Source of the DNA: a virus
Taxonomy: Duplodnaviria; Caudoviricetes
Length of the DNA stretch: 64,000 nucleotides
Virus record (IMG/VR): IMGVR_UViG_2806311045_000001
Span: 6,218 to 70,217 of that record
Strand: one strand, 5' to 3'
Part shown: in pieces, positions 1 through 64,000 of the stretch
How the letters are laid out: every line of letters starts with the position of its first letter
Position numbering within the stretch: position 1 is the first letter of the stretch
Program-made: the position numbers and the translations under genes
Notes under the pieces: model-generated
Databases searched by the model: none
Told to the model about the DNA's origin: nothing
Seen by the model: only the letters and a program-made list of their open reading frames with translations

Positions 1-584
1 ACCACCGCCGCCTCGGCCTCGTTGACGACCAGTTGGCGGTCACGCACGTCGTAGCCCAGGGGCGGCACGCCGCCCATCCACAGCCCCTTGCGTTTGGACG
101 CCGCGATCTTGTCGCGGATCCGCTCGCCGGTGACCTCGCGCTCGAACTGCGCGAAGGACAGCAGGACGTTGAGCATCAGCCGCCCCATCGAGGTGGTGGT
201 GTTGAACTGCTGCGTCACCGACACGAAGGACACGTCGTGGCGCTCGAACACCTCGACCATCTTGGAGAAGTCCGCCAGGCTGCGGGTCAGGCGGTCGATT
301 TTGTAGACCACGACGATGTCGATGCGTCCGCGCTCGATGTCCGCCAGCAGGCGCCGCAGGCCGGGCCGGTCGGTGTTGCCGCCGGAGAACCCTGGGTCAT
401 CGTAGTCGTCGGCCACCGAGATCCAGCCTTCGGAGCGCTGGCTTGCGATGAATGCATGGCCCGCCTCCTTCTGCGCATCGATGGAGTTGAATTCCTGATC
501 CAGCCGCTCGTCGGTGGAGACGCGGCAGTACACCGCGCAGCGTTTGCGCGGCTTGGTGGAGGCGATCTGTGCGGCGCCGGTCAT
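1..584 (-). CDS. Large serine recombinase (N-terminal part, runs off window)
   Basis: Manual translation MTGAAQIASTKPRKRCAVYCRVSTDE...VVYKIDRLTRS...MGRLMLNVLLSFAQFERE; YCRVST and DRLTR(S) resolvase motifs; ATG overlaps upstream stop (ATGA). Confidence 0.93.
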   Translation of the reverse strand, partial: MTGAAQIASTKPRKRCAVYCRVSTDERLDQEFNSIDAQKEAGHAFIASQRSEGWISVADDYDDPGFSGGNTDRPGLRRLLADIERGRIDIVVVYKIDRLTRSLADFSKMVEVFERHDVSFVSVTQQFNTTTSMGRLMLNVLLSFAQFEREVTGERIRDKIAASKRKGLWMGGVPPLGYDVRDRQLVVNEAEAAV

Positions 585-1033
585 CGTGCTCCTCCCTTGG
601 TCAGGCCAAAGAACAGCGGGCCAGACCAGTGTGTGCCGGTAATGTGCCGCGCCAGGGCGGTCAGGCTCTTGAAGGGCTTGCCTTCATATTCAAAGCTACC
701 CTCGGCGGTGACGACGGCCTGATGTTCGCGCCCGCCCCATTCGCGCGAGATGACCGTGCCAGGGACGAAGTGCAGTTCGCGCGACTGCGCACGCTTGGGG
801 ATCTTCGAGTGCGAGGCACCGATACGCTCCAGACGTTCGCGCGTGACAGGCGACAACCCGCCGAAGGCTTCCTCCTGCAGCTTGTAGGCGATGCGCGATT
901 CGATGAAATCCCGGTTCGGCTTGGCCGGACGGTAGTCGAAGTACCGATCCCACAGCTTCCAGAGCTCGGGCATGGGGGCACGGCCCAGTTCGGCGATGCG
1001 GGCAGCGATGGAGGTTGGGTTGGCGTTCATCAC
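581..1033 (-). CDS. DUF2924-like protein (recombinase-associated)
   Basis: REWGG..H.V.V...F.YEG..FKSLTALARHITGTHWSGPLFFGL signature; translationally coupled to recombinase. Confidence 0.85.
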   Translation of the reverse strand: MMNANPTSIAARIAELGRAPMPELWKLWDRYFDYRPAKPNRDFIESRIAYKLQEEAFGGLSPVTRERLERIGASHSKIPKRAQSRELHFVPGTVISREWGGREHQAVVTAEGSFEYEGKPFKSLTALARHITGTHWSGPLFFGLTKGGAR

Positions 1034-1221
1034 AACGTCTCTCGTTGATAGGGAGTTGCATGTACGCGCTGGTCGGGCACAAAGCCAAGTCCAACCGCGC
1101 TATCTGCTGCGTGTGGCGCGGTGAGCGTGCGGACGATGGCGGATGCCAGGATGGTGGTGATCTCGGTGGCGCGCTCGCCGGCCGAGAGTTGGGAAGGGCA
1201 GGGTAGTTCGATGGACTTCAT
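1030..1221 (-). CDS. Small hypothetical protein
   Basis: ORF MKSIELPCPSQLSAGERATEITTILASAIVR; stop overlaps DUF2924 start. Confidence 0.55.
   Translation of the reverse strand: MKSIELPCPSQLSAGERATEITTILASAIVRTLTAPHAADSAVGLGFVPDQRVHATPYQRETL
1060..1089 (-). promoter_or_regulatory. 30-bp phage motif copy 1 (upstream of DUF2924/recombinase)
   Basis: Minus strand CTTGGCTT-tgtgccc-GACCAGCGCGTACAT, 27 nt before 1033 start. Confidence 0.7.
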
Positions 1222-1332
1222 GACAGCTTCGCGGAATGAAACTGCCATGGATGGTGGGGTGAATCGTCTGAAGCGGATAGTAAAGGAGGGTAATGAAGCC
1301 CACCAGTGACTACCTGTCAGATCGAGCCCTGG

Positions 1333-2511
1333 CTAATACAGCTGGAATCCATCCAGCCACTGCAGGAGTTCCTGCCCCGTTCGCTTTCGCAAGTCGATGG
1401 CATCAGCTTCGCGTAACGCCCACAATTTCCAGGTAACGAACCGCTTGTCGGCATGCCCCTCAGCTGTCAGGCTAGCCTCGACTTCCGATACCAGGGTCCT
1501 GAGCCGATCTGCCCGATCCCTTCCGTTCATCGCCGAGTTCAGCAGATCCTCCCGCTGCTTCTTCAATGCCGCTGCCGCCGCCGCAATCTCTTGTCGCTTT
1601 CGTTCTTCCGCTTCCTTTGCTTTTCGAGCCGCGTCCACTCGGCGCCGGGTCAAATCGTGATATCGCCAGTCGATCCAATCACGAAACCGCCGCTCCTTCT
1701 CAGACAGAAGCATCAACGTCATCGACGTGAAGAGCGGTATGTCAAAGCTCGTGAAGGTGTAGACACCTTTGTCCGGTTCGTCATTGCGACTGTCGGATTC
1801 GAACCGAATCTGAAATGGTCCGCTAATTGCTGTTTTGTCCTTGAGTGGCAATCGCCCATTCCGGGTCGTGAGCCCCACCTCAAAGCCCTTGCTGTATTGC
1901 CCGCAGGCTACACGCAGTTGGATGTGCCGTGTGCCGCTGGAACTCGGCTTGAAGCCCAGGTCGGTCCACCACCAGAGCAACAGGCTCAAACCGGAGAGCA
2001 GGCGGCGCCCCTCCGGACTGACGAACTCAGGCTTCCGCTCCCAACTGTAAGTCAACACGAGCTGTGCGCGTCGCTCGTCCTCGACCATGAGCTTCTCGAC
2101 TGCTGGATGCGTTCCCCGCGCCGATTTCGGCAAAGCTACGCAGTCGATCAATTCCTCATATCGACGCAAAGTCTGCTCGATGCTCTCCTTGAAAGCAGGC
2201 ATTGGCGGGATGGGGGTATCCAGATCATCCGGATCAACTTTAGGGATTAGATCGGTGACTGCATCATGGTCTTCTTCGATCTGTTCGGCTACGGAGTAGG
2301 TCAGCGCAGGTTTGACATAGCGCCGCTTACCGCTTCCTCCAGCGGCGAGGCTGGCCCAATAGCCGGCCATTGGCGCGGGCACATTGAGTTGCCTGCACAT
2401 TTTGCCGATCATCACGTCGGACACACCGAGTTCCTTGGCGAGCTGTGTCCTCGGTTTGCTCCAAACGAGGTCATAGAGCTGTCTTCGTCCGATACCCAGC
2501 AACTTGTTCAT
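1333..2511 (-). CDS. Hypothetical protein, N-terminal HTH-like region, C-terminal coiled coil
   Basis: 392-aa ORF; RRQLYDLVWSKPRTQLAKELGVSDVMIGKMCRQLNVP..GYW resembles an HTH. Confidence 0.7.
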   Translation of the reverse strand: MNKLLGIGRRQLYDLVWSKPRTQLAKELGVSDVMIGKMCRQLNVPAPMAGYWASLAAGGSGKRRYVKPALTYSVAEQIEEDHDAVTDLIPKVDPDDLDTPIPPMPAFKESIEQTLRRYEELIDCVALPKSARGTHPAVEKLMVEDERRAQLVLTYSWERKPEFVSPEGRRLLSGLSLLLWWWTDLGFKPSSSGTRHIQLRVACGQYSKGFEVGLTTRNGRLPLKDKTAISGPFQIRFESDSRNDEPDKGVYTFTSFDIPLFTSMTLMLLSEKERRFRDWIDWRYHDLTRRRVDAARKAKEAEERKRQEIAAAAAALKKQREDLLNSAMNGRDRADRLRTLVSEVEASLTAEGHADKRFVTWKLWALREADAIDLRKRTGQELLQWLDGFQLY

Positions 2512-2669
2512 TCGGAGCGCTCCTGTAGGTGGAGCCTCAACGATAGCAACAGAAGGTGATGCCAGTCATGGGCGAGCCTTCGGAAATGGCTTGTGACGCG
2601 ATACCTCGACAATCACAGATCCGGCTTAGCACTGCCTACCGCACTCAGCGACCAGCCGCCTAAGGATGC

Positions 2670-4907
2670 TCAATCAAGCAACGTCTCCGCTTCCGCGGCC
2701 TCGTCCTCCAACGGCTCCTCGGTGCTCGGCAGGTGCAGCTGCCAAGCGTGCGCGCCCTTGACCTTCACCAGATAGTCGCGCCAAGACGATGCTTTGGAAA
2801 AGAGGTTCGCGGGCGTCGCGCAGCCGGTGTCCTCCATCAGCTTCTTGGTGTTCACGTGCGGCGTGCCGGCGGCGTAGGCGTCCACCAGGCGCTGCAGCAC
2901 AGCGATCTTCGCCTTGCCCGTGACGCGCCAGGGCGCTCGGCCGGGCACGGACAGCAGGGCCGCATACCCGTCCGCCGAGACCTTGAGGCTGATGGCGGTA
3001 CCGCCCATGGCCGCCTGGTGGCCGTGCCGGTACAGCACCTTCAAACGCGCGAGATCGACGGCCGTGCCCGACTGGGCGGGCGAGAGGATGTCCTGGACCG
3101 GCACCACCACGTTCGTGCCCGCAAACGGAAACGGCGCTGGCGACGTGGTCAGCACAATGCCCGGCACGGCGCGCGGGCGCAGCCGCAGCGCGGCATCGAC
3201 CCGGGCGTATTGGCGCTCGCTGGCCATGCGGGTGGCGAAGTACAGTGCGATGGGCGAGCCATCGACGTCGAGTTCGCCGAGGAACACCGGCTCGTCATCG
3301 AGGTGCCGGCCCCGCACACCCTGCAGCGTGCTGCCGAGCGCGGTAATGATCTCCTCGCGCAGCCAGTTCAGGTGGACTTTCCAGCGCCGCGCATGCTTGG
3401 CGGACAGCATCACGTCATCACCGGTCAGGGGATCGCGGTAGCGCACGAAATTCGCATCAGCACAACGCTCAAGCGGCACCGCACTGCGCGTGCCATCGGC
3501 CAGTTCGACCACCTTCTCCGAAATGCGGTCGCCTTCGGTGAGGATGCCCTCGTCCTCGAAGCGCGCGATGTCGATGCCCAGCTGGGCGAGCGCAAAGCCA
3601 TCCATCGGACTGGTGGCGCACTCCAGCAATCGCGCGACCTGCCCGATCAGGTCCGGATCATCCAGGCCGGAACCAGGGTTGAGTGGCTTTAACACATCCA
3701 GCGCCTCCAACAGCTGCGTGCCGGCGAGCCGCAGACGCAGGTCGCGCTCGCTTTGCAGGCTGCATCGCCCCGGCTCGGCCAGCACAATGGACAGCGGCGT
3801 TTCCGTGGTTTCCCCCGCGAACACAAGATCCGCCACCAGGGTGACGCCCAGGATGGCCGCCGGCTGCGAGAAGGGGTGGTTGCCCCACAACTCGCCAAGC
3901 ACGTCGTGCAGTTCCGCACCACTGTCGAGATGCACGGTCACTGCATCGCTGGCGTGGCCGAGCAGTGCGCGCGCTTCGGCCAGATACAAGCGCTCGACCT
4001 TGGCGCCATCCAGGCGCGGCTTTACCCCGCTCAAGGGCTGGGCGAACGGCGACAAATCGTAGCGCGAGCGGTTGAGCGGCCGGCTGGACAGCGGCACCTT
4101 GAACCCGTGCGCCGACAGCACGTTGGCCAGCGGTGCTCGGGTCGAGAGCGTATGCGCGTAGACCTCGACCACCTTGCGCTCGGGCGCGTAGACCAGCGTG
4201 GCGTCTCGTGCGGGGAAGTAGCAGAAGCTGCGCCGGTTCCGGTTGACGACCTGCACCGCGGTGACCTGCTCGCCAGCGAAGCGCACGACCAGGCAGTGGG
4301 CAATCGCTGCCTCGCCGTCGTTCGGCTCATCCGCCAGCGCGACGTGTACGACCTCGCAGGGCTCGGCCAGCCGCATCGCCCGCGTGAGCTCCGCTTCCAG
4401 TTCCCGCTTCACCTTGTCGTTCCAAAGGAAGGGCGGCGGATCGTCGCACGGCACGTCGAAGGCGTCATAGAGCCGCTTGTTGCCCCGGATGTCCGCGGTG
4501 TTCAAGATCGACTCGGCGATCTCGAACAGGCGCGCGGTCGCGTCGGAATGCGCGCGCATCCAGACCGCGCGCCCGAATTCGCCACCGGGCTGCGACAGGA
4601 AGGTGGCGAACAGATCGGCGTCGTTCAGCTGGTCCGCCACGCTGGTGAGGATGGCTGAGCCGCGCGACGATGAGAGACGCACGATGCGCAGCGCTTCACG
4701 CTCGGCGGGCTCGCGTTGCTCGCGACGCAGGTGTCGGATGTGCTCCAGCAGCGCACCCGCGAGCGCGGATTCCTCTTGCGACCAGTCGAATCCGCGGCTC
4801 AGCGCCTCGCACTCGGGCAGGCCGCTGAACACCCGCAGCACGGCAACCGGCGCGTGTTCGATGAGATCGAGCAGATTGCTCGCGTTGGTCAGGAGCTTCC
4901 TGGCCAT
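2670..4907 (-). CDS. Large hypothetical protein, possible C-terminal winged-helix
   Basis: 745-aa ORF with coding-like composition; no catalytic motif recognised. Confidence 0.75.
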   Translation of the reverse strand: MARKLLTNASNLLDLIEHAPVAVLRVFSGLPECEALSRGFDWSQEESALAGALLEHIRHLRREQREPAEREALRIVRLSSSRGSAILTSVADQLNDADLFATFLSQPGGEFGRAVWMRAHSDATARLFEIAESILNTADIRGNKRLYDAFDVPCDDPPPFLWNDKVKRELEAELTRAMRLAEPCEVVHVALADEPNDGEAAIAHCLVVRFAGEQVTAVQVVNRNRRSFCYFPARDATLVYAPERKVVEVYAHTLSTRAPLANVLSAHGFKVPLSSRPLNRSRYDLSPFAQPLSGVKPRLDGAKVERLYLAEARALLGHASDAVTVHLDSGAELHDVLGELWGNHPFSQPAAILGVTLVADLVFAGETTETPLSIVLAEPGRCSLQSERDLRLRLAGTQLLEALDVLKPLNPGSGLDDPDLIGQVARLLECATSPMDGFALAQLGIDIARFEDEGILTEGDRISEKVVELADGTRSAVPLERCADANFVRYRDPLTGDDVMLSAKHARRWKVHLNWLREEIITALGSTLQGVRGRHLDDEPVFLGELDVDGSPIALYFATRMASERQYARVDAALRLRPRAVPGIVLTTSPAPFPFAGTNVVVPVQDILSPAQSGTAVDLARLKVLYRHGHQAAMGGTAISLKVSADGYAALLSVPGRAPWRVTGKAKIAVLQRLVDAYAAGTPHVNTKKLMEDTGCATPANLFSKASSWRDYLVKVKGAHAWQLHLPSTEEPLEDEAAEAETLLD

Positions 4908-4956
4908 GTGTGGTTCCCCGTTCTTGTTTTTGGTGTGGCATCCGGCAGAGCCGGCG

Positions 4957-5418
4957 TCAGTACCCCATATCGAGCGCCTGAGCCTGCTCGGTCAATGCCT
5001 CCAGCGCCTCGCGGCGCTGCGTGTCCAGGCGCTTCTTGTAGTCGACGACATCCCGGTAGCGCACGCGGCGATGCGTGCCGATCTTGTGGAACGGGATGTC
5101 GCCTTTCTCCAGCATCTGCACAAGAAATGGGCGGGACACCCCGAGCATCTGAGCGGCCTCCTGGGTGGTGAGTTCCGCATGCACCGGCACGACGGACACC
5201 GCGCAGCCCTTTTCGATCTGGTCCAGCACGTCTTGCAGCAACTGCAGCGCCGCGGCCGGCATCTGCACGCTCCGCACGCGCCCGCTGCCGTCGCGGAAGT
5301 CCACCTGGCGAACGCCGGAGCCGGCCTCAAACACGGTAGCCAGCGCGCGGCGGGCCTCTCGGGCCAACGCCACGTCCTCTTCGGATGGCAGCACTCTGGT
5401 GATGGAGGAGACGTTCAT
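4957..5418 (-). CDS. Excisionase-family (HTH_17) DNA-binding protein
   Basis: ELTTQEAAQMLGVSRPFLVQMLEKGDIPFHKIGTHRRV motif. Confidence 0.88.
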   Translation of the reverse strand: MNVSSITRVLPSEEDVALAREARRALATVFEAGSGVRQVDFRDGSGRVRSVQMPAAALQLLQDVLDQIEKGCAVSVVPVHAELTTQEAAQMLGVSRPFLVQMLEKGDIPFHKIGTHRRVRYRDVVDYKKRLDTQRREALEALTEQAQALDMGY

Positions 5419-5464
5419 GGGCAATCGCTCAGCGCGGCAAATCTGGAAGGGGCGCGATTCTATT

Positions 5465-5494
5465 CGAAACAAACGAAATCGAAATAAGCGAAAC
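5465..5494. repeat. Four CGAAA(C/T) direct repeats, candidate operator
   Basis: CGAAAC 5465, CGAAAT 5474, CGAAAT 5480, CGAAAC 5489 upstream of the HTH_17 gene. Confidence 0.5.
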
Positions 5495-5645
5495 GCAAGC
5501 CGGGTTCTATATGGGGCAAGGCTTTGCGGCTTGCACGCTGTCCGCGAGTCCGATCTGGGAACTCGTCAAAACCCAAATTTCGCTCGCCCAAGCCCAAGGC
5601 GTCGGGCAATGAAATAGAGCCTCTTTCAACAAGAGGACTCTCTTC

Positions 5646-5909
5646 ATGGCAATTCTTTCCTCACCTGTTCAATTGGGTCGCCACACCCGCCGGCACGAGG
5701 CACCGGCCCCTGTGCGTGCCGCGCTGGACGAGACCGAGCTCGCCAAGCGCTGGGGGCTGTCGGTCAAGACGCTGCGGCGCTGGCGCCAGGACCAGCTTGG
5801 CCCCGTCTTCTGCAAGCTCGGCTCCCGCGTCACCTACCTGATCTCCGAAATCGAAGCCTTCGAGCGGTGCGTCTCGCGCAATTCGACGTCGGTTCGTGCG
5901 TACCACTGA
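5646..5909 (+). CDS. HTH/AlpA-excisionase-like protein
   Basis: LDETELAKRWGLSVKTLRRWR..GP.FCKLGSRVTY. Confidence 0.85.
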   Translation: MAILSSPVQLGRHTRRHEAPAPVRAALDETELAKRWGLSVKTLRRWRQDQLGPVFCKLGSRVTYLISEIEAFERCVSRNSTSVRAYH

Positions 5910-5919
5910 GGAGGCAGCC

Positions 5920-6402
5920 ATGACGAATCTGATCCCGCTGCCGGCCGACATCGCCAGCATGTCCGTGAGCGAACTGGCAAAACTCTCGCCTGAGCGCAAG
6001 CACGAGCTTGATGCCACCCTCGATACCGCCATCGCTTGGCTCAAAACGGCACGCACCAAGCTCGATGCTGCATTCGACCAGTGCTACGGCGAGCAAGCGC
6101 GCGCCGCGCTGCGTAAGTCCGGCCGCGACTTCGGCACCGCCCATGTTGTCGATGGGCCGTTGCGCATCAAGTGCGAGTTGCCCAAAAGGGTTAGCTGGAA
6201 CCAAAAGCAGTTGACCGAGATCGCTGGGCGCATCGCCGCCGCGGGCGAGCAGATCGACGCCTATATCGACGTCAAGCTGACGGTGCCTGAGTCCCGTTAC
6301 AACAACTGGCCGCCCGCGCTGCGGGAGCAGTTCGCGGATGCACGCACGGTGGAGCCGGCCAAGCCGTCGTTCACTCTGACCTGCGACGGGGTGGCTGCAT
6401 GA
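5920..6402 (+). CDS. Conserved phage hypothetical protein
   Basis: GAGG RBS, ORF in early operon, stop overlaps next start. Confidence 0.75.
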   Translation: MTNLIPLPADIASMSVSELAKLSPERKHELDATLDTAIAWLKTARTKLDAAFDQCYGEQARAALRKSGRDFGTAHVVDGPLRIKCELPKRVSWNQKQLTEIAGRIAAAGEQIDAYIDVKLTVPESRYNNWPPALREQFADARTVEPAKPSFTLTCDGVAA

Positions 6403-7259
6403 GCCGGCTCCCCATCGTCAGCGCGCAGGAGCGCATGGCCGAGCGTCGGGGCGTGAAGCTGCTGCTGCTCGGCAAAAGCGGCATCGGCAAGACCACGCGC
6501 CTGAAGGACCTCGATCCGGCCACCACGCTGTTCATCGACGTCGAAGCCGGTGACCTGTCGGTGGCCGACTGGCCGGGCGACACCATTCGTCCCGCGTCCT
6601 GGCCGGAGACCCGAGACTTCTTCGCGTTCCTCGCGGGCCCCGACCAGTCGCTGCCGCCGCAGAGCGCGTTCTCGCAGGCGCACTACGACCACGTGGTCGA
6701 GAAGTACGGCGATCCCGCGCAGCTCGAGCGCTACCAGACCTTCTTTGTCGACTCGATCACGCAACTGTCGCGCCAGTGCTTTGCGTGGTGCAAGACGCAG
6801 CCGGGGGCGACCAGCGACCGCTCGGGCAAGCCCGACGTGCGCGCGGCCTACGGCCTGCTCGGCCAGGAAATGGTCGGGGCGCTCACGCACCTGCAGCACG
6901 CCCGCGGCAAGAACGTCGTCTTCGTCGCGATCCTCGACGAGCGGCTGGACGACTTCAACCGCAAGGTCTTCGTACCCCAGATCGAGGGCAGCAAGACCGG
7001 GCTGGAGCTGCCGGGCATCGTGGACGAGGTCGTGACGCTCGCCGAGATCAAGGCCGAGGACGGCAGCAGCTACCGCGCCTTCGTCACCCAGACCGTCAAT
7101 CCGTTCGGCTTTCCCGCCAAGGACCGCAGCGGCCGGCTCGACCTGCTGGAGCCGCCGCACCTGGGCGCGCTGATCGCCAAGTGCGCGGGCGCCGGCCATC
7201 TGGCCACCCACCTGAACGCGACCCCGAACACCACCGAACACGCAGAGCACATCGAATGA
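6399..7259 (+). CDS. AAA_24/Sak4-like ATPase
   Basis: Walker A GKSGIGKT, Walker B FVDSIT. Confidence 0.88.
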   Translation: MSRLPIVSAQERMAERRGVKLLLLGKSGIGKTTRLKDLDPATTLFIDVEAGDLSVADWPGDTIRPASWPETRDFFAFLAGPDQSLPPQSAFSQAHYDHVVEKYGDPAQLERYQTFFVDSITQLSRQCFAWCKTQPGATSDRSGKPDVRAAYGLLGQEMVGALTHLQHARGKNVVFVAILDERLDDFNRKVFVPQIEGSKTGLELPGIVDEVVTLAEIKAEDGSSYRAFVTQTVNPFGFPAKDRSGRLDLLEPPHLGALIAKCAGAGHLATHLNATPNTTEHAEHIE

Positions 7260-7897
7260 ATACCGCAATGACCTACAACGCTTGGCAAGACTTCAACGAC
7301 GCTGACCAGCAGCAAGGTTTCGACCTGATCCCGAAAGGCACGCTGGTGCCGGTGCGCATGATCCTCAAGCCGGGCGGCTATGACGACCCCTCCCAGGGCT
7401 GGGTGGGCGGCTACGCGAGCGAGTCGTTCGAGACCGGTTCGGTCTACCTGGCCGCCGAGTTCGTCGTGACTGGTGGCGAGCACGCCAAGCGCAAGCTGTG
7501 GAGCAACATCGGCCTGCACTCGCCCAAGGGCGCGACCTGGGGCCAGATGGGGCGCAGCTTCGTGCGTGCGGCGCTCAACAGCGCCCGCAACGTCCACCCG
7601 CAGGACAACTCGTCGCAGGCCGCCGCCGCGCGCCGTATCCAGGGTTTCCATGAGCTCGACGGGCTGGAGTTCATCGTCCGCGTCGACATCGAAAAGGATC
7701 CCAAGGGCGAGGACCGCAACGTGATCCGGCTCGCCATCGAGCCCGACCACCCGGAATACGCCCGGCTCAAGGGCGCGCCGCCCAAGACCAACCCCGGTGG
7801 AGGCACGTCCGGCGCACCCGCGCAGCCTGTGCCGTCCCGTGCCGCGCCCACCGCGCAGCGCGCGCCTGTGACCGCCAAGCCCGCCTGGGCCCAGTGA
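7256..7897 (+). CDS. Probable ssDNA-binding protein (DUF669-like)
   Basis: DFNDA...FDLIPKGT.V.V N-terminus; follows Sak4-like gene; Pro/Ala-rich tail. Confidence 0.65.
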   Translation: MNTAMTYNAWQDFNDADQQQGFDLIPKGTLVPVRMILKPGGYDDPSQGWVGGYASESFETGSVYLAAEFVVTGGEHAKRKLWSNIGLHSPKGATWGQMGRSFVRAALNSARNVHPQDNSSQAAAARRIQGFHELDGLEFIVRVDIEKDPKGEDRNVIRLAIEPDHPEYARLKGAPPKTNPGGGTSGAPAQPVPSRAAPTAQRAPVTAKPAWAQ

Positions 7898-7904
7898 GGG
7901 AGGA

Positions 7905-8381
7905 ATGAAATGCTGGGTCTGCAAACGGCAGGCCCGGGGATTCACGCACGCCGACACCCGCCACGGTGTCGGCGATCCCCGGCGCTTTGTACCGGATTGG
8001 GTGTTCTGCTCGCGCCGCTGCCAGGACGCGTTTCACGCGCTGTATGGCAGCTGGCGTCGGGCCATGGAGGGACAGCACAGGGAGGGCAGCATGCTTGACG
8101 CATCCGACATCGAACGCACGGCCATGCGCACGTGCCTGAAGGCATTCGGCCGGGTGGCCGAAGAGATCGGCTTCACCAAGCCGCTGGCGGCCTACACCGA
8201 GGCCGAGGCACTGCGCGTCATTGATGCCATCGTGACCGGCTACACCGAAGCGATGGTCGAGCACCACGAGACCACCCGCATGCCGCCGGTGCGCGGCAGC
8301 GCAGCTGCCAAGGCCACGGCGCGGGATCCGTTCGCCGAGCTCGAAGAGCTGCCGTGGGAAGACGCTGAGGGGGCTGCGTAA
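7905..8381 (+). CDS. DUF6511-like Cys-containing phage protein
   Basis: CWVC...FCSRRCQ putative Zn motif. Confidence 0.65.
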   Translation: MKCWVCKRQARGFTHADTRHGVGDPRRFVPDWVFCSRRCQDAFHALYGSWRRAMEGQHREGSMLDASDIERTAMRTCLKAFGRVAEEIGFTKPLAAYTEAEALRVIDAIVTGYTEAMVEHHETTRMPPVRGSAAAKATARDPFAELEELPWEDAEGAA

Positions 8382-9118
8382 TGCTGGACTTCAATTCCTC
8401 GGCCAGCCTCTCCGGGCGGGTGGCCTCGCTGGTCGACATCGGCCTGCAGCGTGCCCGTGCGGGCGAGCCGGTACGTCAGTACCTGGGCGCGTCGCGCCTG
8501 GGTGTGGCCTGCGAGCGCGCGCTGCAGTACGAGTTCGCCCAGGCACCGGTCGACTACGGCCGCGAGCATGGCGGCCGGATGCTGCGCATCTTCGAACGCG
8601 GCCACGTGATCGAAGACTGCATGGTCGACTGGCTGCGTGGCGCGGGCTTTGACCTGCGCACGCACAAGCCCAACGGCGACCAATTCGGCTTCGCGGCCGC
8701 TGACGGTCGCCTGAAAGGGCACATCGATGGCCTCATCGTCGCAGGCCCCGAGGGCTTCGGCTACCCGATGCTGTGGGAGAACAAGTGTCTCGGCAACAAG
8801 TCCTGGCGTGATCTGCAGAAGCACAAGCTCGCCGTGGCCAAGCCGGTCTATGCCGCCCAGGTCGCGCTGTACCAGGCGTATCTCGAGTTGCACGAGCACC
8901 CGGCGCTCTTCACGGCGCTCAACGCCGACACGATGGAGCTCTACGCCGAGTTCGTGCCGTTCGATGCGGCGCTGGCCCAGCGCATGTCCGATCGCGCAGT
9001 GAAGGTGATCTGTGCGACCGACGCGGGCGAACTGCTGCCACGCGCGTTCAGCGACCCGACCCACTTCGAATGCCGGATGTGCGCGTGGCAGGACCGTTGC
9101 TGGAGGGCGCACGCATGA
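8381..9118 (+). CDS. PD-(D/E)XK exonuclease (Cas4-like fold, phage type)
   Basis: GHIDG...WENK, AQVALYQ, Cys at ACER and CRMC..C. Confidence 0.82.
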   Translation: MLDFNSSASLSGRVASLVDIGLQRARAGEPVRQYLGASRLGVACERALQYEFAQAPVDYGREHGGRMLRIFERGHVIEDCMVDWLRGAGFDLRTHKPNGDQFGFAAADGRLKGHIDGLIVAGPEGFGYPMLWENKCLGNKSWRDLQKHKLAVAKPVYAAQVALYQAYLELHEHPALFTALNADTMELYAEFVPFDAALAQRMSDRAVKVICATDAGELLPRAFSDPTHFECRMCAWQDRCWRAHA

Positions 9119-9375
9119 GCCACGCCAATCAAGCACGTCCGGCCGACACGGGCGAGCCGATGATCGACGCCAAGGAGGCCGCGGCCGCATTGCGCCTACC
9201 GTACTACTGGTTCGCCGACCACACCATGCGCGCGCGCTACCGGATCCCGCACTACCTGCTGGGGGCTCTGGTGCGCTACCGCCTGTCCGAGCTCACGGCT
9301 TGGCTGGCGAACGCCGCGCTGCAGCCGCGCGAGACGGACCCTGCCACCGGTATGCCGGGGGAGGGCGTGCAATGA
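9115..9375 (+). CDS. Small HTH DNA-binding protein
   Basis: MIDAKEAAAALRLPYYWF...IPHYLLGALVRYRLSEL. Confidence 0.72.
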   Translation: MSHANQARPADTGEPMIDAKEAAAALRLPYYWFADHTMRARYRIPHYLLGALVRYRLSELTAWLANAALQPRETDPATGMPGEGVQ

Positions 9376-11651
9376 TCGACTTCAACGAGATCCCGCTGGT
9401 GACCGGCCAACTGGACGCCCAGCGCGACGAGATCCGCGCGGCGCTGCTCGCCCGCCTGGAATTCGTGCTGAGCGCGCTGTTCCCGGCCGGCAAGAAGCGG
9501 CGCGGCACGTTCGTGGTCGGCGACATCCTCGGCAGCCCCGGCGACAGCCTGGAAGTGGTGCTCGACGGCGACAAGGCGGGCTTGTGGACGGACCGCGCCA
9601 CCGGCGACGGTGGCGACATCTTCGATCTGATCGCGGCCCAGGCTGGCCTGCGCGTGTCCACGGACTTCAGCGGAGTGCTCGAACGCGCCTTGCAACTGCT
9701 CGGCCAAGCCAGCAAGCAGCCGGTGCGGCGCAAGCGCCGCGAGCCGCCGACGGACGACCTCGGCCCTGAGACGGCCAAGTGGGACTACCTGGACGCCGCA
9801 GGCAAGCTGATCGGGGTGGTCTATCGCTACGACCCGCCCGGCCGGGGCAAGGAGTTCCGGCCGTGGGATGCCAAGCGCCGCAAGATGGCCCCGCCCGAGC
9901 CGCGCCCGCTGTACAACCAGCCGGGACTGGCGAGCGCCACCCAGGTCGTGTTGGTCGAAGGCGAGAAATGCGCCCAGGCCCTGATCGACGCCGGCATCGT
10001 TGCAACCACGGCGATGCACGGGGCGAACGCGCCGGTCGAGAAGACCGACTGGTCGCCGCTGGCCGACAAGACCGTGCTGATCTGGCCCGACCGGGACAAG
10101 CCGGGCTGGGAGTACGCCGCCAACGCGGCTCAGGCCATTCTGTCGGCGGGCGCGACGACTTGCCACATCCTGTACCCGCCCGAGGAAGCGGGCGACGGAT
10201 GGGATGCGGCGGACGCCGTGGCCGAGGGCTTCGACATTGCCGCCTTCATCGCCCATGGCCCGCGCCTGCAGATGCACGATGTCGTCGACGATCCGGAGCC
10301 GGTCATCGGCAGCGACGAGTCGGTGTGGGGTACCGAGGACGCGCTGGCACTGGCTTTCACCCGGCGCTACCACCGCGACTGGCGTTACGTCGCCGCGTGG
10401 GGCCGCTGGCTGGTGTGGGACGGCCACCGTTGGCGCACCGAGGACACGCTGGCGGCCACGGACCTGATCCGCAACGTCTGCCGGCACGCCGCCCTGCACG
10501 CCGAGAACCCGAAGCTCGCCGCCAAGCTGGCCACCTCCGGCACCATCGCCGGCGTGGAGCGGCTGGCGCGCGCGGATCGCCGGCATGCGGCCACCACCAG
10601 CGAGTGGGACGCCGACCCGTGGTTGCTCAACACGCCCGGCAGCGTGGTCGACCTCAGAACCGGCCGGCAGCGTCCGCACGACCGAGATGATCGGATGACC
10701 AAGATCACCACGGCCACGCCTGGAGGCGATTGCCCGACCTGGCGGCAGTTCCTCGCCGAAGTCACGGGCGGCGACGCCGAGTTGCAAGCCTACCTGCAGC
10801 GGATGGCGGGCTACGCGCTGACCGGGTCGACACAGGAGCATGCGCTGTTTTTCCTGTACGGCACGGGCGCGAACGGCAAGTCGGTGTTCGTCAACACGCT
10901 GGCCACGATCCTGGGCGACTACGCAGCCAACGCGGCGATGGACACGTTCATGGAAACGCGCACGGACCGGCATCCGACCGACATGGCGGGGCTGCGCGGT
11001 GCACGCTTCGTGGCGGCCATCGAGACCGAGCAGGGGCGGCGCTGGGCGGAATCCAAGGTCAAGAACCTCACGGGTGGCGACAAGATCTCCGCGCGCTTCA
11101 TGCGCCAGGACTTCTTCGAGTTCTTCCCGCAGTTCAAGCTGTTCGTCGCGGGCAACCACAAACCGGCCATCCGCAACATCGATGAGGCGATGAAGCGGCG
11201 ACTGCATCTGATTCCGTTCACGGTGACCGTGCCCCCGGAGCGTCGCGACAAACACCTCCAACAGAAGCTGCTGGCCGAGCGCGACGGGATCCTGGCGTGG
11301 GCTGTTCAGGGCTGCCTCGACTGGCAGCGGCTGGGCCGGCTCGATCCGCCGCAACAGGTGCTGGATGCGACTGAAGAGTACTTCGAGGCAGAAGACGCGC
11401 TGGGTCGCTGGCTGGACGAACGCTGCGTGCGCGAGGCCAACGCCAAGTCGCTGACCGCCGAGTTGTTCAACGACTGGAAGCAGTGGGCCGAGGCCGCTGG
11501 CGAGTTTGCGGGATCGCAAAAGCGGTTTGCCGATTTGCTCCTCACCCGTGGCGTCGAGAAATGGCGCAACACGGCCGGTCTGCGCGGCTTCCGTGGCGTG
11601 GGCCTCAAACACCCGGCCACGCCCGCCTACACCCCATACGCGGACACCTGA
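9372..11651 (+). CDS. P4-family primase/SF3 helicase
   Basis: TOPRIM VEGEK and WPDRD; D5_N-like region; Walker A GTGANGKS. Confidence 0.92.
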   Translation: MIDFNEIPLVTGQLDAQRDEIRAALLARLEFVLSALFPAGKKRRGTFVVGDILGSPGDSLEVVLDGDKAGLWTDRATGDGGDIFDLIAAQAGLRVSTDFSGVLERALQLLGQASKQPVRRKRREPPTDDLGPETAKWDYLDAAGKLIGVVYRYDPPGRGKEFRPWDAKRRKMAPPEPRPLYNQPGLASATQVVLVEGEKCAQALIDAGIVATTAMHGANAPVEKTDWSPLADKTVLIWPDRDKPGWEYAANAAQAILSAGATTCHILYPPEEAGDGWDAADAVAEGFDIAAFIAHGPRLQMHDVVDDPEPVIGSDESVWGTEDALALAFTRRYHRDWRYVAAWGRWLVWDGHRWRTEDTLAATDLIRNVCRHAALHAENPKLAAKLATSGTIAGVERLARADRRHAATTSEWDADPWLLNTPGSVVDLRTGRQRPHDRDDRMTKITTATPGGDCPTWRQFLAEVTGGDAELQAYLQRMAGYALTGSTQEHALFFLYGTGANGKSVFVNTLATILGDYAANAAMDTFMETRTDRHPTDMAGLRGARFVAAIETEQGRRWAESKVKNLTGGDKISARFMRQDFFEFFPQFKLFVAGNHKPAIRNIDEAMKRRLHLIPFTVTVPPERRDKHLQQKLLAERDGILAWAVQGCLDWQRLGRLDPPQQVLDATEEYFEAEDALGRWLDERCVREANAKSLTAELFNDWKQWAEAAGEFAGSQKRFADLLLTRGVEKWRNTAGLRGFRGVGLKHPATPAYTPYADT

Positions 11652-11670
11652 CCGCCACGTCGACACATCC

Positions 11671-11770
11671 GACCGACGGATCGGACGGACTACGTCGTAA
11701 CTCTTACGCGTGCGCGTACGCGCGCACACCTCATGGGGAGTTTCGATGTATCGCGTCAGATCCGTCGGTC
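11671..11770. repeat. Inverted repeat enclosing alternating purine/pyrimidine tract (candidate origin)
   Basis: GACCGACGGATC 11671-11682 / GATCCGTCGGTC 11759-11770 perfect 12 bp (16/17 extended); 25-nt RY alternation 11705-11729. Confidence 0.6.
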
Positions 11771-11793
11771 CGCACGATTCAAGGACTGCAACC

Positions 11794-12258
11794 ATGACTA
11801 CGACCATTCTCGCCCTGGACTTGGGCACCAAGACCGGCTGGGCGCTGCAATACCTGGACGGCAGCATCGCCAGCGGCACGCAGAATTTCAAGCCGCAACG
11901 CTTCGAAGGCGGCGGCATGCGCTTCCTGCGCTTCAAGCGCTGGCTTAACGGCTTGAAGCTCTCCTGCAGCGATATCAACGTGGTGTATTTCGAGGAGGTG
12001 CGCCGACACGCGGGCGTGGACGCCGCGCATATCTACGGCGGTCTGCTCGGACACCTGAGCGCCTGGTGCGAGCACCACAACATTCCGTACATCGGAGTTC
12101 CGGTCGGCACGATCAAGAAGCACGCAACCGGCAAGGGCAACGCCAGCAAAGACGAGATCATCGCGTCCGTCAGCAAGCGCGGCCATAAGCCGACCGACGA
12201 CAACGAAGCCGACGCCCTGGCGATCCTGTACTGGGCGGCCGAGACGCAGGAGGCGTGA
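11794..12258 (+). CDS. RuvC-like Holliday junction resolvase
   Basis: ILALDLGTKTG, VYFEE, DDNEADALAI acidic motifs. Confidence 0.82.
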   Translation: MTTTILALDLGTKTGWALQYLDGSIASGTQNFKPQRFEGGGMRFLRFKRWLNGLKLSCSDINVVYFEEVRRHAGVDAAHIYGGLLGHLSAWCEHHNIPYIGVPVGTIKKHATGKGNASKDEIIASVSKRGHKPTDDNEADALAILYWAAETQEA

Positions 12259-12259
12259 G

Positions 12260-12469
12260 ATGAAGATCCCTACACCGACCTACCGTTCCGCATTGGCCCG
12301 TACACAGCCCGAGGTCACCGACCTCGAAGCGTTCAAACGGCAGGGCTGGCGGGACCAGCGCATCCTCGTCGTTGCCGAATCCGACGAGCGTCTGGACTTC
12401 CTCGAACGCGAGCTGGTGCGCCGCATCGGTGAGCGGCTGTACGGCGAGGGAGGCAGGCACCGTGGCTGA
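12260..12469 (+). CDS. Small hypothetical protein
   Basis: In-operon ORF between RuvC-like gene and next gene. Confidence 0.65.
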   Translation: MKIPTPTYRSALARTQPEVTDLEAFKRQGWRDQRILVVAESDERLDFLERELVRRIGERLYGEGGRHRG

Positions 12470-12845
12470 GTGGACCAAGGAAGACGTGGCGGCCCGTTTC
12501 GAGGATGCCGCCAACACGGGACGGCGCCTGCCGCCCATCCGCGTGCAGGGCTACATCAACACGTGGCCCGCCATCGTGCGGCGCGAGTGGGAAGCCTTCG
12601 CTGCGGACGAGAAGGTCTACCGGCCTTTCCCGCCCAGCCCGCAGGCCATTGACCGCATGCTGGAGACGATGCGCTGGGTGCAGTGGCTGGAGCTTGAGCA
12701 GCGCCATCTCGTGTGGATGCGGGCCAAGGGCTACGGGTGGCGTGAGATCACGCTGCGCTTCGCCTGCGACCGAACGACCGCCTGGCGGCGCTGGCAACGG
12801 GCACTGGAAGTCGTGGCAGGCAGGCTCAACGCACCGACACATTGA
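12462..12845 (+). CDS. DUF6362-like protein, probable late-gene regulator with C-terminal HTH
   Basis: GTG start after GGAGG; RHLVWMRA.GYGWREI...CDRTTAWRRW resembles a sigma region-4-like HTH; last early gene. Confidence 0.68.
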   Translation: MAEWTKEDVAARFEDAANTGRRLPPIRVQGYINTWPAIVRREWEAFAADEKVYRPFPPSPQAIDRMLETMRWVQWLELEQRHLVWMRAKGYGWREITLRFACDRTTAWRRWQRALEVVAGRLNAPTH

Positions 12846-12883
12846 CGGAAAGGGGGGCGGCGCTATACTAACAACTGTTAGTA
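12842..12883 (+). promoter_or_regulatory. Sigma70 promoter and palindromic operator of parDE
   Basis: TTGACG 12842, 16-nt spacer, TATACT 12864; palindrome TACTAACA-ac-TGTTAGTA 12866-12883. Confidence 0.75.
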
Positions 12884-12899
12884 ATAGTTAGGAGGCATC

Positions 12900-13166
12900 A
12901 TGCCTACCAGCGTCGCCCTCGGCAATCATTTCGAGACATTTATCCGCGACCAGGTGCAAAGCGGCCGGTTCAACAATGTGAGCGAGGTCGTGCGTGCCGG
13001 ACTTCGCTTGCTCGAAGAGAGCGAGCAGCGTCGTCAGCTTGAACTGCAGGCGTTGCGCGCCGAGATCGCTGCGGGCAAAGCGAGCGGTCCGGCCAAGCCG
13101 GCCGATGAGGTGTTTTCCCGTCTTGAGGCCAAGTACAGCGCACAAGCTAGGCGCAAGCAGAACTGA
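12900..13166 (+). CDS. parD: ParD-family RHH antitoxin
   Basis: SGRFNNVSEVVRAGLRLLEE. Confidence 0.9.
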   Translation: MPTSVALGNHFETFIRDQVQSGRFNNVSEVVRAGLRLLEESEQRRQLELQALRAEIAAGKASGPAKPADEVFSRLEAKYSAQARRKQN

Positions 13167-13465
13167 TGCGTCTGGCCATTACCCCGCTTGCCGAGCAAGA
13201 CCTTGAGTCCATCGCTGACTACATCGCACAAGACAACCCGGCACGTGCCGTCACATTCGTCCGTGATCTGCGGGAGCAATGCCAGCGCCTCGTGATGAAC
13301 CCGCCCGGCTATCGCTTGCGGCCGGAACTCGGGGACGACATCCGTTCATGCGCCTACGGTCGTTACGTGATTTTCTTTGTCGCCGCCCCGGATGAGGTGA
13401 TCGTCATTCGCATCCTGCATGGCGCACGTGATCTGCCCGCCGTTTTCCATGCCGATGAGCCATAA
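13166..13465 (+). CDS. parE: ParE/RelE toxin
   Basis: AEQDLESIADYIAQDNP...YVIFF...IRILHGARD. Confidence 0.9.
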   Translation: MRLAITPLAEQDLESIADYIAQDNPARAVTFVRDLREQCQRLVMNPPGYRLRPELGDDIRSCAYGRYVIFFVAAPDEVIVIRILHGARDLPAVFHADEP

Positions 13466-13729
13466 GCACCCGAGCGATTCGCTGCGGGCCGCATCCCCTC
13501 CTACGATGACTGTGGACGCGAATTATTTCGATGCGCTGCATGAGCGCGTGGTCAAGCTCACTAACCGCCCAAAGCAGAAAGCAACGTAGGGTAACGCTTC
13601 CCGCAAAAGTCCAGGATTTCCGGCATTTGTCCATTTTGCGATGGCGGAGCGGTGCAACAAATCGGGCGGTTTGGGGGTAGTATTCGATATACCGTCCGGA
13701 TAGCAGCGCAGATTGCAAGGGGTACCCCC

Positions 13730-13833
13730 GAGAAAAGGGGTCCTTCCTTCAGAAAGCGCAATACGGGAGGCACAAGCGCAACACCTGCCCACCGTCAGGG
13801 TGCGAACCAAGGTTCGCACGGTGCGCAGTTCGC
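13730..13833 (+). other. Putative packaging-initiation (cos/pac-like) region with GTTCGCAC repeats
   Basis: Noncoding, between late regulator and late genes; hairpin GTGCGAACC-aa-GGTTCGCAC 13800-13819; assignment is positional inference. Confidence 0.35.
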
Positions 13834-15744
13834 GTGTGCCACGAATGCATCCAGTGGCGTGATTGTTGGTGGGTGCAATGCTGTATCAGAGATGAGGGTC
13901 GGCCCCTCGGAGGCGGTGTCCAGACGCAGCCTCCAAACCACCTTGAGTTGCTGCCGTTAAGAGCGGCGGTGATGAGCGTCAAGGAAAAGGCGGTAGTGCG
14001 AACCGATGGGTGCAAACTCGCTGAGGTTCGCACTGCAAACCGTCAGGTACGTGTGATCAGAAGATGAACGCAAGTGAACTGCCGTTGAAGTGTCGAAAGC
14101 GTTTAGGCGATGTCAAAAGCGCGGTATGCGAACTACGCGCGACAAGTCCAGCGGGAGTCTGGCGACTGGTTGGGCGGCATCCGGCATGTAGGCAGCATGA
14201 TCATCACACAGGCTCTGGTGCGGAACGTGGGAACCTGTCGTCCCGATGCCAAGGGAGCGGCGCGGAGCAGAGGCACTGCGAGCGCCTGAGTACCGATGCG
14301 GGGCACAGGGGCAGATGGCCCCGTAGTAGTGACGAAGCGCCTGTAATGGGCGTGGAGCGAAGGGGGCCAGTTGTTGGGGCTGATTTGTTGATCAACCGAG
14401 CGATCGGGATGAGTCCATGAATCAGCCAAAGCCGTTTGCGGTTTCCAAACGTGCTGTTTGGGAAGCGTACAAGAAGGTCAAAGCCAATCGCGGTGCGGCA
14501 GGCGTCGATGGTCAATCGATCGAGGAGTTTGAACAGGATCTCTCGGGAAACCTGTACAAGCTCTGGAACCGGCTGGCTTCGGGCAGCTACATGCCGCCTG
14601 CGGTACGGTGCGTCGAGATACCGAAAGCCACAGGAGGAACGCGACCGTTGGGTATTCCGACGGTGGCCGACCGAATTGGGCAGATGGTGGTAAAGGACGC
14701 GCTGGAGCCGATCCTGGAGCCATGCTTTCATCACGACTCCTATGGATACCGGCCGAACAAATCCGCGCACGACGCCCTGGCGGTGGCCCGGCAGCGATGC
14801 TGGCGCGCCGCCTGGGTGCTGGACGTAGACATCAAGGGGTTCTTCGACAATATCGATCATGCCCTTCTGATGAAAGCGGTGCGCAAGCACATCGATTGCA
14901 GATGGATCACGCTTTACATCGAGCGGTGGCTGACTGCGCCGGTGCAATTGCCGGATGGAACGTCGCAAGCACGGAACAAGGGAACGCCGCAGGGTGGAGT
15001 TATCAGCCCGTTGTTGGCCAACCTGTTCCTGCACTATGTGTTCGACATGTGGATGGTGCGAAATTTTCCCGCCAACGGTTTCGAACGGTACGCCGATGAT
15101 GTGGTGATCCACAGCACGAGCTTAAAGCAAGTGACCATGCTGCGCGCGCAGCTCACGGAACGCTTGGCGGACTGCAAATTGGAGATGAGTCCAGGCAAGA
15201 CGAAGATCGTCTACTGCAAGGACAAGCGGCGGAAAGGAGGTTACCCGGAAATCAGCTTTGATTTTCTTGGGTATACATTCGGGCCGCGCAAGTCCAGAGC
15301 CAAGGATGGTTCAATCAGCCTAAACTTTCTGCCCGCCATTAGCGGCAAAGCAGCCAAGGCAATCCGTCAGACCGTGCGGGACTGGAGTCTGCACCGACGC
15401 ACACCGATATCCCTTGAGGAAATCGCGCGTCGAATCAATCCGGTCGTACGCGGTTGGGTGGATTACTATGGTCGCTTCTATCGTTCAAAACTGTGTCTGG
15501 TCCTGTCTCACATTGACCTGCATCTAGCCAAGTGGATTGCGCGCAAGCATAAGCGGGTGCGCAAGAGCTTGGTGCGGGCATATGAGTGGTTGCGGCGGAT
15601 ACGGGGAGAGTGTCCGGAATTGTTCGCTCACTGGCGCATGGCCTACCGGAGCTAAATGGCTCAACAACAAGAGCCGTATGAGGGGAGACTCTCACGTACG
15701 GTTCTGTGGGAGCGCAGGGGGGAGGTTCCCCTGCGCCACCCGAT
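13834..15744 (+). mobile_element. Group II intron, RmInt1-like (bacterial class D/IIB)
   Basis: 5' GTGTG at 13834; domain V GAGCCGTATGAGGGGAGACTCTCACGTACGGTTC 15671-15704 (AGC triad); DVI ending ...CCCGAT 15744; EBS1 GCGAACT 14128-14134 complementary to exon AGTTCGC 13827-13833. Confidence 0.92.
14417..15655 (+). CDS. ltrA: Group II intron reverse transcriptase/maturase, no endonuclease domain
   Basis: RPLGIPTVADR, DIKGFFDNI, GTPQGGVISPLLANL, RYADD, FDFLGYTF, maturase X domain; 412 aa. Confidence 0.96.
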   Translation: MNQPKPFAVSKRAVWEAYKKVKANRGAAGVDGQSIEEFEQDLSGNLYKLWNRLASGSYMPPAVRCVEIPKATGGTRPLGIPTVADRIGQMVVKDALEPILEPCFHHDSYGYRPNKSAHDALAVARQRCWRAAWVLDVDIKGFFDNIDHALLMKAVRKHIDCRWITLYIERWLTAPVQLPDGTSQARNKGTPQGGVISPLLANLFLHYVFDMWMVRNFPANGFERYADDVVIHSTSLKQVTMLRAQLTERLADCKLEMSPGKTKIVYCKDKRRKGGYPEISFDFLGYTFGPRKSRAKDGSISLNFLPAISGKAAKAIRQTVRDWSLHRRTPISLEEIARRINPVVRGWVDYYGRFYRSKLCLVLSHIDLHLAKWIARKHKRVRKSLVRAYEWLRRIRGECPELFAHWRMAYRS

Positions 15745-15881
15745 ACCCCCGTCCGGTACGCACTACCCCATTCCACGCCCGCCTACGGCCTGTCCGTCGG
15801 CGGGCGTTTTCATTTGCACGCGGCCTGCGCCGGGATCCGTTCCCGCGCGGGCCGTTTCCTTTTGGGAACCCGAAACTGAAC

Positions 15882-17285
15882 ATGCTCAACGTCGAGTACC
15901 GCGAGGTCGCGGCGCTGATTCCTTACGCCCGCAATCCCCGGACCCACAGCGACGAGCAGGTGGCCAGGATCGCCGCCAGCATCGTGGAGTACGGCTGGAC
16001 CAACCCGGTCCTGGTCGACGGCGAGAACGGCGTGATCGCGGGCCATGGGCGGCTGGCTGCCGCGCGCAAGCTCGGCATGGAAGATGTGCCGGTGATCGAG
16101 CTGGCCCACCTGTCGCCGACGCAGAAGCGCGCGTTGATCCTCGCCGACAACCGTATCGCGCTCGACGCGGGATGGGACGAGGAGCTGCTGGCGCTGGAAT
16201 TCGCCGAACTGGCCGACGCCGGCTACGACCTGGCCCTGACCGGTTTCAATGACGCCGAGATCGATGCGCTGTTGGCCGATCAGCTGGACGACGCGGAGGG
16301 CAACAGCGAGGCGGACGGCGAGGAGCCGGATGCAGCGGATGATGTGCCCGACGCCGCTGCGGTGTCGGTGTCCCGGCCGGGCGACGTCTGGCTCCTGGGC
16401 GAGCACCGTCTGATCTGCGGCGATGCCGCCGACAGCGACGTGATCGCGACCCTGATGGCGGGCCAGCAAGCCGCCCTGTGTTTCACCTCGCCGCCCTACG
16501 CCAACCAGCGCAACTACACCACCGGCGGCATCGCCGACTGGGACGTGCTGATGCGCGGCGTGTTCGACAACGTGCCGATGGCCGGCGGCGGCCAGGTGCT
16601 CGTCAACCTCGGGTTGGTCCACCGCGACAGCGAGGTCGTCCCATACTGGGACGCCTGGATCGCGTGGATGCGCACGCAGGGCTGGCGGCGCTTCGGCTGG
16701 TACGTCTGGGACCAGGGGCCGGGCATGCCGGGTGACTGGATGGGGCGCCTGGCGCCGTCGTTCGAGTTCGTCTTCCACTTCAACCGCGAGGCTCGGCGGC
16801 CGAACAAGACGGTGCCGTGCAAGTTCGCCGGCCGGGATGAACACCTGCGCCCGGACGGCACGTCGACCTCGATGCGGGGCCGGGACGGCGTTCGCGGGAG
16901 TTGGACGCACAAGGGCAAACTTACCCAGGACACCCGGATCCCGGATTCGGTGATCCGCGTGATGCGGCACAAGGGCAAGATCGGCCGCGACATCGACCAC
17001 CCGGCGGTGTTCCCGGTCGCGCTGCCAAAGTTCGTGATCGAGGCGTACTCGGATGCCGGCGACATCGTGTTCGAACCCTTTGGCGGCAGCGGCACCACCA
17101 TGCTTGCTGCCCAGCGGACGGGGCGTCAGTGCCGCAGCGTCGAGATCGCACCCGAATACGTGGACGTAGCGATCAAGCGCTTCCAGCAGAGCTACCCCGA
17201 GGCGCCGGTGACGCTGCAGTCGACCGGCCAGCCTTTCGCGGCCGTTGCCGCCGAACGCTTGGCGGGCGAGGAGGTGGTGCAATGA
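15882..17285 (+). CDS. ParB-N domain + N4/N6 DNA methyltransferase 1
   Basis: PYARNPRTHSDEQV ParB-like N-terminus; FTSPPY; FEPFGGSGTT. Confidence 0.9.
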   Translation: MLNVEYREVAALIPYARNPRTHSDEQVARIAASIVEYGWTNPVLVDGENGVIAGHGRLAAARKLGMEDVPVIELAHLSPTQKRALILADNRIALDAGWDEELLALEFAELADAGYDLALTGFNDAEIDALLADQLDDAEGNSEADGEEPDAADDVPDAAAVSVSRPGDVWLLGEHRLICGDAADSDVIATLMAGQQAALCFTSPPYANQRNYTTGGIADWDVLMRGVFDNVPMAGGGQVLVNLGLVHRDSEVVPYWDAWIAWMRTQGWRRFGWYVWDQGPGMPGDWMGRLAPSFEFVFHFNREARRPNKTVPCKFAGRDEHLRPDGTSTSMRGRDGVRGSWTHKGKLTQDTRIPDSVIRVMRHKGKIGRDIDHPAVFPVALPKFVIEAYSDAGDIVFEPFGGSGTTMLAAQRTGRQCRSVEIAPEYVDVAIKRFQQSYPEAPVTLQSTGQPFAAVAAERLAGEEVVQ

Positions 17286-18502
17286 CGGCCTCCTGGCTCG
17301 CAGACAAGATCGAGCACTGGCCGATCCAGCGGCTCGCCCCCTACGCCGCCAACGCCCGGACGCACTCCGACGAACAGATTGCGCAGATCGCGGCCAGCAT
17401 CGTGGAGTTCGGGTTCACCAATCCGATCCTGGCTGGTGGCGACGGGGTCATCGTTGCGGGGCACGGGCGCCTCGCCGCTGCCATGAAGCTGGGCTTGCAG
17501 CTGGTGCCGGTGGTGGTGCTGGACCACCTGAGCCCCACGCAACGGCGGGCACTGGTGATCGCGGACAACCGCATTGCCGAGAACGCGGGCTGGGACGAAG
17601 TCGTGCTGCGCGCCGAGCTGGCTGCGCTCGACGCGGCGAACTTCGACCTGTCGTTGACGGGCTTCGATGTGGACGCGCTGGCCGAGCTGATGGACGGGGA
17701 GGAGGGCGACGGTCAGGCGGAGGAGGCTGCGCTGCCGGAGGTGCCTGAGGAACCAGTCTCCCGTCCGGGCGACGTCTGGGTGTTGGGCAGGCATCGGCTG
17801 CTGTGCGGGGACGCCACCGTCGTGGAGAGCTACGACAGACTGTTACAGGGTGAACCGGCGGACATGGTCTTCACGGATCCGCCGTACAACGTGAACTATG
17901 CCAACACGGCCAAGGACCGGCAGCGCGGCACGAGCCGGGCCATCCTGAACGACAACCTGGGCGGCGGCTTCTACGATTTTCTGCTGGCAGCGTTGACGCC
18001 GACGATTGCCAACTGCCGAGGTGCCATCTACGTGGCGATGTCCTCCAGTGAGCTGGACGTGCTGCAGGCGGCGTTCCGCGAGGCGGGTGGCCGCTGGTCG
18101 ACGTTCATCATCTGGGCCAAGGACCGTTTCACGATGGGGCATGCGGACTACCAGCGGCAATACGAGCCGATCCTCTACGGATGGGCCGAGGGAGCACAGC
18201 GCCACTGGTGCGGCGACCGCGACCAGGGCGACGTCTGGCAGATCAAGAAGCCCGCGAGGAACGACCTGCATCCAACGATGAAACCGGTGGAACTGGTGGA
18301 GCGGGCGATCCGCAATTCGAGCCGGCCGGGTGACGTGGTGCTCGATGCGTTCGGCGGTTCGGGCACGACGCTGATTGCCGCAGAGAAGGCGGCGCGCACT
18401 GCGCGCCTGATCGAACTGGATCCCAGGTATGCCGACGTGATCGTCAGGCGTTGGGAGGAATACACCGGGGAGCAGGCTATCCGCGAGGCGCTGATCCGGT
18501 AG
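17282..18502 (+). CDS. ParB-N domain + N6 DNA methyltransferase 2
   Basis: PYAANARTHSDEQI; FTDPPY; HPTMKP; LDAFGGSGTT. Confidence 0.92.
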   Translation: MTASWLADKIEHWPIQRLAPYAANARTHSDEQIAQIAASIVEFGFTNPILAGGDGVIVAGHGRLAAAMKLGLQLVPVVVLDHLSPTQRRALVIADNRIAENAGWDEVVLRAELAALDAANFDLSLTGFDVDALAELMDGEEGDGQAEEAALPEVPEEPVSRPGDVWVLGRHRLLCGDATVVESYDRLLQGEPADMVFTDPPYNVNYANTAKDRQRGTSRAILNDNLGGGFYDFLLAALTPTIANCRGAIYVAMSSSELDVLQAAFREAGGRWSTFIIWAKDRFTMGHADYQRQYEPILYGWAEGAQRHWCGDRDQGDVWQIKKPARNDLHPTMKPVELVERAIRNSSRPGDVVLDAFGGSGTTLIAAEKAARTARLIELDPRYADVIVRRWEEYTGEQAIREALIR

Positions 18503-18543
18503 ACGCACGCCACCCGCAGCGCGGGCGGCATCGCGTTAGGGGC

Positions 18544-18909
18544 CTACGCCGAAAGTTCGTCGGCGATTTCGCAGGCGGTCACGAAGGCCGTGAGATGGGG
18601 CAGGTCACGCGGGATGCCGTAGATCTGGCTGAGCCCACCGTTCGATCTGCGTTGCATCCACAGAGCCGCCGTGGAGTCGATGGCATCGGTAAGTGTCTGG
18701 CCACCGTGGAGGGCGTTGCGGACTTCATCCGCAAAGTGGCGTCCGAATGCGCTGTCGAGGAAGAGGCGAACGGCCTCAAGGGTCGAACCGGTGGCCGTCG
18801 CGACGGCCGTCATCGCCAGCGGCCAGGCTTCGGCGGCGCGCTCCTGCAGGGCGCCGTAGAATCCCCAGCCCTCGTTGCGGGTGGCGGGAATCTGGTCAGT
18901 AGTGGTCAT
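18544..18909 (-). CDS. Small phage protein (paralog A)
   Basis: GFYG...AAEAWPLAM..VATATG...VRLFLDSAFGRHF. Confidence 0.75.
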   Translation of the reverse strand: MTTTDQIPATRNEGWGFYGALQERAAEAWPLAMTAVATATGSTLEAVRLFLDSAFGRHFADEVRNALHGGQTLTDAIDSTAALWMQRRSNGGLSQIYGIPRDLPHLTAFVTACEIADELSA

Positions 18910-18945
18910 GGTGTGTTCCTTCTTGAGCGTCGTTGTGATGGCACC

Positions 18946-27240: not shown

Positions 27241-28500
27241 ATGACCCTGTTGCCTCATCTGGCGACACGCCTCTTTGGCGTGCCGCTGGCGATTGATCGC
27301 CCCAAACTTGACGTGATCCTGTCGGTGCTGGGTCCGCGCGTGGGCCTGGCCGGCCTGGCGCCGCCGGGCGACTACACACCACCCGAACGGAATCCGGTCC
27401 GTGGCCATGCCCAGATCGCCGTGATCCCGATCCACGGCACGCTGGTGCGGCGCACCGTGGGCCTGGAGGCCGAGTCGGGGCTGGCCAGCTACACCGCGAT
27501 CGGCGATCAGCTGGACGCGGCCCTGACCGACCCCGGCATCGCCGCCATCCTGCTCGATGTCGACAGCCCCGGCGGCGAGTCGGGCGGCGTCTTCGATCTG
27601 GCCGACCGCATCCGTGCCGCCGCCGCCATCAAGCCCGTTTGGGTGGTGGCCAACGACATGGCGTTCTCGGCGGCCTATGCGCTGGCCTGTGCCGCGTCAC
27701 GGGTCTTCGTCTCGCGCACGGGCGGGGTCGGCTCGATTGGTGTCATCGCCATGCACGTCGACCAGTCCGTCAAGGACGCAAAGGACGGCGTTCGCTACAC
27801 GGCGGTGTTTGCCGGCGCTCGCAAGAACGACCTCAACCCACACGAGCCGCTCACCGACGAAGCGCAAGCACAACTGCAGGCCGAGGTGAGCCGCATCTAC
27901 GGCCTGTTCGTCGCGACCGTGGCCCGGTATCGCGGGCTGTCGGCCGAGACGGTGACGGCCACCGAAGCGGGGCTGTTCTTCGGGCAGGACGCTGTCGCCG
28001 CTGGCCTGGCGGATGCCGTCGGCACGTTCGACGACGCGCTCGCCCAGCTTGCTGCCTCCCTTTCTCCCGCTGCGCCGGCTATGGCTGCGCGCAACCCCTC
28101 TCTCAACCTCCAGATGGACTGCTCCATGACCACTCAACCTGATCCCGCCGCTGTCAGCGTGCCGGCTGCGGACGCTATCGGTGCTACTGCCCAACCCGCG
28201 GTGGTTGCATCGCTCCCCGCACCGCCGGCAGCCCCCGTCGCCAGCCACACCGACGCCGTGGAGATCGCCCAGCTGTGCACGCTGGCTGGCCGCACCGACC
28301 TGATCGCGGGCTTTCTTGAGGCGCGCGCCACGCCCGAACGCGTGCGCAGCCAACTGCTGGCCGCGCGTGCCGAGGCGTCGCCCGAGATCGCCAGCCGTAT
28401 CGATCCGCACGCGCAGGCGGTCTCTGCCGATGCCAGTTACCCCGCCTCTCCCCGTAACCCGTTGCTCCAGGCCGTCAAGAAGCGCCTGGGCATCCAGTAA
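27241..28500 (+). CDS. S49 capsid maturation protease/scaffold (gpC-like)
   Basis: DVDSPGG, AFSAAY, GSIGV. Confidence 0.92.
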   Translation: MTLLPHLATRLFGVPLAIDRPKLDVILSVLGPRVGLAGLAPPGDYTPPERNPVRGHAQIAVIPIHGTLVRRTVGLEAESGLASYTAIGDQLDAALTDPGIAAILLDVDSPGGESGGVFDLADRIRAAAAIKPVWVVANDMAFSAAYALACAASRVFVSRTGGVGSIGVIAMHVDQSVKDAKDGVRYTAVFAGARKNDLNPHEPLTDEAQAQLQAEVSRIYGLFVATVARYRGLSAETVTATEAGLFFGQDAVAAGLADAVGTFDDALAQLAASLSPAAPAMAARNPSLNLQMDCSMTTQPDPAAVSVPAADAIGATAQPAVVASLPAPPAAPVASHTDAVEIAQLCTLAGRTDLIAGFLEARATPERVRSQLLAARAEASPEIASRIDPHAQAVSADASYPASPRNPLLQAVKKRLGIQ

Positions 28501-28509
28501 TCGAATCAC

Positions 28510-28887
28510 ATGCCTGTTCTTCAAGAACCACTGAACCTGGGCGACCTCCTCAAGTACGAGGCGCCCAATCTGTACTCGCGCGAGCGCGTCACCGTGGCCG
28601 CCGGCCAGAGCCTGGCGCTCGGCACCGTGCTCGGCATGGTGACCGCCACGGGCAAGGTCAAGCAGCTCGATCCGTCCGCCACCGATGGCAGCCAGTACGC
28701 CGCCGGTGTGCTGATGCAGCCATGCGACGCCCACCTGGCCGATCGTGACGACGGCCTGATGGTCGCGCGCCACGCCATCGTCGCCTCCCACGCGCTGCAG
28801 TGGCCCGCCGGCATCGCCGCCGTCGAGCAGCACGCCGCGATCTCTCAACTCAAGGCACTGGGCGTCCTGGTGCGCGTCGGAGCCTGA
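28510..28887 (+). CDS. Head decoration protein (gpD-like)
   Basis: Position between protease and capsid; SRERVTV..G..L.LGTVLG. Confidence 0.85.
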   Translation: MPVLQEPLNLGDLLKYEAPNLYSRERVTVAAGQSLALGTVLGMVTATGKVKQLDPSATDGSQYAAGVLMQPCDAHLADRDDGLMVARHAIVASHALQWPAGIAAVEQHAAISQLKALGVLVRVGA

Positions 28888-28893
28888 TCGACC

Positions 28894-29898
28894 ATGCAGA
28901 ATCCGTTTACCAATCCCGCCTTCGAGATGGCGTCGATGACGGCGGCCATCAACCTGATCCCGAACCGGTACGGCAAGCTGGAGGCGATGAACCTCTTTGC
29001 GCCCAAACCGGTGCGCACGAGGCAGATCATCGTCGAGCAGCGCGAGGGTGTGCTGACGCTGCTGCCGACGCTGCCGCCAGGTTCGCCCGGCACGGTCGGC
29101 ACGCGGGGCAGGCGCAACGTGCGTTCGTTCGTCATCCCCCACATCCCGCACGACGACGTGGTGCTGCCCGAAGCCGTGCAGGGGCTGCGTGGCTTCGGCT
29201 CGGAGACCGAGTTGGAATCGGTGTCGAACGTGATGGCCGAGCGCCTGGACACGATGCGCAACAAGCACGCCATCACCCTGGAACACCTGCGCATGGGCGC
29301 GCTCAAGGGGGAAATCCTCGACGCGGACGGCTCGACCCTCTACAACCTGTTCGAGGAGTTCCGCATCCAGCAGAAGGTAATGAACTTCGAGCTGGGAACC
29401 GACAAGACCGAGGTCCGGAACAAATGCACGGACGTGCTCGGCATGATCGAGGATTCCCTGCTCGGCGAAGTCATGACCGGCGCGCACTGCCTGTGCTCGA
29501 CCGATTTCTTCAAGGCGCTGATCAGCCACAAGAGCGTCAAGGAGGCTTATTCGCGCTGGCGCGAAGGGATCATGCTGATCAACGACGTGCGTGCAGGCTT
29601 CGAGTTCGGCGGCATCACCTTCGAGGAGTACCGGGGCAAGGCGTCCGATGCGTCGGGCGAGGTGCGCAGCTTCATCAAACCTGGCGAGGCCCACGTGTTT
29701 CCGGTGGGCACCATCGACAGCTTCGCCACGTACTTCGCGCCGGCCGACTTCAACGAGACCGTCAACACGCTGGGCCAGCCGCTGTACGCCAAGCAGGAGC
29801 CACGCCAGTTCGGCCGGGGCACCGATGTGCACACCCAGTCCAACCCGCTGCCGATGTGTCTGCGTCCGGGTGTGCTGGTCAAGCTGACGACGGGGTGA
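28894..29898 (+). CDS. Major capsid protein (gpE family)
   Basis: 334 aa; TLEHLRMGALKG; C-terminal QSNPLP. Confidence 0.92.
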   Translation: MQNPFTNPAFEMASMTAAINLIPNRYGKLEAMNLFAPKPVRTRQIIVEQREGVLTLLPTLPPGSPGTVGTRGRRNVRSFVIPHIPHDDVVLPEAVQGLRGFGSETELESVSNVMAERLDTMRNKHAITLEHLRMGALKGEILDADGSTLYNLFEEFRIQQKVMNFELGTDKTEVRNKCTDVLGMIEDSLLGEVMTGAHCLCSTDFFKALISHKSVKEAYSRWREGIMLINDVRAGFEFGGITFEEYRGKASDASGEVRSFIKPGEAHVFPVGTIDSFATYFAPADFNETVNTLGQPLYAKQEPRQFGRGTDVHTQSNPLPMCLRPGVLVKLTTG

Positions 29899-29900
29899 CC

Positions 29901-30203
29901 ATGGATATCGTGGCAACCCTCTACGAAGCTGCCGCCAATGCGGGGCTCCTGAAGGAGTGCGTCTGGCGGCCGTCCGACCGCGGCCCGCCGCGCACCAACA
30001 TGGTCGGCTTTGCGGCGCCAGACGAGAACCTGCTCGATGGCCTGACGGTCAGCACCGAGTACGTGATGTCCTATCCCGCCACGATTTTTGCGGGGCTGGG
30101 CCCCCGCGAGACGGTCGAGATCGCCGGTGGGGTCTTCCATGTGCGGGAGCTGCGTGCGGTTGGCGACGGCTCCGAGATCCGCGCCAAGCTCACCCGCCTG
30201 TAA
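29901..30203 (+). CDS. Head-tail connector protein
   Basis: Position after capsid; in-frame ATG 29901. Confidence 0.7.
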   Translation: MDIVATLYEAAANAGLLKECVWRPSDRGPPRTNMVGFAAPDENLLDGLTVSTEYVMSYPATIFAGLGPRETVEIAGGVFHVRELRAVGDGSEIRAKLTRL

Positions 30204-30208
30204 TCCTC

Positions 30209-30655
30209 ATGGCAGTCAACTCCGTCCGTGAGCGGATCCTGCTCGCGGTGATGGAGGCCGTCCGTGCTTCGGTGCAGGCGCTCGGCGCCACGCTGCACCG
30301 GTCGCCCGCCGTCGCCATCGCGCGGGAGCAGTGCCCGGCGCTGGTGGTGTATCCGGAGAATGATGCGATCGCCAGCCGGGCCAACGACCGGGTCACGCGC
30401 GAACTGACCGTGCGGGTGACGGCGCTGGCCCGCGCGGTGCCGCCCGCCGCGCCGGAGACGGCAGCCGATGCGCTGCTGACCGCCGCCCACGCTGCGCTGA
30501 TGGCCGACGTGAATTGCGGTGGCTTGGCGCTCGGCATCCACGAACTCGATTGCGAGTGGGACGTCGAGGACGCTGATGCCGTGGCAGCAGCCATTCCGGC
30601 GCGCTACCGCATCACCTACCGGACCCTGGCCGCCGATCTGGCGACCCCCGCCTGA
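30209..30655 (+). CDS. Tail terminator-like protein
   Basis: SVRERILLAV...CPALVV..E.D; position before tail tube. Confidence 0.7.
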   Translation: MAVNSVRERILLAVMEAVRASVQALGATLHRSPAVAIAREQCPALVVYPENDAIASRANDRVTRELTVRVTALARAVPPAAPETAADALLTAAHAALMADVNCGGLALGIHELDCEWDVEDADAVAAAIPARYRITYRTLAADLATPA

Positions 30656-30777
30656 CGCCCATCTGACCGCCGATTCACCCGCCGACCCAGGCGGGACAGC
30701 AGCACTTCGAGAGTGCCCGTTCGGGCTGCCCTCACCCCCGTACCCATTTCTGCGTCAAGCAAGGAAATCCCCCAACC

Positions 30778-31551
30778 ATGAGTACCTACGCCTCCTTCCA
30801 GGGGCGCGTCTACCTCGGCAAGCGCGATGCCGCAGGCGTGCCCTACGAGGTCCGCTCGCCCGGCAACGTGGCCGAGCTGAAGCTGTCCCTCAAGACCGAC
30901 GTGCTGGAGCACTACGAGAGCCAGTCCGGCCAGCGCACGCTGGACCACCGGATGGTCAAGCAGAAGTCGGCCACCCTGAATCTCACCATCGAGGAGTTCA
31001 CCAAGGACAACCTCGCCCTGGCCCTGTACGGCAACCACGTCACCGGCGATGGTGGCGCGGTCAACGACGAGCCGGTCGGCGGTGCGGAGCCGCTGGTGGG
31101 CGACCGCTACTTCCTGGCCCACCCGAAGGTGTCGAAGCTGGTGATCAAGGACAGCAGCGCCAAGCCGGTGACGCTGGCCGCCGGCGTCGATTACACCGGC
31201 GATGTCGACTTCGGGTCGATCCAGTTCCTGCGCCTGGACGACGGTGGCACGCCGCCGACGCCCTACGTGAAGCCGTTCAAGGCGAGCTACGCCTATGGCA
31301 TCGCCACCGAGATCGGCATCTTTACCCAGCCGCTGCCCGAGCGGTACCTGCGCCTGGAGGGCCTGAACACCGCCCAGGGCAACGCCAAGGTGCTGGTCGA
31401 GCTGTACCGGGTCGCCTTCGATCCGCTCAAGGAGCTCTCGCTCATCTCGGACGAGTACAACAAGCTGGAGATTGAGGGCTCGCTGCTGGCGGATCCGACC
31501 AAGCCGTTCGACGCTGTGCTCGGTCAGTTCGGTCGCATCGTGCAGTTGTGA
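30778..31551 (+). CDS. Major tail (tube) protein
   Basis: YASFQGRVYLGKR..G N-terminus; position. Confidence 0.82.
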   Translation: MSTYASFQGRVYLGKRDAAGVPYEVRSPGNVAELKLSLKTDVLEHYESQSGQRTLDHRMVKQKSATLNLTIEEFTKDNLALALYGNHVTGDGGAVNDEPVGGAEPLVGDRYFLAHPKVSKLVIKDSSAKPVTLAAGVDYTGDVDFGSIQFLRLDDGGTPPTPYVKPFKASYAYGIATEIGIFTQPLPERYLRLEGLNTAQGNAKVLVELYRVAFDPLKELSLISDEYNKLEIEGSLLADPTKPFDAVLGQFGRIVQL

Positions 31552-31559
31552 GGGCGGCC

Positions 31560-31949
31560 ATGGACGATCTGGACAAACTCATCCCGCAGCCGGCCGAACT
31601 CATCGTGGGTGGGGAGACGCTCGCCATCCAGCCGCTCAAGGTGGGCCGGCTGCCGGCCTTCCTGCGGGCGATCTCGCCGACGCTGCAGCAGCTCAGGGCG
31701 CCACAGATCGATTGGCTTGGTCTCTTCATCGAGCACGGCGACGATCTGCTGCAGGCCGTCGCCATCGCGGTGGACAAGCCCCGTGCGTGGGTCGATGCGC
31801 TGGCAGCCGACGAGGCGATCCTGCTGGTGGCCAAGGTGGTCGAGGTGAACGCGGATTTTTTTACCCGGACGGTGCTGCCGAGGCTCGACGGCCTGTTCGC
31901 ACGGGTGACGCAGGCAGCGGCGTCTGGTTCCACGCCATCCAGCGCTTGA
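31560..31949 (+). CDS. Tail assembly chaperone (gpG-like)
   Basis: Follows tail tube; contains slippery T TTT TTT 31856-31862. Confidence 0.8.
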   Translation: MDDLDKLIPQPAELIVGGETLAIQPLKVGRLPAFLRAISPTLQQLRAPQIDWLGLFIEHGDDLLQAVAIAVDKPRAWVDALAADEAILLVAKVVEVNADFFTRTVLPRLDGLFARVTQAAASGSTPSSA

Positions 31950-32167
31950 TCGATCACGGCCACCGACTGCCCGACATCCTCGACTACACCCTGGCCCAGC
32001 TGCGCGGCTGCTTGGATGCCACCGTGCGTGCGGAAGCGGCGCGCGACGCCCGGCTGCTGTCGCTGATCGCCATCGGTACGCGGGGCGACGCGCGCAACCT
32101 TGAGCGCACGCTCGACCAGCTCAACGACAAGGCAAACAGTCATGCGCATTTCCGTTCGAATCGATAG
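31862..32167 (+). CDS. gpT-like -1 frameshift extension of chaperone
   Basis: -1 frame open from slippery site: FFYPDG...WFHAIQRLIDHGH..PDILDYTLAQL. Confidence 0.72.
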   Translation, partial: YPDGAAEARRPVRTGDAGSGVWFHAIQRLIDHGHRLPDILDYTLAQLRGCLDATVRAEAARDARLLSLIAIGTRGDARNLERTLDQLNDKANSHAHFRSNR

Positions 32168-32786
32168 CGCTGCCGCTCAGGCCCAACTGCGCCGTTGGGC
32201 GAGAGAGTTTCGCCCGAAGGTGAAGAAGGCGGTCGCGCAAGCCATGGTCAGCGAGGCTACCGAGCTCAAGCAGGAAATGCGCGATCACGTTGCGGGGCAG
32301 ATGCGGGTGGTCAAGAAGTCCTTCCTCAAGGGCTTCACGGCCAAGGTGTTGGACAGGGACCCGAAGCGCCTGCCGGCGCTCTATGTGGGTTCGCGGGTGC
32401 CGTGGTCAGCCATCCACGAGCGGGGTGGGGTAGTCGCCGGCCGGCTGCTGATTCCGCTCTATGGGCGGGTCGGCAGGAAGCGCTTCAAGGCGCAGATCGC
32501 CGAGCTGATGCGCGGTGGGAACGCCTACTTCGTGAAGAACAACAAGGGGAACGTGGTGCTAATGGCCGAGAACATCGGCGAGCACGACCGGCCGCTGACC
32601 GGTTTCAAGCGCCGCTACCGCAAGGCCGAGGGCGTCAAACGCATCAAGCGCGGCGCGGACATTCCGATTGCGGTACTGGTGCCGCGTGTCGTGCTCAGGA
32701 AGCGGCTCGACATCGAGCAAGTGGTGGCGCGGCGCATTCCGCGCCTGGCCGCTGCCATCGAGGCGCGTATCCGGCAGCTGGGCTGA
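32142..32786 (+). CDS. Basic hypothetical protein (DUF6441-like, tail region)
   Basis: K/R-rich ORF after chaperones. Confidence 0.7.
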   Translation: MRISVRIDSAAAQAQLRRWAREFRPKVKKAVAQAMVSEATELKQEMRDHVAGQMRVVKKSFLKGFTAKVLDRDPKRLPALYVGSRVPWSAIHERGGVVAGRLLIPLYGRVGRKRFKAQIAELMRGGNAYFVKNNKGNVVLMAENIGEHDRPLTGFKRRYRKAEGVKRIKRGADIPIAVLVPRVVLRKRLDIEQVVARRIPRLAAAIEARIRQLG

Positions 32787-32828
32787 CCAGGGTGCGCCTC
32801 GTGGCGGCAGGCGGTGCCTGCCGGTGAA

Positions 32829-33119
32829 TCAGGCGATCAGGAATTTGTCGCGGTTCTTGCCGAGCCATGCGGGTGCACGGCCACGGCCGGACCAGGTGGC
32901 ACCGGTCTTGGGGTCGCGGTACTTAGGGACCGATGCCGCCTTGGGGCCGCGCTTGCCACCACGCTTCGGTGCCAGACCGATGTCCTCCGCGGTCAGGCCG
33001 TATTCCTGCACGACTTGTCGCACCTGCGCGGTGATCTCGGCCAGCTCTTTCTGGCGGGCGGCTTCGAGTTGCTCTTCGAGCTTGTTCTTTTGAGCAAGCA
33101 GGTCTTTGTAGGTTGCCAT
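32829..33119 (-). CDS. hns: H-NS family nucleoid protein
   Basis: N-terminal coiled coil; PKYRDPKTGATWSGRGRAPAW DNA-binding motif; 96 aa. Confidence 0.92.
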   Translation of the reverse strand: MATYKDLLAQKNKLEEQLEAARQKELAEITAQVRQVVQEYGLTAEDIGLAPKRGGKRGPKAASVPKYRDPKTGATWSGRGRAPAWLGKNRDKFLIA

Positions 33120-33682
33120 GTGGTTTTTTCCCGAAAGATCGTTGTATTTGAAATAGCCGAGGCGCAGATCACCAGTGCCGAATCGCAAAGACGTACACGC
33201 CATCGGATATTGAAATTTTAGCTGCAACTTAAATGAACTGCATGTGCGGTGCAGCAAGAGTTTCAATAAATGAGGAAGTATTGAACATTCCAGCCGAACC
33301 CAACGGCGCCTGGATCGAGCTCCCATAACCCGGCGCTGTTGCCCGAAGCATTAAAGGCACACCACATTTGCTTTGAAATTGGGGACGTCGTTAGCGGAAT
33401 GTGGTTCTGTGTCGTTTCGCGACATCCCAGGTTCGACTGCCTTTCGCACCTATTCGTCCGGGCAGTCAGAGGAACCCCAATTCCTCGCGCCTGAATCCTA
33501 CCGCCGCTCTGCGGCACATCCCTGCAACACCACCTCGCTGAAAAGCAGTCCCTAGCCATTCCGTTACCAGGCGGGCTCGCCGCCGCTCGCCCGCTGATGT
33601 CTCCCGGACCTCGGCATTCAACGTCGCCTCAATTCGATCGCTTGTTGGCGCCAGGGCGACTGGCCGTCTCAAAGCCAAGAAC

Positions 33683-34741
33683 ATGAATACACCTATCACC
33701 CTCGACACCGACGGCTGTCGGATCGGGAGACGACGCACGCCTTGCGGTGCGAGCGTCGGTGCTGCACACGATTCGAAGGCCACTGTGCACGTCGTCTCGA
33801 TGTCCGGCGGCAAGGACAGCACCGCAACCGCGATCCTTGCGCTGGAACTCCATGGTGCCGCCGCCTGCCGGTTCGTCTTCGCCGACACCGGCAACGAGCA
33901 TGAGGCGACCTACGACTACGCGCTGGACTATCTGCCTCGCGCTCTCGGCATCCGCATCGACGTGGTCCGCGCGGACTTTGCCGACGAGTTCGCCACCAAG
34001 CGCGCCAACTTGGCACGGATCGCTGCCGGAGAACTTGAGTCGGCAGTCTATGGCCGGCGCCAGTTCAAGTACCGATGGACGCGCAGTACCGCTGCCCGCG
34101 CGTTGGAGCTGCTGCATCCCACCGGCAACCCGTTTCTGGATCTCTGTCTGGTACGTGGTGGATTTCCGAGCCGCAAGCGCCAGTTCTGCACTGAATACCT
34201 GAAGCGGAATCCGCTCACGGAATACGCGCTTGACCTGGCGGACGCTGGCTACCACGTTGAATCGTGGCAAGGCGTGCGCGCCGACGAGAGCGAGGCCCGC
34301 CGCTGGCTGCCGTCCTACGAGTACCGCGGCGCGAGGCTGGCGATCTACCGCCCGATTCTGCGCTGGCGGGTCAACGACGTGTTCGAGGCGCACAGGGTGG
34401 CGGGGATTGAGCCAAATCCCCTGTATCGAAAGGGCATGCATCGCGTCGGCTGCATGCCCTGCATCAACTGCAGCAAGGGCGAGCTGCGCGAGATCGCGAG
34501 TCGGTTCCCCGAGCACATCGAGCGCATCGCCGAATGGGAGCGGCTCGTATCCCAAGTGTGCCGTCCGCGCACGCCGGTCTCGTTTTTTCATCTGGGCACG
34601 CAAGGACACGCTGGTCAGTCTTCCACGATCGACGCAGTTGTGGAGTGGAGCAGAACCACACGCGGTGGCCGGCAATTCGACCTGTTGGCCGGCTTGACCG
34701 AGCCCACAGCCTGTTCTTCCGCCTATGGCCTTTGTGAGTAG
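33683..34741 (+). CDS. PAPS-reductase-family (PP-loop) protein
   Basis: SMSGGKDST, FADTGNE, QFCTEYLK, GVRADESEAR, RVGCMPCINC. Confidence 0.88.
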   Translation: MNTPITLDTDGCRIGRRRTPCGASVGAAHDSKATVHVVSMSGGKDSTATAILALELHGAAACRFVFADTGNEHEATYDYALDYLPRALGIRIDVVRADFADEFATKRANLARIAAGELESAVYGRRQFKYRWTRSTAARALELLHPTGNPFLDLCLVRGGFPSRKRQFCTEYLKRNPLTEYALDLADAGYHVESWQGVRADESEARRWLPSYEYRGARLAIYRPILRWRVNDVFEAHRVAGIEPNPLYRKGMHRVGCMPCINCSKGELREIASRFPEHIERIAEWERLVSQVCRPRTPVSFFHLGTQGHAGQSSTIDAVVEWSRTTRGGRQFDLLAGLTEPTACSSAYGLCE

Positions 34742-34748
34742 CAGAGGT

Positions 34749-35876
34749 ATGGGCGCCTATTACAACGAGATCGATCCGTATGCGGCCGCGTGGCTGCGCA
34801 ACCTGATCGCCGCCGGCCACATCGCGCCGGGCGATGTTGACGAAAGAGACATTCAAGATGTGCAACCCGAAGACCTCCGGGGATATAGCCAGCACCACTT
34901 CTTCGCAGGTGTCGGCGTCTGGTCCTTGGCGCTGCGCCGCGCAGGCTGGCCAGATGACCAGCCCGTCTGGACCGGCTCCTGTCCGTGCCAACCTTTCTCC
35001 CAGGCAGGCAAGGGACTCGCGTTTGCTGACGAGCGGCACTTGTGGCCAGCCTGGTATCACCTCATCAGCGAGTGCCGACCTCCAGTGGTTCTTGGAGAGC
35101 AGGTTGCGAGCATCAACGCGGACGCTTGGATCGACCTTGTACAAGATGACATGGAAGCCGTGGGTCACGCCTTCGGGGCGGTCCCGTTTCCGTCTGCGGG
35201 CGTCGGTGCCCCGCACATCCGGGACAGGCTTTACTGGGTGGCCTACGCCGACGGCTTGCGAAGCCGGCGGTACTCCCGAGCAGTTCGTCGCGCGAAAGCT
35301 GAGATCAATCGCGAAGGGAGCGAAGATGGGGGCAAGCCTGACGGATTTGAGCTTGGTCGCACAAATGGCAGGCTGGCCCACTCCCTGCCAGCAGGACGGA
35401 CCGAAGGGCGGCCCTTCGCAGGGAATCGATCGCCTTCCGGGCTGCGCGTCGCTGGCTGGCTGGCCGACACCTATGGCGGGTACACCGGCGCAGAACGGCA
35501 ACAACGCAGCGGGCAACAACGACAGCAGCCGGAAGACGGTGGCATTGGTCTCGGGCTGGGCCACGCCGAACGCGAGGGACTGGCACTCGGCCAGCGGCTC
35601 GCCGGAGTTCCTTGCGCAGCGAGCGGAACAGACCCGCGGCAAGCCGTTGAGCGAGCAGGCATTCACGTTGCTTCCGGGCCCGGCCCGACAAATGGCCTGT
35701 GGCGAGATGCTGACTGGCTCCTGTGCCGGGATGGACGCTGGCGGCCAGTTGAACCCGGCGCATTCCCGCTGGCTCATGGGGCTCCCGCCCGAGTGGGACG
35801 CCTGCGCGCCTATGGCAACGCCATCTGCGCTTCGGCGGCGCAAGCATTCATCGAATCAGTAATGGCGTGGCTGTAA
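34749..35876 (+). CDS. C5 cytosine methyltransferase, alpha chain
   Basis: YNEID, FFAGVG, GSCPCQPFS (catalytic PC), GEQV, PHIRDR, RAYGNAI (motif X). Confidence 0.88.
   Translation: MGAYYNEIDPYAAAWLRNLIAAGHIAPGDVDERDIQDVQPEDLRGYSQHHFFAGVGVWSLALRRAGWPDDQPVWTGSCPCQPFSQAGKGLAFADERHLWPAWYHLISECRPPVVLGEQVASINADAWIDLVQDDMEAVGHAFGAVPFPSAGVGAPHIRDRLYWVAYADGLRSRRYSRAVRRAKAEINREGSEDGGKPDGFELGRTNGRLAHSLPAGRTEGRPFAGNRSPSGLRVAGWLADTYGGYTGAERQQRSGQQRQQPEDGGIGLGLGHAEREGLALGQRLAGVPCAASGTDPRQAVERAGIHVASGPGPTNGLWRDADWLLCRDGRWRPVEPGAFPLAHGAPARVGRLRAYGNAICASAAQAFIESVMAWL
34834..35862 (+). CDS. Overlapping +1-frame ORF, probable MTase beta chain (true start uncertain, perhaps 35146)
   Basis: 342-codon open frame; GQLNPAHSRWLMGLPPEW resembles motif IX; four GW[P/A]TP repeats. 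Confidence 0.68.
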   Translation: MLTKETFKMCNPKTSGDIASTTSSQVSASGPWRCAAQAGQMTSPSGPAPVRANLSPRQARDSRLLTSGTCGQPGITSSASADLQWFLESRLRASTRTLGSTLYKMTWKPWVTPSGRSRFRLRASVPRTSGTGFTGWPTPTACEAGGTPEQFVARKLRSIAKGAKMGASLTDLSLVAQMAGWPTPCQQDGPKGGPSQGIDRLPGCASLAGWPTPMAGTPAQNGNNAAGNNDSSRKTVALVSGWATPNARDWHSASGSPEFLAQRAEQTRGKPLSEQAFTLLPGPARQMACGEMLTGSCAGMDAGGQLNPAHSRWLMGLPPEWDACAPMATPSALRRRKHSSNQ

Positions 35877-35947
35877 CCACAACGTCTTCGTAGAAAGACG
35901 GACTGGATTGAGTCGTGGATTCCGAATCCTATGCAAGCGTTGAACGC

Positions 35948-36361
35948 TCAGGCTTCCCAGGGGTTGATGAGCTGGACGTCGAGCCCCGCGAAATCTTTGG
36001 TGTTGCGCGTGACCAGCGTGAGGTCGTGTTGCAGGGCGGTCGCGGCCAGCAGGCCGTCGATGGCGGGCAGGGGGCGGCCAGCCGAGGACATCAGCCGGCC
36101 CCAGCGGTCCGCAGTATGTGCATCGATGTCGAGCAATCGGCCGAGAAAGTAGTTCGGCAATTCCACTTCGAGCCAGTCAATCAGGTTCTGGCGGCGTACC
36201 GCGTCCTCCAGCCGCTCGATACCTTTGCGAATCTCGCCCAGGGTCAGCACGCTCAGGTAGAGCGACTGGCGCGGGCGGTCCTGCATCCAGGCCACCACGC
36301 GCGCATCGGGCGCTTTGCGACGCAATTCGGACAGGACATTGGTGTCGATCAGGTAACTCAA
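35948..36361 (-). CDS. vapC: VapC PIN-domain toxin
   Basis: YLIDTNVLSE, TLGEI, IDGLLAATA, LVTRN..DF. Confidence 0.93.
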   Translation of the reverse strand: MSYLIDTNVLSELRRKAPDARVVAWMQDRPRQSLYLSVLTLGEIRKGIERLEDAVRRQNLIDWLEVELPNYFLGRLLDIDAHTADRWGRLMSSAGRPLPAIDGLLAATALQHDLTLVTRNTKDFAGLDVQLINPWEA

Positions 36362-36609
36362 AACTCGACCTCGCGCGGCAGGCTGCGCTCGCGCTCAAAA
36401 ACGACATCGTCCTGATCGGCCAGCGGGGATTGGCGCATGAAGCTGACCAGCGACTCACCGCTGCCGCTCAAGCGATCGAACAGTGCGCGCGAGATCACTA
36501 CCGCCACCGGGCGGCCATGCACGGTGATTTCCTGCGGGCCGTCGTCTGCTGCCCGCTTCACGACATCGGAAAACCGCGCCTTGGCGGCCTGCATTTGCCA
36601 GCTTTGCAT
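36358..36609 (-). CDS. Phd/YefM antitoxin
   Basis: WQMQAAKARFSDVVKRA...PQEITVHGRPVAVVIS. Confidence 0.9.
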   Translation of the reverse strand: MQSWQMQAAKARFSDVVKRAADDGPQEITVHGRPVAVVISRALFDRLSGSGESLVSFMRQSPLADQDDVVFERERSLPREVEF

Positions 36610-36640
36610 AGTGGGCCTCCTTTCATGGATCAATGAATTA

Positions 36641-36655
36641 TGACCTGACAGGTCA
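36641..36655 (-). promoter_or_regulatory. Palindromic operator upstream of Phd-VapC
   Basis: TGACCT-gac-AGGTCA. Confidence 0.6.
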
Positions 36656-36688
36656 GATTTGTCGTCACTATAAACGAAACGCCAACGC

Positions 36689-39600
36689 ATGTCCCAACGC
36701 ATCTCCATTCTTGTCGCCCTCGATGGTGCCGACGAGGGCCTCAAACGCGCTATCACATCGGCCAAGCGCAGCTTGGGAGAACTGGCAGCATCCGCCAAGA
36801 CATCAGGCGACAAGGCCGCGGCGGGCCTCGCCCAGGTCAAGGCGGGAGTGTCCGTCATCGGCGAACAGGTCGTCGCAGCCAGGACCCAGGTGCTGGCTTT
36901 TCTGTCGATCAACTGGGCCGCCGGCAAGGTGCAGGAGATCGTGCAGGTCGCCGACGCTTGGAACATGATGGCCGCGCGCCTCAAGCTTGCTACCGCCGGC
37001 CAGCGCGAATTCACCACCGCGCAGACCGCACTGTTCGATATTGCTCAGCGCATCGGCGTGCCGATTCAGGAGACCGCCACGCTGTACGGCAAGCTGCAGC
37101 AGGCGGTGCGCATGCTCGGCGGCGAGCAGCAGCAGGCGCTCACCATCACGGAGAGCATCTCGCAGGCGCTGCGCATCTCCGGCGCCTCGGCCAACGAGAC
37201 GCAATCGGCGCTGCTGCAGTTCGGCCAGGCACTGGCGGCAGGCGTGTTGCGCGGCGAGGAGTTCAACTCCGTTGTCGAGAACAGCCCCCGCCTCGCACAG
37301 GCCCTGGCCGATGGCTTGAACGTGCCCATTGGTCGGCTGCGCAAGATGGCCGAGGAAGGCCGGCTGACCGCCGATGTGGTCGTCAATGCGCTGCTGTCCC
37401 AGAAAAACAAGCTCGCCGCCGAATATGCCCAGTTGCCGGCGACGGTCAGTCAGGCGTTCGAGCGGCTGCGCAACGCCTTCGGGCAGTACATCAACCGGAT
37501 CGACCAGGCCACCGGCTTCAGTACCAAGCTGTCCGAGGCCCTGACGTGGCTGGCGCAGAACCTCGACACGGTGATGTGCTGGCTCACGCGCATCGCCGAA
37601 GTCGGGCTGGCGGTGCTCGTCTACCGGCTGATCCCTGCGCTGATCACTGCGTGGCAGACCGCAGGCGCCGCTGCCGTCACGGCAGCCAGTGCTACCTCCG
37701 CCGCCTGGGCGACCGCCAACCTGTCGGTGTCGGCTGCCATTGCCAGCGTGGGCGTGCTCAGGACCGGTTTCGCCACGCTGGGCGCGTTCCTCGTCGGCTG
37801 GGAGATCGGCACATGGCTGTCGGAGAAGTTCGAGACCGTGCGCCGCGCCGGCATCCTCATGGTCGAGGTGCTGATCCGGTCGGTTGAGGAGTTGCGCTTT
37901 CACTGGGAGGTGTTCGCCGCCATCTTCACATCCGACACCATCGCGGAGGCGACCAAGCGCCATCAGGCACGGCTGGGCGACATGAACCGGATCTTCGCGC
38001 AGATGGTCGCCGATGCCGGCCGGGGCACGGATGCGGCCAAGGGCGCCATGAACGCGGCAGCCGGCGCCGCCGAGGAGATCGCCAAGCGCCTGGAGGCGGT
38101 GCGCCAGGGCACGCAGGAGGCGGTGGGCCGCGGCGCCGAGGCGGTCCACACAGCCCTGGAGAAACTCAAGTCGCGGATCGGCGAGGTCGAGCAGGCGGTC
38201 TCCAAGGCGAGCTCCACGGTGAACGACGCCACCGCCAAGATGGCCGAGGCGTACAAGGGGCTCACCTCCATCATTGATGGCCACCTGCAGCGCCAGGTCG
38301 AGGCGGTCAAGGCCCGCTACCAGCAAGAGCAGGCGGCGCTGGAGCGCTCGGGCCAGGCGCAGGCGGTGCAGATCGCCACATCGACCCAACTGCTGGTCGG
38401 GGCCCTCACGCAGCAGACGGCGTTGCGCCAGCAGGCCGCGACCGAGGCGTTGAAGCTGATCGACGACGAGTCCCGCGCCCGCGTCGATGCCGCCGCTCGC
38501 GAAGGCAAGACCGACGCAGAGCGCGCAGCCAACGTGCAGCGGGTCGAGAATGAGATTCTGGCCACGCGCCGGCAGACGCTGACCCAGGCGGCCTCCGAGT
38601 ACCGTCAGCACATCGACGTGCTCAACGCCGAGGCCAACCGGCATCTGGCCGAGGTCCGGCGCATCGAGGACGAGAAGCGGCAGCTGTCGATGTCGACCGA
38701 GGAGCGCATCCGCGACATCCGCCGCGCGGGGCTATCGGACTACGAGGCGCAGGAGGACCGCAAGCGCCAGATCGCCGAATACCAGACCAGCGCCCGAGCA
38801 GCGCTGGCCGACGGCGAATTCGACCAAGCTCGCCAGCGCGCCAGCAAGGCCATGGACCTGGCCGCCCAGATCGCCAGTGCCCAGTCCAGCGAGGCCAAGC
38901 GTGCCGAGGACGCGCGCCGGCAGTCGGAAGCGGCGGTGACGCAAGTGGCCCAGCTGGAAGCCCAGGCCCGGGAGGCGACCGGCCGCCGAGAGTACGCGCA
39001 GGCCGAAGCCCTGACACGGCAAGCGGATGAGCTGCGCGCCCAATCGGCACAGCAGGCGGCGAACGCTGATGCCCAGGCCCTACACGGCAAGGCCGCCGTC
39101 AACGAAGCCATCGGCCGGATCCGCGATTCGCAGGCGATCCTCAATCAAACACTGGATGCGGAGGCCCAGGCGCACCAGCGCGCCGCGCAGTCGGCGGTGT
39201 CGGCCCGGCAGGGCATCCAGCAGACGCTGGCCCAGACCGACAGCCAGATCGCCCTGCTGACGGCCAAGCTGCAGCAGGGGCTCAAGGTCACCATCGATGC
39301 AGACACTCAGCGCTTCGATAAGGCCATCGCCGACCTCGACAAGGCACTGGTCGAGCGCGAGCGGTTGGTGGTCATCAAGGCGGATCTGGAGCAGGCCGAG
39401 AAGACGCTGCAGGACTATGAGCAGCGACTCAAGGAAGGCAAGACCCTGCCGGTCGATGCCGACGTGTCCAAGGCCACTGCGACGTTGGACAAGCTCAACG
39501 CCTACGCCCGCGACAACTCACAGCTGGAGCTGCGCGTCGCTACCGAGAAGGCACGTGCCGCGATCGCCAACGTCGAAGGCATGCTGCGGGCGCTGGACCG

Positions 39601-40789
39601 CGTACAGACCGAGTCGCGCCACCGCGTCGCCAGCAACGTCGATGCCGTGCGCGCCGAGGTCCAGAGCCTGAACGGCATGAACACGTCCAGCACGCACACC
39701 ATTGCCGTGCGCCGTGTCGAGGCGAATGCCGCGGGCGGTATGGTCGGCGGCGGCGCGCAGCAGTTCGCCGAGGGCGGACCGGTCGCGCCCGCCTTCCCGC
39801 GCATGACCGGCGGTTCGGTGCCGGGCACGGGCGACCAGGACACGGTGCCACGCACGCTGGACGCCGGCGCCTTCGTGATCCGCAAGGCCGCGGTGCGCAA
39901 GTACGGCGCGGGGACGCTCGCGCAGCTGGCCAACGGCGTGGCGCGCTTCGCCACCGGCGGGCCAGTGCTGTTCGGGGGGCGTGGCGGCATCCAGCCGGGC
40001 GGGCCGAAGCGCAACCGCGACGTGGTCGAGGCCCGCAAGATGATCGACCTCGGCCTGCAGGGCATGGGCGACTACGCCTCCTGGGCGCAGCACCAGGGCG
40101 GCGCCTGGGTCAGTTCGGACATGCGCTCGCGCACGATGACGAACTATGGCCGGCAGGCCGAGCGTGATCGGCAGTCGCTCGATGCGCTGGCCGAGCGCAA
40201 GCAACTGACTGCCGCCGAGCGCCAGACGCTGGAGCGGATCAAGACGACCTGGCGCCAGGCCATGGCCCAGCCGATGCTGTGGGGCCAGGATCTGGAGCGC
40301 GACCTGCTCGACTACATGGAGCAGCACCAGGGCGAGTTTTATCGGGAGGGCGGAGTGTCGTCTTCGGACACCGTGCCCGCCATGCTGACGCCCGGCGAAT
40401 ACGTGGTGAACCGGCAGGCGGTTGGGCGCCACGGCGTGGCCTTCTTCGATGCCATCAACAACCTGGCGCTGCCGGCCCGTGCGCTGGTGAACACAGTCCG
40501 GGGCTACGCCACCGGCGGGCTCGTGCAGCCGCTGGCGGGGATGGCAGCCAGGGCGTCGCAAGCGGTGTCTGGCGCCTGGAACGGGGCGGATCCTGCGGCG
40601 GCGCTGTCGCAGGTGCTGGCCACCTCCTTGCGCGCGCCGGTGCCTGCCTACACGGCAGAGGTGGCGCCCGCCCGCACCATCCGTGTGGAACTGGCCTCCG
40701 GCGGTCGGACGATCGCCGCCACCATCGACGCCCGCGACGAAGCGCGGCTGCTCGAACTCCTCAAAGAAGCCCAATCCCGGGCGCTGTAA
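36689..40789 (+). CDS. Tape measure protein
   Basis: 1366 aa, Ala/Gln-rich; ALLQFGQALAAGVLRGEEFNSVVEN tape-measure domain. Confidence 0.93.
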   Translation: MSQRISILVALDGADEGLKRAITSAKRSLGELAASAKTSGDKAAAGLAQVKAGVSVIGEQVVAARTQVLAFLSINWAAGKVQEIVQVADAWNMMAARLKLATAGQREFTTAQTALFDIAQRIGVPIQETATLYGKLQQAVRMLGGEQQQALTITESISQALRISGASANETQSALLQFGQALAAGVLRGEEFNSVVENSPRLAQALADGLNVPIGRLRKMAEEGRLTADVVVNALLSQKNKLAAEYAQLPATVSQAFERLRNAFGQYINRIDQATGFSTKLSEALTWLAQNLDTVMCWLTRIAEVGLAVLVYRLIPALITAWQTAGAAAVTAASATSAAWATANLSVSAAIASVGVLRTGFATLGAFLVGWEIGTWLSEKFETVRRAGILMVEVLIRSVEELRFHWEVFAAIFTSDTIAEATKRHQARLGDMNRIFAQMVADAGRGTDAAKGAMNAAAGAAEEIAKRLEAVRQGTQEAVGRGAEAVHTALEKLKSRIGEVEQAVSKASSTVNDATAKMAEAYKGLTSIIDGHLQRQVEAVKARYQQEQAALERSGQAQAVQIATSTQLLVGALTQQTALRQQAATEALKLIDDESRARVDAAAREGKTDAERAANVQRVENEILATRRQTLTQAASEYRQHIDVLNAEANRHLAEVRRIEDEKRQLSMSTEERIRDIRRAGLSDYEAQEDRKRQIAEYQTSARAALADGEFDQARQRASKAMDLAAQIASAQSSEAKRAEDARRQSEAAVTQVAQLEAQAREATGRREYAQAEALTRQADELRAQSAQQAANADAQALHGKAAVNEAIGRIRDSQAILNQTLDAEAQAHQRAAQSAVSARQGIQQTLAQTDSQIALLTAKLQQGLKVTIDADTQRFDKAIADLDKALVERERLVVIKADLEQAEKTLQDYEQRLKEGKTLPVDADVSKATATLDKLNAYARDNSQLELRVATEKARAAIANVEGMLRALDRVQTESRHRVASNVDAVRAEVQSLNGMNTSSTHTIAVRRVEANAAGGMVGGGAQQFAEGGPVAPAFPRMTGGSVPGTGDQDTVPRTLDAGAFVIRKAAVRKYGAGTLAQLANGVARFATGGPVLFGGRGGIQPGGPKRNRDVVEARKMIDLGLQGMGDYASWAQHQGGAWVSSDMRSRTMTNYGRQAERDRQSLDALAERKQLTAAERQTLERIKTTWRQAMAQPMLWGQDLERDLLDYMEQHQGEFYREGGVSSSDTVPAMLTPGEYVVNRQAVGRHGVAFFDAINNLALPARALVNTVRGYATGGLVQPLAGMAARASQAVSGAWNGADPAAALSQVLATSLRAPVPAYTAEVAPARTIRVELASGGRTIAATIDARDEARLLELLKEAQSRAL

Positions 40790-40794
40790 CTCCG

Positions 40795-41190
40795 ATGCAA
40801 TTGAAGAACCTGGCGGACAGCGCGGTCCTCGCGCTGCCCGATGACCTGCTATGGACGGACGAACACGCCTGGACGCCCGCCGTGGCGGCGGTGTCGTACC
40901 TGCTGACCGGCGCACTGCTGGTCGAATCGGCCGCCCGCCAGAAGGGGCGGCCCATCACGCTGGTGGGCGGCGCCGACATGGCCTGGGTGACCCGCGCGAC
41001 GGTGAACACGCTGTACGCGTGGGCTGCGGCGCCCAATCGGCAATTCGAACTGACCCTCACGAATGGCCGCGCCTTCACCGTGGCTTTCCGGCATCACGAA
41101 ACCGCCATCGAGGCCGAGCCAGTGATGGGCTTCCCGGCCCGGCGCGAGGGCGACTTCTACCGGCTGACCGTGCGCTTCATGGAAGTGTGA
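40795..41190 (+). CDS. Distal tail protein (probable)
   Basis: LPDDLLWTDEHAW...GRPITL; follows tape measure. Confidence 0.72.
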   Translation: MQLKNLADSAVLALPDDLLWTDEHAWTPAVAAVSYLLTGALLVESAARQKGRPITLVGGADMAWVTRATVNTLYAWAAAPNRQFELTLTNGRAFTVAFRHHETAIEAEPVMGFPARREGDFYRLTVRFMEV

Positions 41191-41749
41191 AGGTGATCGC
41201 CTTCGTCCGGTCGTCAGTCCAGCAACTGCTGATGTTCCTGGCATCGCACGTCGTATAGGCCTTTTCTCCGAGCAGCTCGCGCGTCTTATGCAGATTCTTT
41301 TCGGTCACGGTTTCGCAGCGCACGGTGTTGTCGCGCCAGCCACAGAAGTACACCTTGTCGGCTTCTTCCACGTCGCGCCGGAACCGCACCAGATCTTGCG
41401 GATTGACTGTGTGGTTGGCCGGCACGGCGGAAGGGATGTGTTTGGCAAAGTCCTCGAAGAATGCTCGTGGCGAGAACGGATTGGCGGGGTCGTATGTCAG
41501 GCCGAGGGCCTTGCATAGCGCCTTGTAGTCATCGTCGTCCAGGCGCGGCCAGATCTCGAAATTCCGGTCGACTTTGATCTCGAACGCCACGTTGTGGCCC
41601 CGAGCGCCGAATAGCAGCTGATAGGTCGGTCCGTCGATGAAGAAATACACATCGAAACTGACCCGCCCATGCCGGTAATCGAATCGGATGCGGTCCAAAT
41701 TCTTCGCTTGCATGTCTTGGTACAGCGGTTCGAGTCCACCCAACTTCAT
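41177..41749 (-). CDS. DUF6037-like accessory gene, antisense in tail operon
   Basis: GGAGGTGA RBS; MKLGGLEPLYQDM...FDYRHGRVSFDVYFFID. Confidence 0.72.
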   Translation of the reverse strand: MKLGGLEPLYQDMQAKNLDRIRFDYRHGRVSFDVYFFIDGPTYQLLFGARGHNVAFEIKVDRNFEIWPRLDDDDYKALCKALGLTYDPANPFSPRAFFEDFAKHIPSAVPANHTVNPQDLVRFRRDVEEADKVYFCGWRDNTVRCETVTEKNLHKTRELLGEKAYTTCDARNISSCWTDDRTKAITFTLP

Positions 41750-41778
41750 TGTCACCTCCACAAGGAAATACAACCAGA

Positions 41779-44700
41779 ATGGCAATACTGACAGGGGATA
41801 TCAAGCTCCTGGCCGCCGAGCGCCTGCTCGACACCCCCGACGGCGGCGGCCGCATGACCGGCCACGTCGTGGTCGACGGCCAGTCCAACAACCTGTTCCC
41901 CGACATCTCCGAGCTCGATCGTACCTACGGGCGCGTGTCGCTGCGCAAGTCCTTTGTCGGGGTGCTGACCGATTCGACCGATTCCTACTACGGCGCGCAC
42001 GCCATCCTTGCCGATGCCCCAGGCGATCCACGGGTGTCGGTCACGCTCTTCACCACCAAATCATGGACCGACCGGCGCGATGCCGCCAAGGATCGCGTCG
42101 AGCGCTACCTGGCACGTGGCGTCAAATGGCCCGGCCAACTGCTGGAGCGCCAGCTCACCGGCCAGCGCGCTATCACGCTGCTGTTGAAGCCGTCTGATTC
42201 ACTGCCGCGTGTCGGGCAGGCGCTCGTGCTCGTGCAGGACGAGGCCAAGCCGACCGAGACCGAGCAGTACGTGAGGGTCACGCGGATCACCACAACCGAA
42301 CGGGAGTTCACGGTGAGCGAAGGCGGCGGCACCGTCAAGTTCTCGTCGATCGTCGCGACCTGCGAGATCTCCGATCCGCTGCGCTATGACTTCGAGGGGC
42401 CGGCGCCGTCCAACCGGGATGACGTCTCGGCCAAGGCCGTAGTGCGCGACACGATCGTCGCCAACGCCGCTGTCTACTACGGTATCGCCCCCACCGTGGC
42501 CGAGGCGCGGGTGGGGGACCTGCGCGTGCAGGTGCCGGGCCTCTTCGGGCAACTGGTGCCGTCCGCGCAGTCGGAGACGCCGCTGGTGGACCTGAACGCC
42601 GCCGGCCAGGCGGTACCGCTGCTGGAGAGCGGCAGCGGCGTGCTGGCCTACACGGCCAACGGCCAGGTCGCCAGCGGCCGCAACCTGTACCTGGGCAACC
42701 CCCTGGTGCCGGGCAGCCTGCGCATTGCCGGTGGCGGCTACACGTTCACCGACTCGGCGGGCCAGCTCAAGTCAGGCACGAGCACCATCGGCACGGTCGA
42801 CTACGCCCGCGGGCTGGTGGCCTTCAAGGACGGCACGCCGGGATACGGCGGCGATTTCCAGGTCAGCTTCCGGCCGGCGGGTGCCCCTACCCGCGTGGCC
42901 GATACGGCAGCGATCGCCGTCGCCCAGGAGAACCGCGGCTACGCCTACACCATCACCCTGTCACCGCCGCCTAAGCCAGGGGCGCTGATCGTGTCCTACA
43001 TGGCCCAGGGCAAGTGGTACGACCTGCGCGACCAGGGCGACGGGGCGATCAGGGGGACCGATTCGTCCTTCGGGGCGGGGACGCTGGACTATGTGACCGG
43101 CTCGGTGATCCTGACGACCGGGGCCCTGCCGGACGCCAACACGGCCATCCTGTTTTCGTGGGGGAGTGCGGCCAGCTACTTCAACCGTGTCTCGGCGCCG
43201 GTGGAACCACCCACCGTGCGCCACACAGTGGCACATCCAGGCATCGCGCCGGGCACCTTGCGTATCACGTGGCCAGACGGTGCGCGTCAGCGCGTGGCCA
43301 CCGACGATGGGCACGGGGTGATCACCGGAGACGGTTCCGGCACCGTGCGCTATGCGCGCGGCGAGCTGGTGTTCCGGCCCGCCGTGCTGCCCGCTGGTGG
43401 TGCGGAGCTGACCCTCGACTACGAGTGGGGGCCGCCGCAGGAAGCGAACTTCGCGCACCCGCTGCGCAACGCCGACGGCACCGTCACGGTCCGGCTGCCG
43501 CAGACCGACCTCCGCCCGAACACGGTCGAGCTCGAGTTCAACCTGCTGATCGAGAACTACCAGTCGATCTCGGGCACGCCCGCCGAGATGCAGGTGGTGC
43601 AACGCGTCGACCCGATCAAGATCGCGCGCGACACCGGCGGCGGCGCATTTGATGCTGCCGTGGTCGGCCGGATCGACTACGCCACTGGCACCATCACCTT
43701 CCGGCCCGACACGACAGTCAACATCCCGTTCGCGCGCTACAGCGTGCAGCAGCTGGGCTGGACGGTGGAGGGCAACGAGCGCCGCCCGGTCTACCGCAAT
43801 ACCTTCAGCCACTGGGAGTACAAGCCGGCTGGCGCGGCGATGCCCGTCGACGACTCGGGCTACGTCAAGGTGCGCTACCGCGCCGCTGACGCAGCGAATG
43901 CAGCGACTGAGACCGTGACGCTCGCCCAGCTGGAAGTCGATCTGACCGACCACTACGCCGAGGCCATCGTGCCCGGTAGCGTGCGCTTTGGCCTGGGTGG
44001 CAAGGTCTACGTGGACCGTCTCGGGATGCTCGTCACCGACATCAATGCCAACACCGGGGCCGGCACTCAGGCTGGCGCCATCGACTACGCCTCGGGCCGG
44101 GCGCTGCTGACCGTCTGGCAGCCGGGCGCCGGCAACGTGGTGTCGATGCAGTCGTTGCTGACCGAATTGGGCGGCCAGCCGGTCGATGAGGTGACCTTCC
44201 GCGTGCCGGCGGCGCCCGTGCGGCCCGGCAGTCTGCAGATCCGCGCGGTACCGCTGACCGGTGGCCAGATCACGGCCACGGCCAACGCGGATGGCACCAT
44301 CGCGGCAGCGGGCATGCTCGGCACGGTGGACTACCAGACCGGCGTGGTGCGCGTGCGGTTCGGGCGCTTCGTGCCCGCAGCCGGCCGGGAAGGCGAGATC
44401 TGGTACAGCGCCGATGCTGTGCGCAACGGCCAGATCTTCCAGCCACTGCCGGTGCTGGCCGACACGCTGCGCTTCAACGCGGTGGCCTTCACGTACCTGC
44501 CGCTGTCGGCTGACGTGCTCGGACTCGATCCAGTCCGGCTGCCGCTCGATGGCAAGGTGCCGATCTTCCGGCCGGGGGACGTGGCCGTGGTGCACCACAC
44601 CGAGACCACGCCGTTTCCGGCCAATGCGCGCGCTGGCGACACACTGGACGTCGGCCGCGTGCGTCTGTCCTCCCTACGGGTGCTGGATGCCAATGGCAAG

Positions 44701-45369
44701 CCGGTCTCGTCGGACCTCTACACCGGCGACCTCGACGCCGGCACGGTGGTGCTGCGGGCGTCGCCCGCCGGCCTGGCGCAGCCGCTGGTGGCCGAGCACC
44801 GCATCGAGGACATGGGTCTGGTCTCGGACACCCAGATCAACGGCGTGCTGACGCTCACACGGCCACTGACGCACGACTATCCGGCGCGCGACTCGCGGGT
44901 GTCGTCGGCATTGATCATCGGCGATCTGCAGGCACGCGCCCACACGCTGTTCGCGCAGCAGACGTGGACGGGCGAGTGGAAGGACGTGCGCATCGGCGCC
45001 AACACCATCGCCCAATACAACGAGACGGTGTACCCGGTCGCGGTCACCAATCGCGGCGCCATCGAGGAGCGTTGGGCGCTCATTTTTACCAACACCAACG
45101 AGTTCCGCGTGGTCGGCGAGTCGGTCGGGCAGATCGCCGTGGGCAACACCGCCACGGATCTCGCGCCGATCAATCCCGAGACCCACGCGGCCTACTTCAC
45201 GCTGCGTGCGGGCGGCTGGGGGGCGGGGTGGGCTGCCGGCAACGTGCTGCGTTTCTCCACGGCCGCAGCCAACTGCCCCATCTGGATCGCCCGCACGACG
45301 CTGCAGGGGCCTGCCACGCAAACCAACGATTCATTCCAGATCCAGATTCGCGGCGACATCGATCGCTGA
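41779..45369 (+). CDS. Large tail-tip/baseplate structural protein
   Basis: 1196 aa, repeated G.IDY.TG beta motifs; NNLFPDISELDR. Confidence 0.85.
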   Translation: MAILTGDIKLLAAERLLDTPDGGGRMTGHVVVDGQSNNLFPDISELDRTYGRVSLRKSFVGVLTDSTDSYYGAHAILADAPGDPRVSVTLFTTKSWTDRRDAAKDRVERYLARGVKWPGQLLERQLTGQRAITLLLKPSDSLPRVGQALVLVQDEAKPTETEQYVRVTRITTTEREFTVSEGGGTVKFSSIVATCEISDPLRYDFEGPAPSNRDDVSAKAVVRDTIVANAAVYYGIAPTVAEARVGDLRVQVPGLFGQLVPSAQSETPLVDLNAAGQAVPLLESGSGVLAYTANGQVASGRNLYLGNPLVPGSLRIAGGGYTFTDSAGQLKSGTSTIGTVDYARGLVAFKDGTPGYGGDFQVSFRPAGAPTRVADTAAIAVAQENRGYAYTITLSPPPKPGALIVSYMAQGKWYDLRDQGDGAIRGTDSSFGAGTLDYVTGSVILTTGALPDANTAILFSWGSAASYFNRVSAPVEPPTVRHTVAHPGIAPGTLRITWPDGARQRVATDDGHGVITGDGSGTVRYARGELVFRPAVLPAGGAELTLDYEWGPPQEANFAHPLRNADGTVTVRLPQTDLRPNTVELEFNLLIENYQSISGTPAEMQVVQRVDPIKIARDTGGGAFDAAVVGRIDYATGTITFRPDTTVNIPFARYSVQQLGWTVEGNERRPVYRNTFSHWEYKPAGAAMPVDDSGYVKVRYRAADAANAATETVTLAQLEVDLTDHYAEAIVPGSVRFGLGGKVYVDRLGMLVTDINANTGAGTQAGAIDYASGRALLTVWQPGAGNVVSMQSLLTELGGQPVDEVTFRVPAAPVRPGSLQIRAVPLTGGQITATANADGTIAAAGMLGTVDYQTGVVRVRFGRFVPAAGREGEIWYSADAVRNGQIFQPLPVLADTLRFNAVAFTYLPLSADVLGLDPVRLPLDGKVPIFRPGDVAVVHHTETTPFPANARAGDTLDVGRVRLSSLRVLDANGKPVSSDLYTGDLDAGTVVLRASPAGLAQPLVAEHRIEDMGLVSDTQINGVLTLTRPLTHDYPARDSRVSSALIIGDLQARAHTLFAQQTWTGEWKDVRIGANTIAQYNETVYPVAVTNRGAIEERWALIFTNTNEFRVVGESVGQIAVGNTATDLAPINPETHAAYFTLRAGGWGAGWAAGNVLRFSTAAANCPIWIARTTLQGPATQTNDSFQIQIRGDIDR

Positions 45370-45391
45370 GTGGTCTTACAAGCGTATCTCC

Positions 45392-46558
45392 ATGACCATC
45401 AAGTATTTCCAGTCCAACCAGACCGGTGCACCGCAGCTGAGCGGCCAGCGCGGGACCCTGATCGCCGTGCTCAACGCCTGTTTGGGCAATGGCTTCAACC
45501 TGCGCACGCTGACCGCGCTCACCCGCGACGGCACGGTGGCGACCGCTACGGCGGACGCTGGGCACGGCTTCCGGGAGGACGACATCGTGCTGATCGCGGG
45601 GGCCAACGAGGCGGCCTACAACGGCGAGCGCCGCATCCGCAATGTGACCACCAACAGCTTCCAGTTCGATGTTGCGGCCGACGCGGCCGCGCGCGCCACC
45701 GGGATCCTGACCGCGAAGATCGCACCGCTGGGGTGGGAGATGCCATTCTCAGGCGAGGACCGCGCGGTCTACCGGTCGCGCGACGTCACCAGCAATCGCC
45801 TGTTCCTGCGCATCGACGAGACGCCGCTCGCCGGCGACGGCAACTACGGGCGCGGCCCGCGCACGGTGCTGGCGCAGATGTGGGAAGTGCTCAACGACGT
45901 CGACAACGGCACGGGCCGCGCCGAGACGATGTGGCGCAAGGCGCAGAACGACAACGCGACCACGCGCCCCTGGGTGCTGGTGGGCGACAGCAAACGCTTC
46001 TGGCTGGCGGTGAACTGGAGCGAGAGCTACCCGAACCGCTACGCGCCGTACTTCTTTGGCGACTACCCATCCTTCAAGGCGGGCGATGCCTACGACACGA
46101 TGGTCGCTGGCTACTACGACCTGAACATCAATTGGGCCGAACCTTCCAGCAACCTCGTCACGGACAACGTCTACTCGGTCGGATCGGGTGTCGGTAACAC
46201 GGGCATCTGGCTGGCGCGCGGGTATTCGCAGCTGGGTGGTCGCATCAACGCACAGTGGGTCAGTGCTCCGGCGGGCGGTGGCAGCACGGGCCTCGGGGCG
46301 ACCGCCGTGCCGTATCCGAACCCGGCCGACAACGGCATCTACGTGATGCCGCTGATGATTCAGGAACAGACCGGCCCGTCGCTGCGTGGCCGGCTGCCGG
46401 GCTTGCTGTGTCCGCTGCAGTCGATCCCCGCGCCGGAGCCGTGGCGCTTCCCAGGCTTCGTGATCGACGGCACGCAGCGCGAGCTGCTGGTCGTGGCCGG
46501 CGCGGCCAACAACGGCAACGCGCGCTTGGCTTTCGATCTGACCGGCCCGTGGGATTGA
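45392..46558 (+). CDS. Tail fibre/virion structural protein
   Basis: GAPQLSG..GTLIAVL.ACL.NG N-terminus. Confidence 0.75.
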   Translation: MTIKYFQSNQTGAPQLSGQRGTLIAVLNACLGNGFNLRTLTALTRDGTVATATADAGHGFREDDIVLIAGANEAAYNGERRIRNVTTNSFQFDVAADAAARATGILTAKIAPLGWEMPFSGEDRAVYRSRDVTSNRLFLRIDETPLAGDGNYGRGPRTVLAQMWEVLNDVDNGTGRAETMWRKAQNDNATTRPWVLVGDSKRFWLAVNWSESYPNRYAPYFFGDYPSFKAGDAYDTMVAGYYDLNINWAEPSSNLVTDNVYSVGSGVGNTGIWLARGYSQLGGRINAQWVSAPAGGGSTGLGATAVPYPNPADNGIYVMPLMIQEQTGPSLRGRLPGLLCPLQSIPAPEPWRFPGFVIDGTQRELLVVAGAANNGNARLAFDLTGPWD

Positions 46559-46561
46559 TCC

Positions 46562-47044
46562 ATGGCCGGTGAAATCCCACGAGTCGTCGGCCCGCCCAGC
46601 CGGGTGTCGCCCGGCGCCATCGCGGGTGCGCCCACCGGCCATGTGCTGCACAACGAGACCTCCGTGATCGCGCGGAGCGACGCGGGGCCACCAAGCCCGC
46701 AGGTGCCGGACGGCGTGGCACTCAGTGCGCCGGCCCCGCACGAGGGCGTCTCGCCGACGCGGCATGGCGAGCTGCCCGCCTCGCGCACCCTCGATTTCTG
46801 GGGCAACGGGCGTATCGAGGGGCGTGTGCGCATCGAGGGTGTCCCGGCCGCGCGCCGGGTGCGCCTGTTCGATGCGCTGACGGGCCTGCTGGTCGCAGAG
46901 GCCTGGTCGCGCCAGGACGGCTGGTACCGCTTTGACTATCTCGATACCGGCCGCGACTTCTTCCTGCTGGCCCACGACCACGTGCGCCAGTTCAACGCCG
47001 TCATCGCCGACTGGGTCCGTCCCGAGCCCACCGTTTATCCATGA
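46562..47044 (+). CDS. Tail-associated protein
   Basis: G.VRIEG.PA.RRVRLFD...G.Y.F. Confidence 0.7.
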   Translation: MAGEIPRVVGPPSRVSPGAIAGAPTGHVLHNETSVIARSDAGPPSPQVPDGVALSAPAPHEGVSPTRHGELPASRTLDFWGNGRIEGRVRIEGVPAARRVRLFDALTGLLVAEAWSRQDGWYRFDYLDTGRDFFLLAHDHVRQFNAVIADWVRPEPTVYP

Positions 47045-47439
47045 TCACCTTGTCCGTACCGGTCCGGAACAGCCGTTTGGCCGTGATCGGCCAAGCGCTG
47101 GATGCCGGCGCCGCTGGCGGCCTGCTGCGCCTGTATTCCGCGCCACGTCCCGACATCGGTCAGGCGCTCGCCGAGCAGGTCCTGCTGGCCGAGGTCCGCC
47201 TGCCGCAGCCGTGCATGGCGAACCTGGAGGGCGGCCGGCTCGTGTTCGCGCCGATCGGGCAGGCCCTGTGCCGCCGCTCCGGCATCGTGGCCTGGGCACG
47301 GCTGTGCGACAGCGACGGGCGCTGGGTGGCGAATCTGGATGCGGGGCTGCCGGACAGCGGGGCGGAGGTCGAACTGTCGAAGTTGCAGGTCTTCGCTGGC
47401 GGCGCGGTCAACGTGGAACTGGCCGAACTGATCGAATAG
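47041..47439 (+). CDS. Tail-associated hypothetical protein
   Basis: Coupled ORF in tail operon. Confidence 0.7.
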   Translation: MITLSVPVRNSRLAVIGQALDAGAAGGLLRLYSAPRPDIGQALAEQVLLAEVRLPQPCMANLEGGRLVFAPIGQALCRRSGIVAWARLCDSDGRWVANLDAGLPDSGAEVELSKLQVFAGGAVNVELAELIE

Positions 47440-47443
47440 CGCA

Positions 47444-49288
47444 GTGACCGTTGATCTCGAATTCCGGGGGACGTGGAAGCCTCCGAACGGCGGCAGTGCC
47501 GATCTCGACTTCGGGGACACGCGGCAAGCGGTCCCAGAGGCGGTCAGCGCTACGGTCCGCCTCCGCCTGGCCCCGCCCAAGGCACGCATCCGCGCGGCCT
47601 ACGACAACCAGGTGAGCCGCAAGCTGGAAGGCAGCGGCCGAGTGTCGTGGCAGCGAGCCCATCGCCAGGGAGCCGGCCTGCACGACGGCTGGGACGACAG
47701 TGCGCGCGACCGCAGTGCGGCGGCGGTGTCCTGGCAACCGGCCGTGACGCTGCCCGGCACTGTCCAGTCGGCCGGCGGCGACAACCAGCGTGCCCGCAGC
47801 GCCAGCCTCGTGCGGTGGCAGGACGCAGAGCCCGCGCCATCCTCAACGGCGGAGCGCATCAATCCGCTGGTACCGCAGCATGGCGTGCTCGGCTTGCCGT
47901 GGGGCGAGGGCGGGGCCTTGTCGGGCGCCGTGCTCAGCCCGTTCGTCTGGCTGGTGCCGTGTTCTCGCGGCCAGTCTCTGGGATGGCAACCCGCAGTGCC
48001 ACATGCCTTGCGCGAGGGGTTCGGGTTCTCGCGCGGACGCTGGCAGTCGGGGCGCTGGTCACTGCCATGGGAGATCGGCCGGCGGCCGCGCCCAGGCGAG
48101 TCGCATCTGCCGGTCGATCCTCCCGTGGTCGAGCCGGCGCCCAGGTATCACCCCGACCTCGACTTCATCTGCCATGCGACCCGCCAGGGCCTCGCGTGGC
48201 GCCCCGCGCTGTGGCTCGACTTCGGCGCCCACCCGTGCGGGCAGCCGGACGCCGGTGTCTTCAGCGTCCCCATCCTCAAGGTCTATTTTGTGAGCAACTC
48301 CGTTGATGTCGTGCGCCTGCCCGCCCGCGAGCCGATTCCCGTCAAGAGCGTCCGGCTCTCCATCGACGAGGGTTCGTGGGCGTGGGGACTGTCGGCCAGC
48401 CTGCCGTACGCGGCACTGGAAATGGTCGAGCCCACCGCCTCCGGGCCGGTGGAGATCGAGATCACGGTCAATGGCGTGACCTGGGTGATGCTGGTCGAGG
48501 GCTTCGACGTGCGGCGCGAGTTTGGCCAAGCGAGCCTCAACATCCGGGGCCGCTCGACGGCGGCGTATCTGGCCGAACCCTATGCACCCGAGCGCTCCTT
48601 CGTGCTCGCGGCACCCTTCACCGCGCGCCAGCTGGCCGAGCAGGAGCTGACGCGCGCGGGGCTCGTGACCGGTTTCACGCTCGACTGGCGGCTGCCGGAC
48701 TGGCTGGTGCCGGAAGGCAGTTGGGGCTACCAGTCGCTGAGCCCGATGGGGGTGATCGGCCGCATCGTTGAAGCGGCGGGTGGCTACGTCAATGCCCATC
48801 CGCGACTGCGGACGCTGGTGGCCAAGTCCCGGTATCCGGTGCTGCCCTGGAACTGGGCAACCGAGGTTCCCGACCGGACGCTGCCCATCGACGTGGTCAA
48901 GACGTTGAATCTGCGCTGGCAGGAAAAGCCCACCTTCAACGCGGTGTACGTCTGCGGCGAGCGCCAGGGCGTCACCGGGCACGTGGTCCGCGCCGGTACG
49001 GCTGGCGATCTGGTCGCGCCGACGGTGGTCGATGCGCTGATCACCCACGCCGATGTTGCCCGCGAGCGGGGTCGCTCGATCCTGGCCGACGTCGGCCGGC
49101 AGGCGGTCGTCACGCTGGAACTGCCGATGCTCAGTTCGCTTGGCCCGCTCGATCCGGGTCTGCTGCTCGCCGTCGGCGAGGGCAGGACGAACTGGCGCGG
49201 CCTGGTGCGTGCCACCAGCATCGCCGCCGAGTGGAACGAATCCCTGACCGTGCGCCAGACCATCGAGGTCGAGCGCCACTACCTGTAG
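47444..49288 (+). CDS. Tail-tip protein
   Basis: 614 aa in tail operon; hub-like C-terminal half. Confidence 0.7.
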   Translation: MTVDLEFRGTWKPPNGGSADLDFGDTRQAVPEAVSATVRLRLAPPKARIRAAYDNQVSRKLEGSGRVSWQRAHRQGAGLHDGWDDSARDRSAAAVSWQPAVTLPGTVQSAGGDNQRARSASLVRWQDAEPAPSSTAERINPLVPQHGVLGLPWGEGGALSGAVLSPFVWLVPCSRGQSLGWQPAVPHALREGFGFSRGRWQSGRWSLPWEIGRRPRPGESHLPVDPPVVEPAPRYHPDLDFICHATRQGLAWRPALWLDFGAHPCGQPDAGVFSVPILKVYFVSNSVDVVRLPAREPIPVKSVRLSIDEGSWAWGLSASLPYAALEMVEPTASGPVEIEITVNGVTWVMLVEGFDVRREFGQASLNIRGRSTAAYLAEPYAPERSFVLAAPFTARQLAEQELTRAGLVTGFTLDWRLPDWLVPEGSWGYQSLSPMGVIGRIVEAAGGYVNAHPRLRTLVAKSRYPVLPWNWATEVPDRTLPIDVVKTLNLRWQEKPTFNAVYVCGERQGVTGHVVRAGTAGDLVAPTVVDALITHADVARERGRSILADVGRQAVVTLELPMLSSLGPLDPGLLLAVGEGRTNWRGLVRATSIAAEWNESLTVRQTIEVERHYL

Positions 49289-49297
49289 GAATCCGCG

Positions 49298-49522
49298 ATG
49301 CCCAACCTGTGGCGGCAGTTCGAGGACTTGCTGCCGGATGCCCCGTTGCTGGTCGGCACGGTGGTGACCCGTCACGACGATGGCACGGTCACCGTCCAGC
49401 TGCTGGGCGGCGGACTCGTGCGCGTTACCGGCGCCGGTGAGCCGGGCGACCGCCTGTTCGTGCGCGGTACCGAGGTCGTCGGCCCCGCGCCGACGCTGCC
49501 GACCGTCGACATCGAAATCTGA
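49298..49522 (+). CDS. Small tail-region protein
   Basis: AGGA RBS; 74 aa. Confidence 0.7.
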   Translation: MPNLWRQFEDLLPDAPLLVGTVVTRHDDGTVTVQLLGGGLVRVTGAGEPGDRLFVRGTEVVGPAPTLPTVDIEI

Positions 49523-49546
49523 ATCCCAACCTGTTTTTGCAACTGG

Positions 49547-49577
49547 AACCCGCCCTTGAGGCGGGTTTTGTTTTTTT
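49547..49577 (+). terminator. Intrinsic terminator between tail and lysis genes
   Basis: AACCCGCC-cttga-GGCGGGTT followed by TTGTTTTTTT. Confidence 0.8.
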
Positions 49578-49588
49578 GGAGCACATCA

Positions 49589-49879
49589 ATGAACGCACCG
49601 ATGGTGGCCGACGGCATGGTGACCATGCCGCGGGCCGAATTCGAGGAGTTGCTGGAGCGCGTTGCCGAGAGCGGCGCGCGGGCGGCACTGGCCGAAGTGG
49701 GCCTCGATGGCGAGAACGCCGCGAACGACATCCGCGAGCTGAGGAATCTGCTGGACGCCTTCAACGAAGCCAAGCGCACTGCTTGGCAGACCATGGTCCG
49801 GATGATCACGACTGGCCTGGTGCTGGCGCTGGTTGCCGGGGCGGTCATCAAGTTCGAGCTGTTCAAGGGGGCGCGATGA
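49589..49879 (+). CDS. DUF6127-like protein with C-terminal TM helix (holin/antiholin candidate)
   Basis: Hydrophobic MITTGLVLALVAGAVIKF; first gene of lysis cassette. Confidence 0.65.
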   Translation: MNAPMVADGMVTMPRAEFEELLERVAESGARAALAEVGLDGENAANDIRELRNLLDAFNEAKRTAWQTMVRMITTGLVLALVAGAVIKFELFKGAR

Positions 49880-50352
49880 TCGAGACGCTCCTGGGTGGTC
49901 TGTTGGGCGGGACCTTCCGCCTAGCCCCTGAACTTCTGAAGTGGCTCGATCGCAAGGGCGAGCGCGGCCACGAGCTTGCCATGCAGGACAAGGCGCTGGA
50001 GTTCGAGAAGTTGCGCGGCGCGCAGCGCATGGCCGAGATCGGTGCAAGCGCCGATGCGGCGTGGAACACGGGCGCCATCGAGGCGCTGCGCGACTCCATC
50101 AGCGTGCAAGGCCAGACGTCCGGCGTGCCATGGGTTGATGCGCTGTCGATCAGCGTGAGGCCAGTGATCACGTACTGGTTCATGGGCCTGTACTGCGCGG
50201 CCAAGACCGCCGCGTTCGCGGGGGTGCTCACGGCCGGGGCAGGGTGGGGCGCAGCAACGGTGCAGGCGTGGACCGAAGCCGACCAGGCGCTGTGGGCCGG
50301 TGTCCTGAATTTCTGGTTTTTGGGTCGGGTGTTTGATCGGGTGCGGCCGTGA
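49876..50352 (+). CDS. Membrane protein, holin-like
   Basis: Several hydrophobic segments; VRPVITYWF; precedes lysozyme. Confidence 0.65.
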   Translation: MIETLLGGLLGGTFRLAPELLKWLDRKGERGHELAMQDKALEFEKLRGAQRMAEIGASADAAWNTGAIEALRDSISVQGQTSGVPWVDALSISVRPVITYWFMGLYCAAKTAAFAGVLTAGAGWGAATVQAWTEADQALWAGVLNFWFLGRVFDRVRP

Positions 50353-50810
50353 TTGTGGTGCCCCGAGCGGCCTTCGAAATCGCCAAGCACTTCGAGGGGT
50401 TCCATCGGGTGCCGAAGGCCGACCCGCTGCGGGCTCATCCGTATGTCTGCCCCGCTGGGTACTGGACGATCGGCTACGGTCACCTCTGCGATCCGACGCA
50501 CCCGCCCATCACGCAGGCCCAGGCCGAAGTCTATCTGGCGGCGGATCTCGTGACAGCGCTCAACGCGACGCTGCGCTACTGCCCCGTGCTTGCCGTCGAG
50601 CCAGAGGGCAGGCTCGCAGCCATCATCGACTTCACCTTCAACCTCGGGGCGGGGCGGCTGCAGACCTCGACTTTGCGGCGACGCATCAATCAGCGGGATT
50701 GGGCTGCTGTCGCAAACGAGCTGCGCCGCTGGGTCTACGGTGGCGACAAGGTGCTGCCGGGGCTGGCCGCGCGTCGCGAAGCCGAAGTGGCTTTATTGCG
50801 ATTGAACTGA
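50349..50810 (+). CDS. Endolysin, GH24 lysozyme
   Basis: FEG...YVCPAGYWTIGYGH; FTFNLGAG; GLAARREAE. Confidence 0.93.
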   Translation: MIVVPRAAFEIAKHFEGFHRVPKADPLRAHPYVCPAGYWTIGYGHLCDPTHPPITQAQAEVYLAADLVTALNATLRYCPVLAVEPEGRLAAIIDFTFNLGAGRLQTSTLRRRINQRDWAAVANELRRWVYGGDKVLPGLAARREAEVALLRLN

Positions 50811-50817
50811 GGTGACG

Positions 50818-50847
50818 CTTGGCTTCTGTGTTGAACAGCGCGTTCAT
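50818..50847 (+). promoter_or_regulatory. 30-bp motif copy 9
   Basis: CTTGGCTT-ctgtgtt-GAACAGCGCGTTCAT, 31 nt before 50878. Confidence 0.8.
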
Positions 50848-50877
50848 GTCATCACACCAACCACACCGGAGTACAAG

Positions 50878-51174
50878 ATGTCCAAGTCGATGCAATTCAA
50901 AACCCCTGTGATCGATGACGTGCTATCCAGCAACGTAGACGCCATGCTGCAGGACCGACTGCTCGACCTCTTTAAATACGCTATGCGGTCCGTAGCCGTG
51001 ACCCTGGCGCGCGCAGCGCAATTCGAGACCAGCGATTTCGCAAACACGGCGGTGGGCGGCTGCGACGGCTTCACGCTGGCTATCCGGCAAATCTTCCCCG
51101 GCAAGCGCGATGCATGGCTCGGCGTCTTCGAGAGCGGGAAGCAGCAGCTTGAAGTGGTTGGGCACCTCGAATAA
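50878..51174 (+). CDS. Small hypothetical protein, last prophage gene
   Basis: GGAG RBS; MSKSMQFKTPVIDDVLSS. Confidence 0.7.
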   Translation: MSKSMQFKTPVIDDVLSSNVDAMLQDRLLDLFKYAMRSVAVTLARAAQFETSDFANTAVGGCDGFTLAIRQIFPGKRDAWLGVFESGKQQLEVVGHLE

Positions 51175-51182
51175 GCGCCAAT

Positions 51183-51203
51183 GTGGCCGGGCGGACCGGC
51201 CAC
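51183..51203. terminator. Hairpin between convergent genes
   Basis: GTGGCCGG-gcgga-CCGGCCAC. Confidence 0.55.
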
Positions 51204-51225
51204 TGATCCATCTTGATACCGAGCG

Positions 51226-51564
51226 CTACAGCATCTTCTGAATGTCGCTCAATGCGTCATCCAGTTCGAGTTTGAGCGGCACCAGCAGACAGTGCAGGCA
51301 TCGACATTCCCAAGCGCGGTCGCTCCACAAGTCGAGCAACTGCAGGATGCCGATGAGGCCAGTACTGACATTGAGCAGACGCGCGCACGCGTCTTCGGTC
51401 GTTGCGTAAATCTGCGCGCTCGCCGTATCCAGCTGACGCACTGTCGTTGCGACTGGCGTATTGACACGCTTGCCGATCCGTCTTGCTTGTGCCGCGAGTT
51501 GGACGATCAATTGGCGTTGCCGGGCGAACGCAAGCATCTGCGGGGAGTGTGTCTGTTCACGCAT
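51226..51564 (-). CDS. DUF1484-like protein
   Basis: 112 aa ending ECRCLHCLLVPLKLELDDAL; family assignment from memory. Confidence 0.6.
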   Translation of the reverse strand: MREQTHSPQMLAFARQRQLIVQLAAQARRIGKRVNTPVATTVRQLDTASAQIYATTEDACARLLNVSTGLIGILQLLDLWSDRAWECRCLHCLLVPLKLELDDALSDIQKML

Positions 51565-51859
51565 GCATCGCCTTCGTTTGCTCAATGGGGGCAGCGCCGC
51601 AAAATAGAAGGCTCGAAAAGCGTAAGCGGATGGTTGTGGGGAGGCTGATGGGAAAAGCAGGGGGGTGCTCAGGACGAGCAAGGACATCAGGCATAGGAAC
51701 CTCAGCGTTTTGATGGAGGCCCGCCGCTCATTGCTACGTGAGGGATGGCGGGCCAGACAGCGGGGGTAGCAAACCGGCAACGCTGAAACCGGCCAGCCCG
51801 AAGGCTGCCCCGCCCGGCCCGCGACGATATTGTAAGCGCGCACGTTCGATTCGGACCCG

Positions 51860-51930
51860 AATGCCACGAACGTGGCGGTCCGCCTGCAGGTCGGGTTCTC
51901 ACGCCCGGTCACCGCTGTATCGGCGACGGC
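51860..51930 (-). ncRNA. c4-antisense-like structured RNA, followed by ash-like segment
   Basis: Minus strand GTCGCC..GGTGAC, CGGG-CGTGAGAA-CCCG, GCCACG-TT-CGTGGC; downstream frame AGRAGQPSGWPVS resembles Ash. Confidence 0.5.
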
Positions 51931-52010
51931 CACAGTCTTGGTGAACCCGCTCGGAGAGTCAATACGGATGCGCGACAGAAAATCCTGACCGGCCACCTCG
52001 GGCAATGCGG

Positions 52011-52958
52011 TCAGAAGTCAAGCGGTGCCTTCGGGACATCCCAGTCCGAGGCGCGCGCTTCGCCCGTCTGGTACAGCTGCTTGACGAGCTTGATGTAGTC
52101 CAGGAAATCCTTGTTTTCGGCCGCCAGCCGGTTGGCCGACTCCCAATCGATTTCCGGCCGCTCGCGAGCTGGGATGAGGATCTCGCTCTCGGAGGGGTTT
52201 GTGTCCAGCCGGATGAGCCCGATGCCGTGCACGCCTGACAGCATCCGCAATTCCTTCATCGTGTCGGCCTGCACTTCGCCTGCAACGAGGTAACCGAAGT
52301 TGGCCCAGGACGAGTTCGACACCGCCTGGAAGAAATGTTCTCGCACGTTCGAGCGGTTGAGCAGCAGCTTGACCTCGAAGGACCACAGCTTGGTCCGCTG
52401 GACCGCATACTGTTTGACGCAATCTTGGACTTCGCGGTGCCATTCTCGGCCCAAGTCCTCCATGCCGACCAAGTCCGGGAACAGCCAGCGGTTGCCATTG
52501 GAGCCGCGCTTGTTGGACGAGCGTTTCTCATCGATGCGCTTGGTGTAGATGTCCAGTTCTTCCCAGAGGTACCGGGCCAGCAGGGGGTAGAGCGCATGTT
52601 CGCCTTTTAAGCCAGGCTCTGCCGTAGTGGCGGCGACCTCGGCATCCTCGGCCAGCATCACCTCGTCGGCATCGGACTGCTCGGAGTAGTAGTACCGGCG
52701 AGGGCGCCCCTCGGTGATCTTCAATTCGGGATGCTTCTTCTGCAGCTGTGGTCGTTGTGAGCCGATTTCAGCTGCCAGTTGCTGCAGGAGTGCTGCGTCC
52801 GTTGCCAGCGCTTGGCTGCGTGCCTTTTTCGCCTGGCACTCGGCGGGGAAGGTCTCGAACACCCATTCGGCGATTTGCCGCGCGGTGAACTTCTCCCCAG
52901 CGTGGGCCTGCAGGAAGGCAAGAACCGTCTTGCCCAGGTTCAGCTTGTCGCTTGCCAC
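52011..52958 (-). CDS. COG2958/HrgA-like HTH + restriction-endonuclease-fold protein
   Basis: GTG start; EHALYP, FPDLVG...SFEVK, FFQAVSNSSWANFGYLV. Confidence 0.8.
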   Translation of the reverse strand: MASDKLNLGKTVLAFLQAHAGEKFTARQIAEWVFETFPAECQAKKARSQALATDAALLQQLAAEIGSQRPQLQKKHPELKITEGRPRRYYYSEQSDADEVMLAEDAEVAATTAEPGLKGEHALYPLLARYLWEELDIYTKRIDEKRSSNKRGSNGNRWLFPDLVGMEDLGREWHREVQDCVKQYAVQRTKLWSFEVKLLLNRSNVREHFFQAVSNSSWANFGYLVAGEVQADTMKELRMLSGVHGIGLIRLDTNPSESEILIPARERPEIDWESANRLAAENKDFLDYIKLVKQLYQTGEARASDWDVPKAPLDF

Positions 52959-53333
52959 ATCAAATCCCGTTCTGTGGTGGAGGCGACAGCATCGTGTCGC
53001 CATTGCGAAATGGGCCGTGCCGGACGACCCCTCGCCGTTGGCGAGCGGCCGCGATGGTATCCGGTTTCGCTTGCGGCGGTCTTGCCCCGCAAAGCGAATC
53101 AAAAGGGCAATGACTGGTCTGGCTCAATAGCAAGCCAGGGTGTAACCCACCTAACGCGGGAAACTTCCCGGGCGAATCTGGTTTTGTGAGTTTTGTTGAG
53201 AATTTGATGGGGTTGCGACTGATTTCCGCAACGTTGCCGCACAGATACCTCATATTGGGTAGTAGCCTCCGCTTTGTGAAGCTGTTTTCGCTTAGAATCC
53301 GGGCCTCGTAAAAATTACAAAGCCCGGGTTGTC

Positions 53334-56300
53334 ATGAACGCGAAGTGCTATCGAACCGTTTTCAACGCTGTGCGCGGCATGTTGGTTGCCGTGGAGGAAT
53401 CGGCGAGAAGCACAGGCAAGGGGCGTCAGATCGGCGGGCAAGCCGACACGTCGGCCGCATCGACCTCCACCGCCGCGCGCTTCGCCGTGCTGCCGGTGGT
53501 GTTCGGGGCATGGTGCGTATTGGGCGTGTCCTATACCGTGCAGGCCCAGGTTGTCGCGGCCCCGGGGTCGGGCGCGCAGGTCATCCAGACGCAGAACGGA
53601 CTGCAGCAGGTCAACATCGCGCGCCCGAACGGAAGCGGTGTTTCGCTCAATACCTATACGCAGTTCAACGTTCCCGGTCAGGGAGCCCTCCTCAACAACG
53701 CTCCCGGCATCACACAAACGCAGCAGGCCGGCTACATCAACGGCAACCCGAACCTGCTGCCCGGCGGCTCGGCGCGCATCATCGTCAACCAGGTCACCAG
53801 CACGTCGCCGAGCACCCTGCAGGGGTATCTGGAGGTGGCCGGGCCCCGCGCGGAAGTGGTGATCGCCAACCCGAACGGCATCCTGGTCAACGGCGGGGGC
53901 TTCATTAATACGAGCCGGGCGACGTTGACGACCGGGGTGCCAGTGTTTGGCGGCAGCGGCAGCCTGGATGCCTACCGCGTGACTGGTGGGCAGATCACGG
54001 TGCAGGGCGCGGGCCTGAACGCCAGCAACGTCGACCAGGTGGACCTGATTGCGCGGGCGGTGTCGGTCAATGCTTCAGTGTACGCCAACCAGCTCAACGT
54101 GGTGGCGGGGGCGAACCAGGTCGACCACAGCACGCTCAATGCGACGCCGATTGCCGGCGACGGCGCTGGCCCGGCCAACGGCATCGACGTGAGCCAATTG
54201 GGCGGCATGTATGCCAACAAGATTCTGCTGGCCTCGACCGAGAAGGGGGTCGGGGTTTCGTCGCGGGGCGTGGCGGCGGCCCAGGCGGGCGACCTGACGC
54301 TGACCGCCCAGGGCCAACTGGTGCTGGCGGGCCAGACCAGCGCCACAGGCAATCTGAGCATTGCTGGTCGAGACGGTATCACCAACACGGGCGCCACCTA
54401 CGGCACGGGTGCGGTTTCGGTCAGCACCAGCGGAGCGCTCAACAATAGCGGCACACTAGCGTCGCAGCAGGGCCTGACCGTCAACGCGGGCTCTCTGGCC
54501 TCCACCGGCAGCCTGGGCGCGGGTGTTGCCTCGGACGGCACGATCAGCCAGGCAGCGGACCTCAACGTCACAACCACCGGGGCATTGTCGGCAACAGGCA
54601 AGAACGTGGCTGGCGGTAACGCTAGCTTCCAGGGGGCCGGAGTCAGCCTTGCCAACAGCCAGACCACGGCCAATGCCAACCTGGCACTGACGTCTACGGG
54701 CGGCGCAGACCTGACGGGAGCGACGGTCCATGCCGGTGGTGCGGTCAATGCCACGGCTGCTGGTACCTTCATCAATGACCGGGGCCATCTGTCGAGCAAT
54801 GGCGCTACCAGTATCACCGCAGGCAGTGTCTCCAATGTTGGCGGCCAGATCGTCAGCCAAGGGGCGATGCGGCTCCAGGCGTCCGGTGCGCTGGACAATG
54901 CGCAAGGCACCGTGCAAGCCGGGGGCGCGCTGACGGTCAATGCGGCCTCGGTGGACAACACCGCTGGACGTCTGGTCTCGTTGAACGCGGACGACTTGTC
55001 CCTCAACGCCAGCACCGCTATTACCAACGTTGGTGGTACGACATCCGACGGTGCGCAAGGCGGCGTGATTGGCGCAAACGGCGTCGTCAGCCTGACCACC
55101 GGCACACTGACCAACCACGCCCAGATCACTGCGGGCACCGACGCCACGCTCACCGCCACCACGCTCGACAACGCCAGCGGCAGCGTGACGGCCGGCAATG
55201 CACTCACGGCCCAAGTCGCGGGCACCGTGAACAACCAGCACGGTGCGTTGTCCGCTGCTGCGACAACGATCAACGCGGCGTCGCTCGACAACACCACCGG
55301 CAAGCTCGAAGGTAACCGGCTTGGCATCACCACCACCGGCAATCTGGTGAACCGAGGCGGCGCGATCAACCAATACAGCCAGACCGACACACAGCTGAAG
55401 GTCGGCGGCATGCTGGACAACACCAACGGCGTCATCGCGGCCAATGCGCAGAATCTGACCATCGATGCGCAGGCGGTTACCAATGACGGCGGCAAGCTGC
55501 TGCACTCGGGGGCCGGCACCTTCACGGTGGGCAGTCAGGGCGCCTTGCGCAATGTCGCGGGCCAGATTCAGACCAATGGAGCGCTGTCGACGCAGAGCAG
55601 CAGGCTCGATAACGCGAATGGTTTGATCGCGTCCCAAGGCACAGAGACCGTCACTACCACGGACGCGCTCGACAACACCAACGGCACGCTGCACGCGGGC
55701 GATACGCTCAAGGTGCAAGCTGGCGCAGCGCTGACCAATGTTGGCGGCAATATTGAATCGAATAGCGCGCACGGCACTTTGGCGGTGTCGGCCGCATCGC
55801 TGGACAACTCCTCGGGCCGCGTGGTGAACGTAGGGGACGGCGCGACCCGCGTCGCCGTACAGCAGACCCTGTTGAATGCGAACCCGGCGGGCACGACCGG
55901 GCGTGGCCTGATCGGCGGCAACGGCGCAATCGACGTGACCGCCGGCACGCTCGAGAACCATGCCACGATCAGTGCCAAGGGCGACGCGAGCCTAACGGCG
56001 CAGCGGTTCGATAACAGCAGCGGCCGTACGACGGCGGGCGGTGCACTCACGGCCAGCGCGGCGGGAGCGCTTGTCAACCAACAGGGCGTGCTGTCGGGTA
56101 ACGCGACTTCGTTGACGGCCGCTTCGTTGGACAACGGCAGTGGCCGGATCGAGGGTAGCCAGCTCGATATTGTCAGCACGGGCGATTTGGGCAACCGGGG
56201 TGGCACGATCCAGCAGTTCGGCCAGGCAGATGCCAGCATCCAGGCGGGTGGAGTGCTCGACAACACCGCCGGTTCGATCGCCGTCAACGGCAAGAATTTG

Positions 56301-59300
56301 ACGCTCGCGGGTCAAACGATTGCCAACGACGGTGGCAAGGTGCTGCATGCCGGGACAGGAACCCTGTCCGTCACCGCGCAGAACACGCTTACCAATACCA
56401 ACAGCGGCCAACTGCAGACCAACGGCGCACTGGCAGCGCAGGCCGGCTCGCTCGACAACGCCCATGGCACCGTGTCGGCACAGGGCGACGCGTCGGTGAC
56501 AACGACCGGCGATCTGCTGAACCGCCAAGGTGCGATCTATGGCCAGACCAGCCTAACGCTCACAAGCGCCGGTCAGATCGATAACGCGAGCGGCTCGGCG
56601 CAGACGTCCGGCAACCTGTCGACCCGCGCTGCGGGTGCGTTGAACAATGCCGGCGGCACCCTGACTGCCAACGGTGCACATAGCGTCGCGACCGTATCGG
56701 CGGCCCGTCTCGACAACACGGCAGGGCGGCTGACCAACGCCGGCGATGGCGTCACCACGATCACCGCCGCCAGCGCGCTGAACAACACTAGCGGCGCCCT
56801 GGGCGGCAATGGCGACGTCACGATCAACACGCCGGCCCTGACCAATACCAGCGGCGGCCAGATTGCAGCAGGCGGCGCGCTTACGCTGAACACATCGACC
56901 GGCATCAACAATCGCGGCGGAGCGCTTTACGGTGCCCGGGGCCTGACGTTGACGCAGTCCGGCGCCACGCTTGCCAACGACGGCGGCGCTTTGCTCGGTG
57001 GTCAAGACGTGAACCTCAGCGTTGCATCGATAACCAACACTGGCGGCGCAATACGTGCCAACCGCGATATTGCAGCGCAAGGCGCGATGTCCGGCAGCGG
57101 CGAGGTGACTGCCGGCCGCGATCTGTCGCTTCGTGTAACCGGCGACTACCTGAACGATGCCGCCAACCGCTTGCGTGCCGACGGCAACATGCAGGTCATG
57201 GCCAGCGGGACATTCACCAACAGCGGGACCCTGGGTGCGGCGGGCAACACCACCGTGCAGGCGGCCAACGTGGTCAATACCGCCAGTGGCGACATCACCG
57301 GCACGTCGACCACGGTGTCGGCCGCCAACAGTATCAACAACGCCGGCCGCATCGAAGGCGATGCGGTGCAGACCAACAGTGCCGGACTGTTCAACACTGG
57401 AACGGTCATCGGCAACACGGTCCAGGTCCAGGCGAACGATGTGACCAACGCCGGCGCTTCGGCCTTGATCGCAGGGGCGAAGGACGTCAAGGTCTACGCA
57501 ACCAACTCGGTATCGAACCTCGACGGCGCCACGATCTACAGCGCGGGCAATCTGCAAATCGCGCGCGACGGTACGCGTGATGCTGCCACGGGTCTGCTGG
57601 CGAATCAGGTCGGCACGCTCACCAACCGCTCGGCCACGATTGATGCCGATGGCGATATCGATATCGCCGCGCACACGCTCAACAACACACGCACGAGCAT
57701 CGTCACGGCGGCCGGTACGCCCCAGACCGTCACCCAGACACTGTCGGCCTGGTTCGCCGGGTTTACCGGGAACGATCGCCGGTTCCACAGCAGCATTACG
57801 TTCCCGAGCTGGAGCTGGAGCGGCCAGAACGCGCCGGTCAGCGCCAACCTGATGGGCGCGCTGATGCAGCCGATCACGGTGACGGTCCCGAAATCCACGG
57901 TCGCGAACGTCAACACGGCGACCAAGACGCTGTCGTTCACGCAAGCTCCCATTGAGACCTATGACAACCCGGACTTCTCGGGCGGTTGTGGTGGCGGTGG
58001 TGACAACGGTCCGTCGGACTGCACGCCTCAGTACACGCTGACCCGCAACCTGACGTCCAACGCGACCCAGTACTACCAGTCGATCCAGGACAACGGCACC
58101 ACGTATTCCATTACCTTCTGGCCGGACTGGGACCCGAACAAGAACATCCGCCCGGACCAGGTCCGCCTGCGCTTCGACCTGGGCAGCGACAGCCACGACT
58201 ACAGCGAGATCAGTCGCACAGTCAACACGACCACGACGACCGACCAGCTCATCAGCGCTTCCGATCCCGCCAAGATTCGCGCATCGGGGGCGATCCGCGT
58301 CAACAGCAACGGCGGCACGATCCTGAACCAGTCCTCGATCATGGCGGCGGGCGGCGACCTGATCCGGTCGGCGGCGGGCGGTACAGTGACGGACCAGGGA
58401 ACGGCGCTGCAGCAGAGCGTCAGCACGACCGAGACCTCGACCTTCTACTGGCATCAGAAAACAGGTGGCGACTCGGATACCCAAGTAGTGCCCTATCCGA
58501 CCTCGCCGGTCGCCTCCACCACGGTGATGGCTCTGCCGGCGATCGTCTCGTCGAACCAGACGGTGCAGACGACGGCGCAGACCATCAGCGTGAATACTGT
58601 CAACCGCCTGGGCCAGACCGTGACCGGTAGTGGCGTGACGGGCGGCGGAGCGAGCGCCTCGGCGGTCGGCAGCGCGGGCGGCGGCACCAAGAGCGCGGAC
58701 ACACTGAGCGGCTCCGCCGGCAGCGCCGTGGCTTCTGCTTCGGGCAACACGCGCGCGCCGCAGACGCTGGGCTCGGCACAGACGGGCATCCCCAACCTGA
58801 CGCTGCCGCTCAACGGCCTGTTCCACTTCCAGCCGGCACCCAGTGCCACCTACCTGGTCGCCACCGACGCGCGCTTCACGCAGTACACGAAGTTCATCTC
58901 CAGCGACTACATGCTGGGCGCGCTCGGCCTGAACCCGCAGCAGACGCAGAAGCGCCTGGGCGACGGCTTCTATGAAGAGAAGCTCGTACGCGACCAGATC
59001 ACGCAGCTGACGGGGCGCACGTTCCTGGCGGGCTATACCGATCAGCTCAACGAGTACCGCGCGCTGATGGATGCAGGCGTCACCTACGCCAAGGCCTTCA
59101 ACCTGACGCCGGGGATCGGACTGTCGGATGCGCAGATGCAGCAGCTCACCAGCAACATGGTGTGGCTGGTGTCGCAGGACGTGACTCTGCCGGACGGCAC
59201 GCACCAGTCGGTGCTGGTGCCCAAGCTGTATCTCGCGAAGGCCAACACGGTGGACCTGAATTCCACCGGTGCACTGGTGACCGGCAAAGCCGTCAGCCTG

Positions 59301-62300
59301 AACGCTTCAGGGGATCTCGCCAACAGCGGGCGCATCGTCGGCGACATGGCGACGCAGGTGGTGGGCAACAACATAGTCAACCGAGGCACGATCGGCGGTG
59401 CCGGCAGCGCCACGCTCGTGCGGGCGGTGCAGGACGTGCGCAATACCGGCGGCAGCATCACCGGGCAGAACGTGGTCGTGCAAGCAGGGCGCGACGTGAT
59501 CAACGAAACGCAGACGATCTCCAACCTGCAGACCGTCGGCCCGAATGGCTACAGCGCCGGGGCCACTGGTGTCGGTTCGGTCGGCAGCATTACGGCGACC
59601 AACAATGTTTCGGTCCTGGCCGGGCGGGACATCACGCTGGCGGGCGCGACGATTTCGGCGGGCAGCAATGCGCAGATGGCGGCTGGGCGAGATATCAACC
59701 TCGGCACAGTCACGTTGGGCACCACGCAAGACGCGGTCTCGCGTGGCGGCCAGAGCTACTTCCATGACCAGACCGCGACCGTCTCCGGCAGTACCGTGTC
59801 GGCGGGTGGCAATGTCGTGGCAGTCGCTGGGCGGGATGCCACGCTGACGTCTTCCGCGATCCAGGCGGGCGGCAATGCCACCATGGCCGCGGGCCGCAAC
59901 GTGACTGTGACGGCGGCATCGGATACGCATACCCACAGCGAAGGTTCGCTGGGTGCCGACGCGCAGTACAAGAAATCGTCCTATGACGAAACGGTGCAGG
60001 GCAGCGCGATCCAGGCGGGCAACAGCGCGACGCTGGGGGCGGGGCAGAGCCAGGCTGTCAGCAAGGTGCTGCAAGCCAACGGCATCACGCCAGCAACGCC
60101 GGCGGCCGGCGGCACGGGTAACGTCGCCGTGCTGGGTTCCTCGGTGACGACAGGCAACGGCGCGGCCAACCTGATCGCCACGGGCGACATCACGGTGGGT
60201 GCCGTCAATGAGAAGCACTCCGACTACGCCTGGTCGGACAACAAGCACTCCGGCTTCCTGTCGAGCGAGCAGACGACCAAGGAGCGCAGCAGCCAAAGCA
60301 GCACGGCGGTGGGGTCCTCGATCTCCGCTGACTCGGTGACGGCCAGCGCCGGGCGCGACCTGACCGTGCAGGGCTCGACGGTGGCGGCGACCAACGACGT
60401 CAACCTGGCGGCCGGTCGTAACCTCACCATCACGACGGCGCAGAACACCAGTTCGAGCCACAGCTACGAGGAGACCACCAAATCGGGCCTCGGCGCGACA
60501 GGCTCGGGCATTTCGTTCGGCACGCGCAACCAGAAGGACACGATCAACGACAACGCCGTGACGCAGACCAGCAGCATGGTCGGCAGTACTGGCGGCAATG
60601 TGAACCTGAGCGCGGGCAATACGCTGAAGGTAACCGGCAGCCAGGTCATGGCGGCAAAGGACATCACTGGCACGGGTGCCGACGTGACGATCGAGGCCGC
60701 GCAGGGCTCGACACACCACGACGAGACCCACGAAGTGAAGCAGAGCGGCTTCACGCTGGGTGTCTCGGGTGGTGCGGTTGGTGCCGCCATCGGCGCGGCG
60801 CAGAAGCTGGAGAGCGCGGGGCAGAGCAAGGACGGCCGGGCCTCCGCGCTGTGGGGCGTCGCGGCTGCGCGGGACGCCTTCGATGCAGGCAAGGCCCTTG
60901 CCGGGCCTGGTGGGGCGACGGCCGGAGCGGCTGTTACCCTGTCCTGGGGTAGCAGCCAGAGCAAGCAGACCCAGACCGATGACGCGACCCAGCACACAGG
61001 CTCCACCGTGACGGCTGGCGGCAAGGCCAGCTTCACAGCAACGGGCGTGGATGCCAACGGCAACAAGACGGCGGGCGATCTGAACATCGTCGGCTCGGAC
61101 GTGAACGCCAAGCAGGCCGCGCTGAAGGCCGCGCACGACGTGAACATCGTCTCTGCCACCGACACGGACGAGAACCACAGCCGAAACGAATCGAGCAGTG
61201 TCAGCGTCGGCGTGTCGTATGGCTTCGGTCAGGGCAAGGGCGGTTTCGGCGTCTCAGCGTCGGCCTCCAAGTCCAAGGGCAACTCGGACGGCACCAGCGC
61301 AACACAGGTCAACAGCCACGTCAACGGCAGCGAGTCGGTGTCGATTGCCTCGGGCAACGATGCCAACGTTCAGGGCGGCGTGGTCAGCGGCGGCAAGGTC
61401 ATCGCGGATGTGGGCGGCAATCTGAACCTGGCCAGCCGTCAGGACACATCCGAGACGCACGCCAAGCAAGACAGCATGGGCGGTGGCTTCAGCATCAGCC
61501 AGGGAGGTGGTTCGGCCAGCTTCAGCGCCAGCCGTGGCCGGGCGGATGGAACCTATGCCAACGTGGCGGAACAATCCGGCATCCGCGCCGGCGACGGCGG
61601 CTTCGACATCAACGTCAGGGGCAACACGGATCTCAAGGGCGCGGTGATCGCCAGCACCGCCACGCCGGACAAGAACCAGTTGACCACCGGCACGCTGACG
61701 TGGAGCGACGTCAGGAATCACTCCGAGTACAGCGCGGATTCGATGGGCGTGTCGATGGGCGGCACCTTCGGCGGCACGAACAGCAAGCCGACCTCGGGCC
61801 AGGAGTCGGGCAAGAACACCGGTGGCATCAGCCCGATGATTCCGCAGAGCGAAAGCGGCAGCCAGAGCGGCGTGGCGCGAAGCGCCATTGCCCAAGGCGG
61901 CATCACGATCATCAACAAGGACGCCCAGAAGCAGGACGTGTCGACGCTGAGCCGCGACACGACGAACACCAACACGACGGTCGGCAAGAACCCGGACCTG
62001 AACGACATGCTGAGCAAGCAGGCCGACATGATGGCGGCGGCGCAGGCGGCGGGCGAGGCGGTTGCGAAGACGGTGGGGGATATTGCGGACAAGAAGCAGA
62101 AGGAGGCCAACGACCGCCTGAAGGCGGCCAACGAGGCCTACAAGCAGGATCCGTCGGATGCAAACAAGGCCGCCGTTGCTGCGGCGGAAGGGGATGTTGC
62201 GAATTGGAAGGAGGGTGGCAGCTACCGTGTGGCGTTGCATACCGCGGGTGGCGCGCTGATCGCTGGGCTGGGTGGGGGCAATGCGGTGGCCGGGGCAGCG

Positions 62301-63494
62301 GGGGCGGGGCTGTCGGCGCTGGCGGCACCGAAGCTGGACGATCTTGCCCGATCGGTGGCGAGCAATGTCGGGACTGACAATGCTGGGCTGAATGAGGCGA
62401 TTGGCAACGTGGCCGCGAACATTGCGGCGGGTGGGCTCGGTTTCGCTGTGGGTGGTGGATCAGGAGCGGCGACTGCGGCGAATGCCGATCGCTTCAATCG
62501 GCAGCTCAACGAAAACGAGAAAAAGGCGATTGCCGAGAAGGCGAAGGGGGACAAGGCTGAGGAAAAACGCCTGACCGATGCGGCGTGCTACCGAGTGCAG
62601 TGCTGGGCGGAATTCTCGCCGAATAGCCCGGAATATCTGGCCCGCCAAGTCAGCGCACTGGACGCCAAGGATTTGGGGCCGGAGTTGAAGTGGGTGGATA
62701 GCCAGAGGGTGGCGGGAGGTCTGTTCGACTACACGCCGATGCAGAGGGTGGGAGACTTCGTTGCGAGCCAGACTGATCAGGCCAAGCGTGCGGCGCAGGG
62801 ATTTGTCGAGGAGGTGAAGAACCTGCCGCGCAGCTTTGTGAACAAGATGGCGTCGGATGCCAAGCAGAAGATGTCTGAGTCGCCATCGGACCTGATCGCC
62901 CAGGGCGTCGCGAATGGCTTCAGTGCGGTCGCGGGTATGGGGCGCGGTGAGCCGCCGGCGGCAAGCCCGGGGGCGGTGCTGGTAAATTCGGGGGCGAGAC
63001 AGGCCGCGAGTGCTTCGTTGAGTGTGACTGCTGATACGCCGCCTAATGCCATTGCGTCGAGCAGTGGAGATAGCGACGGAAACACAGGAAGCAATGATAG
63101 CAACACAGCAAAACGTCCAACTCCGCGTCAATCAGAGAATGATGCGGGCGCCGGCCTTGGCCCGGATTACAAACCTCAAGTAAGCTACAAAGACGGCGAA
63201 GTTGTTCCGTATGGAAGTAAAGGAAGTGTTCGACCAGATTGGTGTAATGGAACCACGTGCAGTATTGAGGTTAAGAATTACAATATTGCAACGAACTCGA
63301 GTGGTCTCATTAAAAATGTGGCAGACCAAGCCATTCAGCGGCAAGCAAATCTTCCTGCTGGAATGGAGCAGCAGATTGTTATTGACGTGCGCGGTCAAAC
63401 GATGACTGCTCAACAGGAGGACGCGATTGTGAAAGGCATCGTGAGTAGATCACAGGGCGCTATTAGACCAGACGCCATTGAATTCAGAAGGTAG
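53334..63494 (+). CDS. cdiA: CdiA/filamentous haemagglutinin-family TpsA with C-terminal nuclease-fold toxin
   Basis: ESPR signal MNAKCYRTVFNAVRGMLVAVEE; TPS NPNL and NPNG; FHA repeats (LDN..G); FNRQL junction; C-terminal VRPD...IEVK. Confidence 0.9.
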   Translation: MNAKCYRTVFNAVRGMLVAVEESARSTGKGRQIGGQADTSAASTSTAARFAVLPVVFGAWCVLGVSYTVQAQVVAAPGSGAQVIQTQNGLQQVNIARPNGSGVSLNTYTQFNVPGQGALLNNAPGITQTQQAGYINGNPNLLPGGSARIIVNQVTSTSPSTLQGYLEVAGPRAEVVIANPNGILVNGGGFINTSRATLTTGVPVFGGSGSLDAYRVTGGQITVQGAGLNASNVDQVDLIARAVSVNASVYANQLNVVAGANQVDHSTLNATPIAGDGAGPANGIDVSQLGGMYANKILLASTEKGVGVSSRGVAAAQAGDLTLTAQGQLVLAGQTSATGNLSIAGRDGITNTGATYGTGAVSVSTSGALNNSGTLASQQGLTVNAGSLASTGSLGAGVASDGTISQAADLNVTTTGALSATGKNVAGGNASFQGAGVSLANSQTTANANLALTSTGGADLTGATVHAGGAVNATAAGTFINDRGHLSSNGATSITAGSVSNVGGQIVSQGAMRLQASGALDNAQGTVQAGGALTVNAASVDNTAGRLVSLNADDLSLNASTAITNVGGTTSDGAQGGVIGANGVVSLTTGTLTNHAQITAGTDATLTATTLDNASGSVTAGNALTAQVAGTVNNQHGALSAAATTINAASLDNTTGKLEGNRLGITTTGNLVNRGGAINQYSQTDTQLKVGGMLDNTNGVIAANAQNLTIDAQAVTNDGGKLLHSGAGTFTVGSQGALRNVAGQIQTNGALSTQSSRLDNANGLIASQGTETVTTTDALDNTNGTLHAGDTLKVQAGAALTNVGGNIESNSAHGTLAVSAASLDNSSGRVVNVGDGATRVAVQQTLLNANPAGTTGRGLIGGNGAIDVTAGTLENHATISAKGDASLTAQRFDNSSGRTTAGGALTASAAGALVNQQGVLSGNATSLTAASLDNGSGRIEGSQLDIVSTGDLGNRGGTIQQFGQADASIQAGGVLDNTAGSIAVNGKNLTLAGQTIANDGGKVLHAGTGTLSVTAQNTLTNTNSGQLQTNGALAAQAGSLDNAHGTVSAQGDASVTTTGDLLNRQGAIYGQTSLTLTSAGQIDNASGSAQTSGNLSTRAAGALNNAGGTLTANGAHSVATVSAARLDNTAGRLTNAGDGVTTITAASALNNTSGALGGNGDVTINTPALTNTSGGQIAAGGALTLNTSTGINNRGGALYGARGLTLTQSGATLANDGGALLGGQDVNLSVASITNTGGAIRANRDIAAQGAMSGSGEVTAGRDLSLRVTGDYLNDAANRLRADGNMQVMASGTFTNSGTLGAAGNTTVQAANVVNTASGDITGTSTTVSAANSINNAGRIEGDAVQTNSAGLFNTGTVIGNTVQVQANDVTNAGASALIAGAKDVKVYATNSVSNLDGATIYSAGNLQIARDGTRDAATGLLANQVGTLTNRSATIDADGDIDIAAHTLNNTRTSIVTAAGTPQTVTQTLSAWFAGFTGNDRRFHSSITFPSWSWSGQNAPVSANLMGALMQPITVTVPKSTVANVNTATKTLSFTQAPIETYDNPDFSGGCGGGGDNGPSDCTPQYTLTRNLTSNATQYYQSIQDNGTTYSITFWPDWDPNKNIRPDQVRLRFDLGSDSHDYSEISRTVNTTTTTDQLISASDPAKIRASGAIRVNSNGGTILNQSSIMAAGGDLIRSAAGGTVTDQGTALQQSVSTTETSTFYWHQKTGGDSDTQVVPYPTSPVASTTVMALPAIVSSNQTVQTTAQTISVNTVNRLGQTVTGSGVTGGGASASAVGSAGGGTKSADTLSGSAGSAVASASGNTRAPQTLGSAQTGIPNLTLPLNGLFHFQPAPSATYLVATDARFTQYTKFISSDYMLGALGLNPQQTQKRLGDGFYEEKLVRDQITQLTGRTFLAGYTDQLNEYRALMDAGVTYAKAFNLTPGIGLSDAQMQQLTSNMVWLVSQDVTLPDGTHQSVLVPKLYLAKANTVDLNSTGALVTGKAVSLNASGDLANSGRIVGDMATQVVGNNIVNRGTIGGAGSATLVRAVQDVRNTGGSITGQNVVVQAGRDVINETQTISNLQTVGPNGYSAGATGVGSVGSITATNNVSVLAGRDITLAGATISAGSNAQMAAGRDINLGTVTLGTTQDAVSRGGQSYFHDQTATVSGSTVSAGGNVVAVAGRDATLTSSAIQAGGNATMAAGRNVTVTAASDTHTHSEGSLGADAQYKKSSYDETVQGSAIQAGNSATLGAGQSQAVSKVLQANGITPATPAAGGTGNVAVLGSSVTTGNGAANLIATGDITVGAVNEKHSDYAWSDNKHSGFLSSEQTTKERSSQSSTAVGSSISADSVTASAGRDLTVQGSTVAATNDVNLAAGRNLTITTAQNTSSSHSYEETTKSGLGATGSGISFGTRNQKDTINDNAVTQTSSMVGSTGGNVNLSAGNTLKVTGSQVMAAKDITGTGADVTIEAAQGSTHHDETHEVKQSGFTLGVSGGAVGAAIGAAQKLESAGQSKDGRASALWGVAAARDAFDAGKALAGPGGATAGAAVTLSWGSSQSKQTQTDDATQHTGSTVTAGGKASFTATGVDANGNKTAGDLNIVGSDVNAKQAALKAAHDVNIVSATDTDENHSRNESSSVSVGVSYGFGQGKGGFGVSASASKSKGNSDGTSATQVNSHVNGSESVSIASGNDANVQGGVVSGGKVIADVGGNLNLASRQDTSETHAKQDSMGGGFSISQGGGSASFSASRGRADGTYANVAEQSGIRAGDGGFDINVRGNTDLKGAVIASTATPDKNQLTTGTLTWSDVRNHSEYSADSMGVSMGGTFGGTNSKPTSGQESGKNTGGISPMIPQSESGSQSGVARSAIAQGGITIINKDAQKQDVSTLSRDTTNTNTTVGKNPDLNDMLSKQADMMAAAQAAGEAVAKTVGDIADKKQKEANDRLKAANEAYKQDPSDANKAAVAAAEGDVANWKEGGSYRVALHTAGGALIAGLGGGNAVAGAAGAGLSALAAPKLDDLARSVASNVGTDNAGLNEAIGNVAANIAAGGLGFAVGGGSGAATAANADRFNRQLNENEKKAIAEKAKGDKAEEKRLTDAACYRVQCWAEFSPNSPEYLARQVSALDAKDLGPELKWVDSQRVAGGLFDYTPMQRVGDFVASQTDQAKRAAQGFVEEVKNLPRSFVNKMASDAKQKMSESPSDLIAQGVANGFSAVAGMGRGEPPAASPGAVLVNSGARQAASASLSVTADTPPNAIASSSGDSDGNTGSNDSNTAKRPTPRQSENDAGAGLGPDYKPQVSYKDGEVVPYGSKGSVRPDWCNGTTCSIEVKNYNIATNSSGLIKNVADQAIQRQANLPAGMEQQIVIDVRGQTMTAQQEDAIVKGIVSRSQGAIRPDAIEFRR

Positions 63495-63499
63495 GCGAT

Positions 63500-64000
63500 A
63501 TGCGAATAATTGGATTTCATGGTGGTAGTTCGTTATGCGAGCTCGGTACTGTGTCTGATGTGGTCTTGTTTTTCGACTGTCTGAGGATGTACGTAGAGAG
63601 TGCGCATCCAGAGCAGGATTGGTCGTTGCTAAGCGATCGACTATACCGCCGCTATTTGCGCGAGGATGAGCTGGATGCCGCACTGAGGCTCATGGAACAG
63701 GCGAAGCAGATTCTTTCTATGCACTCGGCAGCGACCGCTGTGAGTTGGGACCCGATTTTGTTGGGCGACAGGCAAAAGACGTGGCTGGACCCAAAGCTGC
63801 CAACGCTTGCCGATGTGTTTGCGAAGTATTTTGAGAGTTTTTTGCACTGCGTTGAATCGTCAAAAATTTTCCTGAATAGCTGGGGAATTTATAAGCCGGT
63901 GCGAACGGTTATTGCTAACTTGCCGGATTTTGCAGTCGAGAAGAAACGATCTTTGGAGGAGTACGATAATCTGGATGATTTGCCATTCTGGCGGCGTTGA
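63500..64000 (+). CDS. cdiI: Candidate immunity protein
   Basis: 166 aa, low GC, starts 5 nt after toxin stop. Confidence 0.72.
   Translation: MRIIGFHGGSSLCELGTVSDVVLFFDCLRMYVESAHPEQDWSLLSDRLYRRYLREDELDAALRLMEQAKQILSMHSAATAVSWDPILLGDRQKTWLDPKLPTLADVFAKYFESFLHCVESSKIFLNSWGIYKPVRTVIANLPDFAVEKKRSLEEYDNLDDLPFWRR

Follow-up and report, generated by a model that had tools for sequence, protein, structure and literature searches.

A 30-bp motif of AcaML1-like prophages resembles a sigma70-type promoter without the melting adenine

In phage lambda, the promoters pI, pRE and paQ are activated by CII, keep the adenine at −11 (A-11) and oppose late transcription, and the integrase promoter pI is located inside xis. 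A promoter without this adenine has been characterized in Pseudomonas putida CF600: the dependence of Pr of dmpR on sigma70 has been verified, and Pr has T-11 and T-30 and matches the −10 consensus only at T-7. It requires a spacer of exactly 17 bp, its −15 element with G-14 is essential, as are non-consensus bases, and it was described as a class of its own (PMC3526299, PMC3152329). Pr is weak and is stimulated by ppGpp together with DksA, a stimulation that is bypassed by T-11A (PMC3526299, PMC3152329), and no 4/6 variant of its −35 is tolerated (PMC3526299). Repeated promoters are known from the PeSL cassettes of the T4-type phages RB49 and phi1 (PMC2839356) and from the ESAS of cluster K mycobacteriophages, the reader of which is unknown (PMC11373665).

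Here, we analyse a 30-bp motif that is present nine times in the window, by which we mean the whole 64,000-nt stretch under analysis (positions 6,218 to 70,217 of the IMG/VR record IMGVR_UViG_2806311045_000001). It shares with Pr T-11, the missing T-12, the retained T-7, the strict 17-bp spacer, G-14, T-30 and many fixed non-consensus bases, and differs from Pr in being multicopy, phage-borne and distributed across phyla. Judged by this analogy, the A-11-less, ppGpp/DksA-stimulated Pr is the closest tested precedent, with which the motif agrees in part: the exact 17-bp spacer and the −15 element with G-14 are present, but the −35 is TTGGCT (4/6) instead of TTGAC(T/A) with at least 5/6 matches, and T-7 is one of three −10 matches (3/6) and not the sole one (1/6 in Pr). 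Because it departs from Pr in these two defining features, we do not file the motif as a Pr member; it plausibly works like Pr. The likeness to the lambda CII promoters lies in a putative integrase promoter nested within the small ORF that precedes the operon, and in the orientation against the late genes; unlike them, the motif has no TTGC-N6-TTGC repeat, and no CII homologue was identified. With the PeSLs it has in common the repeated units of promoter, leader and RBS and the modular shuffling of small genes by recombination at repeats, and predicted hairpins near or over the −35 may be a further likeness, whereas PeSLs have strong consensus sigma70 promoters and belong to lytic phages (PMC2839356), and our motif has a non-consensus −10, resides in a temperate phage and also heads the integrase operon. 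The ESAS, too, are multicopy, conserved, promoter-containing motifs that precede small non-structural genes of temperate phages, but they have SigA-like hexamers and a conserved inverted repeat, and their sequence is unrelated (PMC11373665).

Copies of the motif and their distribution

The nine copies are real and lie far above chance. An earlier note on this DNA had listed them, and its coordinates and strands proved exact for all nine (Table 1). Scored with a matrix from IMG/VR relatives that was iterated on 120 IMG/VR loci, they reach 21.7–46 bits, whereas 20 Markov-shuffled versions of the window give at most 12.6; elsewhere in the 70-kb record the same matrix finds nothing above 10.8 bits, and 0.0003 exact matches are expected by chance. 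Positions 9–15 vary freely in sequence, and the 7-nt length of this spacer, which had been called invariant, is indeed the only one that gives real sites; matches with other lengths, among the examples listed, appear to be those very sites read in a shifted register. Every copy precedes a start codon, as claimed, at a measured distance of 29–42 nt in the window in place of the 27–43 nt given before, and overall a start codon with an RBS is found 28–43 nt 3′ of the motif (mode 34–36). The observation that no copy in the window stands before head, tail or replication genes was confirmed. Six copies head small genes that oppose the late operon and lie between the DNA methylases and the terminase, and the remaining three belong to an inverted paralogous cassette, to DUF2924 with the serine recombinase (the AcaML1 homologue of which has Resolvase, Recombinase and Zn-ribbon domains) and to the 98-aa gene past the lysis genes. 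The inverted cassette has a poor RBS and is skipped in related contigs (joint 18989->19458). A search for an att direct repeat gave none.

Table 1 Motif copies and other features of the window discussed in the text
Feature	Position	Strand	Remarks
Large serine recombinase, 5′ part	1..584	-	462 aa, extends outside the window
DUF2924 gene, first in the recombinase operon	581..1030	-	Pfam PF11149
72-aa ORF, AcaML1 gp5 homologue	1030..1248	-	60% identity; reads through the motif; stop overlaps the DUF2924 start
Motif copy	1060..1089	-	within the gp5 ORF, 29 nt before DUF2924; predicted +1 near 1053
745-aa protein	2670..4907	-	predicted RdgC/RexA-like clamp half and winged-helix half
HTH_17 gene	5646-5909		
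DUF6362 gene	12462..12845	+	Q-slot late regulator
121-aa cassette gene	18544..18909	-	phrog_8020, unknown function
Motif copy, GTTACT type	18946..18975	-	predicted +1 18939
Motif copy, divergent	19012..19041	+	weakest copy (21.7 bits); heads the inverted extra cassette
122-aa cassette gene	19075..19443	+	paralogue of the 18544-18909 gene (39% identity, E 4e-23)
62-aa cassette gene	19596..19784	-	
Motif copy	19821..19850	-	−35 half pairs with upstream inverted arm, ~15-bp stem; predicted +1 19814
116-aa cassette gene	19882..20232	-	family common to Clostridia prophage arrays (family HMM E 2e-10)
Motif copy	20275..20304	-	predicted +1 20268
DUF3489 paralogue 2	20360..20866	-	
Motif copy	20902..20931	-	predicted +1 20895
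DUF3489 paralogue 1	20987..21502	-	
Motif copy	21538..21567	-	predicted +1 21531
86-aa cassette gene	21607..21867	-	
Motif copy, first of array	21904..21933	-	predicted +1 21897
Motif copy after the lysis genes	50818..50847	+	predicted +1 50854
98-aa gene, right end of the prophage	50878..51174	+	same arrangement in relatives

The source record represents a complete provirus whose genes are ordered as in Acidithiobacillus phage AcaML1. FP885906.2, which we take to be Ralstonia PSI07, encodes a DUF6362 protein identical to that of the record. AcaML1 (JX507079) carries four near-identical motif copies at equivalent places, which are not annotated among its listed GenBank features. Exact copies were found in Burkholderiales, Rhodocyclales, Lysobacterales and other hosts, where they cluster in prophage loci; the isolated ones that were examined belong either to gp5-DUF2924-recombinase islands or to the 98-aa gene. 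The absence from host DNA on which the earlier note had made its phage regulon depend was borne out: the motif is confined to AcaML1-like prophages. It is not a host regulon site, because 22 of 30 Ralstonia genomes are without an exact copy (the reversed-pattern control gave zero), and the copies in host core intergenic DNA that a host transcription-factor regulon would entail were not found. From Burkholderiales to Acidithiobacillus hosts, the motif is unchanged while immunity and Q-slot genes differ. DUF2924 is present in 59 of the 301 Pseudomonadota genomes sampled (~1 in 5). The single RNA dataset consists of contigs, and its coverage mirrors that of a DNA run. Literature searches for RSc locus tags, the motif, the DUFs and AcaML1 promoters gave no description, in line with the earlier note, which knew of none. 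On the sequence evidence, a prophage-specific promoter design appears to be real and is apparently undescribed.

Base pattern and promoter register

Read as a sigma70/sigmaA-type promoter, the motif would have its −35, TTGGCT, at positions 2–7, followed by 17 bp and a −10 hexamer at positions 25–30, which puts position 23 at −14. The statistics of the beta copies were seeded by the exact pattern, and G-14 at 1.00 in this set is to be read accordingly. In a second set of 30 loci, DUF2924 upstream regions were gathered by gene family and not by motif, and EM was initialized with a softened beta matrix. This set showed T2 at 0.97, G4 at 0.82 and A5 at 0.91, a TTGACA-like −35, as well as G-14 at 0.85 and T-7 at 0.91, with T-12 (position 25) and A-11 (position 26) at 0.01 each. 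The −35 has 4/6 consensus matches in all beta copies and 5/6 in some relatives with TTGATA; TGGATA and TGGACT are further variants, and the 30-base frame is unchanged in all of them. One clade carries TG at −15/−14, and some alpha-type cassette copies possess A-11 in the same register. The hexamer in the window keeps T-10, A-8 or A-9, and T-7, with T-11 present. At −9/−8, the beta copies read CA 275 times, AC 53 times and AA once, a bias that may go back to one spread variant instead of many events. Of the window copies, 8/9 have a Y/R step at the predicted −1/+1, as do 92% of the 288 cassette copies; these counts are not independent because the flanks are homologous. The DUF2924 copies show no such signal, and there is a second peak 3 nt downstream (position 40).

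No good canonical sigma70 −10 (A-11 in TAnnnT) was present in any register of the beta copies, and a promoter scanner found no promoter between 18000 and 22600. The earlier note had seen in the motif either an activator site or a dedicated promoter class whose −10 is not that of sigma70. The statement on the −10 is right as far as T-12 and A-11 are missing, but it does not fit the sigma70-like 17-bp register, the 3/6 matches, the drift of relatives to TTGACA/TGn or the TAATAT of some Clostridia; the class itself holds to the extent that the recombinase operon and the accessory cassettes have the motif in common. By inspection, we rejected a sigma54 promoter (no GC at −12) as well as LexA/Cheo and FNR dyads and a MerR-type dyad spanning the spacer, none of which is kept in the variants.

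Clostridia prophages of the Ca. Heliusvirales type have an array in the same slot and two cassette families in common with ours (E 2e-10, 2e-8), and a repeat with identical spacing precedes their arrays and recombinase. Ca. Heliusvirales (PV036413; PMC11283538) and AcaML1 share with the window prophage the order methylases, small-gene array and terminase, the serine recombinase module and a motif that is homologous to or the same as that of the window; the array is co-oriented with the late genes in Clostridia and reversed in the window prophage. The words ‘promoter’ and ‘motif’ are both absent from the Ca. Heliusvirales paper (PMC11283538). With a matrix built from Proteobacteria only, one Clostridia site came out on top across 40 kb, at 22.5 bits against a null maximum of 15.9, and the other Clostridia subtype was not detected above background; a Clostridia-only matrix placed 5/9 window copies in the top 12 of 128,000 positions. 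Two Clostridia copies, one directly 5′ of the serine recombinase and one before an amidoligase in the Ca. Heliusvirales genome NatCom_991, read TTGATA/TGGATA-17-TAATAT with TAATAT at 25–30 and thereby anchor the housekeeping-sigma register. For other Clostridia copies a 19-bp spacer gives the higher score, and on the −10 score a 19–20 bp register beats 17 bp in Clostridia and TG-type copies.

Promoter function in sigma70 geometry is, in our judgement, quite probable. Within it we tentatively favour, with a confidence that falls just short of even, a sigma70/sigmaA host promoter that is gated by the state of the host without a dedicated phage factor. A-11 in the alpha-type copies, the TG clade, the Clostridia TAATAT, the Y/R step, the constancy of the motif across hosts with changing immunity and Q-slot genes, a record in which no sigma domain was found, and the swap boundaries on both sides of the motif all count for this reading; the 4/6 −35, the near-invariant −18..−13 block and the better 19–20 bp register of Clostridia and TG-type copies count against it. 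In this scheme, whose promoter function, sigma70 dependence, weakness, stress trigger and timing we infer, the housekeeping RNA polymerase would read the motif with G-14 as the ‘−15 element’ and start about 7 nt past its end. It would bind and, with T-7 kept and T-12 and A-11 missing, open the DNA slowly. Output would then be low and, in the manner of P. putida Pr, dependent on a general host boost, which may come from ppGpp/DksA during nutrient stress or from supercoiling. The DUF2924-serine recombinase operon, whose promoter would be nested in the small ORF before it as lambda pI is in xis, and the accessory cassettes would in this way be coupled to host physiology with no dedicated phage activator. 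That non-consensus bases are essential in Pr would explain the invariance of the motif without a second protein.

An alternative sigma factor might read the motif instead, either host RpoH, RpoS or ECF or, in trans, the ECF-like early-operon sigma of relatives. CGTT at positions 24–27, 16 nt from TTGGCT, has ECF geometry, the variants CTTGA and CC(T/C)(T/C)AT resemble RpoH sites, and relatives carry Sigma70_r2 or r4 proteins. We consider this explanation improbable: no Sigma70_r2 or r4_2 domain was found in the complete record, so that the sigma which a phage-sigma (ECF-type) regulon presupposes was not detected in this prophage, the sigma family of the relatives is unmatched in 35 beta immunity regions, and where some relatives have an ECF-like sigma in the HTH_17 slot the motif is not changed to match (G011 vs G027). 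The Ralstonia genomes without an exact copy argue against it as well, as does conservation that reaches Clostridia, whose set of alternative sigma factors differs.

Candidate readers and cassette exchange

The two trans factors that the earlier note had put forward, DUF6362 and the 745-aa protein, are not required for the motif. DUF6362 occupies the Q slot, has a weak match to a Q-like PHROG and is also carried by elements with other motif variants, but it is missing in AcaML1 and two further motif-bearing loci (L052, L083), where a DUF6456-like gene is found; a DUF6362 (Q/Ltr-slot) regulon would have the regulator wherever the site is, and this is not the case. The 745-aa protein, or a split form of it, lies near 30 of 35 DUF2924 copies, but at least one complete immunity region lacks its family, as do stand-alone islands in which the motif has been kept. 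Its alignment-based structure prediction (pLDDT 89.8) has an RdgC/CENP-N-like half followed by a winged helix, with lambda RexA as a weak match, and the modelled fold would be RdgC/RexA-like and unlike a sigma factor.

Phage factors that are kept across the family, namely DUF3489, DUF2924, the HTH_17 protein and gp5, are the remaining candidates for a different reading, in which a sigma70-type promoter would be silent until a phage protein binds the −18..−13 block/sigma2 and aids melting, or in which the block would be the operator of a phage repressor. Such a helper might be CII-like, GcrA/RbpA-like or a class II activator. The −18..−13 block is near-invariant across hundreds of beta copies next to freely varying positions 9–15, and base-specific invariance outside the known sigma70 contacts suits a dedicated protein; the recombinase copy in an upstream ORF and an array opposing late transcription recall lambda pI and paQ, and DUF2924 was present in 12/12 and DUF3489, which probably consists of two winged helices, in 9/12 of the regions compared. 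However, phage WO has kept DUF2924 and the recombinase while the motif is gone, neither DUF2924 nor DUF3489 was seen in the motif-keeping Clostridia elements, and the HTH_17 slot alternates with the ECF-like sigma at the same motif type. No phage DNA-binding protein that tracks the motif everywhere was found, nor were solved structural relatives of DUF2924 or DUF3489. We regard a phage helper or repressor as rather unlikely and prefer gating by host state without a phage factor.

The cassettes are highly shuffled, with 30 gene orders in 48 arrays of at least three, and swaps centre on the motif, as would be expected of an attC-like, site-specific recombination site for cassette capture by the serine recombinase of the element. 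Pairwise identity breaks ~0–30 nt 5′ or 15–30 nt 3′ of the motif, and the spacer goes with the downstream gene in one group of pairs (0.85) and with the upstream DNA in a second group (0.82), against a baseline of 0.39. Breaks on both sides and a spacer that follows either neighbour fit homologous recombination between repeats and not a site-specific system, which would have a fixed single crossover position. Each gene also has its own copy, set at a constant distance from the RBS, there is no conserved dyad, and single copies occur before DUF2924 and at 50818, which makes an attC-like site highly improbable. Under the favoured host-gated promoter, the promoter-leader repeats would double as homology for cassette exchange. 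A ‘first-injected end’ model was rejected, as the terS-like gene is located on differing sides of the array in relatives.

Conservation as an RNA or ssDNA hairpin or as a peptide is the least probable of the explanations, with hardly any weight in our assessment. The −35 half can pair with an arm upstream of it in 19% of the beta copies, compared to 0% of the shuffles, but this stem score is reached by 1/9 window and 0/4 AcaML1 copies, covariation in the spacer is little (2.67 vs 2.33 pairs) and there is no Rfam match at the motif positions; the upstream pairing arm is accessory. Rfam and PADLOC gave no match for the motif or the cassette genes. GC hairpins, predicted without a shuffle control, lie 3′ of most cassette genes in the window. 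The DUF2924 motif copy is in frame within gp5, and this frame is open in 89% of the DUF2924 copies, but a peptide constraint was rejected because just 31% of the cassette copies lie in an open frame.

Integration and accessory genes in the phage lineage

The missing melting adenine implies that the genes may be switched on by stress of the host or by an undescribed helper protein. It is conceivable, and we advance it with reserve, that a phage lineage extending from Proteobacteria to Clostridia has kept an A-11-less design by which integration functions and shuffled small host-interaction genes sense the nutrition of the host, either straight through RNA polymerase (ppGpp/DksA) or by way of an undescribed sigma70-melting helper. 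In the literature, we found no description of how integrase and accessory genes are switched on in DUF2924 elements or their Clostridia counterparts, which include a dominant gut phage order. If the proposal is true, A-11-less promoters would be a widespread regulatory class and no longer a one-off. If the host polymerase fires without A-11, hundreds of natural variants would be at hand to study melting and activation by ppGpp/DksA, and host starvation would be linked to the prophage life cycle; a helper, should one be required, would represent an unknown class of activators. Either way, the motif, which promoter finders miss, precisely tags the accessory genes of this group of phages.

Promoter-like and RNA elements, cargo genes and the group II intron

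The moron-like promoter ahead of the DUF6037 gene, listed with the other features of the prophage and its flank in the table, has A-11 and may be distantly related to the 30-bp motif. The group II intron is absent from related contigs, in which the sequence is joined from 13833 to 15760.

Features of the prophage and its flank
Feature	Position	Strand	Remarks
745-aa protein	2670-4907	-	RdgC/RexA-like clamp half fused to winged-helix half; immunity region
Divergent control region	5418-5646		repeated CGAAA pentamers; upstream of HTH_17 gene
ParDE pair	12900-13465		in prophage
Group II intron	13894-15744	+	between putative late promoter region and methylases
Reverse transcriptase	14417-15655		inside the intron
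H-NS-like gene	32829-33119		in prophage
PAPS-reductase/SspD-like gene	33800-34741		in prophage
PIN toxin-antitoxin pair	35948-36609		in prophage
Moron-like promoter	41775-41805	-	TTGATA, 17 bp, TG, A-11, T-7; precedes DUF6037 gene (41177-41749)
C4 antisense RNA	51741-51829	-	Rfam RF01695; shortly past last motif-headed gene
Filamentous haemagglutinin/CdiA-like gene	53334-63494	+	3386 aa; next to prophage end

Immunity region and recombinase operon

The 745-aa protein, which is represented by separate genes of about 400 and 330 aa in many relatives, could be a Rex-like system for exclusion or defence. In the immunity region of the prophage no repressor of the XRE type was detected, and the HTH_17 gene lacks here the PIN partner that is present in the Acidithiobacillus phage AcaML1. 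In Wolbachia phage WO (loci L325-L327) the motif is missing, while DUF2924, which may be a recombination directionality factor, and the serine recombinase are retained.

Cassette genes in relatives

In three related loci, the DUF3489 proteins (L278:17304-17912, L290:18095-18766 and L279:997-1869) contain an internal DUF6900-like segment, suggesting that cassette genes fuse with one another. A 329-aa gene, which we take to be DUF932-like, is present as a motif-headed cassette in an Azonexus MAG (L144), a hint that anti-defence genes are among the cargo of the arrays.

What the first reader, a model, noticed from the sequence alone, without database searches (positions are those of the whole stretch)
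34749..35876. C5 methyltransferase encoded in two fully overlapping reading frames
Seen: frame 0 has motifs I-VIII, then ~150 residues of R/G-rich filler, then motif X (YGNAI) but no motif IX. The +1 frame is open for 342 codons and ends in LNPAHSRWLMGLPPEW, which resembles motif IX. Established: M.EcoHK31I is a heterodimer whose beta chain (motif IX) is encoded in an alternative frame inside alpha. Inference: same architecture here, with about 1 kb under dual-coding constraint; standard annotation would miss beta.
Basis: partly seen in the sequence, partly recalled or inferred. Interest (0 to 1): 0.72.

Follow-up and report, generated by a model that had tools for sequence, protein, structure and literature searches.

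The report
Phage methylase gene encoding two chains
One 1.1-kb prophage gene is read in two frames, one giving the catalytic half of a DNA cytosine methylase and the other a second chain with a missing core motif and swappable repeat modules; the two-chain layout is known from one tested enzyme, while the modules and a reordered catalytic core look undescribed.

Summary
Confirmed. Alpha (34749-35876) holds the C5-methyltransferase catalytic motifs and motif X. A nested +1 frame (best start 34858, stop 35862) is a real gene. It is stop-free in 86 of 91 homologues (3.5 expected), constrains alpha's silent sites (p 2e-5 and 3e-6) and has a conserved ATG with ribosome site. Its C-terminal motif lies just before motif X in single-chain relatives, so it is motif IX. 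The layout is that of M.EcoHK31I, was noted in streptococcal phages, and is annotated as two CDS in a few records. This scan found it before on other DNA.

(1) Alpha's filler is the shadow of four tandem WPTP modules in beta. They are under selection in beta only, number 1-6 per gene, are gained and lost whole between close prophages, and sit in the target-recognition position. They may make the enzyme multispecific (inferred, about 45%). (2) Alpha's motif order is II-III-I-IV, a non-circular rearrangement, not I-VIII.

No expression, complex or activity could be tested. New variant of a known kind.

The parts
34749..35876 (+). Alpha chain: C5 DNA methyltransferase catalytic domain plus motif X, 375 aa
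   Evidence: PF00145, phrog_363; model matches M.HhaI, Z 12.1, rmsd 3.6, 166 aligned
34761..34862 (+). Motifs II and III (YNEID ... DIQDV) at the N-terminus of alpha, ahead of motif I
   Evidence: Model residue 1 aligns to HhaI residue 34; block swap raises the score against a canonical-order HMM in 86 of 86
34899..34916 (+). Motif I (FFAGVG), 28 residues before the catalytic PC
   Evidence: Aligns to HhaI motif I; same spacing in 101 of 106 loci
34983..35228 (+). Motifs IV (PCQ), VI (EQV) to VIII (RDR) of alpha
   Evidence: Invariant columns; HhaI alignment
35250..35680 (+). Alpha 'filler': open, unconserved, predicted disordered; the shadow of the beta modules
35811..35825 (+). Motif X (YGNAI) of alpha
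   Evidence: Hit by HMM of single-chain IX-X tails, E 9e-4 in a two-sequence search
34858..35862 (+). Beta chain, +1 frame, 334 aa from the best start (ORF open from ATG 34834)
   Evidence: ATG kept in 62 of 89 loci; Asp codon is GAT in 63 of 78 D-V cases against 35% elsewhere; ribosome-site energy -5.2 against -3.05, p 6e-6
34990..35238 (+). Conserved beta N-domain (helix plus hairpin), overlapping alpha motifs IV-VIII
   Evidence: Alpha silent sites constrained; homologous to nested frames of canonical-order enzymes, hhalign 97.9%
35239..35682 (+). Four tandem W-x-T-P modules in beta, starting 35239, 35374, 35461, 35557; putative target-recognition modules
35749..35796 (+). Motif IX in beta (LNPAHSRWLMGLPPEW)
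   Evidence: Hit by HMM of single-chain IX-X tails, E 3e-6 in a two-sequence search; beta IX HMM hits ShiLan gp70, E 2e-7
32829..36636 (.). Context: accessory block (hns, PAPS-reductase-like gene, methyltransferase, Phd/PIN pair) between a DUF6441 gene and the tape measure gene of a provirus

Best explanation
A solitary prophage C5 DNA methyltransferase is made as two chains from one stretch of DNA. Alpha supplies the SAM-binding and catalytic domain (order II-III-I-IV-VI-VIII) and the motif X helix, joined by a disordered spacer. Beta is translated from its own start at 34858 and supplies a conserved N-domain, tandem modules in the target-recognition position, and motif IX. The chains assemble into one enzyme, which probably protects phage DNA from host restriction. 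Shown: both frames, selection on both, motif identities, module turnover. Inferred: translation of beta, assembly, activity, DNA recognition by the modules, anti-restriction role.
For: +1 frame open in 86 of 91 loci against 3.5 expected. Alpha fourfold third positions drop from 1.65 bits before beta to 0.77 and 0.61 bits in the two shared cores (p 2e-5, 3e-6); beta third positions are free only in the module region. Module pairs chosen by DNA identity are 84% identical in beta and 53% in alpha, with 2800 differences at beta position 3 against 868 and 743 (pairs not independent). In close relatives 18 of 23 module-region changes are silent in beta. Conserved ATG and ribosome site. Single-chain relatives such as ShiLan gp70 carry PTP repeats, motif IX and motif X in one frame, and others carry IX and X together on the +1 chain. 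Precedent: M.EcoHK31I needs both chains (PMC2836561).
Against: No expression, protein or activity data. The beta model is poor (pLDDT 51). The first 44 codons of beta leave no mark on alpha's silent sites, so a later start is possible; the window's own ribosome site is weak (-2.9). The module HMM does not hit the target-recognition domains of SPbeta MtbP. The literature places the target-recognition domain of M.EcoHK31I in alpha.
Confidence: 0.85

Rival explanations
1. One polypeptide is made by ribosomal frameshifting from alpha (after motif VIII) into the +1 frame for modules and motif IX, then back for motif X.
For: Single-chain relatives exist; alpha's spacer is unconserved.
Against: Beta is constrained upstream of any useful switch point and has a conserved start. 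Alpha stays open across the spacer in all 68 loci tested against 11.4 expected (loci were found with alpha, which favours intact alpha) and across inserted HNH genes. Two shifts would be needed.
Confidence: 0.05
2. The enzyme is two-chained, but the modules are not specificity determinants: they are repeated structural or spacer units and the enzyme has one or a loose specificity.
For: No detectable homology to characterised target-recognition domains; modules poorly predicted; M.EcoHK31I recognition was assigned to alpha.
Against: Position between motifs VIII and IX in single-chain forms; length 31-48 aa; fixed ends with variable, selected cores; about 90 types among 204 modules; the same type recurs in distant phages; whole-module exchange.
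Confidence: 0.4
3. The +1 frame is a by-product of alpha's codon use in GC-rich DNA and makes no needed protein.
For: In this gene alone the frame would be open by chance 7-15% of the time.
Against: alpha has no motif IX; beta relatives form 24,576 clusters at 50% identity.
Confidence: 0.02
4. Both chains are real but the pair does something other than DNA C5 methylation, or is inactive in this prophage.
For: Variant motif VI (EQV) and rearranged SAM-binding motifs; no member of this subfamily was found tested in the papers read.
Against: PC, E of motif VI, motif VIII arginines and GN of motif X are invariant; best fold matches are C5 cytosine methyltransferases.
Confidence: 0.08

Closest known systems
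M.EcoHK31I (YGGCCR), as described in PMC2836561 and PMC3404938
   Same: Two chains; beta encoded wholly inside alpha in another frame; alpha has I-VIII and X, beta has IX.
   Different: Solitary prophage gene, no restriction partner seen next to it; beta carries an N-domain and four tandem modules while alpha's variable region is unconstrained; alpha's order is II-III-I-IV. Direct sequence comparison with M.EcoHK31I was not possible.
Overlapping C5 methyltransferase genes of S. thermophilus 5093-group phages, a temperate pneumococcal phage and Tn5252 (PMC5601072)
   Same: Total overlap of two C5 methyltransferase products in different frames, in phages.
   Different: Noted without discussion of modules or motif order in the passage read; homology to this gene not tested.
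phrog_363 (alpha) and phrog_1008 (beta); e.g. N15 gp58, K1H ORF29/ORF28, PhiXhv-28
   Same: Same family, same nested frame and motif order.
   Different: Module number and types differ; most records list one CDS.
Multispecific C5 methyltransferases of Bacillus phages (SPbeta MtbP; family properties from my own knowledge)
   Same: Tandem short modules between motifs VIII and IX; phage-borne and solitary.
   Different: Single chain; no HMM-detectable homology to these modules; only a short PT motif resembles by eye.
M.AquI (PMC3404938)
   Same: Two-chain C5 methyltransferase.
   Different: Its small chain has IX and X. Relatives L272 and L286 show that split; the window gene does not.
Natural circularly permuted C5 methyltransferases (M.BssHII, M.Alw26I; PMC5944983)
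   Same: Altered motif order.
   Different: Those are circular permutations opened in the variable region; here the motif I block is moved between III and IV, which is not circular.

Membership tests
C5 DNA methyltransferase (PF00145) | Catalytic motifs IV, VI, VIII and the methyltransferase fold | tested here: met
C5 DNA methyltransferase (PF00145) | All of motifs I-X present, in one or two chains | tested here: met
   I-VIII and X in alpha, IX in beta
C5 DNA methyltransferase (PF00145) | Canonical or circularly permuted motif order | tested here: not met
   Order II-III-I-IV: best-domain score 47 bits native, 69 after block swap, 57 with the block shuffled
C5 DNA methyltransferase (PF00145) | Makes m5C in DNA | not testable with these tools
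   Needs an assay
M.EcoHK31I-type heterodimer | Second chain encoded wholly within alpha in another frame | tested here: met
M.EcoHK31I-type heterodimer | Motif IX on beta, motif X on alpha | tested here: met
M.EcoHK31I-type heterodimer | Target-recognition domain on alpha (as predicted in print) | tested here: not met
   Alpha's variable region is unconstrained; selection there is on beta
M.EcoHK31I-type heterodimer | Both chains needed and physically associated | not testable with these tools
M.EcoHK31I-type heterodimer | Sequence homology to M.EcoHK31I beta | not tested
   Sequence could not be obtained
Multispecific C5 methyltransferase | Tandem exchangeable modules between motifs VIII and IX | tested here: met
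Multispecific C5 methyltransferase | Homology of modules to characterised target-recognition domains | tested here: inconclusive
   No HMM hit to SPbeta MtbP; such short variable modules are hard to detect
Multispecific C5 methyltransferase | One module specifies one target | not testable with these tools
   Needs methylome assays of module deletions

The most novel reading that the evidence does not exclude
A very large phage family of multispecific C5 methyltransferases keeps its specificity modules on a hidden overlapping gene and shuffles them as cassettes that must stay open in two frames, around a catalytic chain whose SAM-binding motifs are non-circularly reordered. Each module would specify one target, giving a natural library of compact DNA-recognition units.
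Probability: 0.45. Interest if true: 0.75.

Novelty: new variant of a known kind. Interest (0 to 1): 0.5.

Why it matters
Practically, cloning, recoding or predicting specificity from the annotated CDS alone would fail for this common phage gene family, because recoding alpha destroys beta. If the modules are recognition units, phages carry a large, hidden and swappable anti-restriction repertoire that can be read out directly by methylome sequencing. The family also offers natural intermediates (nested, AquI-like and single-chain forms) for studying how overlapping genes arise and resolve, and a natural non-circular rearrangement of a methyltransferase core.

Tried and rejected
Beta alone folded poorly and gave no structural match above Z 3.6; PDB sequence searches with beta were blank; the protein atlas gave only unnamed viral clusters. 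Short fragments did not score against Pfam. The M.EcoHK31I paper and sequence could not be obtained. One search queried the wrong frame and was not used. The 'relaxed' phage m5C enzymes of Paracoccus and Aeromonas are about 700 aa; I judged them a different family on size alone and did not use them. Starts 34834 and 35146 were rejected: the first is an ATG in only 20 of 89 loci and often cut off by a stop, the second lies inside the constrained N-domain, and neither has a ribosome site. Ten literature searches found no description of the modules or of the II-III-I-IV order, but the library lacks most subscription papers and REBASE was not searchable. Model coordinates could not be inspected, so the three-dimensional topology of the reordered core is unchecked.

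Full report
Observation. The + strand holds an ORF at 34749-35876 (375 aa, alpha) and, one base out of frame and wholly inside it, an ORF at 34834-35862. Alpha matches PF00145 and phrog_363 along its length; the nested product matches two PHROG families labelled DNA methyltransferase. The window is part of a 70-kb provirus record. The nearest phage record is an unannotated Ralstonia phage, 93% identical in alpha and 89% in beta, so the host is probably Ralstonia (inference). The gene lies in an accessory block (hns, PAPS-reductase-like gene, methyltransferase, Phd/PIN pair) between a DUF6441 gene and the tape measure gene; the block's content varies among close prophages.

Is the second frame real? 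In this gene alone an open +1 frame has P 0.07-0.15. Among 91 distinct homologous loci, 86 have no +1 stop between motif IV and motif X, against 3.5 expected from synonymous shuffles; the +2 frame is never open. The five exceptions are three HNH insertions after an intact motif IX, one insertion upstream and one beta that ends just before motif X. In 69 loci under 80% identical, alpha's fourfold third positions carry 1.65 bits of variation before beta starts, but 0.77 bits in 34990-35250 and 0.61 bits in 35680-35830 (p 2e-5 and 3e-6). Beta's third positions are constrained in the same two cores and free between them. So both frames are selected over about 410 nt, and beta alone over the 430 nt between. 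The ATG at 34858 comes from alpha's Asp-Val codons; it is kept in 62 of 89 loci, with GAT in 63 of 78 D-V cases against 35% of other Asp codons, and has stronger ribosome sites than other +1 ATGs (p 6e-6). A beta profile hits 24,576 clusters at 50% identity; some of these are single-chain forms.

What beta contains. A conserved N-domain overlaps alpha's motifs IV-VIII and is homologous to nested frames in enzymes of canonical order from Paenibacillus, Sulfitobacter and environmental phages (hhalign 97.9%; 99.5% over the chain). Then come tandem modules that begin W-x-T-P and end L-x5-L-A-G, 31-48 aa long, 1-5 per gene in my loci and 2-6 in database representatives. The 204 modules fall into about 90 types, and the same type recurs in distant phages. 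Module pairs picked by DNA identity are 84% identical in beta and 53% in alpha, with differences concentrated at beta's third position. Among near-identical prophages 18 of 23 changes here are silent in beta. Close relatives differ by whole modules: the window has A-B-C-D, L043 A-B-D, L047 B-C-D, L044 E-C-D, L049 F-B-C-D. Beta ends in LNPAHSRWLMGLP. An HMM of the C-terminal tails of single-chain relatives (ShiLan gp70 type) hits this segment with its first half and alpha's YGNAI region with its second, which identifies motif IX by position. In those single chains the related PTP repeats lie between motifs VIII and IX, where target recognition domains sit (PMC5944983), and the module HMM hits them (E 1e-5 in a two-sequence search). 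It does not hit SPbeta MtbP, so their role as recognition units rests on position, size and turnover only.

What alpha contains. The order is not I-VIII. Motif I (FFAGVG) lies 28 residues before the catalytic PC in 101 of 106 loci, and the N-terminus reads like motifs II and III. The confident model aligns its first residue to residue 34 of M.HhaI. Moving the motif I block to the front raises the best-domain score against an HMM of 155 canonical N-termini from 47 to 69 bits, in 86 of 86 sequences; with the II-III block shuffled the score is 57. The order II-III-I-IV is not a circular permutation. A 2018 REBASE survey reports natural permutants opened only in the variable region, though it searched only for motif X before motif I. 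A 2025 topology classification describes no such class in the three of its four parts that I read. The spacer after motif VIII is predicted disordered but stays open, even across inserted HNH genes (P about 0.01 each), as expected if motif X must stay attached to alpha.

Mechanism. Most likely (0.85) two chains are translated and assemble: alpha gives the large domain and motif X; beta gives the small domain with motif IX and the modules. Translation, assembly, activity and an anti-restriction role are inferred. That each module sets one target is about 45% likely. A double frameshift (0.05), a chance frame (0.02) and a non-methylating pair (0.08) are the rivals.

Comparison. It works like M.EcoHK31I, whose beta chain is encoded inside alpha and is required (PMC2836561, PMC3404938). 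Total overlap was also noted in streptococcal phages and Tn5252 (PMC5601072), and records of K1H, PhiXhv-28 and DevRi list both CDS. Among canonical-order relatives about 75 loci show the same split, about 25 are single-chain for IX and X, and some carry IX and X together on the +1 chain like M.AquI (motif-pattern counts, approximate). The layout is therefore known in kind and common. This scan reported it before on other DNA, including a first-reader note on the modules. I found no paper on the modules or the reordered core, within the limits of the library.

Verdict. Observation confirmed, interpretation supported with corrections. New variant of a known kind; interest 0.5.

Noticed in passing
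L004:4055-4546, L021:3968-4480, L109, L113: An HNH endonuclease gene is inserted in the beta frame right after motif IX; beta's end is rebuilt before it, the old end follows it, and alpha stays open across the 430-510 nt insert (P about 0.01 each).
   Followed up: partly
L028, inside alpha at motif VI: A different insertion, endonuclease-like by eye, in the +1 frame and fused to beta, with alpha still open.
   Followed up: no
L067, L069, L072: Beta runs past alpha's stop into a further acidic domain of up to about 200 aa; longer database relatives are fused to N6/N4 methylase, DNA polymerase A or helicase domains.
   Followed up: no
L089, L094: Alpha has a single stop at a conserved Gln codon (motif IV or VI) while beta is intact.
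   Followed up: no
L117 (Mycobacterium phage ShiLan gp70) and L248-L269: Single-chain forms keep modules, IX and X in frame 0 but still carry the beta N-domain in the +1 frame, unannotated in ShiLan.
   Followed up: partly
window 32829-36636: Accessory block splitting the tail operon: hns, PAPS-reductase-like gene (phrog_424) abutting the methyltransferase, and a Phd/PIN toxin-antitoxin pair; content differs among close prophages.
   Followed up: partly
window 14417-15655: Reverse transcriptase with group II intron maturase domain.
   Followed up: no
window about 17280-18502: Second methyltransferase, ParB-fused (phrog_498), upstream of the terminase region.
   Followed up: no
window 41177-41785 (-): DUF6037 gene inserted on the opposite strand among tail genes.
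   Followed up: no
window 53334-63494: 3386-aa filamentous haemagglutinin-type two-partner secretion protein.
   Followed up: no
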